A stretch of DNA of 64,000 nt from Kudoa neothunni. Lineage: Eukaryota; Animalia; Cnidaria. Both the position numbers and the translations under genes were made by a program. Positions within the stretch are counted from its first letter, which is position 1; each line of letters opens with the position of its first letter. The stretch lies in NCBI GenBank assembly GCA_964304625.1, contig OZ199840.1, forward strand, positions 7,417,635 to 7,481,634, in the 5' to 3' direction. The notes under the pieces were generated by a model that did not search any database, was not told where the DNA came from, and worked only from the letters and a program-made list of their open reading frames with translations. This document shows positions 1-64,000 of the stretch, piece by piece.

Positions 1-1916
1 ATAATTTAAATTAACAAACGTTCTTAAAAATAATTGTTCTGTGTATTCATTAATAAATCAATAAATTTTGGAATAATAAAGGTGAAAATTAGTAAATCTA
101 ATAAATGTTTTTTATTAAAAAGAAGAGAAAGAAATTTTTCTAAAAATATTTTGTAATTACGTTAACTGACTATAAAATTTACGTATTCTTTAATTCTTTA
201 ATACATTTTTCATTTTATATTGTTATCATTTCGCATATTACTATTGAGTAACTACTGGAGGATTTTTTCAGTTATAAATATGTGATACATTATCCCATTA
301 TAATATTGTAATTTTAAAATAGACTCTAATATTTATAACGAATAATTTGTTTCTTAGTTTATAAAATTTTTGGATAAATTTATTTTATGTAAATAACAAA
401 TATTCTTTAATATCAGAAAAATTTGCTTTGTGTTTTTGAATATTTTTTGAATAGTTAAGTTGTTAGTTAAAAATCTTCATCAGTAAATAGTATAAGTTAA
501 ATGCTTAAACGTATATTAAAAAAAACTTGTCTTACTTTAGTCTTGAATAATTAGCATTTGGATAAATTTATAAATTATTAATTATTGTAACTCTAGCTTA
601 AAAATTTGTTTGCCACCGATTCTTCATTCGAAAACAATTTCGTAAATATTCGAGTTAATTTATATACATTGCTGATCGATACTGCAATAGATAACTTATT
701 ATTATAACTGTGTAAAACAGGTAAGGGGGAATAAAGAGGCGACGTGAATGCTAAATCGCCTATTACAGTACTTTAATTACAAGTTAAGATCTTAAAATAT
801 TAAATCGTAAAAACTTACTTAAATGCAAAGAATTAAATAACTATATATAATTTCGTTTAGTCGTATAAGACTGTCCACTCTAGTACATGATTGAATTTGA
901 TACGTTCTTTAAATTTAAAATATGACAAAATATTACTGCGGATAGCTGTAGATCAAAAGATGAGCCGTCCATGTGACACTCAAAAATCCTCATGTTTTGT
1001 GTAACTCTATTCAAAAGTTGTTTTTTTGAAACCAGAGAATAAACAAAATAAGTTTATTTATAATTATAAAATGTTCCAACGAATAATATGTCTACCAACA
1101 TCCTCGACGGCACACACACACACACAAAAGCCACTCTTCCTTAAGCTAATTCAGGATATACACTTTGACGATTAATCCGCTGAAGTTCCCTAGACGGCGA
1201 ATAGATGCTATGTGGGTGTGGGATTTTTACTTCGACTCTAGGGGGTTGAAGTTCAAATCTAGGCTCGATCACTTCAGATATTACTGCGCTACCGTTAATT
1301 ATTCCATGATGGAAGCTATAATTGAAGTGTACCATCAATGTTGTGTGAGACGCATCTGCACTTATGCTATATTTATTTCAGTCCAGTTGGAAGATCAGAT
1401 TTGATGTTCAAATGATCCAGAGCGTATTAATTAATAAAGAGCTTGCAATTCCACAGAGTAAGTGTCATCAAATTAGAGGGAAGTGTGTAGAGTTTAGATA
1501 TGGACGTTATTGGCCGGAACAAGGATGTTTAGGAGATTAAATACTCATCTACAACAGAATAATAAGACGAGTTAAAATATCACATGTTGTGTCAACACTT
1601 TAATACATCTTGCTAAAACTTCAGAGCCCTATAAGCTGCTCCACGGGCTTTACTAAGTAAACGAAAAGTTTGTATCTAATAAAATTCATATCCAAATTAT
1701 CGAATGAATGTAAAAAAATAGTTTATTAGTTAATCGACTTTTATTCTCTAGGGGATTTTGATTTTTGAATCCTCGCGGGTAAAACCGATTATGGAAAAAT
1801 GGGTTCAAAATTATGATTTTTGGATGCCACATCAGAAATTCAACATTTATTATGACATATTTTATAAAAAGTTTATTTTATCAATATTTTCAATTTTATG
1901 AAAGTTTTACTAAATA

Positions 1917-3978
1917 CAGTAGGTGACCGTTAATTCGTAGGACCGATAATTCGCAACTTTCCTTAAAACTTTGTCCAGTCGGTTAAATTTGTCAAATAAC
2001 GTTTATTATGAGTTGTTAATTAAATATACGAGTTATTTTTTTATTTTGTCAAATAAAAAGTTTTAAAAGTGTGTATTAACCGATAAATCGTGGTGATTAA
2101 TAATTTGTACTAATTCGTTGCACGTTTTGGTAAAAAATGACCGACAATTCGTAATTATTTCTAAATGCCCGAAAAAAGAATTCACAAATTCAGAACGCTT
2201 CAAGAGAAATATGACATAATTAAATATTGTGATAGTTTGCCGCCCTTAAATAGAAAGACGGAAACTATTAAACACTTCAAAATAGGTTATATTTCAACAT
2301 TAAATTGCACTTTAGAAAAAAGGGCTAAAATTACACAAGCATTTGAGAATCAATTGCTTCCATCCCAACGAAGATCAATGCGGAAAGGAAAAGATGAAGA
2401 AGCCTATCAACGTGTTTATGAGTGATTCATTTGGATGAGGTCGAAAAGTATCGAATTATCGTCCATCGAAATAATTAATAAAAGAAATGAGATCGGTGCT
2501 TCTGATGACGATTTCAAAAATGTTAGCTACGGATGGTTTCGCGGCTTTAAAAATAGATTCAATTAAAAAAAGTCAGCTTTCATGGCGATGCTAACATGGT
2601 ACCCATAGGATTCATCACAGAATGGAAGACTCAACTTAAAATTCTTGAAAATTATAGAGGATCAAATATACAATGTCGACGAGACCGCGCTGTTCTACCA
2701 ATCAACGCCTCCTAAGTTTTTCCTAAAAATGGTTATTTTTGTTTCGATTAGATATTTTTACACACATTAAATGAAGAATTTTTTGTTAATAGTATTACTT
2801 CCACAACATGATTATTTTGTGGGCGCCAAATGAGTACTTTATTATTTTTTCGTTATGATCGAAATTATACAATATTCTACGATTAATTATTTTTGCTTAA
2901 GTGTTTATCTATATTATTATGGGAAAAAGTTACGTTTCTGCTACTGAAAATAATGTCTTGTGGTAAAAAGTCAAAAAAAGGATTACATTACTACTTGGAG
3001 TCTCAATGAATGGTGAAAAGCTAGACCCCTTAGTGATAGGTCATCATGCCCGACCTAGATTCTTTAAAAGTATAAATACTACTTCAGTTCCCTATGAGTA
3101 CAACACGAAAGGCTTGATGACAGCAAGCATTTTTAGAAATTATCCGTTAAAACTTAACAGTATTTTCAGAAGTAGAAACAAAAAAATTGTTCTTTTTATG
3201 AACAATGCAAGTTGCCATCAACACATGGAACTCTCCAACGTTCAAATAGTATATTTTCCCAAAAACACCACATCGGTCCTACAACCAATGGATCAAGGTG
3301 TTATTCGTTCATTTAAGGCAACGTACCGGAAAAACTTAACGAGGCGACACACGCTTCGTGCAGAAATTGGACTGGATATAAAACCTCTAGATTTATGGGA
3401 AGCAATGACTCTTATTAAGGATACTTGGAATTCAATATTTCCTGAAACAATTATTAATTGTTTTTCTAAAACTGGTTTCAGCTTAAAAACATCCGTAAAT
3501 GAACCAGAAAATTCCAATAAAATTTTATCTGCAGATAGTTCCACATCTCTAGAAGAAGTCGATGAATTAGGTATCGAAGGAAGTTTATTTCCCGTATGTG
3601 ATAATTTAGAGAACATCTCATACGAGGAAATCGTTAGCGAGCCTGAAAAGGTAGAGGAGGCACCTGTGGAGTCTAAATTCACTTCTATAGATGCTCTAAT
3701 TTTTGTAGAAAATTTGAAAATATTTTTCAAAGGTGCTGGTTACTCTTTAGGTGATGAATTAGCTAAATTAGAATCATATGTGTATGAGTATATTGAAAAA
3801 ACTCAAATACAATCAAAAATAACAGATTATTTTAGAATGCATTAAAAATTAAATAATAAAATCAAAATTTTCATGTTTTTCATGCGCGCGCAAACCCATT
3901 ACGAATTAGGCGTCACTGACGTATAATTCGTAATTTTCTCCATCTCCGAGGGGATTACGAATTAGTGGTCACCGACTG
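1917..3978 (+). mobile_element. pogo/Tigger-family DNA transposon with degenerate CENP-B-like transposase
   Basis: TIRs cagtaggtgaccgttaattcgta / revcomp cagtcggtgaccactaattcgta, flanked by TA. ORFs 2165..2425 (HTH region) and 3006..3845 (DDE_1-type motifs FPKNTTSVLQPMDQGVIRSFK, ETIINCF) are separated by stops and frameshifts. Confidence 0.93.
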
Positions 3979-4512
3979 TAATGACTCTGCAAACCACCTC
4001 TTAATTCCAACATATTAAACACATTTGTAAGTCCTAATTATGAACTTCCATCATGTTGATGATTATTTCATCATCACGTTAAAATACAAAGTAGACTGTC
4101 ACGAGCACTTCACTGAATCTGTTAAATCATCAATTTTAAATTATTGATATTTATTGCGATTATTGTATAGCGGAATCTATTTCGAAGGATATCTATGTTA
4201 AGTTTGCTTGATCGAATAATTGCCAACCACTAGATCTAGTCCCATTCAGCTAATTCATGTTTCCGTAACTTTAAATAAAAAGAATAGTCGTGATTAAAAT
4301 ATATGTACAAACTGAGGTAGTTCGCTTGGTTTTATGTTAATTTGGATGTTTTTCGAGTGCATTGGAGAATATGGTGATACAAGGTTTTAGCGTGAATACA
4401 TAGAAAATATAAAACACTTGTGATTAAATGTCATAATAACATTATTATCACCATGGAAACCTGCAAATAACCTTAATTATTTATTGTTTTCTTACGAATC
4501 TATGAAAGGAAT

Positions 4513-6385
4513 GTGCGCCGGCTCCAAGAGAACAATTGTAGGATAATTTTTGAGCCGAATCTCCAAAGTGGCGGTGCTGGACAATTAGGCAATCGACAAA
4601 TTTCCATCGATACAACGCAACCAATGGACGATTTATTCAGTTTAATGGAGAAAAAGATGGAAGAACTCCACCATAGTCACGCTCAAATTATCTCCTTGAT
4701 GGAAACATTCAAAAACAGTATGAACCAAAAGGAGACTGTTTACAGAAATAAATTTGAAGAGCTAAAGACACTGTTCGATATATTCAAACAATACAAAAAC
4801 ATAACATCCAGCAACAATAAAGATGATATTAGAGAGGTGACTTCCAAATTTTCAAATACATCACTTCACGAGGTTGGTCTCATTGAACAGTTGTCAATGG
4901 AAAAATCTAAAGACTGTTGCCCACCATCAACCTCTGCGGCTTCAAATCAAAGTTTCATTTCAACTTCATTAGTTAGTCAAATATCAGAGCATTTTTCCAG
5001 AAATCCAACGCTTGCCGAAAGCCCTAAGTTAGTTGATGAAAGTTTCTATTCTACTGATAGACACAACGCGGTGAGAAACACGTCTTCACCGATGTTTTCT
5101 AACAGCATAAGCAGCAATAATTATAAGGAGAATTATTTGAAATACACCGATAGTGTTCCATTTGATACGTCAAAATCTCGGGCGAATTCTAGAGTCGTTG
5201 TTGATCAGCCAATCTACGAAGGTTTTGTTACGCCGGTAAAACCATCATTCAAAATGGATACTAAGAAAGATGAAAGAAATTCTTCCAATGAGCCAATTAA
5301 TACGAAATCATGTACTGTGGCCACTATTGGTAGTGGTGGAATTTCAAGTGAAAATCTATCGGATAGTTCCTGCATGGAGACGGATGATTCTTTTGGATCG
5401 ACACCATCATCCGTCTATTCGTCAAGGCGTTTCTACGATAAAGCGAATTCTTATTCATTCATCAGTCCACTGAGTAGTGTAAGAAGCAGTAGGGCAGCCT
5501 TTAGCACCCTTCATTATTTCGAATCTAACCTCGTGATTGATGACACAAATAATTGTTTGGCTATTAGAAAACCCTCTAAATTTTCTGGAGATTTGGAGCA
5601 AGTTGTGGTAGAAAAACTCATCAATGTAAAAGAATCTGCTCGTGGATTGTCTATATTTTATGTGATTTCTATTAAGCATTGGAAGCCGAAACATGTACTT
5701 CAATTAAGAGCTCGGTTTGATAGCTATTTCTGCCGTCGTTTATACAACTCACAACGTGTCTGCGAAATAAGGAAAATTATTAAAGTGATGACTCTGTTAG
5801 TTTGTATACAATTCACACAATTTTTAGGAATGCGAACGTATTCACCGTACAATTGGTGACACACCAAATCACGAGGGACAATCTGCTTGCTAAAGCTATC
5901 GCGGCAGACGTATTTTAGCTTTAAAATTTTGTAAATTGTCTATATTAATTTCTTAGATTAAGTTGCATAAAGACATAGTTCATAATATATTTTTTGAAAC
6001 CACGCTCAACTCTAAATTAGTTATGATAAATGAAGTAGATTTGATGTGATGTCCTAGGTTTGTTTCATTCATTGTTAGGTTCTAGAAAAAGTGGAAAGAC
6101 CCGCCAACCATTCTCGAGCCCCTCGAAGGTAGTATATTACGTTGATTGAATAATTTTTTTAATTAATTCTCTAGACAAAAATATATCCCACTAAATAGAA
6201 ATAATCAAAAGTCTATCGCACAAAATTGTCCTTCTTCCCCTCTCAACCAATCCAACTCTTCCTTTCTTATCAACGCAATAAATAAATCTTCCGATCATCC
6301 TAATAGTTCCAGTTGTATATATACTGAGAGTTTGTCCCAAAAGAGTAATAAATTTTTCAACCACTTCTCAAAATCTTCGCGTTAA
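4513..6385 (+). CDS. Spliced gene: N-terminal coiled coil, long Ser-rich disordered region, helical C-terminal domain (possibly BEN-like); start uncertain (first in-frame ATG 4624)
   Basis: 448-aa ORF 4513..5859 continues through three or four short GT-AG introns into exons NANVFTVQLVTHQITRDNLLAKAIAAD / IKLHKDIVHNIFFETTLNSKLVMINE / VLEKVERPANHSRAPR / QKYIPLN...FSKSSR* (TAA 6383-6385). Confidence 0.7.
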
Positions 6386-6574
6386 CTTCATCGACTCGAG
6401 TGCCTCATTATACGTCGACTGGCGCTTTATGTGTGGAATTTGTAATGATATTTATTTTGATTTTTGATACGTTTTATTTGTAAAACATTTTTTTGTTTTT
6501 TTGGCTGGAAAAATCGTTTTATTTTAATCTTTTCTATCAAAATGAGTTCAATTAGGACGACACAATATCTACAT

Positions 6575-7427
6575 CCGGAGTGCACAAACTCAGGCCCGCG
6601 TGAACTCTAATAAAGTTCAGACTAATGGTTTACTTTTAGATTAAGTGAAAAAAGCATTCGATTATTTAACTTCGATTGAAGTTTCTCAGTATTGAATATA
6701 TCGAGAAAACCTAATGAAGCTACTACTAAAATGTATCTGAGTTTTTTATTATATGCAAACCATTAAGAACGAAACATCAAAAAATCTCTCTAAATAGGCA
6801 AAAAGATTTATTGCTATTAGCCATTCCACCATGTGATATGGAAAAAACGTTTTTTTTTGCCAAGTTCATGTATCAATTTTAATTATTTCTTCTTGAATGT
6901 GTTTAGAGGAGAAGAAAATCATACAGATATTAGACGGATTTATGATTTAAAAATTCTCTTGACAGTGCTGATCCGAAGTTTAAGTTCAGTTAAAATTAGG
7001 TTAATAATTAAAACACGTTTTATAAACGATGCGAAATAATAATAAGGTATTTATATTGTGCTAAAAAATCTAACTTTTCGAAAAGTTTCTGTAAGAGAAA
7101 TAATACTTAAAATAAACTTTGACTCAAAGCATATCTCATATTTAATTCAGCTTATTTTTATTTTATTTCAAAGCTAAAGTGACTGATATTTGAAAAAAAA
7201 TATTGTTTAATTCAACAGGGGACGAATATTATTTGTTTGTTGTCATTCGTTATTCAATTTAAAACCTCTAGTAAACTTATTATTTATGAATTATTTTGAA
7301 TATTGCGTTTCGAAATTAGTAAATTACCCAAAGTTTGAACTATAATCTTATTTATAAATTTTCTGGCCATTGGAAGTTTTCGAAGATTAAAATTTGGCCC
7401 GAGGCTCCAAAAGTTAGTACACCATTG
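6575..7427. mobile_element. Degenerate hAT-type MITE
   Basis: Imperfect termini ccggagtgcacaaact / agttagtacaccattg, subterminal ggcccg motifs, near-TSD atctacat / gcctacat. Confidence 0.5.
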
Positions 7428-8229
7428 GCCTACATTCATCGTATGTACCGTTAAATTTTGAAGTTAAAATACATCTTAGAAGAAATGTGTTATAATAAAA
7501 ATCAAGTTTTTGAGTCATAATTAAGAAGAAAGTATTTTTAATATTGCAAAAACGGACAAATGGTCATAATATATGTATTGAAGAGTGGAATCTTCCAATG
7601 AATACACCGAGTTCATACGCGACCAGAGATAAATCTTAAACATTAATCTTCCGCGTGCTTCAAAGTCGACTATACACTTGCTGCTTTTTTGGGTCTAATG
7701 GACCCCATTTTTTTATTTCAATTTTCAATTTGAATATTTTTTTAAAACTTAATCACGTAAAAATAAAAGAATTCTATAGACAAAATCGCATAATAATGGC
7801 AAACAACATGGGCGGTGAAGTTATCCGATATCGTCCGAACAATGTTAAGGACTATATATTCTTGTTATATAAATTTTTACAAAATATTATTTAACATGAA
7901 CTTTCGAAGATATTTAAAATAATGTGTTATAAATTATCGTATATAATTAATTAGTTTAAAACTTTACGGCACAGCAAAATAGTTATCAACAAAATGGACT
8001 AAAAAGGTCTTCAATGACCAACTTAAACGCATATATCAATGTAAAAGTTAAGTTTCGTTTTCTTTGATCTTCCCTATTAATACCTGTGAGTTAAAGGGAA
8101 TGGTAGTATCATTATTTATATCTGATCGAAATAAAATCGATGCTCTGCCTCTAATTAAAAATTTATTATATACGTCAAAACAGAAATCTCATTCCGCAAA
8201 CATATGAAAATTATAATGTAATCTAGACA

Positions 8230-9000
8230 TTTATTTATATCCAATGAACTGTTAAAACAAGCACGTTCGGAATGCTCTTCGCAGCAATGCTTCTTACATA
8301 CAACACATGCATTGTCTTACGATCGCTGTTTCTGGGGCTTACAGCACATTGTTTGCGAGATTTTTTGGAACGATATCGGAGCTATTTGGATTTCCAGCTC
8401 TTGATTTAGTGACAAATTTAGCGCCAAAGAACTGCTGAAGGAACGGAACATGCTAGCGAGATTCTCTAAAAATTAGGCTCTTGATTTCTCCATCATTGAA
8501 TATGCTATTGTATAAGCAAAACGCGTTTAAGAGTTTTATGTCGATATTATAAAAAATAACTGCTGACCTGCGTACGTAATATTTTTTTAAGCTTGTGGAA
8601 ATGAAAATTCGATCAATCGTATCAATAGTTCATTTAATTATGTTATAATAATTGATGCAATCTGGCTTCTTATTTTCATCGTTCAATACATCTGTATAAG
8701 CGGTTGAATTGGCTAAAATTAAAAAATCCTTATTATTTAAGGGACTTAAGAGGCTAGAATTTTCTTTTCATTAAACAGAAAAAATGTGCTAAATAACTCC
8801 CTTGTTTTATTTTTTTTCATTATGCGCGGAACATTCCTCTTATTAGCTCTAAGTGTTCTAACCATGGTAAAACCATTTTCAATAACTGAAAGCTCTTTGA
8901 AGCAATGAATATAATAATGAGAGTCAAACATATTAGCATTACACGCAACATTTCGGAGAAAATAGCCAACCAAAAATATCTCAAAAAATCCGTTATATGA
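8230..9000 (-). pseudogene. piggyBac transposase remnant
   Basis: ORF 8746..8973 contains TLRANKRNVP (piggyBac GTxRxNK..P motif). A degenerate Cys-rich tail lies near 8250-8350. Many stops. Confidence 0.75.
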
Positions 9001-9620
9001 AAGACTCTCTGAGCTGAAACATTCGTAAGACCAGAGGCCTTACTTAAGAGTTTTCTTTTAGTACTTTGGAGGTTCTTAAGGCTTCTACAGCCCAGATAAG
9101 GTCATTGTGATCATATTCAAATAAATCAGTGACAGAATCAATCAAATCAGAGGAATCAAACGATTTCACTGAAATCAGAATCATAATCGGCGTAATATAT
9201 TTCATTGAAGGCCTCTATTAAGACATATTTTCCGTAATATGCGGGTTCGTGTGTAATCGTATAAACGCGCTGAAAAGTATATCTCATTTTTCTCTTTATT
9301 TCGTCAATAGATTTTGCTAATATTCTCAATCCCATTTTATTATAATTGTGGAGTCTATTAAACCTCAAAAGCACCAAGTGTATAGTTTTTATTCATTAGT
9401 GATAATTCATAACTTATTTGGCAGGCATAAAATGTAGGAAATTTTGATAAAAATAAATCGAGTTATAGAAATTTTAGATAATTGGAAGGAGGCAACAACT
9501 AATCTCTAATATGGTTTGGAGTTTAATAGACCCCAAAAGCACTCGTAAGGTTCAAATAGAAACAAAAACGAGCATTCAAATACAATAAAAAATTCTAAAT
9601 CTATGGTATATGCATGTCCA

Positions 9621-10742
9621 TTATAAGTACATCAATTTTTTTGGAAGAGGACGCTGCACTTTGTTCATTTTTAGACCCTTGTCTACATCCAATTTTTGGA
9701 TTTGCCTTATAGCAGCCGATTTGTCTTTGTCATGTATTCTATCTTGAAGAGATTTTTCCACAGAACCACAAGCTCGCCTCGACAACTCATAAAGAACCAT
9801 TTTTTTCAACACGCTGCCAGGCATATCACTATCATCAACTGTTTCACGAATGGTTTCGTAACTGACAGGAATTCGAGAGAGTTCATTTAACTGTTTTAAC
9901 CCCATACGTAGTTCGGGTATGATATAAAATTTGTCAGAAAATGAAGATTTAGGCTAAAATTAATTACAACATAAACGGTGTGACAATGAGATCACCATTA
10001 GACTTCGATGAGCTATTATCTTGTCATTTTTTGATGTCATGAGGCCAAGGCTTTCATTTTTCAACGGAATAATGAGGGCCATCGCGTAGTCTCTTCAACT
10101 CATCAATCACTGAGGAATCTACGTCAGAAGAAATTTTCTCTAAAAATTGATCTATCTAGACTAAACTTCAGAAAATGTTTCTTCAGCTGAAACAACTTAC
10201 AAAATTCTCAGATGGATACACATGAGATTTATCTCGCACATGTCCAAGCAAATTTTCAATATGGTTAAAAGCTTTCGAACAACTTAAACATGTAAACCAA
10301 GAATACACATATGTGGAACAGAAATCAATAAATTTTTCTACCAAATGCATTTTAACAAAAAAATTTGGGAAAATATCAATATGTTTTTCAAGCAAATGTT
10401 TTTTTCATGCCGATTATTCTCGTTTGATACGAGCAAACAAGACAACAAACCGTTTTTAATTCTTCGGCGGAATTATTGTCAACATCTTCATAGTCTGAAG
10501 AATGATCAGATTTTTCAACTTCTTGGGTGGGTCTATTGTTCAATCTTGTTTGTTGTTTTATGTGTTTTTTTCGTCTTTACATGAGCCAGGTATGCTTTTT
10601 TGGACGAGAATTCTTTTTTACAAACTTCACAATAATTTTCATTTTGGTTACTACCATCTTTTGGTGATGTACCCATTTTAGCCCAGTATATCTCAAATTC
10701 TTCCTCGGACATGGGCGGAAGCATAAAATTTTTTTCGTTCAT
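9621..10742 (-). pseudogene. Frameshifted, apparently intronless multi-C2H2 zinc-finger ORF
   Basis: Fingers CEVCKKEFSSKKAYLAHVKTKKTH, CLVCSYQTRIIGMKK/HLLEKH (across a frameshift) and CLSCSKAFNHIENLLGHVRDKSH, followed by a helical ORF 9621..9905. Confidence 0.55.
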
Positions 10743-12136
10743 AATTGAATTTGTGAAATTGCCGTTTTGTAGTGATTGGCCAAACTATGAAATGTTCCAT
10801 CATCTTTAAATTTACCACAATATCTGCATGTAGAATCCATCGTTAATTATCGGAGTGGTATCATCATGCTTCGTTTATTATCGAAGACAATTTATCTAAC
10901 AAATGCTTCTTTTATTATTCAACTTATAATTTTAATGATGTTTTAAACTACATTATTTGAGTCATAATGATATGGGATTTTGTAATATTGTCGGTCCAAA
11001 TTCCTCATGTGGCCTATCAATATAATATGGCGAAAATAATCAGCGTATGCGCAATGTTCAAGCCCCGCTGTCAGGGTAGTTTTGTTGGATAATGCGTGCA
11101 CAATATTAAACGAACGCGTATATATTTCAAAATTATTAGCTGGTAAATCTTTATGTTGATGACTATCCATTAAAGAATAGAAGGCGTTGTCTGTATGATG
11201 TTAAAAAGTTTAAAGGCATTTAATTTACAAATGTGTCACGTAAGATGGAGGCAACTAATATGAAACTTTCCACAGCCACACTTCACCGAACTAACAAATA
11301 GACAAAAGCCAACATCCAATAAATAAGCTTGTTAAAAGAATATTAAATTCCATTTTATATATTATTCCAAGTTTTCATGGTACGAACTTTCAACCTTAAG
11401 CTTAATAAAAAAAACTTAATATAATTGTACAAATGCCTTTCCTCATGAAATATCTTCAAAATTTCCTTGTTATTCGTACAACTTTTTATATCTTTAACTT
11501 TTTCTATTTATTTATGAAAGAATACTTTCTTAAAGATGAAATATTTCAAGTCCTCCTACTCAATATAATTATCCAACGACCATTTAAATTCAATTTATGT
11601 GATAGGGTCACGTCGAATCTCACGCCATTCTGAGACATCCTTACATGAGAAATTAAACAACTTCATCTATTGAATAAGAGGAAATAAATTATTATTAATA
11701 TATTTACCAAAATTTATATTTTCATCTTTCATTATTTAAAATACATGCTTATTTAGTTTTTCTATTTAAATTTTTTAATGTAGCCCTCACATCAAAAACT
11801 TTGGAGTTCTTACGTTACACGATGTATTGCTTTACTACATCCAAACTCAATACGCCTTTACTTTTAATTAAGCTGTAAAATTAAGGCATTTAGTCCTTAA
11901 CTGAAAAATTAATAAAATATTTATTTTATCTTTAAGAGAAATAGAATAAAATTCGTTTGTATTCAAACCTATCTATTAATGCATAATTAAACTTTAAAAT
12001 TTCCGCGCGTAATAAAAAGTCATGTATTTCAATCAATGAGAATGTATCAAAATATATTTCAATGCACAAATTCTATTTGGACGTGTTCAAATTATTGTCG
12101 TTCACTAAAATACATATAGAGTCACAAAATAGAAAA

Positions 12137-13399
12137 TTATACTAAATAGTTACCTTCCTCACTATCACGTTTCCAACAAGGCTCAATCTTATTTAAAAAT
12201 CCATCAGGCACGATCATTATCAAAAAGCTTAGAGCAATCAAAGTGGCAGCAATGCCCTTAAGTAGATCTGGTTCATCTTTGCGAATGATAACATCAATAA
12301 TTGCATTGATTGGGATAGATAAGAGAGCTCCGATTGATACCACAATTGAAGAAGTGTACGCGATGCCAAAGTTTATTAATAGGTTCATTATCAACGCAGA
12401 GGTTCCTCTCACGAACAGATGCAGCCATGGAGTTTTTTTAAAGGAAGGAAGCACCTCAAACTTCGTTACATGGAACACAATTAGAATAAACCAGGTAAAA
12501 ACAGTGCTAATTATTCCAATAACCACCAATGTAAACAACACGTGGATTAGTTTTCCATTTTTAATAATTCTCTTGTATATCACCTACGTTGAATTGTTGT
12601 AATTACATAATCAATCACAACGATAAACTTTGTAGAGAGCAGAAAAAAATGAAGAAGCAATCACAAGATTTATTCCAATTGTTTTGTCCAACTTGAGTTT
12701 TCCTGTGCAATAATAAAGTACTATTGCGGCTGTTGCTATAGTAACGGAAAACAGCTATCAATCAAATTTAAATTTTGCGGTTCACATCTTATAAATCGAT
12801 AACTTTGGTGAAATAGAATAAATCTTTTAGCATAATCATTGACAGAATAAATACAAACACATTGGATGTAGAAAATAAAGCAGATATATCAGTAGGGCTT
12901 AGATATTGGAATGACTTCAAATAGGTATAATTAGCCCCTAGCCAGAGAATTGTAAAACCAGTAAGAATTAGAGACACTCGCTTGTATCGCGGTAGATCTG
13001 AGATATTTTTCCCGTCAATAAAGTTAATGCATTCGCTAAATTTAAATTTAGAATTAAAATAATATATGAATCCACAAAATGATTAGGTGTTAATCCATAG
13101 GATTATTGTTGTTTAGTGACTCACTTGCAAACCGTTTTGATCGATTTTATTTCATTAGAGAATTTGTAATGGTAGATAAGATAGAAGGGAATCAGAAACA
13201 AATTGAACATGGTTGTAATGTAGGTAAAGAGGAATGTAACATCCAAATTCTCCATAGAGGTTTTTTTGACAACCTGGGATCCAGTGACCATGGTAATCGA
13301 TATTCCTAATGCAATTAGACAACTGTAGAGCGCTTTTACCAGATCATATTTGTATAAAAACGCCCTTAAAGAGGATTCATTTGCCTGAAGTGCCTCCAT
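12137..13399 (-). CDS. SLC35F3: SLC35F3/F4-like EamA/DMT-fold transporter (putative thiamine transporter), paralog 1, 4 exons
   Basis: Exon ORFs 13121..13399, 12789..12977 and 12137..12583, plus a small exon near 12627-12754. Motifs ANYTYLKSFQYLSPTDISALFSTSNVFVFILS and NLLINFGIAYTSSIVVSIGALLSIPINAIID. GT-AG junctions present. Confidence 0.88.
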
Positions 13400-14638
13400 T
13401 TGATTAATCCTCCAATAGCGATCACACCTAGACCTTGGGCGAGGGTTCTCCGACGATTATCTACTAATACTCATCATGTGTAAAGTTTTAAAATATCGAG
13501 CACCGAGACATTTAAAGCACCATATGAAGGATTATATGTATTAAGTAGCATGATCTACGTAAAGCCGTCAACATCGTAAATTATAGCTGTACCTTGTTTA
13601 TAGTTAACTAGCGCTAAAGCCCAGTTTTTCCTGGTACAGTGTGATGGAAAATTTTAACTTTTAATTTTATTTTCCTATTTTAATCATTGCATTTTAAAGC
13701 TTGTCGTTATTTTTGCAATGTGATGATTTAGAAAAACAAAATTATGCCCCACTTTATATTCAAATATAAATAGAGGTATTGAGGGAAATTAATGAGTATT
13801 TTTAAGTTTGTTTTACAAATGATTGGCCAAAACTATGATGACCTTAATTTTATGAGCAATTTAATTAACGATTAAAGTTCAGTTATTTATGGAACAAAAT
13901 CATTAAGTAACTTAAATAGGACTTTCAGTTCTTTTCAAAATTTTGCGATAAAAATTAATCCTTTTAGTTATAAAATTTATTATTAGTCTACAAACGATAA
14001 AAAAAATAAAATCAACCTAAGATGCCTCCGAAATATAAATATTAATTGTTACTCCTTTTTTCGCAATTTTATAATGATTCCAATGATGTTTTGAAAAGCT
14101 GTGAGTGGTAACTTACATATTCACAATTGTAACAAAATTTCCCTATTTATAAATAAATCTAACCTTGCTTTTTATCAAGAATACTTACTGGTTCAAAAAT
14201 ATACACATTTAATTAACAAAATTCGATTAAATCAAAAATGTAAGGGTGTTTTTGTCTGAAGAATTACAGTAATGCTTAAATATCAATTGGTTTTCTCGAA
14301 GGAGTGCAGCCTTAAAAAAATACGTACGGTTTTATTGCCCTACAAAAATTTCTTCGTATTGAACTATTCTTAGATTAACGAAAACTTTGTGATAATATCG
14401 GTTAGATCGAATAGACCAATGATTTCTTATTAACTTACATGACACGCATTGAGAAGGGACTGTATTTGTATGCAGCTTTTATATCATAATGAATTAATGC
14501 GAGCCTAAAGAAAACAGTATATTGATTTGAATATTAACCTCAAGGTCTGGGGTAAGGAATAATTAGGATACATATAGAGACTCAAATTACTCCAACGTGG
14601 CAACAACTTGTTATCTCAAATTATGTGTTTTATTTAAG

Positions 14639-15810
14639 ATAGCGCGAACTGCCCAGCGTTGCTTGGGGAAGATTTCGCCTAGAGGAATTTTTAATAGCAT
14701 TCAAAAAATATATTGAAATCTCGAAATAACCCATAGAAACAAAATAACTAAAAAATTTGAAGCAACTTACTATAACGATTTGGATTATGCAATTTAAATT
14801 ATAACTCCTGTGAAGGAAAGTATCAATCCCTGCGTCCATTTCAAAATTTCGTGGCTCGGCATCAACTCTAAATAAGTTAAGGTCAGCGTTGTATTTTTTT
14901 CATCCCGAATTATTTAAACCCCGTTAAAGTGTTATCTAAAACGTTATTTTTTGGCCCGGAGGATTTTTAAAAGTCGAATTCTGGCCCGGCTCGGTAACTG
15001 TGTGCACCACTAACTTTTTAAGAGATAAAAAAATAGAAAAAATAAAAGAGAAAGAAGAAAACTTACGAAAATTAATCGATATTGCTAAAATTAGCATCGT
15101 TTAGCTCGACATAAACATACATGCGCTTTTATCATAAACAGCCATAAATTGCGTCGATTTCAACATAAACAATTTAAATAATTTGGTGAAATAAAAGTAC
15201 AACCATTCGCATTGAATTTAATCACGTAAAGTAAAGCTCAGCGGACGATTTAATGAAACCTATGAACGCAGTATTTCCATTATAACGCTTCGATCAATGT
15301 AACTCTAACATTCTCCACGAATTCGTTATTTATGAAACATATATAAATTTTTTATCACATTGAAAACCATTAATAAAACTTATAAAATATACTTATCAAG
15401 TCATATACGTTAAAACTCCACAAATAAGGAACGTGTTTAAACAGACACCCAAATAGAAACGCCAACCTTATATATAAAGATAGATAGAATCAATTAATGA
15501 ACATATGATGGAGCATATAAAGGAGATAGTTAACTTCCACCGACCATAACCATGAAATAAGCAAGTGCTAATCCTATAGTTGAACTCATTTAATCCGAAA
15601 AACAAACTTTAAATCGACAAAATCACTATTTCATAAATACTTTTTGGAAACTTTCGTAGTCCGAAAACAATTAAACAATTTGTTTAAATATCGTAAATTT
15701 ATAAAAATTTTATATATGGCTATCTATAAGGAAAAAATTAACCGCACATGCGTACTTAGGGGCATACACACACAAACATACCGACTGTCCTCTTTTATAT
15801 ATATAAAGGA
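14639..15810 (-). mobile_element. Non-autonomous Helitron-like element (degenerate 3' end)
   Basis: On the minus strand it starts A|TCC-(TA)n with a CA/GT microsatellite and ends with hairpin cccagcgttgcttggg about 11 nt before a CTAT (CTAG-like) terminus. Same layout as 17379-18429. Confidence 0.55.
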
Positions 15811-16000
15811 TGATCATAATCTATTTTGCTTAATTATATCCATAACGCTCGAAATGAGAAAACACATATCAAATAACTTGTTTATGGTTCAAATTTTAAG
15901 GGAAATGCGACAACTGTTGTAAATGTGTCGTTGATAGTTTTATTTGTCTCAAAAGTACTCCGAACAGGCATATGTAAAATTTTTTAGAACATTCTATACC

Positions 16001-17056
16001 GTCTAAAGTCCAATATCTATGTCCGCGCTCGGTCAAAAAAATACACAATCGGTAAAAGTCGGAATCAAATTTAAATTAATTGGATCTCATAACTAGTTTA
16101 AATAGTGTGTTTAATTCAATGCCACGATATTTTTTACGAAACATAAAATCGGTTGCATAATCACAGACTCCCATCTGGTGTTTTATTTGTGGCATTTCTA
16201 TAGTGCCTTTTGAAAGCTACCCATATCGCTTCTATTTTGTTTGTATGGACACCTTCATTTGAGACGAACCGGCGGTTGTGAATAACAGTTCCATGGGTGA
16301 AGCCTAAATCTTTCGAACGGTTGTATCCACGCCAGCTATGAGTCCAGATTATCGCCCCTTCTTCCACATTATCCAGAATAATCTTCTCAAGAACTTCCCT
16401 GTTTCTATATTGGGATATTTTAAAGAAGAAATTCCCATCTTCGTTAATCCCATCGATTATCCTATATTGCTGGTTTTTTAATATGCGCCCAACATAATAT
16501 TTTCTTTTTGTAATGGCGGTCTCATCAATTTGCACAATTTTACCGGGCCCTCCTATTTTTTGAAAATCTTCGTCTAATTTCAAGGCCATCAAATCCCAAA
16601 TAATTGTCCTCCTCTCATAAATAGTAGATGATGACGAAATCGAAAGATTTCTTTTGATAGATTCGTAGGTTAAATTTGGTTCTTTTATTGTACAAACCAC
16701 AAATAGAAACAATTTCCATAAAGAAAGTTTTGAAGATTCAAATATGGTTCCAGTTCTAATTGACGTCCTTTTTTTACATATTATATATTTATTTTGGAAT
16801 CCATCACTAGTATCATTCCTCGAAATTATTGCCAAACTTCCACCACAAGGACATTTAGAATGTGAATTTATCAACCCAAGAGATTGAACGTTCTTTAAGG
16901 AATATGATAGATCATCTCGAAAATAACTATGTTCCATAAATGTAATTTGATCAATGTACTCAAAAGTGAATATTTTCTTGAAATTATTCATTGCGCTAAA
17001 ATGGGCGAAGTGTACCGAAAATTCACGAGAGCGGGCACAGATATTGGACTTTAGCC
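16001..17056 (-). mobile_element. Merlin (IS1595-like) DNA transposon
   Basis: About 30-bp TIRs g(t/g)ctaaagtccaatatct(a/g)tg(t/c)ccgc and a perfect 9-bp TSD ttctatacc (15992-16000, 17057-17065). ORF 16161..16991 has a Zn ribbon plus GGPGKIVQIDET, KRKY..GR and GVHTNKIE. Confidence 0.95.
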
Positions 17057-17378
17057 TTCTATACCATAATTAAGAGACTCTTTTTCCATATAGTGAGTAA
17101 AAGTTCCTTTTATTTGGCTATCAGTCAGAAGTAAACAAATTTCAATATTATGCAGGTGTTTTTTAACCTGTTATTTGTGAAGACATCCAGAAAATTCCTT
17201 ACTTCGGACTGTGGTATTGACTATATTTATATTTCTAAACGAATGATCGATTTTCATTAATGGTTTTATCCATTCAAATACAAACTTACAGCTATATTTA
17301 AAGAAAGTTTCTCCGTGGCACATGTGTATTACCGCAAACTGACACACACACGGACAGACATAAGAACTTTATTATGTA

Positions 17379-18429
17379 CTAGCGCAAAAACCCCGCTTCG
17401 CATGGGTTTCCTTGCCCGACCACGCTGACTTAAACCTCGAATAGGCCAAGGTCATTTTTGTTAAAAGTCATAATTATTTTATCGTTCTTTTGACGACAGT
17501 GTTAATCGAAATAAATAGCAATAACCCGATCATCTTCACTTTATTTTCATTTAGAAATCGTAAGTTCTTACAACTCATGTGGCGTATTAATCACTTTAAC
17601 TAACCCGTCGATGAACTAACTAAATTAAAAGTTTGTTAACACTTGCAGTTAACCCTTAAAGGATAACCTTCAGTTCCATGCGCCCATCTTTATATTATTT
17701 TGTTTATAAATTCTGTTGTTATTCATGTTATATTTTGTGTATATTCGTCAGAATTTCATCTACATTTTTAAAAAAGCATTATCTACCGACAGACATAATA
17801 AAATAAGTTAATGGTTTGGCGAAATTACACAAATTATAACAGGTTTTACAACAAAATAATAGGGAGGTGGACGCGCGAATCCAATGGTTAGCCGCTAAGG
17901 GTTCATTATAACGTGCTAACATCATTTTATGTTTATTTAAAAAATATTTAAAACTTTTTATCCTTAATCAAACGTGCAAAGTGAATAATTTTTTCGCGTT
18001 TATTAATATTAATCTCCTATTTAAATAATAAATATTCGTTTACTCTGGAACCCCGCCTACGCACGAACGAATGTTGTAGAATTTGTTAACTTAGTTTAAA
18101 GTGTAAAAAGAGTTAAGTTAAAGTTTCAGGTGTATTTAAGTAATACCAATTAAAGTTATATACGCATATTATTGAACATTATAGCGAATCACATGATAAA
18201 GTAATCTCATTATCATCAGCGCTAGTCTGTTTACAAAAAGTTTACACTACCATTTCACCAATTTATAGACAATCAGATAACAAAGTTGTATTTTTTTAGT
18301 TAAATTTGTATTTTTAAAGTATAATAAGAAACTCAAATAGTCTAATAAATCTCTGTATGAGGAGAAGATTTTTGCGTACACAGACACAGACACGGACATT
18401 ACTACTTTATATATATATATATATATAGA
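17379..18429 (-). mobile_element. Non-autonomous Helitron
   Basis: Minus strand reads A|TC-(TA)n ... GTCT/GT microsatellite ... hairpin CCCATGCGAAGCGGGG ... CTAG|T, the canonical Helitron termini inserted in an AT dinucleotide. Confidence 0.8.
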
Positions 18430-20796
18430 TACGTAAATTTATAATTAACTTAGAAACTTCAAAGTTATGACATTACTTGGTAGGTGTGTTGAAAAATTCC
18501 CGCATCCGAATGAAACCATTTAATGTAGAGCGCAACATTCTATTTTTCTGAACATTTTTACAGTTCCAACAGAAGAAAATGCTCTCGCTGGAAGAGCGTC
18601 AATCAGAATTAGTTAAAGTTAAGTGGAGCAATATTTTCCGATGGAACGAAAAATGTGTTGCCGATAAGCAACGTTAAAACATGCGATTATTGATAATTGG
18701 ATCCGTCAAACTTTGTCTTTAAGTATGTTCAATTCCTTTAATTTAGAATAATTGTATTACAGCTCTTCGTTCGATGTTTGAATAAAACTAACGATTATAT
18801 CTAGATGAGGTTTTATTATTATGTACGACCACTAATCCAATAAAATTAAAATAAATTAGTCATGAAGATAATATTTAATTTAATTTAAAATTATTTTGAT
18901 AAAATAAAAATTTTTCGAAGAATGATTAACCAGCACTTGTCATGATGGCTTAACGTTGGATAACATCAACATCAATGTCTCTCTATAATTGGAGCATTCA
19001 GGATGCCAATACGCATAACATGCTTCGTAACAATTCCATAATGGACAGTGTTCATGATTAAGCTGTGTACTATGTCTAATAATGATGGAAAAAAATTCAT
19101 TATCCTAGTTTCAATTGGAGAATAACATAATAAAGTGTGTTTAGTTTCATAAATTTTTAAGATGTCTTTTTGTCGAATTTCCACGTTCCGTGAGATTTAA
19201 CAATGAATTATTAAAATTTATAATTTTAACTTGCCTTAGTTTAATTTCTACTGTATAAATTTTAATTTGAAAGCAAGCATTATGACGAATTAACATCTAT
19301 TTGAAGATTTCTCGTAATGAAATCAACATCGATTATGTTTCCATTTTTTTATGAATGTACGATGACTTCTTACTTTTAAAGTTGTGTTGCGATAATACAA
19401 TTTTTTAGAGAATGGAAATGAAAAAATTTGGCAAAGAGAAAAACATGACAATTGAAAAAGGGATAATTTGGCCAATTTGTCCAAAATCAGACATCATTGG
19501 CAACGCGAGTCTGTTATGCCATAGCAAACTACTATAATTCCCTTAAATTATAATGCGAATTAATTTTTCTTATTAACTTTTAAAATATTTTAGTATATTG
19601 ATTGAAATATTTTAGAGTAAAATTTAAGTTTTACTACGAAATATTAACTATGCTGTACAGGAGCACGAGGTTTCGAAGCTCTACGTCATATTGCTTACTA
19701 ACATGGTCTTCACTCTGACGGAAGGTTTTTTTGTAAGGTAACCACATAAAAATGGAACTATGAATGATTATGACGGGTGTGATTTAAAAAATTTTGTCTT
19801 AAAAATAATTGGTAAATCTCCATGTACGTACCAAGTAGTTTTTAAATATATGATTAGGCGTTAATTGGAAATATTTAAAGAAAATTACACTAACAAACGT
19901 AAAATTCAGGTACCTTCATTTAAAATAAATATTTCGTAAAATTCTTTTTATTATTTTAAATAAAGATATTTGGATAAGATGACAAGTTTTGGATGTTATA
20001 TTTACATTTCTCCCTGCGATCTCAATTTATTTAAAGTTCAAAGCAATTGATTCGCGAATCTGAATTTACTGGCGCGCAATATTTGAGCTTATTCTATAAC
20101 ATTTAAATCATTATATTTTCTGTCGTACTCAACAAATTTTTTATATATTCAAATATTATCTTGAATATTGTATAACGTTTAATTGATGACTACAAAAATA
20201 AAGTTACATAGCTAGATCAAAATATTTATATCATTAAAGTAAGGAACTTCAGTTGGGATTCTGTATAAACAAAAGATTGCAATAATTTTACTGTTATACA
20301 TAAACGTTTATTTAACTAAGAGGTAAGCCCGCATCATTATTAGCTTCCATATAATGCACCTTTGATCGTAACTACAATATAAATTATTTATCCTAACGAG
20401 ATACTTCAAAATAAAAAATATATTCATTTACAATATTTGTATCTAATAATAAAATATATCATTAAACAAACTGTAATCGATGGGTTATAATTTTTATTAA
20501 ATATTATAGTATTATAATGATATCGAAGAACTAAGTAATTACGTAAAATTACAAAACATTTTGTTCTTGACAATCATTTAATTATTTCATATATTTTATA
20601 ATTTTCTCGAAGGAATTGTTAAATGTTCATAAACACCGGAATAATTAAAAATAATTAGAGACCAAATAGAACTAAAAATCCTTAAACCTGACTCTAGTAA
20701 TAATAATAATAATCAATTATCTAACTTTGGCTCATATCAAAAATATTTGAAGTGAGTAAAATTGGAAAGTGATCAATGTAAAATCGAAATTAAAAT

Positions 20797-21681
20797 TCAG
20801 TTTTGCTCGAATGATTGATGGCAACAAGAAAATCTAGTAGTACAGTGATCCCAATAATTCCATCCTGGTCCATCGTTGACTAATTTTAAATTTTTCACCA
20901 AGTAACCGCATAACATTACTGAATATCTGCACTGAATATTCCGCACTTAATACGTCTTACCTAATATTACAATACCAGGGCATTTTCAAAATTGTTTAAA
21001 ATATGTTTGCATGTGTTTTCTTGAAATTGAACGTTAGTCAGTAGAAATTCAATATGTCTTTTTTGTTCATATAAAGATTTTAGTAAAATCTTTAGAATGT
21101 ATAAATTTGTTTGTAGGCAGAAAAATTATACTCGGCAAAATTCACAATCGGGTTCATTCCTTATTACTGACGCATCTTAAATAATATGTTAACCTTGCCA
21201 TATAATTTAGAATATCTGTTTACTGTTGAGATTTTTGAGAATGAAAACGTTATTTCGGTATCTAGTTGAAATTAATTCGGTTTGAAGACTCGTGATTAAG
21301 TTTTTGCGGAAAATATCTAGAATTGGGCACTAAACATATCTTAACGTGAGTTTTTCGACCCAATAAAACAGACATACAACGTATGGGGAATTATCGCATA
21401 GTCTCTTCGTTATATTTAAAAGATCGTTCGTTAAAGTCTCTATATTACTTTTGTTACAAGTGTTGCTTATTTGTACTTCGATGTGCTAAACAGTTTTAAT
21501 AAATTTCGGCGAAATGCACATACTGTCTTAATATTCATTGTAAGCGAATGACCTGATTTAACGCTCCACGAGAATAGCCAAACAATTAACCACTGTATAA
21601 AACCCGTTATATCAAATATGGTGATCAAATACTACTAACAAAAAAACTAAGGATACAACTCTCAAGTTTATCGTTCTTCAT
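20797..21681 (-). CDS. Saposin-like (SAPLIP) protein, array copy 1, 7 exons
   Basis: Hand-spliced: MKNDKLESCILSFF/WLIVWLFSWSVKSGHSLTMNIKT/HIEVQISNTCNKSNIETLTNDLLNITKRLCDNSPYV/CPILDIFRKNLITSLQTELISTRYRNNVFILKNLN/NASVIRNEPDCEFCR/ILLKSLYEQKRHIEFLLTNVQFQENTCKHILNNFENAL/CRYSVMLCGYLVKNLKLVNDGPGWNYWDHCTTRFSCCHQSFEQN*. Confidence 0.88.
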
Positions 21682-22026
21682 TTGTTAGTTCTCACTGCAA
21701 TGAAACGCAATATATATCTAATGTTTATATTCGAATAATTTATTAATATACAAAATATTTTAGTCAATATTTCAAAAAAATTAATATTTATCTGGAAATA
21801 ATTCCTTTAGGATTGTACTATAAAGACCATCCGAACAAAAATTTTAATATAGAAATATATTTTCAAAGATAAGGTGATAATTTGCTGATTGTATAATTTT
21901 ATAATAAGAAATAATTTACTTAACAACATATGGTAAAGATGAAATATTTTATTCGAGATATATGATGTATTTAAAAATTAAATTAAATTTAAACCTAAGC
22001 CGACATTCAAAAGATACCTAATAGAG

Positions 22027-22561
22027 CAAAGATTTTCAGCCATGGGATAAATTAAGTGATATCAACATTGGTTAAGAGCATTTTATCCACAACACGGTTT
22101 TTACGTGCTTAAGGATTTCAAAGGAATATACTATTCGGGATTATTAAACTCGAATAAAATTTTGATAAAAATGCTTAAAATGTTTCTAAGAATAAGTATT
22201 TAACAATTATTTATAAAAATTAGAGCCAGTCACTTTTTTATGTCTCTTTTATCTTTTAGAGATGTAGCCTAATAATACTTAAAGTGATGATTTGCATTGT
22301 AAATAATATTTAGATATAACATATTATAATAAATAAAATCTGTAGACAGCCTGTGAGTAGTGGTTGTCGGGATTAAAACTTGTTTTCGCGCCGGCGTAAA
22401 TGCCGTTTAGGATTAAAATTTACTGTGTAAGTAGCCTCTGCCTTAGTTAAACCAATATAAAAGTTTAAATTAAATATGGGTTTAGCTTCCAAATTAAGAG
22501 GGTATGTTCGGATTTTAGTTCAGATGGCGGGTATAAATTAAATAAAAAGTTAGAACCCTTG
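22027..22561. mobile_element. hAT-type MITE family A, copy 1
   Basis: Shares internal blocks (e.g. gatgtagcctaataatacttaaagtg) and the agaacccttg end with 48183-48794 and 51732-52341. Confidence 0.7.
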
Positions 22562-23298
22562 CGTTATAGTAAATTTTACATTTAATCGATCTAATAGCGA
22601 AAACGATGAAATCAAAGATTTTCACAATTTTTTTTGGATTTATGTACAAAGCTAACACTTTTCGTTTACAATAAACAAATCTCCTCTAATTTTAAGAACA
22701 TGTAATGAAATTAAAGATATAACAAATTAATGAGCGTGGTGCGAATTTAGAGATATTTAAACGCATCTCCGGTGCTGCATATACAAATAGTTAGATTCTT
22801 GTTGTATAATAAATCAATCTTAAATCGTGTTTATGAATAATAAAAATGCGTTGATACCAACGATATTTTCGTTCAATTTCAGAAAAAATTTAAACCCCCT
22901 AAAAATAATAATACGCTTGGATCTTAAGATGATATTAAATTTAATAGTAACTAAAATTAATGCGTGATATCCACCTACACAATGATTAATGTTGAATGTA
23001 TTTTTTAAATATTTAGGTTTCTTCAGATCAATAAAAATTATATCGAACTTTATTTTTTGCATGATACTATTTAGTATGATTTAAATTATTAAAATTTTCT
23101 TAAAAAAATTATTCCTTTTAGTATATTTGAGAAGAAAATTTATAAATCTCCGGATTTTATAAGGTCTAAAATAGTTATTTTATTACGAGATAAAAGAAAT
23201 AAATTTTTTTCGAATTATTTACATTATAAAAGTTTGCAAATAAGAATTCTATCAATTAAAAAATTTATTGAAAAAAGTCGTGAATGCTATGATTGTTA

Positions 23299-24172
23299 TT
23301 ACTCAGGTGGTGGAATTTTGCATGAAAATCTATCAATACAATGATCGAGAACATTCAGTCCATCTTCATTACTAAATAGTTTCAAATTATTAACCAAAGA
23401 TCCACACAGCGTTAACGAGTATTTGCACTAAACATTTAATCGTTAGAGTTTGAATCCAACCCATTATTTATTACAATTAGCATTTGGGAAAATTGTAAAA
23501 TATGTCCGCAGATTTTTTCTTGAAACTTATCATTACTAAAGAGTAATGATAGGCGGTCTCTTTCCATATATGCTGAAATGAGCATGGCCTTCAATTATTA
23601 TTAATTCATCAAATGAATTAAATAGAATATTACTTGACATATTTCACACGTAGGTTCATTTCCCAAAACTAAGCCTTGAATATTATAATAATAACTTCCT
23701 AAAAGATTACCGATACTTTTGCGTTGGTTGCAATTGGCAATATTTCTGCAATTGATTTCCCTCAATAAAGATCTTTTTAAACTTTCAATTAAAATTTTGT
23801 GGAATGAACCCAAGATAGGACACTAAATAATAGTATTCGACAAACTTTACGTGGATATTTCTTAATTTACCGTGTACGTTAAATTTTTACACATCTTCGT
23901 TGTTACCTGGAGAAGTCCTTGTGAGAGGATCTCAACATAATCCGAAACGCTCACTTCAGTTGAAATCATTTCAGAGTGCTTAGAGGGAACATCGTTTTTT
24001 AGATTCATTAAAATTATTTAGTTTTTACATTCCACTTTTGTATGCCAAGAAACTGAATATTGCCATTCGAAAGCATTATTGGTAAGATCTGCTTAATAAA
24101 AGTAAATAAATTGGATGGTCGACAATAAATAACAATAATTAAAGAGTGAAAATATTCAAAAAACAATGCCAT
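23299..24172 (-). CDS. Saposin-like (SAPLIP) protein, array copy 2, 7 exons
   Basis: MALFFEYFHSLII/QILPIMLSNGNIQFLGIQKWN/HSEMISTEVSVSDYVEILSQGLLQVTTKMCKNLTYT/CPILGSFHKILIESLKRSLLREINCRNIANCNQRKSI/GLVLGNEPTCEICQ/AMLISAYMERDRLSLLFSNDKFQEKICGHILQFSQMLI/CKYSLTLCGSLVNNLKLFSNEDGLNVLDHCIDRFSCKIPPPE*. Overlaps ORFs 23601..23813 and 24014..24202. Confidence 0.88.
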
Positions 24173-24949
24173 CTTTAATCTAGTGAGTCTCAACAGAAAC
24201 ATTTGATTATCTTTAAAATGTGTGATTTAAAACAGTACACAATTATCTTAATAATGGTGTTATTAATTTATTGAAAAATATGCAATAATTGTTTGAGTGC
24301 TATATGTTTCATTCTTAAATATTAATTTCCCTCTTGAATCCATATAAATTATCAAATATATTTAATTATATTCTCAAATAATTGTTTTTAATATTTGTTT
24401 AATTGGGCATATTTCGTATTTATCATTTAATATAAAAATAAATAGATTAATTTGATTCATAATATAGATATTGTTTAAAAGTTTTTAAACAGAATACTCC
24501 TACAGGTGGGATGCATTTAAAATGGAGACATTTTTATTTAAGAATTAGATTCTATATTCCGAAAGATCATTTATAATGTCTCAACTATTACATCATATCA
24601 TTATTCAATTAGTCATTTTAAAGCTCTTATTAAAGTATTAATTATTTTCGATGAACATTACCAAATGAATCGATTATGAAGTATTTTAATGAACCCACTG
24701 GAATTGCTTACGAATTAAACTACTTACGCAAAATAAAATCACGGGTATACTTTATTAATACGATGGCATCTACAAAATCGTCGTATTCTTATCATAGTAT
24801 TAAAAATAAATAATATAAATAATGTAATGAAAAATATAAATTCGGCTTATACTTGCGCAAATAAAATTTTCGTCCAGGAATTATGTTTGAAGAAATTGAT
24901 GATTTGTTTCTGTGAGTTATAATAGAGTTATTGTTTCTTAGGGGGTTGT

Positions 24950-25808
24950 TTAATGGCGGCATCTGAGTCTGTTTGAGCAATGATCCCAATAGTTATATCC
25001 AGGTTCGTTCTCACTTAATTTCAAATCTTTAATTAAAAAGCTACATAAACTCAAAAAATATTTGCACTAAAAATGTATTTATGCCATAATTGTTATCGAA
25101 AATATTACCAATAATTTTTCCTGTGAGTCTACGATATGTCCACACATATTTTCTTGAAACTGGGAATTTGAAAAGAGAAATCGCAAATGGTCTTTTTGGT
25201 ATTGAAGAGATTGCATCAAGGTCTTAATGATAATAAAATATAGCACAGAGGTAAAGGAATACTTGGCAGAACGCGCAATCAAATCCGTCGCCAACAATTA
25301 TTCCTGAAAAATGTGTTTAATAAACAAGAAATCTATCTTCGTACTATTATTTCGGCCATTTTTACAAAGATGGGGACTGTTACTGCAATTCTTTCTTACG
25401 TAATAATGACGTTTTAAAGTCACCGAAAATTTTTTGTGAAAACCGTCCATAATTTGACACTAATTATAATGCTTCAAATGTATATATACACTAAAACAGA
25501 AATACAATGTATGGCAAACTTTTGCATATATCATTTTTGATTTTTAATAAGTCATTCGATAACATTTCTGTGTAACGACTAACACTTATCCCCTTTGGGA
25601 CGGTTCCATAAAACTATAAACAATTATTTTCAAAGTAAAATTAACAATAATTTTTACAGTCCTAGGAGAGTTATTTATTTGTTGTATATTATCGCATCGC
25701 CTAAAAAATTTCGAAAACTAATTATAGGAGATATTATTGAAACTATTTATCGAACAACTAATCGACCAGAAAAAAAGAGAAAAAACAACTAACGATGTCG
25801 ATCTTCAT
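24950..25808 (-). CDS. Saposin-like (SAPLIP) protein, array copy 3, 7 exons
   Basis: MKIDIVSCFFSFFL/FSKFFRRCDNIQQINNSPRT/FYGTVPKGISVSRYTEMLSNDLLKIKNDICKSLPYI/CQIMDGFHKKFSVTLKRHYYVRKNCSNSPHLCKNGRNN/RIIVGDGFDCAFCQ/TLMQSLQYQKDHLRFLFSNSQFQENMCGHIVDSQEKLL/CKYFLSLCSFLIKDLKLSENEPGYNYWDHCSNRLRCRH*. Confidence 0.88.
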
Positions 25809-26698
25809 TCGCTTATATATAACAAAGTAATTCAAAATTTAATAAGTGATTAATATGGTAATAATTTTATAAATTAGATCAAATCCTATTATGAATTAAA
25901 TGTAAAATTATTATATCTAAACTAATTCCAGACGATATTACATATAAATTATGCACGTCGATAATATTTTTATAATTTATTTCGATAAAATAGATTTAAA
26001 TATTTATTAAATTATTTAGAAAAAATAAAATTGAATTCTCATTACTTAAGTGTTCATTTATTTTTGGATTATTAAACTGAATAAGATAGTTAATTTGTAC
26101 AATTGTTGAATGCGAGGTCTCCAATGAGGTATTATTATTTAACACTTTTTAATTAAATTTTTAAGAAAAATATATTATCTATACTATCTAATTATCATAT
26201 CTAGAATAGTATATTAGATGTTAAATCAACTATCCAAGTCTGAATATGGAATAATAACCATTTGTTTAAGTCCAAAAACAATAGATAATATTAACTCTGA
26301 TAATAAATTCAAAAATAATTTGGCTAAAATTAAGAAAAAATTTAAGGTAGATATAAGTAATAGTAGTCTCAAACTTCAACAACACTCATTTGGAAAAAAT
26401 TACGATAGAAAAGTTTAAATTAAAATCAAGTTTCTATAATCGTAAGCAGAAAAAATATTCTCCTTCCATTAATGTGATAATTTTGACAAATCCTTAACTG
26501 AAAATCAAAAATATTAAATTTTCCTACCTGGAGTCTTACTTCGGAGCAGCGGTTCTTAATTTTTTTTCCTCGCGGACCCCTAATTTGTTTAATGCATAAT
26601 CCAATCATTAATACAAATATTTTACCCTTTCGTCCCCATTGTTCACTTTAATGAACAGATAAAAAACGATTTAAAATTATTGTTAAATGATTATTTAA

Positions 26699-29600
26699 CC
26701 TTCTAAATAGCTTGCAAAGTTACACCTTCCAAATAAGATTCGGGTGTATTTCGACCCCACATTTTTTTATGTTTGCATAATAAATATAAATTAAACTGTT
26801 TATACAAGTTTTAAGCAATATCCATCGACAAAGTGTTGTAAAAAAAGTGTAATAAATTTACTAACACGTGTCACATATGCGCGGTCAACGGGGATTTTAA
26901 GTTTTTGATGATTTAATTATATCTAGAATAAGGAAAAGCCAGTGCATGCGCTTAAAATTTTATTTATTATTAATTTCTAATATTTTAAACAGTTATAAAA
27001 TTATTAAACAAATTTTATCTCGATGTAAATGAGACAACATGTTAAATAACAGAAGTAATATCATAAACAATTCAAACAAACAGTTTTAGAACGTTTTCTA
27101 CAGCATGACGCGTTCAAACTTCGACATTTTTCTGAGGTTTTACGATATTTTTGTCTTTTACACAATTGATACCTTTGAATCGAATTTTTCGGAACGTTAT
27201 TCACAAGCATGCTATGCTAGCTGAAATGTCTCCTTTTCTTCGCGTTTTTAAATAATTTCTCCTGCTTATATTGGCTTGACGAAATATTTCTTTATAAACT
27301 GAAAACCGATTTATCAATGAAATATCAACTCCCCCCTTTGTAGAGTTTAATGGACTATTTTACATCAGGTTTGTAGGACACTTCTTCGGAATCGTCGGTA
27401 TTAGTTGCAGAGGTGCACAACGTATACATAGGTTTGTTTCTCTTGGAAAGTACCTTAAAATCATCTTTTTACAATCAAACACAAAAAGAGAAGAATTGAC
27501 AGGACTATTTTTCAGTGGTCTTACAGTATTTCACGACCAATATGCAAGCATGGCGCATATCCATTAAAATTTAAAAAAAGTTATGTAACGATGAAATAAC
27601 AGAGAATGTTATAAATATTAATAATATATATTTTTAATTTCTAATTATTAATTCCTTCCTTATGTAAGGAAGCCCATAAATAAGATTTTGAATGTTTCAC
27701 ATAATTCGCACAATTCGTTTCTGTTACTTCTTCTTGGCTTTTTCTGATACATTTGAATCGCTCTGAATGCGTGTTAGGTCCCATCCATCTTACAATTAGG
27801 GCTTCAAAAATTCGAGGGTATAAGGATTATCCTCTATTTCGACGAGATTAAGTCGATGTATTAACAAGATTGTGTATTTCGTTCACAGTGGATTTTTGTA
27901 ATCAATTATTATATTTTTTTAAATATCAGCTAAACTACAATATCTGTGTACGAACTTCAGGCGGTGTCGTATACAAACTCGGAAATAAAGTCGTTTCCAA
28001 CAATTCGTCCTGTTAATCCACTTCTTTTTCTAAAGTGTTTTCATTTTTGTTCTTATCACAAAAAATTACATTATTTAGTTAAATTCATATCAAAAAGAAT
28101 AACCTGTAAACTGGAAATAAATCTTAAGTGGAGCACATTCGGATTCACGTGGAATCTCTATGTCGTTGATAAATACATCAACGAATTTATTATTTCTCTA
28201 TAATTTTAACAAATTCGAAGTCGTTAATTGTTCACATAATTTTTGTTATATGTTTCTGTTAGTAATAAGTTTGTAAATGTTCAATTTAGACTTCGTATTT
28301 AAAAACAGAACTTTCTGATTTATTCCATATAAAATTGGAAGAAGGATATTTCAATCTAACTATAGCTTAACTTAATGTGGTTTTTAGTTTATAATTTTTT
28401 TCGTGTAGTTTATTCATGATTAAAAAAATGTTATAACAATATTTGTTCCAAAATTCACACATTGTGACGGATTTGCATATGTTATTTAACATTGCAATAT
28501 AATAAACAATGGATAATCCATCTAAGCGGCATTTTATCTGTTATCATCATAAACAGTGTGTTTTTCTACAGCGCTACATTAAATTAATAACAAACATGGA
28601 AATTTTTGATTTATTTTATTAAGTTATCTTTTTATTTATATCCGTTAAGTAACTAAAAACAACAATAATAAAAAATGATTGTTTCATAAAAATTAACTTT
28701 GAAGTAAAGTAATCGTCACAAATCAAAATATACGATTTTTAAGTTTTTTAAATAAAATCCAATATGGATGTTAAACAGTCAAAACACTTGTTGAATTATT
28801 TATCTCAACAATATAAAAATAATGTAAACCCCCAAATAAACATTTTTTACCTAGTTTTGGAATATAAAGTGAAATATTACGTCATATTTTATAATCTACT
28901 TCAATATCTTTGTGTGGTTGAATGTTTCAAGCGTTTTAACCTAATATAATTAATTTACTGAGATGTATTATCTATCAAAATGTTTGTAAAAACTAGTAAC
29001 AACCACAAGACATTGGAATCATGAAATCCCTATTCAAATCCTTAATAATTCTCATTTCAACACATAATCACCCTCGATTTTTTAAAGACCTATTCACAAT
29101 GGATTTAAGTTGTCCAAATACCTTCTCAATTGGATTAAGGAAAGGCGAATAAGGAGGTAGCAGCAAAAATTTAAGGGGACTGCTTTCAAACAATGTCTTT
29201 ACACTTTCAATTTTGTGGAATGCAACGTTATCCATTATTAAAATGGTTTTTTATATTGAAATTACTTCCTAATTTTCGAAAAGATCCGTTAAAAATCAGG
29301 AAAAACAAATCCGTTCACACCGCTTGTGTGAATTTTGAATCCCAAATCTTTCGCAGCTCATGGCTTCTATTAACGTAATATTTTGGGATCTAATAGATTT
29401 TACTTTTAAGTTTGCTCTAGTTCCCGTAAATTATCTGCCTTGAGAATGTCGAATTGACAGAGAGAACCTTGATTCGTCAATGAATAGAATTTCAGGACAT
29501 TCTGGTTCCAGGCGGATGTATTCGTTCACATAACTAAGAAAATCACAAGCGAATTATAAAAATTAATTTTATACTCGTATCTTAATGAAATAATTCGAAG

Positions 29601-31396
29601 GGAATTTCTGTCCATTGGAATTAATGATATTTTTTCAGGATATAGTGAAATTCATTCAGAACCCTGAAGATTGTTTGTAGAGAAACCAGAATGGAGTATT
29701 TTTCGAACACCTTTTCAGATAATTGTTTAAGAGATAGCGTACAATTGTCATCCACCTCGTTGAGAATAAATTGTTTTTGATCAGCGTTTAATAATGAATG
29801 GCGATCTCCACCTGTTGTTAGTCTTTCTCCTGGTCCCCTTTCATTTATCTTTTTGACAATTCTACTTATAGTAGATTCGTGAATGCCTAAAGACTCAGAT
29901 ATTTGACGGTTGGTCTTCCTATTCTGAATGGCTTTAGAAATTATATCAAAATATTAATACTTGGAGTTGTTGGGAAAATCTTTCCCCTATCTTTTTTATT
30001 TACAATTTCGTATTTTCTTGTGATTTTATTAATAATTTCTGATTCAACAGGCATATCTGAATCTTAATTTTTAAAAAATGACTAGCGCGCGCCATGTTTG
30101 CATATTTGTAGTGAGATACTGTAAATATGGCTGAATTTCCCTTTTATTAAATATTGATGTATCAAGTAAGATTAGTTTTTTCTTAGCAGTTCGTCAGCAG
30201 GTTACACCGACGTGAAAAAGTTATTACAAACCAAATTTCGAACAGAACCATGTAGTAGGCTATATAACTTCAATATTATGTTTTTTCCGACGTTTTTTGC
30301 CTTTCTATCTAATTAGTTCTGCTTTCCCAAATCGACGTCGATATTTATACATAGGTTGATCTAGGATCAACTGCGAGAAAAAACTTCATATTTGGCTGGT
30401 TTGCTAGGCACGTATTGCTTAAATGGGCGGAAACTACGTGTAAGCAAATCACTCCAAATAGTCCAGACGTCCCGAATATGGCAAAATTTATCAGACTCCT
30501 TTCTCAGCTCTCGAGTTGCCTGATCATCAAAATGGAGAGTCCTTGTAATTTGCCTGAATCTATTAAGACAAAAAAGATCTCTATAAATCTGTCGGCCTTC
30601 GTCAACTCCAAATAACTCCAAAATGGGTTCCTGTTGGTCTTTATGGATAGCTATAACAACTGGCATCCAATATAACCTTCAAATTAGGTTTCATCTCAAT
30701 TATTCCAACTACTGCCAAAGTGATTAATGATTAGCACCAAATATATTTGTAAATTTTAGGATTAGATCGTAAATTTCTTGATTCAAAAATGACTGGAAAG
30801 TATCACCTAAATTAGTCACTCTCAATAAAGCGAAAAATGACACACCAGGACGATTGTTCAAAATATTTTCTGACCCAGTTGTTGAAATTATAGGTTTATT
30901 AACTGACCATAAAGTTCCATTTTTGTCAAAAAAAGAATCGGTGGCCAATTCAACGTCATAATCAGATGTATCAGATGAGAGTTCATGAAAAAGTGAACTT
31001 TTAGCATCGAGATCATCAAAATCGGAGCAACTATCGAAGTAATCAGAACTCATAGTTTATAGGGTGGCGCACATGCAATATAATGTGGTCACTAATATAT
31101 TATTATTCAGTCAATGTTTTATCGATTAAATTTCCTTAAACCTCAAATATAAATATTATTTCTTACAGTTTTACCAAAAAAGCCTGGGATCGATTTATAT
31201 CCCACTTTTATTTAGATGTTTTTGATTTAATTTTTTTCATTTTTAAAATACAAATACTTTATTACATTTTTACAAAGATCTCTATAATATAAAAGATTAC
31301 ATAAAGTCAAAATCAAATTAACCTGACCATTTATGTTTAAAAAATGACCTTATAGCAGCCGTGGGGTCGAAAATACATCCTATTTTATTTAGAAGG
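26699..31396 (-). mobile_element. piggyBac transposon, interrupted by a Tc1-like element
   Basis: TTAA at both ends (26695-26698, 31397-31400), TIR ccttctaaata and subterminal inverted gtatt(t)tcgaccccac. Transposase pieces 30724..31053 and 30367..30666 (LHFDD, QYVPSKPAKY), with KGGVD near 27330. Confidence 0.9.
27524..30121 (-). mobile_element. Tc1/IS630-like transposon (2.6 kb), degenerate transposase at about 28950-30054
   Basis: About 33-bp TIRs cagtat(t/c)tcac(g/t)ac(c/a)aatatgcaa(g/a)catggcgc flanked by TA. Motifs ILFIDES and LPPYSPFLNPIEKVFGQLK on the minus strand. Confidence 0.9.
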
Positions 31397-34322
31397 TTAA
31401 AAAGAAATTAAATATAATTTTAACATTAGTTTAATTCAAAAAATTCTTGACGAAAAACAAAAATTTGGGAACGAAAGGAAAAACTTGAATTATTGATCTA
31501 TCCCCAATTTTATTAAAATATTTTCTGTGTAAATTAATTATGTAGTTCTTTCGTTTAAAAATATCTATTAAATATTTTAAATCATTATTACATGAATTTT
31601 GTTAGAAATTATTAAATTCTAACAAAATATAGACGATGGCGCGTAATATTTCAAAATTAAACATTTAATGAAATTTGTTGAATTTTTATCTATGCATAGG
31701 TAAATATTTGAGAGTGAAATCCTTAAAAAATTTCTGAGGGAAAAATGTTCTTGTAATAATCGAAATATTTTTATTACATAAAATCTTTATTTTCGTTAAT
31801 TATTATGTTTACTACAACAAAGAATTAACAAAGAGAACTTTTGACATAATAGAATGCGAGATTAACGCAAAATCCTACTTTTTTATAAATAAAATAGACA
31901 TTAAAATAATATTTAATGAGTTTTTGTAGTTTCTTTTTATCAATAAGTTCACATAATTCTGACAAGTATCTGAAAAAGCAACACGCATATAAGCGATTTC
32001 GTGACTTCCTTTATGGTGACCAGCACGGAAATCTAGTTTCTCAATAAAAGTTTTTGTAAAAGGAGTAATCAATCTAACTGCATACTCTGCAACTTTAATA
32101 AATATATTTTGATAATTTTTAATTCTAATCAAATAACCTATTGAATAACTTTCGTTTTATAGATTTTTTTATAAAATATATTATAACAAGAAAATTTGGG
32201 AATAAATACAAAATATCTATAAAAAACCATAGCGCAAGGTATATTTTAAATTTTTAATAGTTACGCTAACGTTCAAAAATACCTAATTACAATGAATGTA
32301 TTATTATAAAATTGAATTAAGATTTTATTTAAATCATTCACGGATCCCAGGTTAAGAACCTTTGCTTTAGAGCTTGGCACTATAAAATTTTTGGTTCCAC
32401 AGAAATAAAATGTTTCCATTGTAGTATATTTAATTCCAAAACTATCTTATTTGTTCAAAACTAATAAAAATATGCGGTTCATGATGACTTTACCAAACCA
32501 AATCCCTAAGAGGTTTCAGTCATCAAAATAAGGGTAAGAGAATAAGCATTATAATAAAGATAAGCATAGTTAAAATCCTAAAAGCGATATATTTAGACTA
32601 GAAAAATAATAATATTTTTTTATTTTATATTAATAAAATGGTATTTATGTATGGCGACACGTTAATAGATTCTATCTATTACAATGAGGGGTTATTATTG
32701 CCGGAAACCTAATTAAATATTCTCATCCACATTTTGAGGTAAAGATCACCTCAGCCCTATTTCGTAAACTCTTAAGACGAGGGCATTGCGACATCAAACT
32801 ATTGTATCATTTTAGATGAATACCCGTCAACTCAAATGTTTAATCCAATCCTCTCCCATAAGACAACTTTGGCTGCACATGTAGCACATTTAAAGATGAA
32901 TCTCAAATTTTACAACAGCTATTATTAAGGAATACAGAAAAACTAAGGCAGAAGTAGTGAATTGACCTGAAACAGGAATTAATTTGGAATTTTTGAGGTC
33001 GAGGTTTGATAACAACTTTTCATGTGGAATTTGTTCTTTAATGTTACGTAATCTAGCATCACACAATTACTTAAACCAGAGATCTCCAAAGCGGTCGATA
33101 ATTACACTTCTGTCGAAAGGAGGTCGATACGTGTTATAGAGATTCCACAGAATTTTCTGGGCGTATAACGTAATGCCTCCCACCTTTCTACTCCATACTA
33201 AATTATTTAATTATATTAATTAAAAGTACTCCATAACATTTGTTAGTTATATTTTGGTCAAAATAAATTTCCAGTTTTCCAAATTATATCATTCAATTCC
33301 TTTTATTTATGTAGAGGCATATTTAACAGCTCTTAAAAAAATAACGAATACGTTAGCGTTGAAATTTTCTCCAAATTAAATGATCACTAGTATTGATTGT
33401 TATCAACAGTATGTATAACAATAAAGATAGTTTACATTAAGTTTATAATTGCCTAGGGAAGATAAGTCATATTTTTAAAAGTAGTTTGAGTAAAAATTAC
33501 AAAGGCTACGAAAATAATTAAAATAATCTGAAATTGTCGTTCCAATCGCAGTGGACACTTCGAAAACGCTACAAGCGATCTCAAATTATGGAACATTATC
33601 TTAAGATAAAGACATTCTTATTAACTTCAAGAGACAACCATGAGCAAATATTAACTTTCCTATATATATGACGTAACGTAATCTTAAAATTTGCCGTTGT
33701 ACTTAATTTGTGCAAAAGTATGTAACTATAATCATATACAAACGACCCAACTTGGGAGGTCTAATGAGTATAACGATTATGATGAAAAACATAATCGTTG
33801 CGGTAAATTTTCTAATACAGTTATTTTTGCTGTATGACTTGATTATATACACATGTGTAAATTTATAATTATTAAGATTTTTCTGATACATTTTGATACA
33901 ACATAGTTAGTAAATATTTTTCCGATTAGTATAATGTTGAATTTTATTTTATATTGGAAATACAATATTAATGGGATATATTGCAGATATTTGTACTTGT
34001 CATAGTCAAAAAGCTGAGAATACTTTAATATTTTTAATTACAACTCTGGAAAGGGTCGACGAAAATAAAGTTTGGAGATCCCTGACTTAAACCTATACGT
34101 GAGCTGAGTCCTGCTTATGGCATGATTATATCTTTCATAGTTTCATCTGAATCTACGCGAGTCCTACCAATGGGACTTATGTAATATTAAAGTAAATCCA
34201 ACTTTCTAAATAATTTGATAATTTATAGAGATAAGCAATATTAGAGAATGTTTTAGAGGTAAACAGTGTAAATAACAGTAAATTTTAATGGTTAATCGGT
34301 TCATTTAGTATCAACTGGGCGT

Positions 34323-35165
34323 TCAATGGTTACACAAAAACCTAGAAGTACAGTATGAGTGAGCGTTGATTCCAGTTTCGGTATTTAGCAGTTCCAACCT
34401 CCGCACCAAATGGCTACCTAAGTTTAAAAAGTATTTGCACTAAACAAATATTATTTGAACCAATTATGTATAGTACCGTAAAGTCATCCAACAGATTTGT
34501 AGCTGTGCCACAAATATTATTCTGAAAATGAAGATTTGTAAAAAGCAATGTAAGCCTCATCCTTTCAGACATAAGTGCGTTTACAAATCTCTTAATTATT
34601 TATAATTACAAGAACATTAGCAATAGATCGGTACCTGACAGAATAAACAACTAGGACCGTTTCCCACATAGATAGCTTTACAAGATTTATCCAAAATAAC
34701 ATCAATAAAAATCATTTATACTTTTGTGGGGTTCGCATTCAGTTGTTTTTTCACAATTGCTTATCGCCCTTAATTTTTTATGGGAATTCTCCATTAAACT
34801 TTTGTAAAAGGAGTTCAAAACTGGGCACTAAATAAAAGTTAACGTACTCTTCAATCAATTCAACTTACGGTATATGGTAATTTTTGGCATATACTCTTGG
34901 CAATCTTCAAGAAGTCATTAGGTACAGTGTGTGTGTAGTTCGATGAACGAATTGCGTTGGAGATTGTATCATGATACTAAAATTTGTCAAAATACAACGA
35001 TAAAAATTTGCTGTTACCTTTTGTGTAGATAAATCGACCAGTTGTTTATTGCAACACATTAAAATGATTGAAAACTTAATTTATCTATGATGAGACAAAT
35101 TTCAAGTATCGGAATTAACTAACAAGCAGGATTGGAATACGACACTTAGACGAATAAGTCAGCAT
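34323..35165 (-). CDS. Saposin-like (SAPLIP) protein, array copy 4, 7 exons
   Basis: MLTYSSKCRIPILL/FSIILMCCNKQLVDLSTQK/YHDTISNAIRSSNYTHTVPNDFLKIAKSICQKLPYT/CPVLNSFYKSLMENSHKKLRAISNCEKTTECEPHK/TIYVGNGPSCLFCQ/RFVNALMSERMRLTLLFTNLHFQNNICGTATNLLDDFT/CKYFLNLGSHLVRRLELLNTETGINAHSYCTSRFLCNH*. Confidence 0.9.
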
Positions 35166-35410
35166 AATTTGAATATTTCTTCCAAAACGATATATATACA
35201 ATCATAAATTGAATATAAGGATTATGAGATTCGAATGAACATTATGATAAATATGTGTGATGAATTACCGAATAGATACTCTTATATATATATATATATA
35301 CCAGCGATTGGAACCCCTATCTAGTTTATTTATTCGGCCTATTCTTTTGCGATTGTTACCATAACTACTATAATATTCATATTAGTAGATAATTTTGTTG
35401 ATAGAAAATA
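34550..35410 (+). repeat. About 860-bp near-identical direct repeat, copy 1 (other copy 40991-41858)
   Basis: By eye only two substitutions plus a difference in the (TA)n tract. Confidence 0.93.
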
Positions 35411-35651
35411 AATCATCTTATTATAATGCCAATATTATACAGTTGCGTTAGTTGTCATTTTTTGGCGTAGAGAACGATGTGACCGAAATTATGGGGAACA
35501 ATTAATTAAAATAATTTGGATATTTCCAGTCAATTATGGCTATAATTTATGATAATAATTTATATTTTTATTTCCATAGCATTAATGTAGATAATTCTAA
35601 AATTGTGTCACATTAATTAGTTTTATGGATCATGATATTATCATTATAGTA

Positions 35652-37186
35652 CAGCCGAACTCCGTTTATCCGAATATATTGGGACCTGACATTTTCCTTT
35701 CGAATACCGAAATTTCGGTTTATCGAAGTTCTATTAATGCGCATGTGCGGCGGAAAAATTGTTAGGTTGGTTACCTACTTTATTTTTCATTATTCAATGT
35801 TTGTTTTATATTTTTAAAGAAAACTCTACTATATATATAAGTTATACTAATTAATACAATGCGAAAACATTAGTTTAAGGCATAGTAGTTCTAGACCCAA
35901 CGCAGTCTGCACACGCATGCTACCGATATGTGCGACCTTAACGCCGGTGCGCCATACTACAACAATACATTCTAGATTATAAAAAATGGGATATTATTAT
36001 TAATTTTTTATAATTTCCTCACTATTTAGATATTTTGAGTTGTACTAATAATGATGGTAAGAATAGTAAAGTAACAGTGACGAGTATTTTCCCTGAATTC
36101 TCCATTACGATATTTAGAATTTCCTCATTAATTAAAATATGTCATATTCCAATAATTTAATATTGATTAATGATTGTTAAGATTCAATAAGACTTAAAAG
36201 TGGAAGTGTCATGGGATAAAACTGGTGTATGAACTTTATTGAATTGAGTCAATTCCATGGATAAATCGGCGTTATGAAGTCACTGCCAGTTCGCAATTAA
36301 ACAATCCAACAAATTCCATTTTTATATTTTATTACACATGAAAAAATATAAGGGAGTTTGTCTTTACCCAACATTTATTCGTTCATCATGAACACGGAGC
36401 CGTGGACAGATAGCACATTGGTGTGACACTCGGACTCAAAACCTTGAGGTAATGGGTTCGATTCCGCCGGTGGTCAGACTCTGCTTCCGTGTCGGTGGGT
36501 GTCTATCCCATATTTGGGAGCTGTGGTTAAAGTGTACGCTCGCTGTTGAGTGGAATGCGCTGGCAGCCAGATTTGCGTGAAGTGGGTGAACGTAAATAGG
36601 AGTTTGAATCTCTGGAACCCATCGAAAGACAAAGTAATTTGCAGTTCCTACAGAGCCAACGTCCTTAAAGGGATAGGGTTCGGGGTGGTGGTCGCCCTGA
36701 GACGAGAGGATGTTTAGTGGGTTAAAGTCCCGCACTACCGCATAAAGATAAGTGACGGAGTTTCATGTTACGTCCTGCGGTGCCTAAAGCCTTAATGGAA
36801 GAGGTCTGGCCAACCAGAGTTCCACAACCTAATAAGTTGCGCCAGGGGTTTTACCTTGTAAAAAAAATCATGAACACGGTTGCATTTTGAACATAAAATA
36901 CTATATTATCTACGTTACACTATTTCTATTAATCCAACATAAACTCAAATTTAATAAATAACGAACATATGTGCCAACAAGATAAATGTAGGTCCCATTT
37001 TAGCCGAGCACTAATCCAGACTTAAAGGCATTTTTAGCCGAAAACTCCAGCAAAAAGTTGTTTCGGATTGCGGTTGCTGAAATTTCGGTTAAATGAAATT
37101 TTTTTATTTAGAATCTACATCATTTTCGAATAAATTTTAAAAAATCATTCGGATAGCGCGATTTTCGGATAAACGAGGTTCGACTG
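35652..37186. mobile_element. Non-autonomous pogo/Tigger-like element containing a SINE
   Basis: TIRs cagccgaactccgtttatccgaa / revcomp cagtcgaacctcgtttatccgaa with TA TSD. The paralogous empty site is near 42095. Confidence 0.85.
36398..36866 (+). mobile_element. tRNA-derived SINE, copy 1
   Basis: Pol III A box TAGCACATTGG, B box GGTTCGATTCC, A-rich tail, 13-bp TSD atcatgaacacgg. Confidence 0.92.
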
Positions 37187-37378
37187 TATATGTGAATCCT
37201 CACCAATGGTTAAATTTATAGTCACCCCAATCAGATTTCCTAATCCGTAAATTAAGTTAAAAGTACTTATGTAAGTTATAAACTTTAAATTATAATAAAA
37301 TTCGAATTATTGAAATAAATGTTTTGATTAACGAAAATAAATAACATAATGACTAATTTCTCTTTAAATCAGCTAGAA

Positions 37379-40296
37379 TAGTGATTCAAGACCTTATTGG
37401 CTTCATTCGACCCACAGAGACATTACGATATTTTGAACCAACCTCTCCTTGTTATTATAATATTTTAAGCACGTGTTTTGATAACACAAATCCATAAGAC
37501 TTATAGATAAAAAATATATTTTTACGCGTAGTAAGCATAGTATTAAATGTCGAAAATAATAAATTTCGGTGTATCTATGGACAAATTATTATTACGTACA
37601 TTAACAAGTGTTGATACATATTGAACTTAAACTTACGTGTACAGAAAAAATTTGGCATACGTTTCATAAAAAAATTAAAATTTATTATTTTCAGAGACAA
37701 AAATCTCTTATTAGACTTAAAATGTTAATTTTTACAATATTCATTTAACAATACATAAAATTTTATAACGGTAATGTCATACCGGGATCGATAGAATCAC
37801 CTAGCTCTATCTGATAAACTTTGACAAAAAAATAATTTCTTTACGAAACGACGATAATATTAGATCGTCGAACAATTATAATTCGTTCATGGAGCTTCTC
37901 TATAATCTTTTTCCAGAAAATAATCAGTCAAAATTCCGTAACAAGACGAATAATCAAATATATATTTTCTTTATTTAAATTAGTAAGTTACCAAGTTACC
38001 TCGGTTTTTAATGAAACTGTTACTTATATTTATTGTGAAAATAACAATTCCTAATTTATATGTAATATTTATGCAATGGTAATGTTAAATTTAAAGTAAC
38101 ATTTTTAACCATGGAAGAAAACCAAAGTTATTTAGTTCCTACGTTTATTGGCAAATTTTTAATACCTATAACCTCTATTCAGCAAAATACAAAATTAATA
38201 ATTAAGCATCGCTAAGAGAGTATTGATTCCTACACAATAACGCAGATTAAAACAACAATATAAAATACAAATCGATCTGAAAAATACCTCTGTTTTTCAT
38301 TAAATATTTTTGAAATTCTAGGATCAAATCTAGTCAATGCCAATTATATGTCGTCGTCACAATAAAATATTTTAGTTGTTTTATTTTAATATCAATTTAG
38401 ATCGAAAATAATTATTCACGCAGATATGTTGACACAAATGAGATAATTAGATAAATGGCCGCCTTTGCACAAAACGGGTTATTCATGTCTTTATTAAATC
38501 AAAAGTTGACGATTTTCATGTGTTGAATTATTGTTGTTATAGTTTGTTTTGTTGCAGATTAGTTCTTTCATACAAATATATAACATTTATATATGCTGAC
38601 AAAACAGAAAACAAGAATAGTTGATTGAGCCATGCTGGATACGACAAGTCTTCTGAGAAATTGTTTTCAAGCGAATTTTTTATTCACCTAAATGCAAAAT
38701 AATTGATTTTTTAAATTCATCCGATATAGAAACATCTATGAACTCATAAGTCTCATCATATTTTCTTATACTGATATCCAACAACGGAAAATTCTCAAAG
38801 TTATCGTTTCTTACCCTGAGTTTTTATGAAATTAATTTTTGAAGAACAGCTAGCATTTTTACCTTCGATTCGATTATATAAACATCATGCCCTTGCATTT
38901 CAAGGATGAACTAGTTGAGGATTCAGAAAATATAAGTCATATATATCAATGTAACAATAAAATGTTCATCGTAAAAATAAGGTCAGTTTCACGCATAATG
39001 TAGAAGCACGATTTAGTCCCTTACCTTTAGAAAGCCAATGAATATCAATATGATAACGGAGTATCACAAAATCCTAGTCCAACATTCATATAAATATTAA
39101 AAATCCTATGAATTAAAGCACATTTTCGCGCATAGTCCACTCATTCTATCACAATTTGCGATACTTATGCAAGTTTCGGTTGGAAGGTTTTTGATGTCAA
39201 TGTATACCTATGAAGGATATACTATTACAGTGAGATGAAATGTATCAACTTTCATTAGCATTCCAAAAAAAGAGGTTCGCCTTTACATGCCGGAAACACC
39301 ATTTGTACATATAGCAAACAGTACATCCCATGTAACAATACGCTCTTGGAAGAAACCATCTACATTTTTAATTGGGAGCCTTTATAGTCCTCCTGAGAAG
39401 CTTACAAAACAAAATTTCTTCTTTCATTGAATTTTTGTGTAAATATCTAACAAATACAACTAGCTGACTGATATTAGTAACATCCGTAGTTTCAATAAAT
39501 TGGAGGCTAAATTCAGATGAGCTTGAACTCAGATACCCCATTATTCGCGAAAATATATCACTGCTAATATCCACAATTTTGCTACGTACAATTTTATCAG
39601 AAAGTGAAATTCGGGAAGACTTAGTTTCATAATGAAATACAAAACTTCGTATATGTCAGTAAAATGGGGTTGCCAACTGACATAAACCCTGATCAATTGA
39701 ACTTTGTTATAGTCAAATTTTATTCTTTTAACTTTAAAACTGACGATCGTTAAATTTTTGTATTGATCATTTACATTATTGTCTAAAAAATGAACTCATA
39801 ATTTTGCAGGAACAAGGCTAGAAATATTTATTACAGCATTACGTCACATACATTGTGGATGCTGACTTCCATCATCATTGGTTACTACAGAGAAACCATA
39901 TACACCATAGTCGCCTGACTACTTTCTCCTGCATATTTATTATTATTATTATTAGCAATTTTAAACAAAAAAGAGGAGTATGTCATAGTTGATGCAGTTA
40001 TACTTGAAAGGTGACAACGCTTTAAGTTTCTTGCACTGAGGAGTGCTGGATTCGTCATGGTAAAAACTTCATAGACAGTAACGAGTTGTCCAATTTTTAA
40101 TTATTATCAAATATAGCCAAAAATTAATTGTTGTATATAGTTTTTAATTATAATGATTATCTTTGTAGTTAAATAAAAATTGGAAACATTTTTTAATATT
40201 CTTGGGTCTGCGGTATACGTTAGAATGAAAAATAGGAAATTTTCATGTCCCTCGAACCTTGACACTAACCCACCGAACTCCGATTGAGAATAATTG
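37379..40296 (-). mobile_element. Degenerate hAT (Buster/ZBED5-like) transposon; ends approximate
   Basis: ORF 39368..39574 FSLQFIETTDVTNISQLVVFVRY...EEILFC. Further remnants lie between about 38600 and 39930. Confidence 0.7.
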
Positions 40297-40750
40297 TTTT
40301 AATCCAACCCCCTCTTTTGAGATAACTTTAGCTGCAGATATTTCACACTTAAAAATGAGCCTATAATCTTGCAGTAACTCACACTGAGGAATAACGACAA
40401 CCTAAGACGGAACCAATGAAACGACCCCAAATAAGACCCAACTCGAAGTCTTTGGGCCGAGATCCGAGAACATCTCCGTACGTGGAATTTCTCATCTAGC
40501 GTTATGTAAACTACTCGTCACGTACAACTGCTTACACTTACATGTTATCTGAATTTTCTATGACACTAAGATTTGTCGAATTCCATCTAATTTTCTTGAA
40601 TTCCGCCAGTGGAACATACATTACACCGAAGAAACATTGATTCTCTAAATAATTTGAAAGCTAATAGAGACAAGAAATTTTCTAAGTTGTTTTAATAGAC
40701 ATGAAATGTAACTAGAAACAAATTTGTATTGTTAATTAGTTCATTAAGTA

Positions 40751-41606
40751 TCAAGTTGGTGGTTGATGAACGCACAAATATCTAGAAGTACAGTACGAGT
40801 GGGCGTTACATCCTTTTTCAGTATCTAACAGTTGCAACCTCCTTATTAAATGGCCACCTAAGGTTAAAAAGTATTTGCACTAAACAAATATTAGTTTGAG
40901 TCAAATTCTTATCACACCGTAAAAATATCCAACTGATTCGGAGCTATGTCACACATTTTTTGAAGGAAGTACGGATTCTTCAAAAGCAACGTAAGCCTCA
41001 TCCTTTCAGACATAAGTGCGTTTACAAATCTCTTAATTATTTATAATTACAAGAACATTAGCAATAGATCGGTACCTGACAGAATAAACAACTAGGACCG
41101 TTTCCCACATAGATAGCTTTACAAGATTTATCCAAAATAACATCAATAAAAATCATTTATACTTTTGTGGGGTTCGCATTCAGTTGTTTTTTCACAATTG
41201 CTTATCGCCCTTAATTTTTTATGGGAATTCTCCATTAAACTTTTGTAAAAGGAGTTCAAAACTGGGCACTAAATAAAAGTTAACGTACTCTTCAATCAAT
41301 TCAACTTACGGTATATGGTAATTTTTGGCATATACTCTTGGCAATCTTCAAGAAGTCATTAGGTACAGTGTGTGTGTAGTTCGATGAACGAATTGCGTTG
41401 GAGATTGTATCATGATACTAAAATTTGTCAAAATACAACGATAAAAATTTGCTGTTACCTTTTGTGTAGATAAATCGACCAGTTGTTTATTGCAACACAT
41501 TAAAATGATTGAAAACTTAATTTATCTATGATGAGACAAATTTCAAGTATCGGAATTAACTAACAAGCAGGATTGGAATACGACACTTAGACGAATAAGT
41601 CAGCAT
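40751..41606 (-). CDS. Saposin-like (SAPLIP) protein, array copy 5, 7 exons
   Basis: Exons 1-5 identical to copy 4, then RFVNALMSERMRLTLLLKNPYFLQKMCDIAPNQLDIFT/CKYFLTLGGHLIRRLQLLDTEKGCNAHSYCTSRYLCVHQPPT*. Confidence 0.88.
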
Positions 41607-41858
41607 AATTTGAATATTTCTTCCAAAACGATATATATACAGTCATAAATTGAATATAAGGATTATGAGATTCGAATGAACATTATGATAAATATGTGTG
41701 ATGAATTACCGAATAGATACTCTATATATATATATATATATATATATACCAGCGATTGGAACCCCTATCTAGTTTATTTATTCGGTCTATTCTTTTGCGA
41801 TTGTTACCATAACTACTATAATATTCATATTAGTAGATAATTTTGTTGATAGAAAATA
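40991..41858 (+). repeat. About 860-bp near-identical direct repeat, copy 2 (other copy 34550-35410)
   Basis: Direct sequence comparison. Confidence 0.93.
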
Positions 41859-42568
41859 TAATTTAAAATACAATATTCTACATAAATAGTAATTAAGTCA
41901 TTTGTAGTGTAGAGAACGACGAAATTAAAAATAAATGGATAGAATAACATTAAAATGGTTTCTTCATTTTGAGTTAATTTCAGCCAAAAATTATGATAAT
42001 ATAATAATTTTTTTACTACGCTCGTATTAATGTAGATAAATATGAAATTTCTCGACTATATGCAATTTCGAAAATAATGGTATTGTCATTATAGTAGATT
42101 CGAATCTTTAACTGTGATTAAGTTTTTAGCCATCTCGAATCGGATTTCCTAACTTGTAAATTAATCTTAACGCACTTATATAATATAAAAAACGTCTTCA
42201 AATTATAAACAAAATTGGAATAACTTATTTAATTAAAAAATAAATACCATAATGCTAACATCCTATTGTATAGATTTCATTACCAAAATGACCAATTCCT
42301 CTTTAAATCAGCTAGCAAAATCCTATAAGAACTGTTGACTTATTCAAGTTACATAAATTCAATTTAATCTGTTATTTTATTAAATTAGTCCAGTTAACAT
42401 ACATGAAGTTGTAATATTTTTATCATTTAAGACAAACAATTTTTTTTATAAATAAGGGTAGATAATTTAGATTTGCAGGAAACCGCAAGAAAAACTATGT
42501 TCAAAACATTCTAAATGATAAAGAGCAATGTGTGTTTAGTCGGGTTTGTTGATCTGTAAGGTAGAAGG

Positions 42569-43415
42569 TTAATGGGGACAAATAAACCTGTCCCTACAAT
42601 AACTACGAGAGTCATATCCTGTGTCATTATCCTTTAATTTTAAATTCTTAATCAGGTGGGTGCACGTATTTATCATATATTCGCACTAAATGTATATTAT
42701 ATGGTAATTTCTATTTTTTTATACATTATACCGTAAACTTCCCAAAAAAATTGGGAGGATCCTTACAAATAACTTGCTTTAGTTGAGGGTCATCAAAGAA
42801 CAACGTGAGTCGGTTTCTTTCCGACAAAAGTACGTCTAAGAATCTCTTTAACATATATTAGCGCATCAGAACGATAACAAAGACAAGCACTTGGCAAAAT
42901 GCACACTCAGGATCATTCCCTACGATGTTAGCTTTAAGACATTATTAAATGAATGGTATCACATCAATAGTTAGCTAATATACTTCCATGATATTGTTTG
43001 TTGCCATGGGGTTGTTCATTAGAGTTCATTTTTGTTTCCAAACCATTTGTAAAATTTGTGTAAAACGAAATCAAGATTGGGCACTAAATAACTTCAAATA
43101 TCCCATCAATCAAATCTACTTACCGTATGTGGTAAACGCTCACAAATTTTATTTGCAATCTTCAAATAATCTTTTGAAACTTGTTTAAGACTGTCTTGGG
43201 GATTGGCATTATTTGAAATTCTGTGAAGATGCTAAAGACCAACCATTAGTCAATTTGAGAAATTCACTTTTTACATTCAAGTTAAGTGAATTTATTGGCT
43301 GAATATTATAACCCAGAATAAATACACCTAGAATCTGAATTATATATGTTTAGCATGACTAAAATGAACTAATACGAATAACAGAGTGCAGATGAAAAAA
43401 GTTATAAATCTTCAT
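42569..43415 (-). CDS. Saposin-like (SAPLIP) protein, array copy 6, 7 exons (exon 1 donor uncertain)
   Basis: MKIYNFFHLHS/ILGVFILGYNIQPINSLNLN/HLHRISNNANPQDSLKQVSKDYLKIANKICERLPHT/CPILISFYTNFTNGLETKMNSNEQPHGNKQYHG/TNIVGNDPECAFCQ/RFLDVLLSERNRLTLFFDDPQLKQVICKDPPNFFGKFT/CEYMINTCTHLIKNLKLKDNDTGYDSRSYCRDRFICPH*. Confidence 0.86.
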
Positions 43416-43913
43416 TAGGTATGTGTTCATTCCTGAATATTTTTCAAAAAGACGATAAGAAATTTATATTATATTATATGCTGACGAAACTTATGGATAT
43501 TGCAAATGATATGATTTTGAATTCATTTTGGAATGATTAATAAACCGAATATTTAAAATAGATACTTTATCGTGTTGACCAATAATTTTTTTTAATTATT
43601 TTTAACGATTAATATTAAATTTATTTAAAGTCTCGATTACGTCTATGATAATTATATAGCTTAAATTGTTATATGCTCATTTCGATCAGACAAATTAAAT
43701 TGATATAATAAAAGTGTGCGATAATTGAAAACAGATAGTAAAATGTGATTACTATAAAATAATTGAGAAATGAGATGAATACTCTGTATACAGGTTAATT
43801 TGTATAATAATTAATTATAATTAAAAATAATTTATAAATTGACAAATCATAATAAAAATAATGCGCTCACGGGTGTCAAATTGTAATTATTGAACTAACA
43901 AATAGTAATTATA

Positions 43914-44363
43914 AGCCGTGGACAGATAGCACATTGGTGTGACGCTCGGACTCAGAACCTTGAGGTAATGGGTTAGAATCCGCCGGTGGTCAGACTACTG
44001 CTTCCGTGTCGGTGGGTCTCTATCCCATATTTAGGAGCTGTGGTTAACGTGTACGCTCGCTGTGGAGTGGGGTGAGCGTGAATAGGAGTTTGAATCTCCG
44101 GAACCCATCGAAAGACAAAGTAATTTGCAGTTCCCACAGAGCCAACGTCCTTAAAGGGATAGGGTTTGGGGTGTTGATCGCCCTGAGACGAGGATGTTTA
44201 GTGGGTTAAAGTCCCACACTATCGCATAAAGATAAGTGACGGAGTTTCATGTTACGTCCTGCGGTGCCTAAAGCGTTAATGGAAGAGGTCTGACCAACCA
44301 GAATTCCACAACCTAATAAGTTGCGCCAGGGGTTTTACCTTGTAAACAAAAAACAAACAAAAA
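43914..44363 (+). mobile_element. tRNA-derived SINE, copy 2
   Basis: Highly similar to 36398-36866 with a small internal deletion. (AAAC)-rich tail. No clear TSD. Confidence 0.9.
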
Positions 44364-44945
44364 TAAATGGATTTTTTTGATGTCTATTATCAGATAAAAA
44401 ATTATATATCTTAAACTCTTTAAACTTCCTGTAAAATTAATCTAATTAGGCATATTTTGATATAAAAAGTTTAAATGCAATATATAGAGTATTTAAAAAA
44501 AATTCATTGCCAAAGATATATCCTCTCACATCATTAAAATTTAATAATTTTTGTTTTCTTTATTATATGCCGACGAAAATTTAAAAATTAATCTTTACAA
44601 ATTACTATGTAGGTAGATTTAATTTTTACTCCGAATATTGGAATTTAATCATTCTTTTAAAAACACTATTAATTTTTAAATAATTGGTTAGTTATAGTTT
44701 TAAATAGTATTCAAAGTGTAATTATATTAATTCTATAGTATAATAAAATTATCTATTATGTATATATAAACAACTAAATTAATACTTCCTTTTGAAATAT
44801 TTGTATTCACAATATAATTAATGAAAAAATATAGAACATATGGTTCGATTGATGTTGTTGGACCAGGGGTCGGCGAGGATATAAACCACACTTAAAAATG
44901 GAAGTGAAAAGTGATGGAAGCATACTAACTTATTAAAATTGATGC

Positions 44946-45783
44946 TTAATGGGGACATTGAAATCTATTAGTGCAATGATCCATAACGTCCATTCCCTGT
45001 TCATTGCTACCTAATTTCAAATTTTTTATCACGATACCAAACAAAGTCATCACATATTTGCACTAAATGTATCAGGTGATGTGGCGTAAGAATCAAGAAT
45101 TTTACAGTCACACTTTCAAGTGGATTCCAAAGTTGACATATTCTTTGTTGAAATTGAGGATTTCCAAAAATATGATACAGCCGTGCCCGCTCATATTGAT
45201 ATGAATAATAAATCGCCTACATTTTTAATCTACTTGTATCTAAATTTAAACGAAAATACTCTGCAAATTGCACAGTAGGGTCCATTTCCCACAACTATAG
45301 CTAAATAAAATTCAAAAAGGTATATTTATTAAATATTCTTGAAAACTCTTACGATTCGTAAAATTAGTACAATTGTTTTTGTTTTCAATTTCTTGTAAAT
45401 TTTCTAGGAATATTTTTTGGAATGGATTGAAAATTCCACGCTAAAAATTTTAGCGTTCCTGTGAATTGAAGTATTGTTACTTTGTAGAGATCTTTTTTAC
45501 ATAATTGTGCAGAAAATTTTAACATATCCTCCTTTACGATTTTTATGTCGGTTTTAATCTTAACATTATTGATAGGTTTAATAATATTCTAAATAATTAT
45601 TTTAGGTCAATCGTTCCATTAAAAATGTTTATACCTTTGAGTGATTCGCTTCGATAGATTGAACATTTCTCAAAAATATAAATGTAATAATTCTCTTAAT
45701 TATCAAAATAAATGGTTTAAAGTATGCAAAGTATCCCTCACAATAACTAAAGTGCTTAAATCACAAGAAATTAATCCCCCCAT
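44946..45783 (-). CDS. Saposin-like (SAPLIP) protein, array copy 7, 7 exons
   Basis: MGGLISCDLSTLVI/RIITFIFLRNVQSIEANHSK/NIIKPINNVKIKTDIKIVKEDMLKFSAQLCKKDLYK/RGIFNPFQKIFLENLQEIENKNNCTNFTNRK/TIVVGNGPYCAICR/AIYYSYQYERARLYHIFGNPQFQQRICQLWNPLESVT/CKYVMTLFGIVIKNLKLGSNEQGMDVMDHCTNRFQCPH*. Confidence 0.88.
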
Positions 45784-46630
45784 TCAGTAGTATAAGCAAA
45801 TGGGAAATCAATACATATGCTCATTAATCAAATCATAAAAGCAATATATAAATAATATTTTATAGAATGCGTTTATCTCTGAAAAAAAGCATTGAATATT
45901 AAATGATATTTTTACATTTATTGATGCCTAGTTAAATAAATTACGATTATTATTTGTATTATAATTATCCTTATTTTTATATTAAAAATGGTATATTCTA
46001 CCTTCAATATCGATATTTTTGTGTTGGTAGTTGCATTGTAATGAATATGCAAACTTAAAATTTAAGATAAATTGAAAAAATATTTTAATTAATAAACATT
46101 GATAGACCTATGTAATCAAATATTTAATGGGGTACTCAACCTAAGTTTTATTTGCAATATATTTTACAATAAAGTTTATAATGATTTTTAATCAATTGAA
46201 AAAACTATTATAAATCGTTCATGGCACCTAAAAACTTTCATTTCTTCTTATGTAAAATATAAAGGTAGTTTAAATAATGTATAATAAACCTAAAAAATAT
46301 GAATTAAGTTACGTATATACTTCTTTTATTTTTAACGCAATCAATTTTTACAATTAACTATAAAAACCTTTGAAATTTTAATATTCAGATTTGTTCAAGC
46401 AAAATCAGTTTACACTTGAAAAAAATCTTAATCTCTATTCCATGCAAGCTATTGTCATTTTAACTATAAATAGTATTTTTTATTCAGGATTATGATAGCA
46501 ATTTTATTGTAACAACAATACAACAATTTAAGCATTAATAAAATATAAATATCTCAGTATTACGCAAAAAATAATTATCGTCTCGCTAAGTGACAAAAAA
46601 TATTTGAATATTGATACGAGTTAAAAACGA

Positions 46631-47503
46631 TCACACACTTCCATCATGTGTACAAAAAAATCTCGCGTTACAATAATTTCCTATGTTGTAGGAGGGATCC
46701 TCTTCTATTATTTTCAGAGAACGTAAAAAATTCGCACCTAGCTTGAATAAATAGTGACACTAAAATAGGTAGTTATATAATTATCTTTAATTATTTATTT
46801 TACTATAGATTTTTCAATAATTTGAGAGCTCTGTTGACAGAGTTTGTTTTGGAAGTCCAGATTGGATAACAGTAACCTAAGTCGTGTTTTTTCATATAAT
46901 AACGTTGCTAACAAGGTCTTAAGTGATTCATAGTAAATTAGACAGTAAAATCAATTTTTACCTTGCAAAAGTTGCATTTTGGTTCGTTTCCGACTAAAAT
47001 ATCTTCTTATGAATCTAAATAATTTTCATAATTCATTAACTATTACTTTTATATTTGCATTCAGTGAAATTATCGCAATTATTTAAATGAGCTAATTCAG
47101 TTCGTAATTCTCTCAGGTAATTTTTATTTATGGACTTAGCCAGTGAACACTGAATAAAATATAACACACTTCTTGATCAAACAGTCATACAACGAATGGT
47201 AGCTGTTCGCATACACTATTCGTAATTTGTTCCAAATCCTCTGATAACACATTTGTGTAATGATAGACACTTATTCCATTTGAAACCACCTTATAATTCT
47301 AAAATACATAAATTTTGTAATGATACATCACAAACAATTTTTACGTTCCAAGAATGTAGACCGGCCAACTGAAGATTACAAAACAGCATTAAAATTCTCA
47401 TACACTTTATTTAAAATTAGTTAGGATCAATACAAGAATTAAAACTAACAAATCTTTGAAAAGGCTTGCAAATTTCAAAACTTTCGTTCATGACTGTCTT
47501 CAT
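46631..47503 (-). CDS. Saposin-like (SAPLIP) protein, array copy 8, 7 exons (alternative ATG 47491)
   Basis: MKTVMNESFEICKPFQRF/CMRILMLFCNLQLAGLHSWN/NYKVVSNGISVYHYTNVLSEDLEQITNSVCEQLPFV/CSLAKSINKNYLRELRTELAHLNNCDNFTECKYK/KDILVGNEPKCNFCK/TLLATLLYEKTRLRLLLSNLDFQNKLCQQSSQIIEKSI/CHYLFKLGANFLRSLKIIEEDPSYNIGNYCNARFFCTHDGSV*. Confidence 0.88.
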
Positions 47504-48182
47504 AATTCAATGTAGCTATCGACTATTGTTTTACTTCATTCGGAGCTTATAAATTCAAAAAATATTGAAGGGTCGTTACAGTTTGACCATTATATTTATG
47601 AATGATTTGATTAGTCCATAATCTTTTGATTAATATGTTAGTCGCATCGTCCAAAGGTTCTTAATCAACTGTATAATACGAGGTTCTATAGATTAACCTA
47701 GAAATGTCTTCGTGTAATTTTTTTGAGTAAAGGAAGAAACCCGAATTTATAATTTAAAGTAATTAAAATAGACAAGTTATTTTCTTTATATATTTATTCA
47801 GTTGAATACATAATTCATACGAGCAGAAAACTTTAGTATATCCTAGATTTAATAATATTCAAACAAATATTTGATTTAGGTTAAGAAAAATATATTCTTT
47901 GTATTGATTATCAAAGTATGATAAAACAATTATTCGTCAAATGATTTCTTTTATTGGGAAATTTAATTTTATAGATATAATTTAGAATATTTATTATAAT
48001 TTTTAAGCACACGCAATGTCGTGATATAATTTAGATAGAGATCCTGGGGAAGATTTACAGATAATCAATATTTTTCGTGTCGATACCGTAAATGTTTCTC
48101 ATTAGTAACAGCATATACTTCATAAATTAGGATTTTTAAGTAATTTAAACGTATTTAACATTTATTCCCTGCAAGATTATTT

Positions 48183-48794
48183 TAGGGGTTCTCAACCATG
48201 GGTAAATTAAATAACATCCAAATTGGATAAGGGAAACTATTGCATTATGGGTTTGTGAGGTACTTCAGGATTTCCGAAGAATTATATTATTCAGGCTATT
48301 AAACTCATTGAGAAATACGCAGAAATGCTTAAAACGTTTTTAGAAATAAGTATTTAACCGTTATTTATAAAACTATTACCAGTCTCTATCCTTTGTGGCA
48401 CGTTCATCTTGTAGTGGTGTAGCCTAAATAATAATACTTAAAATGATTATTCTCACGGTAAACAATTTTCAAGTGCCATTAGTTTTTATTACTTTTAATT
48501 ATTTCTGGCCCTAAAAGTGGAGTAATGTGAAAGAGATAATTCAATTTAGCAAAATCTAAAAAATTAAATCTATATACAGCTTATGAGTATGAGCTGATGG
48601 GCTTAAAAATTGTCATTGCACAAGCGTACATGCCTTTTAGGATTATAATTTAGCCTGCAAATAGCCTCTGCTATAGCTAAAACGGCATAAAACCTTAAGG
48701 TAAATATGAATTTAGCTTCAAAGTTAAGGAGGTAAATTTAGATTTTTCACCAGTCGAGGGGGTAAATTTGAAAAAAGAGAGTTAAGAACCCCTG
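48183..48794. mobile_element. hAT-type MITE family A, copy 2
   Basis: Termini taggggttctcaac / gttaagaacccctg. Shares aattcaatttagcaaaatctaaaaaattaaatct with the copy at 51732. Confidence 0.8.
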
Positions 48795-49057
48795 CTCTAT
48801 TCAATTGAAAACAAATAATTTTTTATTGGAAAATCAGCGGGCAAACAAACTAATTTAAACCTATTATATTTTGTAAGAAATTCAAAATAAATGATTTTTA
48901 AATGATAACAATTTATACAAAATAGGTAGATAGATACATTGATATATAAGATGAAATAGAAGCATATAAGTTACAGAATAAATTTGATCTAAATAGAAAG
49001 CCATAGTTTCTCCAGCCATTTCTTCCATCAGAAATTGATGGGTGATATTAATTTATT

Positions 49058-50543
49058 CTACACATCACTTTCTCTCTTTGGAATGGGATCAACTTTGGCT
49101 TGTGGACCTTCATCGCCGACTGCATCTACGATTTTTGCTCTTCGCCAGCAAGGTTCTAATTTGTTTAGGTAACTCTCGGGTATAAGAAGCAGCGAAAAGC
49201 TGCCAACAATTAGAATGGAACCGAGTGCTTTGAGACCGCTAGCGGGTTGTCTTTTGAAAATCGTATCCACAATAGCGTTTAATGGAATAGATAAAATCCC
49301 ACCAACAGAAGCAACAAGCGAACTAATGAAAGCGATTCCAAAAGTAATGAAAAAGTTCATAATAACGGAGCACGAGCCACGTATAGATAATTCTCTCCAT
49401 GGGATATATTTGGGCAATGGTATCAACTCAAAGTTGGTGTAATGAAAAATAAAAATCAACGGCCAATAATACAACGCAGTGTTTATTCCAATCATTGTTA
49501 GAGTGAACGATACTTGAGCCATCGTCCCATTTTTTATGATAACCTTATAGATAACCTAATGCACACATTAAATAAAAATATTTTTTAAGTCGTTATTGTA
49601 TAATAATCCAATGGAAACCAATCTAACACTAAAGTGACATACTTTGTATAGTGCTGACAGCAACGAAGTAGCTAGGGCAAATAAAATCCCTATGGTTTTA
49701 TCAAATTTGAAATTCTCCGAATAACAAAACAGCATAACACCGGTTACGGCAACAATCACGGAGAAAAACTAGAACGTCACCAATCAGCAGGACATAAATA
49801 TTTTCGAAAAACCTTGATGAAATAAAACTTTTCTTTCAAAATTATTAGAGAAAGTATGAACACAAAAATATTCGACATAGAAAACAGCGTGGATACGTCT
49901 GTGGGACTCAGGAAGCGCAGAGATTTCACGTAGGTGTATATGGCAGATATCCACAGAGCAGTAAAAACCAGCATAATCCACCATACTCTAAAGTAAGTAC
50001 GCCGTCGACATTCTCCCTCTCTTCTGTAAGGTTCAATGCTGTGGCTATAATATATTGATTAATTAGGAGAAAGTTTTAACCAGAAATTTGATTATTTTTA
50101 ATTTATATCGTGATAAACGCACATTGATTAATACTCAATAATCAACATATAAAAATTAGAATAAAAGCCATTGGTTTTTTACAATAAACAGACACAACAA
50201 TAAAAGTAAAAGAATAGAATCCGAATTTGGATATTATTAGGTGTATCGGACAAGAAACTTACTTCAGTAATTTAATAGTTCCTTTGGGTTTCAACCCAAC
50301 AACCACATGCATTATCATGTACGCAGGAAACATTATCACGTTAAATATCGTTGTGGTGTAGGCTACAAAATAGGTGGCATTGAAACGATCAGAATAAACA
50401 CTCTTGGCAGCTTGGGTACTTATCATTGAGCTTAAGCCTATCCCCAACACAACTAGAACGTTGTATATTATTTTTTTGGTGGTGCTTATAGGAGCTTTTT
50501 TGGAAATTTCCGACATTTTTGCATGCTGAGTTGGTTGGCACAT
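49058..50543 (-). CDS. SLC35F3: SLC35F3/F4-like transporter, paralog 2, 4 exons
   Basis: Exon ORFs 50259..50570, 49777..49974, 49568..49759 and 49058..49522. Motifs YTYVKSLRFLSPTDVSTLFSMSNIFVFILS and NFFITFGIAFISSLVASVGGILSIPLNAIVD. Same intron positions as paralog 1. Confidence 0.9.
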
Positions 50544-51024
50544 TATTTTATCTATGACCTCAAATCTCAATGCAGTACCAATGTATTAATCGTCCCCTGC
50601 ACAAAATAGATGCGTCAAAAGAGGCTAAACAGTTAACGAAACAGTTCTTACAACAAGGATTAGTACATTCGTCTTATTTTGTACTAACATAACTACAGAT
50701 TCATTACTTTAAACCTATTTATCCATCTCACACGCAATATCGATTTTGCCAATCTTTGTGCTAATAGAGTCGATTTTTAATTTTTTTCTTGTTAGATCAG
50801 TCTACAAGCTACGCAGTATCAATAAATGTAGTTATCGTAGAGATCAAGACTTCGAAAATTGTATAATAATTATGATCTTATATAATCACAGCATTATGCT
50901 ACGTTCAAGGAAACGTTTATTTAAAAATAATCAGATTAAGAAAATATTGGTAAACGAATTTTCTGTTATGTAACGATCATTTACGTTACTTAACAATTAG
51001 AAATCCTCAAGATATGTGAAAGCG

Positions 51025-51542
51025 GGTTAAAATTCATTTTAGGCCCATACCTTTCGGACACCTTCGGCCGAATGTAATTCATTAGTGAATCACAGTTACA
51101 CAATTTACAATGAGGCATATTTTCAAATAAATTATGATTTTACGAATCCACACCTCATTATTTAATCTCATACTCTTCAATATTCTTAAGGTGAGTCAAT
51201 ATTTGAATGTTTGATGAATGAAACAAAGAATTAAATACTTAACGATTATTGTCGATCTGAGATTATGCAAAATGTTCGATGTAATTTTGTATGTTTAATT
51301 CCTGTGCACGCAATTCTGTTTATTTATCATAAACAAATGTAAAAAATAAATGAGATAAATATTCTCAGCGTTACATTTTTACGTCACACGTACTTTACTA
51401 TTACCAGATATAAAAATCATAAAGGATATTCTATTTCATCTCGCGTTATGCCTCCAGGAAAGTTGGAATCACGGCACAAATACAACAAATGATAGACACC
51501 GAAGGTGGCAGGAAGGTATTGGGCTAAAGGGGAAGTTTAACC
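51025..51542. mobile_element. Merlin-type MITE
   Basis: About 43-bp imperfect TIRs beginning ggttaaa and ending caccttcgg. 9-bp TSD gtgaaagcg / gtgagagcg. Confidence 0.75.
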
Positions 51543-51731
51543 GTGAGAGCGACATTGAAATTTTATTTAATGAGTCTTGATATTATTCCAAGCCTTGGAT
51601 GGTATAATTAATTAAATTTTATATGCAGGTGAAGCGATTTAACACCGAAGTATCAGTTTATATGGTAAAGTTATCTTAACTATTATATAATTGAATGACG
51701 TGATACTAAAATATTTACAGAGCCTTTAACT

Positions 51732-52341
51732 CAGGGGTTCTCAACCGGGGGTAAATTTACCTCTGGTTGGAATTTAAATGACAGGAGTTAAATAAAGTGT
51801 CATCCAAATTTCATAGGGTAAATTGTAGCATAAAGGAGTTTGTCACGTACATAAGGATTTCTAAGGAATCATATAATTCAGGGTTATTTAAGTGAACAAA
51901 AAGTTTGTAGTAATGCTTTTAAGAATAGATATTTAACAACTATTCGTAGAATTATACTGAGTCTCTTTCTTATATGTTGCGTTTATTTTTCAGGGATGTA
52001 GCCTAATAATAATTAAAGTGTCTATTTGCATGCTGAATAATATTGAGGTGTCACTAGTTTTGACTATTTTAGTTACGTCTAGCCGCCCATCAGAGGGAAG
52101 GATTCGGAAAGGAATAATTCAATTTAGCAAAATCTAAAAAATTAAATCTGTAGACAACTTGTGAGTAAGAGTTGATGGGTTTAAAAATTGTCATTGTGCA
52201 AGCGTACATGCTTTTTAGGATCAGAATATATCCCTCAAATAGTCTCCGCCATAGCTAACCTAGTATAAAACCTTAAAGTAAACATGAATTCGGATTCATA
52301 ATTAAGGGGATAAATTTGAAAAAAACGGTTGGGAACCCATA
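51732..52341. mobile_element. hAT-type MITE family A, copy 3
   Basis: Termini caggggttctcaacc / ggttgggaaccc. Homologous to 48183-48794. Confidence 0.8.
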
Positions 52342-54665
52342 CGATATAGTATACAGCTACGAAAATTCAGCCTTATAATGTCCTTATTTTTTTACAATTT
52401 TCTTACCAATCGTTAGTATGAGATTTTAAAAAACGGGGAAGCCAAAATTTTGTTTAAAATCAATTTATTTCTAAATATTGATATGTTAGAACCTTATCAT
52501 GAATCAATATACATTGAAGTAATATTTTAACATTAAATAAATGTTTTCCATATTAATCACGAGTTAGCACGAAAACTCTGTTGGTGATGGAAAAATTTAT
52601 TTTGGTTGTCGAAATTTTTTTATTTAAAATATATTACCCTATGAAGATATTAGAAACGACGAATCACTCTCAAATGAAAACACCATTGACTATAACTATA
52701 TCAGAGAATTAGAAAATTACATATTTAATTATATTAAATTTATGATGAAGAATACAAGATTGAGGTAGAAGAAATAATATGCGACCAATCAGAAGAGAAA
52801 ACCCCATTTAATGATAGGTAACTTTGTTATAGTAATAAATTCTTCGCATAAGACAAACAAAATTTAGATGATACTAAAATTGAAAGGAAAATTTCAACGT
52901 TTGAATCGATATAAGCATTGAAAAAGCTACAAAACTTTTTTTAAAAACAAAAATCCAAATGGCCTACTCAATTTACATACACTTCAAGATAAAATTTAAA
53001 ATATATTAAAAAATAGAATTGTGGTAAAATCTATAAAAAAACTATTTTATGTCACTTTATTAGTAATTTCAATAAAATTCTACAAAAGTTTTATTTTACT
53101 CAAGCTCGTTACCTGGGTACTGTGTACTCTTTTTTTATTGCACATTAATTTGAAACATGCGGTTTGGTGCGTAATATCCTGAGTCAATTGTAATTAGTTA
53201 GAATTTTATGTATTCTACAGAATTTTTGTCCCAAATTAATTTTCTGAAAATAAAACTCATTTAAATTAAATACGTAAACAAACAAGTAGGTAATGCGCTC
53301 GACGAGGAGTGAATTCTGCATGATCAAGCAAAAGTACTTATTAAACATCACCCACTGTACCTCACCTAATAATTGTAGAAGTATTGTTACATTTACCACT
53401 GAAACAAAAATAACTACTCATTGCTTTTTCAGTAAAATAAATAGTTCTATTCAAAAATTATTTCTGGTTAAAACAAATATTTGTTTGTTGACTCGTTATG
53501 TACAAATAACTTGTAAGAATTGTGAAATAACAACCCCCTTTTTGAGAGGAAGTGTTATAATTTTTAAGTTAAACATTGAACATCAATGTCTCAGTAGTAC
53601 TTTTTGCAACATCTGAAGACAGATCACATGTTATCGCCGAATCTTTCCGTTAATAAATAGGATGATTAAATATTGACAATAATGCTTAGAAGTAAAAATC
53701 GGACAATCATCAAGTAAGCACATTCAAAGCTTAAAGTTAATCCAATAAATAATTCAATTGATCCTTTGGAATTAACATCTGAAAAGGTACTCTAAAATTT
53801 AAAGTCTAAAGTACATTAACCTATCCATACAACAAATGAGTTGTTAAGTGTGGATTATCGATACTTTCCTCGATAGTTTTTAGAGCTTGGGTGTGTTGGA
53901 CTACTTATCTTAGAGACAGTCCCTCAAGCCAACCTTCTAAACGTAAGCAAAGTCGTTTTCACTAGGTATCGTTAGTTTTTATTAATACGTTCAATATAAA
54001 TCCAAAAAATGTCATTTGAGAAGAACTGATATTAGATCGAGTAAGAATTTTGTGTTTATTTAAAATATTGGTGCCAAAAAAATGATAATTATTTTTATTG
54101 GAATCCAAATGTTTTTGTAGATAAACGAATTTATCTATTAATGATAGTGATTTATTATCAATGAGTTTAGCTAAAAGTTAAATAATCTTCCTTAGAATAT
54201 CGTATATAATGATCTTATCATGGGTGTAAATTTATAACTTGGCGATTGTGAATAACATCAACAGAACCTTTATAAGGAGGTGTAGTGCCAACAATAGCTT
54301 CCTATAAATTTTTGAATGTTTACATATAGCTAGAAAGCATAAATGATATTGAATCTAATAAAATTAAGATATTTTCAGAGATTAGCGCAGAATCGATATG
54401 TTTAGTTGCTAATTGAGAATGAAGATAAATCAGTGTTATTGTCCAATTCAAACCATTGCAAACGCTAATGTTTTTTATTGAGTTCAATCGGAGCGTATTC
54501 AATATTTTTACTTTACCGAATTTCGTTATCTAAAACGCAAATACATTTAAAAACAATTAATCTGACAATGTAAGTATTGCGCAGTTATCCCAGTTATATT
54601 AGTCGGGCCGTAAGGTGGTGATTATATTTGGTGTTGTTGTGTGTCATTCTGGGCAACTTAATTTA

Positions 54666-56033
54666 ATGGAAGTCAAACATCGAAGTTTTGTGCAACTTTT
54701 TATGACCCTCATTTAAACTTCCTAATAGATTTAATTTCAAAAACTCAAGGACAAACAGTACTGTCAGATGATGACCATAACGAAGATTCAAATATAGATG
54801 GATCATTGGAAACTATAGCTAAATATGTGACAGCCAAATGTAAAAAATTTTATTGCGCTTGAGTTGATTATGGGTGGTTTTTGTTGTGTTAAGGTTATTG
54901 TTTGGTCGGAAAAAAGGACGTACCAATTTGGATAAATGATAATGAATATTTATACTATTATCATCGACCAATAATGCCATGCTTTCAGTCGTGTTTAAAA
55001 AGTATTTTTAGGTAAAAAATCCTCTGTAAATTCTGTTTCTTTTGATTATGCGCGTGAGATTTTAAATCGGTGTAGGATTCATGCAGAGACAGGCAACATA
55101 TGGACTCACTTTATCGGGCTTGTTCTATTCGTGATTGCGATAACTGGATTCTATTGTGCATTATATCCCACCCCATTTCACACTTTACATAATAACCAAT
55201 CAGAATCAAACCTTGATGGGGTAAAAGCTAAAATTTTATTTTGGCATCCCAAATATTGGCACATGCCCGAAAACATACGTTCCAAACTTGTACACATGAA
55301 ACACGACTACAAACAGCTTCATCAATTAATGTCCGTAAAAGAGCACATCGTAGTGGCATCCTTTTTTCTTAGCGGTATTCTATGTCTCACATTCTCCACG
55401 TTGTATCACACTTTTCTTTGTTAACTCCCATCAAACTCAAAAAATACTTGGAACGTATTTTTGGTGACTGACAAACAAATGTGGATAATTGTTTGTAGAC
55501 TGGATTATATTGGCATTGTGGTGTTGCAGTTTGGCTCTTGTGGGCCACCCTACTACTATGCTTTCAAGTGCAACTCCTATCTGCAGGGATTCTATCTTAC
55601 TATGATCTATGTGCTTGCAGGCGCCCTAATATATGCTCTGCTGTATTTCCCTTTCTCGAGAAATGGGCGTAGTTACGCTTTTCTCGCATACGGCCTTATT
55701 GTTGCTGCCCCTGCTATTCATTGCGTCTTTTTGTATGGTATTAATAAAGCCGTTAATATACTGCATATGGATTTGCTGCTGCTAATGGGCGCGTTGTATA
55801 TTTTGGGTATGCTTACCTACACCTACAAGATACCTGAGCGATTTGTACCCAAATATTGCAATTTATGGGTATTTAATCTGGTTGCAGTTGTACCTTTATT
55901 TGATAACTGTTTCTAGTTTCAAAGTCATCAGATCTTTCACATTATGGTTGTCGCAGCGCTATTTGTACATATGAGGTCAACTTACTTAATTGTCCATGAG
56001 CGAATAACTGGGGCGTTTGAGTGTACAAACTAG
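54666..56033 (+). CDS. ADIPOR: Adiponectin receptor (PAQR family) homolog, about 6 exons, with a 1-nt frameshift near 55420
   Basis: Spliced motifs VPIWINDNEYLYYYHRP..CLKSIFRIHAETGNIWTH, STLYHT, LDYIGI, KIPERFVP and WFQSHQIFH. Stop TAG at 56031-56033. Confidence 0.9.
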
Positions 56034-56353
56034 ATTGGCTGTTTCAAACAAAAAAAGATCTAAGTCAAAGACGCGTTCATTTTAGCTAATCATTCCATCC
56101 ACTTATACTTTTATTAAGTTTATTTTAAATTCGAGTATTTTTTGCCAATCAGCGCCTATTATATCAATAACTTTTACAAAATGTTTCATTTCTTTTTTTC
56201 CCTAAATTTCTTTTATAATATAATGGTGCTTTTAAAATTAGTTAAATAATGGGGTTTTAAGTCTAATTTTTTCGCTTAAAATCAAAAAAAGAAAAATAAT
56301 TACACACATATCTGACCATGCTCAGCTCACCGTATAAATAATAACGTTTAGAT

Positions 56354-57031
56354 CAACGTGGGGGGGGGGGGTAGGGGTTATGGAAATCTTTAGCGTTTAA
56401 TGAACGGCTCTTGTAGGACGTAGAAAATCCTGGGTATTGATGTGACATGGATAATGGTGAGATAAATGGGCAGTGTGGCGCACGTTGAAATCAATACCTC
56501 GATTTTTGATCTTGTTTATTTTTAAGGGAATGTGAATATCCTAAAAAAACAAAGGCATTGATTAATTTATATAAAAATATGAAAACGTTTAACATGGTTT
56601 TTGCTCAATTGAATATAGAATCGGAATGGTTTTAATTCTAATGTTGTCACATTTATAACCGTGATCACCTTTTTTTTGACTTACCCAAAAACAATATTGA
56701 TTAATTTTCAATATATATTATTTGATTTCGGTTTATAAGCCCCGAATACTGAAATATTTTGCATGACGCGGGTTGGATTACCATAAGTTTTATTTAACGC
56801 GGTTTTTGGCTAAATGAAGAAGTAAAAATGTTAATTTTTAAAGTCCGTCTATAAATTAAATTAGATCTGATCGAATACATTTTAATTCTAATGAAAAAGA
56901 AATAAATATTATTCATATTCTAATTTTAATAAGGCATGAAGCTTACTTCAAAATTATAAGCAGTTTAAGTTAAAAATCAATTCATTTGAAAAAGGTGGGG
57001 GCGCGATAGAAAAAAGATTGGGAAACACTGG
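56354..57031. mobile_element. hAT-type MITE with partly deleted left TIR
   Basis: Perfect 8-bp TSD gtttagat (56346-56353, 57032-57039). Right terminus ttgggaaacactg. Confidence 0.72.
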
Positions 57032-58557
57032 TTTAGATAGTTAAATATATAAAAAAACTTTTCTATAATAAAATAAAAATCATAAATGTACTTTGAGGAA
57101 AGGAATTTTTTAAACCCTTTTTTTTGTTTCTATAACAACTTGATTCTGTTAGCTTATTTAATCTGGTAAATGAATCGCGCATGTGATAATAATTTGGTTA
57201 AATTACATATCGACAAAAAGTAGTAAATTAAATATAGATGTTTAAAATTTAATTTAAATCAACTTATGTTAACTTAAAATTTCGAATTTTGAAAATCCTT
57301 GGAATATATCTATATAAATTTCTTATTCTTAAATTTATTTATAACGCCAAATTTCAATTCATAAAGTACGAATTTGTATATTTAACATTTTTCTGTCAAC
57401 AGGAGAAGAAATTTCATAATAAAATCATGGATTTTGTGATCAAAACAAAATCTTAGTTATTAAAATAATAATAAGAAGAAAATGTGAAAACTTAAGCAAT
57501 AATAAATCGGTTTACTGTCGTTGAAGCAACATGTTTTAAATTATGATCCCTTGAAAAATTACCATAGTATATTATATATTTATATTTAAAAAATGGAGGA
57601 TGTTGGTTCGTAGGAACATGTGTTAAATAACCTAACTCAGGAAAAGTAAAACATTATTATTCTTGTAATCTAACATAATAAATGATTTATTTTACTAATA
57701 GATTCATTTTTAATTTGTAAATAAATAATTTTTCTAACTTATATCATCAGAATATCTATTAGCTCTACATATAATACAATAAGAAGTTGTTGGTATAATC
57801 AATTAGTGATAAGTTGAGGATATAACAAATTCACTAATAAAATTATATTATTTATAGTTATGAACTTTTTTATGCGGATTCGAGTCATTGTATTGATTTT
57901 CATTAACTCAAAACTTTAAAGAGCGCTGAATGTCCAATGTTGATTTGTTGTCAATGATCTCTGTATAGAATCATTTAATTTTAGTATATGTGGAACAATT
58001 AATTATTTGTTTAATATCAACTATAATTTTGTAATTTATACCTTAACTGAACACAAACAAATTATGATTATATATGCACTCATTTATTTAGAGTTTGTAT
58101 TTAAGTGTTATTTTGACAATATTAGTTAATATATTACGTTCTCAATAAACATGTTAGTATATGATCATTCATCATTTAACTTTAATCCATGATTAAGCAT
58201 TTTTTGGCAAATCTGGATTATATAACTATTTATTGGTAATTTAATTTAAAAAACGTTCGACTTGTGATTTTTATATTACAAGTCCCAACATTTTCCTAGA
58301 CTGATGTTGCACGAAATTTGAAACACTAAAGCAAGACTGAAATATTTTAGAATGTGATACAAACATATTTGAAAAGCTGCGGTTGGAAAAATTTGTTATA
58401 TGACTTTTAGTTCAACTGTCTTTATTTATATGGAAGACTTTTGCGTTAGTTTCCATTATTGAGTTATGTTTTTATTGCTTTAATAAGTCAAGAGAAAACT
58501 TCTTCGGTTTCTTCAACAAATATTCGGGTCGCTATTATCTCAGCTGTTCCCCTAGAG

Positions 58558-61217
58558 CAGGGTTTCCCATGGGAGATGCATGAAGCAATCATTGGAAATG
58601 AGGGAGAAACCTATGATGAATTAAGAATTTAAGCCTGACTGTATGACTGAAAGAAAAAATTTTAGTTCAGAAATTCAGTTTGAATCTACCGTATTTAATT
58701 AAATATAATATAATTGGATATTATGTTAATGAAATAATCTAATAATAACTGATTTTATATAATGCACTTTCCATTAAAATCATATAAATTTATAATTCAA
58801 AAATCGTTACTTATTTACCAAAAACTCATTAATTATTAATAAAATATTGTCAACTTGTATTTTGGAGTATGAAGACGTTAACAGATTCCAACTTAATGCT
58901 GTGTATTTAATAAGCGAATTAACATCGCCCACGCATCATCATGGTTGCTTCCCGAAAGGTTAGAAAATGGAATGAGGATTATACTCGGTATGGCTTCACA
59001 GGAATTACCATTGAAGGAATTGACCGCCTTGTTGTATTCTTGGCAACTCAACATTGTCCAATGTTAACCTAAAACCATCCAAGCTCGGTGAACATTTTCA
59101 AGCTATTCATTGTGGTAGTTCAAAAACTGGGAACGATTTCGATTCGCTGAAAGCCAAAATGACTCGATACGACATGAAAGGAACACTTGCGAGTTATGGA
59201 TCTGTTAATGAGGAGAAACGTTTACTTTTGGCTTCCTTCAAGGTTGCTTATGAAATTGCAAAAAAGAAAGAAGCCCATACAATCATACAATCACAGAGGA
59301 TCTAATAAAAACTTGCATCTTTGAATCTGTAAAAATTGTATTGGGTGAAGAGGCTGCAAAAAAACTTCAAAGGATCCCTATGTCCAGCAATGTTATAAGG
59401 AACAGAATAGATGCCATTGGTGATGATATTCTTGGCCAACATATTTTTGATATCAAAGAATCTCCTCTGGAGATATCAATTCAACTGGATGAATCGACGA
59501 ATGTAGACAATTGCAGTCAGCTAATAGCGTTTGTTCGCTTCGTTAAAGAAAACATCATTCGTGAAGAATTTCTTTTTTGCAAGCCTATGAACACAACGAC
59601 AACTGCTCAGGATATATTTAATGTAATCAAATCTTTTTTTAATACTATGGAGATTCCATTAACTGTTATTGGGTCAATTTGTACGGATGGTGCTCTTGCG
59701 ATGCTGGGTGTTAAATCTGGACTCGTTGCTCTCATGAGAAAGGAAATGCCTGATGTAATAGTCACGCACTGTATCCAACACCGTCAGTTTTTTTTGTTTA
59801 CAAGGTAAAACCCCTGGCGCAACTTATTAGGTTGTGGAATTCTGGTTGGTCAGACCTCTTCCATTAACGCTTTAGGCACCGCAGGACGTAACATGAAACC
59901 CCGTCACTTATCTTTATGCGGTAGTGTGGGACTTTAACCCATTAAACATCCTCGTCTCATGGCGACCACCACCCCAAACCCTATCCCCTTAAGGACGTTG
60001 GCTCTGTGGGAACTGCAAATTACTTTGCCTTTCGATGGGTTCCGGAGATTCAAACTGCTATTTACGTTCACCCCACTTCACACAAATCTGGCTGCCAGTG
60101 AATTCCACTCAACAGCGAGCGTACACTTTAACCACAGATCCCAAATATGGGATAGACACCCACCGGCGGATTCGAACCCATTACCTCAAGGTTTTGAGTC
60201 CGAGTGTCACACCAATGTGCTATCTGTCCACGGCTAAACACCGTCAGTCCTTAATGTCGGAGACTTTGCCAGGACCTCTAAAAGACGTCATGGATGCATG
60301 TGTTAAAATAATTAATTTTATTCGCTCAAGGGCACTGAATCATCATTTGTTTAAGGCGTTTTGCAATGAACTTGGCATTGAATTCTCAGTTTTGTTATTT
60401 CATACAGAAGTAAGATTGTTTTCTCGTGGTAAAGTCTTGGTTGGACTATTCATCTTAAGAAAGGAAGTTGAAGAATTCTTAAGAATGCAAAAGTCCAACC
60501 TTGCTAACGCTCTGGAGAATCCTACTTTTTCAGTAATACTAGCATACTTGGCAGATATATTTCAACACTTGAACGATTTAAATTGTTCAATTCAAGGGAA
60601 GGGAGATAACATGATGATAGCTTCTGAGAAACTGCGAACTATCAGGAAAAAACTAATCTTATTATATTCGAAAGTAGAAAATGGAAATCTTGCTAACTTT
60701 CCTTTACTCGACGAAGTTCTCCAAGATGGACAACACTTCCATTGTAGGCAAGATATCATGAATAATACCACGTATCACATAAATAAATTGAGACTATCCT
60801 TTGATGGTTATTATTCTCCCGGCCATTAACAAGATTCTGAAATTTGGATTGTTGATTCAATTTCATTTCATTTCATTTAATGTTAATAATACGAATAATG
60901 ATGTTAATGATACAGAGGAATTAATGGATTTGCAAGAAAACTACACGATGAAGCTGAGGTACAATGAAAATTCACTTGAGAACTCTTGGTACAACGCCCA
61001 ATGCAGTTACCCGTCCCTTGCAAAAAGAGCGTTGAAAATTCTTATCCCATTCGCGACAACCTGGTTGTGCGAATCAGGATTTTCATCTTTATTGTATTTA
61101 AACAATAAATTTAGAAATTTACTGAATCCAGTAAACGATTTACGCATCGCATTGACAAATGTAGAACCGCGATGTAAACTATTAGTGAAAGAACGCCAAG
61201 AGAGGGAAAGCCGATAA
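58558..61217 (+). mobile_element. hAT (Buster/ZBED5/SCAND3-like) transposon, frameshifted and SINE-disrupted; 3' end not found
   Basis: Left TIR cagggtttccc. Transposase from 58941 has RKWNEDYTRYGF, ISIQLDEST, ICTDGA, THCIQHRQ, HTEVR, LAYLADIF and IPFATTWLCESGFS. Confidence 0.92.
59789..60236 (-). mobile_element. tRNA-derived SINE, copy 3, inserted in a hAT transposase
   Basis: Reverse complement of the 36398 element. 12-bp TSD aacaccgtcagt (59777-59788, 60237-60248). Confidence 0.93.
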
Positions 61218-61550
61218 ATCAAAATTAAACTCAATAATTTTTAAATGTGTTATCATTTTTTTGAATCTTGATCTCTTATACGTTTATCAAAGTGACTGAA
61301 TTTGATATCAAATTTAATATATATATATATCAGCTAGATATCTGACTATACGCAATATTTTATTAATCGTTTTATAAAATAAATAAAGTATTTGCTTATT
61401 TTATTCATAAAGTAGTAGCAATTAATCGACTAAAATCACTAAAATTATTTTAATATATTTCTTTATAAAGTATAAAATTAATGTGCATTATTTGGAATAT
61501 AAACTTAAAGAAAAAAAACCACAAATTTACCAATAATATTTTTATAAATA

Positions 61551-62250
61551 TTAACATGGGGATGCGAAATTGGGTTTGATATTCGTTTGGGGGTGCGGGG
61601 AAAAATAAGGGGGAAACGCCGCATTAGAGTGATTGAGCGAGCCCCTATCAGTATATGTGGTTACAATTCGTTCCAAAGTCGGAACATCTCTCTTCTCAGT
61701 TTCCACCGTAAAGACTCTACCTTCCCCATCCACACCACCAAATATCCAAACATTTTGATTACGGAGAATTCTACCAACCTCAAATTTTTTTTACACATTT
61801 GACTTTCGTCAATTTGTACTTTTATACCAGACCCATCAACTTTATTCGGGTATAATAGGAAATGGCTTAAACACAGATCGCTAATAAGTTTTTCCAATCA
61901 ACGGTCATTGAATTTGAAGCAACTCACAGTTCCTTCATTAGAAACGATTGTTTAGTTCCCAACACTCCGTAAATACAATAATTTGAGGACCTGGTACAGA
62001 GGAAATTGGGATTGATAAAAGAATGTATCCTTCCGCAGCGAATATTCAGTTCTGCATGTTTTCAAACAGCAGCGGAAACTGCATCCACCAGCAGATTTGC
62101 TTCTAGGTGAAAGTTTCATTAGGTTTCCACATATACAACTTCTTGGTCCAGGATGAAGACCAAGGTTCTGAAAAAATCTATTAAATCTTCTTGATTTGAT
62201 CTGAAGTAACAGATATCCTCGAAGCTTACATTATCAAGATTTTCCAAAGA
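61551..62250 (-). pseudogene. Merlin/IS1595-like transposase remnant (N-terminal Zn ribbon through VQIDES)
   Basis: CICG...FRCCLKTC..SLRKDTFF; ORF 61661..61897 GSGIKVQIDES; ORF 61551..61733 KRDVPTLERIV. Confidence 0.8.
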
Positions 62251-62253
62251 ATA

Positions 62254-63449
62254 TATATGGGCTGATCAAAAAGTATTGAGACTTTTTAAATATCTCTTCG
62301 TACGACAAGGAGGTATTTTTAAAAAATAGAATGTTATAAAAAGTATGAATTCACATATTTTTGTGAAAAAAATTTAACGAATGAATCATAAAATAAAAAA
62401 TGGCAACTAGTTGTTTAAATCGCTAAATTGGCCGACGTCGCTCGCGAGAACGTCAGAAAATCACGAGTAGAGAATTTGTATTAAATTATGTGTAAAACTG
62501 GGAAAAAGCAGTGCCGAGACTTATGAAATGTTTCAAAAAGCATTCTTAGACAATTCAATGAGTAGAAATAGAGTGTTTGAGCGGCGTAAACGATTTAAAG
62601 AGGGTAGAAATTCGATTGATGGTGTGGATTGTTCTGGTCGACCTATAATTAGCAGAAATCATGTAAAAGTTAATGATGTTAAGGATATGATCGATTTCGA
62701 ACGTAGACTTACCATTAGGGAAATCTCTAATGATATTGGAACATTTTTTGGATCATGCCAAGTAGTTTTGACTGATGATCTTCGTATGAGGAGAGTTGCG
62801 GCCAAATTTGTCCCACGAGTGCTCACATCCGAGCAAAAAGAATTGCGGCTAATTACTTCAAAAGATCTACTTCAACGCTCATCAAAAGACGATGAATTCA
62901 CGAATTTTATCGTAACTGGTGATAAAACTTGGGTTTATGGTTATGATCCCGAAACGAAAGTTTAATCTTACATTTGAAAAACGTCATCGTCGCCCAGATC
63001 AAAGAAAGCCCGCCAAGTTCGAAGTAAAATCAAAGTTTTACTCACAGAATCTTTTGATATCCAGGGGATAATTTATGAATACGCACCTGAAGCTTGTACA
63101 GTTACAACTGAGTATTACCTCAGAGTTTCGCGGAATTTACGGGATGCCATTCGTCGTAAACAACCCCACATGCATTCCCCGGGGCGTTGGATACTACATC
63201 ACAATAATGCCCTCTCACACAAATCTTTAAAAATTCAAGGTTTTTTAACAAAAATTAAATTACAACTTAAAGGAAGGAGATTCCACTCCATTGAGGAAAT
63301 AAAACAGAATGCGACGGAGCAGCTTAAGACGCTGGAAAAAATGTATTGATGCAGACGGAGAGTATTTCAAGGAGATTAAAAAAATCATTATATTTGTATG
63401 TATGTTTTTTAATTTAAAAAGCCTCGATACTTGTTGAACACCCCATTTA
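62254..63449 (+). mobile_element. mariner transposon, degenerate
   Basis: TIRs tatatgggctgatcaaaaagtattgaga / revcomp taaatggggtgttcaacaagtatcgagg with TA flanks. ORF 62528..62965 has AAKFVPRVL and IVTGDKTWVYGYDPETK. Confidence 0.92.
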
Positions 63450-63451
63450 TA

Positions 63452-63800
63452 TTAGGAAGCGTGCCGCGAAGTAGGTTTTCCTAAAGGATAATGGAAGAAC
63501 TGTATTTTCTCCCCTAAATTCTATTAGTGTGAATTCCTTGGGGCGAAAATAAATGCTTTTTACGAATGACAGTGTCATAGATAAGTTACAAGTTGGTCAA
63601 ACATGTATAATCTGTCTAGCCATCAGTCCAAATAGCTTTGCCTTCTTCAATGTTGTTAACAATGATTTTTTCCTGCATTTTTCTATTTTTTTCTTTGAAA
63701 ATTCTTAAAAAATAATTTTAATTTTTGTTGATTCCTCCGATCATCCGGTAACGTTGATTTTTTAGAATTCGACCAACACCATATTTCCGTTTGCAGATAT
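63452..63800 (-). pseudogene. Merlin transposase catalytic-region remnant, same subfamily as the 16001-17056 element
   Basis: KRKYGVGRILKNQRYRMIGGIN...EKIIVNNIEEGKAIWTDG...GIHTNRI, with stops. Confidence 0.8.
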
Positions 63801-64000
63801 CGTCAGTTAGTTTGAAATGGTGTTCCATCCACTTATTGTTGTGTAAAAACCAATTCCGATGTGAAATTTTGATGCCGAATTAAACGTACCGTTAGCAGAA
63901 ATATTTTATATAAAGGGGGATTTGACTTTTCAAAAATACCTCCTTTTCTTACAGAACTCTTTTTATTACACGCGTAGCATTTAACTTGGACGTTAACACC

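Follow-up and report, generated by a model that had tools for sequence, protein, structure and literature searches.

Within the 64,000-nucleotide stretch of Kudoa neothunni DNA that was analysed (hereafter the window), positions 20797 to 47503 of the minus strand carry eight paralogous genes arranged in tandem, each composed of seven exons. The outer bounds are exact, with 20797 being the stop of the first gene (G1) and 47503 the ATG of the last (G8). The gene models, with exons numbered from the ATG, are as follows.

20797..21681, minus strand: G1, seven exons, 189 codons; exons 1–4 (chain model) at 21681-21640, 21592-21563, 21485-21378 and 21329-21224; exons 5–7 at 21166-21132 (alternative acceptor 21175), 21089-20976 and 20931-20797 including the stop; introns all GT..AG, 42–77 nt.
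23299..24202, minus strand: G2, seven exons, 196 codons (206 with the upstream ATG); exons 1–4 at 24172 (or 24202)-24134, 24088-24029, 23978-23871 and 23822-23717; exons 5–7 at 23668-23634, 23588-23475 and 23427-23299; introns 1 (45 nt) and 4 (48 nt) free of stops and in frame.
24950..25808, minus strand: G3, seven exons, 198 codons; exons at 25808-25767, 25717-25658, 25613-25506, 25459-25345, 25303-25263, 25222-25109 and 25066-24950.
34323..35165, minus strand: G4, seven exons, 194 codons; exons at 35165-35124, 35074-35018, 34976-34869, 34827-34722, 34675-34635, 34590-34477 and 34439-34323.
40751..41606, minus strand: G5, seven exons, 198 codons; exons at 41606-41565, 41515-41459, 41417-41310, 41268-41163, 41116-41076, 41031-40918 and 40879-40751.
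42569..43430, minus strand: G6, seven exons, 195 codons; exons at 43430-43383, 43334-43275, 43231-43124, 43083-42984, 42931-42891, 42845-42732 and 42685-42569.
44946..45783, minus strand: G7, seven exons, 188 codons; exons at 45783-45742, 45694-45635, 45588-45481, 45440-45353, 45300-45260, 45216-45106 and 45062-44946.
46631..47503, minus strand: G8, seven exons, 199 codons; exons 1–4 at 47503-47450, 47404 (or 47368)-47345, 47298-47191 and 47149-47047; exons 5–7 at 46993 (or 47002)-46962, 46917-46804 and 46759-46631.

All 48 introns of the array are GT..AG and 37–77 nt in length, the phases 0,0,0,1,0,0 are common to the eight genes, and the exons have a GC content of 33% compared with 25% in the introns. 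Introns of about 45 nt here accompany AT-rich eukaryotic sequence. The preliminary description of this DNA had proposed eight open genes on one strand with the same intron positions and phases, and full chains at all eight loci bear this out. Its protein lengths of 195–205 amino acids are replaced by coding sequences of 188–199 codons. Its exon sizes of 11–45 codons are correct insofar as the exons are short, but the lower limit falls to the 10 codons of exon 2 in G1, the shortest in the array. For exons 1 and 2, and for the exon 5 acceptor in G1, G2 and G8, alternatives are open on sequence alone.

Upstream of the array genes, no shared promoter motif beyond AT-richness was found, and TATA-like boxes lie 33–48 nt before the ATG in G1, G4, G5 and G6 only. 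Rfam and tRNA scans of the window gave no match. The window also holds a PAQR exon, whose only match was a 134-residue Logan fragment with 69% identity (full-length PAQRs were outside the search), and a 460-residue ORF for which a homologue search found none; a look-up for exact copies of the window's ORFs in the searched collection was empty.

The gene models draw on several observations. Ten copies of the string GCACTAAA stand on the plus strand, where 2.1 would be expected, and 0 of 100 shuffles reach ten. All ten sites are exon 4 or exon 7 acceptors, which on the minus strand read TTTAG and then a Cys codon, so the earlier interpretation of this recurring string as a splice acceptor followed by Cys is exact for every one of them. 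When stop-to-stop pieces were compared all-against-all, two classes of 3′ exons emerged in eight minus-strand copies each, together with two further exon classes in seven or six copies. Exon HMMs built for exons 3, 4, 6 and 7 each recovered exactly eight copies at 45–84 bits, with the next piece scoring at most 12 bits, and no further or relic copies of the family were found with them in the window.

A search for exon chains was constrained to an ATG, GT..AG introns of 30–130 nt, phases 0,0,0,1,0,0 and open exons, and it returned a complete seven-exon chain for all eight genes. As controls, the minus strand supplied 120 candidates with the structure ‘AG + 36–46 open codons + stop’ and the plus strand 101 candidates. 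On the minus strand, a full chain was obtained only for the eight genes and for one alternative AG within the last exon of G8, and none of the remaining candidates proceeded beyond three exons. On the plus strand, none of the 101 candidates gave a full chain.

The array grew through local duplication. A block surrounding G4 (34205-35659) is duplicated around G5 (40644-42104) with 87% identity, and G5 is best regarded as a recent duplicate of G4. Within these blocks, 651 bases (34550-35200 and 40991-41641) are identical; there are no mismatches from exon 1 through intron 5, and exon 6, intron 6 and exon 7 are about 85% identical. Given that so long an identical run is embedded in a duplicate whose remaining identity is about 85%, we judge that G4 and G5 have undergone gene conversion at least once.

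Identity among the paralogues is 27–41%, with pN values of 0.38–0.48 set against saturated pS values of 0.68–0.85, and dN/dS (omega) is about 0.3 in the only unsaturated pair. The rapid diversification proposed in the preliminary description finds no backing in these values, and positive selection on the array genes is not supported by them either. Because saturation is confined to synonymous sites and every copy is intact, we consider the eight loci to be real, old and constrained paralogous genes. It is hardly credible that, instead of functional genes, they are duplicates in decay, ORFs carried by transposons or exon-like strings that arose by chance. Such an origin might be suspected from surroundings rich in transposon relics and from the weak conservation of exons 1 and 2. 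However, all eight frames are intact despite the saturation of synonymous sites, pN reaches about half the value of pS, all 48 introns retain their splice sites and phases, the chain-search control is negative everywhere else, and the units carry no accompanying transposase domain or terminal repeat.

Counted exon by exon, the C-terminal portion of each protein follows the pattern C-x2-C-x27-C-x10/11-C-x28-C-x5-C over 78 residues, and exon-wise alignment finds this six-Cys pattern, as previously claimed, in every gene. Exon 5 carries the C-x2-C element and ends one residue later in all eight copies. Exon 6 supplies 26 residues, a Cys and 11 more residues (10 in G7, whose exon 6 is one codon shorter and which therefore has x10 between C3 and C4), and exon 7 has Cys at positions 1, 30 and 36 and Arg at 33 without exception. 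A conserved motif does precede the first Cys, but its exact form is corrected here to [IVL]-[GR]-[ND]-x-[PF]-x-C.

Exons 3 and 4 encode a separate module of about 70 residues that contains a single invariant Cys, a further Cys opening exon 4 in seven copies (G7 begins this exon with Arg instead) and a distal Cys pair in five. The spacing C-x6-C-x23-C-x5/6-C is seen in only five of the eight; exon 4 of G1 lacks the two distal Cys that most copies have, and exon 4 of G6 has the first Cys only. In both protein halves a phase 0 intron lies directly before a Cys codon. An internal duplication relating exons 3–4 to exons 6–7 is no more than a hint, as hhalign aligns the Cys residues but not significantly (probabilities of 10% and 1%).

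The N-terminus encoded by exons 1 and 2, where the models are least certain, is short, hydrophobic and poorly conserved, and it most likely serves as a secretory signal. Uncharged hydrophobic runs extend across the junction of these two exons in most copies, which speaks for secretion. The array products are diverged, Cys-rich, mostly helical and probably secreted proteins. With a C-terminal half whose net charge lies between just −3 and +5, they are not strongly cationic in the manner of NK-lysin-type peptides.

Typical saposins space their cysteines as C-x2/3-C ... C-x~10-C ... C-x5-C within about 80 residues, and their C4–C5 interval is usually a few residues shorter than the 28 seen here. 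The six-Cys spacing of the array fits saposin-like lipid-binding proteins (SAPLIPs), which consist of four or five packed helices with three disulfides formed from a conserved six-Cys array (PMC5890168). AlphaFold2 predicts helices at 2–18 and 20–37 for exon 6 alone (pLDDT 92) and, for exon 7 alone, a helix at 2–15, a loop and a helix at 26–33 (pLDDT 71). These exon-wise models sum to four helices, with Cys at helix ends as in saposins, and the first exon-7 helix is amphipathic (hydrophobic moment 0.34–0.67), the one feature that bears on interaction with lipids or membranes.

Pfam scans (E≤10) of the exon-7 peptide, which carries C4 to C6, found SapB_2 (PF03489) in none of the eight genes, and this is a fair test because exon 7 covers the entire C4–C6 stretch modelled by SapB_2; the sole Pfam match of exon 7 was a chance one to DEFB136 (E=0.035). 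Exon 6 alone gave no match to SapB_1 (PF05184) at E≤10, a scan that covered only part of the C1–C3 half, since an intron splits it and C1 and C2 are situated in exon 5. The HMM check for a SapB domain that had been recommended, conducted with exons 3, 4, 6 and 7 against Pfam at E≤10, thus returned no SapB match, and PDB profile searches with exon 7 (E≤10) and exon 6 were likewise without a match. The saposin-like reading of the preliminary description therefore stands in part: the six-Cys spacing and the exon-wise helices speak for it, but the Pfam, PDB and other profile searches do not. The assignment is partly supported and, because no search found a relative, unproven. The toxin-like role that the preliminary description raised for the case of a parasitic cnidarian finds no support in the analysis.

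These negative results also bear on the possibility, which we hold to be real but doubtful, that the secreted, helical and disulfide-rich array products form an orphan family whose fold is not saposin-like or whose role does not involve lipids or membranes, such as small-ligand carriers or signalling or recognition proteins, and whose six-Cys spacing is convergent. No exon matches SapB or any other family by profile or sequence, and a Foldseek search with the exon-7 model, which is a half-domain, was empty. At more than double the size of one saposin domain, the protein includes an N-terminal module that has no family match, and the total of 9–14 Cys per protein includes extra and variable residues. 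On the other hand, the 78-residue stretch has six invariant Cys in the order and at the spacing of SAPLIPs, with predicted helices between them, and the classic insect odorant-binding and chemosensory spacings do not fit. Odorant-binding proteins have a six-Cys pattern and chemosensory proteins the four-Cys pattern C-x6-C-x18-C-x2-C. An identity of this kind was rejected, given that both the C-terminal and the N-terminal spacings differ and that exons 3 and 4 have no Pfam match.

We give little credence to a further proposal, in which the products are saposin-related proteins kept within the secretory pathway, like MANF/ARMET or Canopy-type ER proteins. The resemblance, which is a lead only, lies in a size of about 190 residues, a hydrophobic leader, and a saposin-like Cys array joined to a second module. 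However, exons 3, 4, 6 and 7 have no Pfam match to MANF/ARMET or Canopy at E≤10, the array C-termini lack a common retention-type tetrapeptide, and eight divergent tandem paralogues at the identities given above are unlike conserved, low-copy housekeeping genes.

With these alternatives in mind, we favour, at a probability of roughly 55%, the explanation that this constrained paralogue array encodes secreted proteins that have a C-terminal saposin-like module and act on lipids or membranes. The module would fold as a disulfide-locked four-helix bundle with the pairs C1–C6, C2–C5 and C3–C4, and the proteins would act by binding lipids or membranes, either extracellularly or inside secretory or lysosomal compartments. 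Sequence cannot tell whether they would extract lipids, permeabilise membranes, act against microbes or simply carry lipids.

In comparison with saposins, NK-lysin/granulysin, amoebapores, Dictyostelium Apl proteins and caenopores, the array proteins exhibit the same six-Cys order with near-identical spacing over about 78 residues, four predicted helices between the Cys and a hydrophobic N-terminal leader. They differ in having no detectable SapB_1/SapB_2 similarity, in adding the roughly 70-residue N-terminal module, which has 1–4 Cys, in dividing the domain across three short exons, and in the seventh Cys present in exon 7 of four of the eight copies and the slightly longer C4–C5 interval. 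Helminth and nematode SAPLIPs (caenopore/spp, trematode) are likewise small, secreted, Cys-rich helical proteins subject to local tandem expansion, but they are single-domain proteins of about 80–100 residues with few introns that Pfam recognises, whereas the array proteins have about 195 residues and seven exons and are not recognised. Tandem expansions of this type in helminths and nematodes are reported in the literature. The array is also multi-copy and lineage-specific like the SAPLIPs of Dictyostelium, which has 17 Apl genes, and of C. elegans, where they are likewise multi-copy and lineage-specific (PMC5890168).

An exhaustive search of 1.84 billion representative proteins with the exon 7 profile produced no true match. 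Its sole match, P0001, was discarded as spurious, being a repetitive translation in which a 14-residue stretch matched six times. A first metagenome scan found no relative, and one locus from a second scan was dismissed because it shares only a 9-residue string and scores at most 4 bits with the exon HMMs. Only tentatively do we suggest that this is a lineage-restricted and previously undescribed family of secreted, membrane-active defence or host-interaction factors, expanded in tandem in a poorly sampled AT-rich eukaryote and built from an N-terminal module with up to four Cys (two near-invariant) and a complete six-Cys saposin-fold module that its sequence does not reveal.

The array by itself does not open a long-standing question. 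If the C-terminal module does adopt a saposin fold, the array would add a further large SAPLIP expansion, independent and specific to its lineage, to those known from amoebae and nematodes, and its unusual two-module, seven-exon architecture would be one missed by profile libraries. It would then help to chart the extent of divergence within the saposin fold and to annotate short-exon genes overlooked by ORF-based scans. If the fold is not saposin-like, the genes would constitute an orphan secreted family. Either way, they form a clean, micro-exon-like gene family that is visible only to splice-aware reading.

Eight seven-exon genes (G1 to G8), all intact and under constraint, lie in tandem as one family on the minus strand between positions 20797 and 47503. 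An all-against-all comparison of stop-to-stop pieces revealed two 3' exon classes with eight minus-strand copies each, and two further exon classes with seven or six copies. Minus-strand reading was combined with a constrained chain search that accepted only chains with open exons throughout, a starting ATG and introns that are GT..AG, 30-130 nt long and in phases 0,0,0,1,0,0; a seven-exon model was obtained for all eight genes. Phase continuity was verified arithmetically, one exon at a time. The plus-strand string GCACTAAA, whose recurrence had drawn attention in the preliminary description, is indeed overrepresented (ten occurrences versus 2.1 expected), and each occurrence is a minus-strand acceptor TTTAG followed by the Cys codon that opens exon 4 or exon 7.

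The models are uniform in several respects. Exon 3 measures 108 nt in every gene and exon 6 measures 114 nt (111 nt in G7), introns span 37-77 nt (mostly 40-50), and coding lengths fall between 188 and 199 codons. The donor and acceptor signals are GTA[AT] and TT[TAC]AG, and GC content is 33% in exons versus 25% in introns. The least certain parts are exons 1 and 2, whose conservation is weak, together with the acceptor of exon 5 in three genes (G1, G2 and G8). As a control, minus-strand candidates were defined as an AG followed by 36-46 open codons and a stop; among 120 of these, full chains arose at the eight genes only, with one extra chain reflecting an alternative AG within the last exon of G8, and the remaining candidates stopped at three exons or fewer. 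None of 101 plus-strand candidates gave a full chain. Likewise, exon HMMs for exons 3, 4, 6 and 7 recovered exactly eight copies each within the window and no further piece above 12 bits. The array of eight seven-exon genes proposed in the preliminary description stands. Separately, introns 1 (24133-24089, 45 nt) and 4 (23716-23669, 48 nt) of G2, on the minus strand, are stop-free multiples of three, so the reading frame would stay open if they were retained; in this gene a single open piece of 73 residues spans exon 4, intron 4 and exon 5.

The window is AT-rich (GC 26-35%), clearly eukaryotic and, in our view, not human; it has no N, and scans of it for tRNAs and with Rfam returned no matches. 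Its other features are as follows.

2967-3842, plus strand: pogo DDE_1 frame, a transposase relic
4477-5856, plus strand: stop-free frame of 460 residues, adjoining the pogo-type frame
12792-13082 and 49780-50058, both minus strand: EamA-like transporter exons (Pfam E about 1e-6)
16164-17069, minus strand: IS1595/Merlin-like DDE, a transposase relic
22033-22504, 48189-48739 and 51789-52317: second repeat family, about 280-550 bp, about 72% identity
29624-29953, minus strand: Tc1-type HTH, a transposase relic
30370-30678, minus strand: piggyBac fragment, a transposase relic
34550-35200 (G4) and 40991-41641 (G5): run of 651 identical bases within a 1.47-kb duplicate
36398-36867, 43914-44351 and 59792-60235 (inverted): three copies of a repeat of about 470 bp, 84-90% identity
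54999-55913, plus strand: HlyIII/PAQR domain match in two adjacent frames
62471-62962, plus strand: mariner HTH, a transposase relic

Transposon relics are numerous, and hAT dimerisation and zf-C2H2_jaz domain matches are also present. Pogo, mariner, Tc1, piggyBac, hAT and Merlin/IS1595-type relics occurring alongside 45-nt introns hint at a small-intron animal, and speak neither for nor against the parasitic cnidarian envisaged in the preliminary description. The array itself is broken by an 8.5-kb spacer holding the Tc1-type and piggyBac relics and by a second spacer of 5.6 kb. The repeat of about 470 bp probably belongs to an unclassified mobile element. Two of its three copies lie inside array spacers, and a 278-residue stop-free piece without a Pfam match (59993-60826) overlaps the third. 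One copy of the second repeat family sits between G1 and G2, and this family is probably non-coding given that matches are seen in all three frames. The 460-residue frame yielded no Pfam domain, and no homologue was found among the candidates from a search of 5.8 billion clusters. The two EamA-like exons flank the array on its own strand and also match each other; they may represent a paralogous gene pair or an older segmental duplication. Downstream of the array, the HlyIII/PAQR frames belong to an ordinary host gene; the second of them aligns with human AdipoR1/2 over about 130 residues (E about 1e-17), and the gene's sole match in a length-filtered database search is a fragment with 69% identity.

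Paralogues share 27-41% identity over exons 3-7, pS is saturated (0.68-0.85), pN is 0.38-0.48, and none of the eight copies is broken. Judged from these comparisons, the paralogues are old duplicates held under constraint, and that the sequence is non-functional strikes us as very improbable. The exception to this old divergence is the pair G4 and G5, whose 1.47-kb duplicate is 87% identical overall. The 651-base identical run begins 35 nt before the ATG and continues through exons 1-5 and their introns into exon 6; beyond it, identity drops to about 85% for the remainder of exon 6, intron 6 and exon 7. Such a run inside an otherwise less similar duplicate suggests that gene conversion took place or that one copy is recombinant. 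The putative conversion tract does not extend over the C-terminal half of the six-Cys module, where the two genes differ, and in this diverged part dN is 0.17, dS is 0.55 and omega is about 0.3. Diversifying selection is therefore unsupported, and the rapid diversification originally suggested is not borne out by the dN/dS comparison among copies that had been proposed alongside it.

Exons 1 and 2 encode 24-38 poorly conserved residues. The family has a hydrophobic N-terminus, with an uncharged hydrophobic run crossing the exon 1/2 junction in most copies, and this run is compatible with a signal peptide. We regard as improbable a variant reading wherein the products are saposin-related proteins resident in the ER. 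Exon 3 carries a single invariant Cys, after which come x2-[LS/T]-P-like residues, and exon 4 begins with Cys in seven of the eight copies and has an additional C-x5/6-C in five. Exons 5-7 contribute six invariant Cys residues with the spacing C-x2-C-x27-C-x10/11-C-x28-C-x2-R-[FLY]-x-C, exactly as previously described. In four copies exon 7 contributes a seventh Cys, seven of eight copies have a His two residues past the last Cys, and the net charge of the C-terminal half ranges from -3 to +5.

Saposin-like proteins (SAPLIPs) are defined by four or five helices and three disulfides formed from six conserved Cys residues (PMC5890168). The six-Cys domain of the present family is spread over three exons, and the introns between them all carry in-frame stops. 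AlphaFold2 models of single exons place helices at residues 2-18 and 20-37 of exon 6 (pLDDT 92), and a helix at 2-15, a loop and a helix at 26-33 in exon 7 (pLDDT 71). The conserved C-terminal module is thus predicted to comprise four helices, with Cys residues near helix ends, and this exon-wise layout is consistent with a saposin-type arrangement without being decisive. A Foldseek search with the exon-7 model returned nothing.

Relatives were sought one exon at a time. With the eight copies each of exons 7, 6, 3 and 4, Pfam returned neither SapB_1 nor SapB_2 at E<=10, and no other meaningful match; for exon 7 this is a fair test, because the exon spans the entire region modelled by SapB_2. 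PDB profile searches with exons 7 and 6 and two scans of metagenome contigs likewise produced no relative. The exon-7 profile was also run with HMMER exhaustively against 1.84 billion representatives, and one match was obtained. It is to a repetitive translation in which a 14-residue stretch was matched six times, and was judged spurious. Query length limits all of these negatives: a 42-position profile becomes significant in that library only at about 41 bits.

The SAPLIP identity put forward in the preliminary description is therefore upheld in part: the six-Cys spacing and four predicted helices favour it, but the expected SapB profile match did not appear. That these genes form an orphan family distinct from saposins is a tentative alternative, with which the profile negatives agree and the spacing and helices do not. 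Given that the profile evidence is negative and the fold putative, we file the family as resembling SAPLIPs rather than as a demonstrated member. We nonetheless favour the saposin-like reading, with a probability of roughly 0.55, under which the products would be secreted, would adopt a saposin-like fold with canonical disulfides, and may interact with lipids or membranes.
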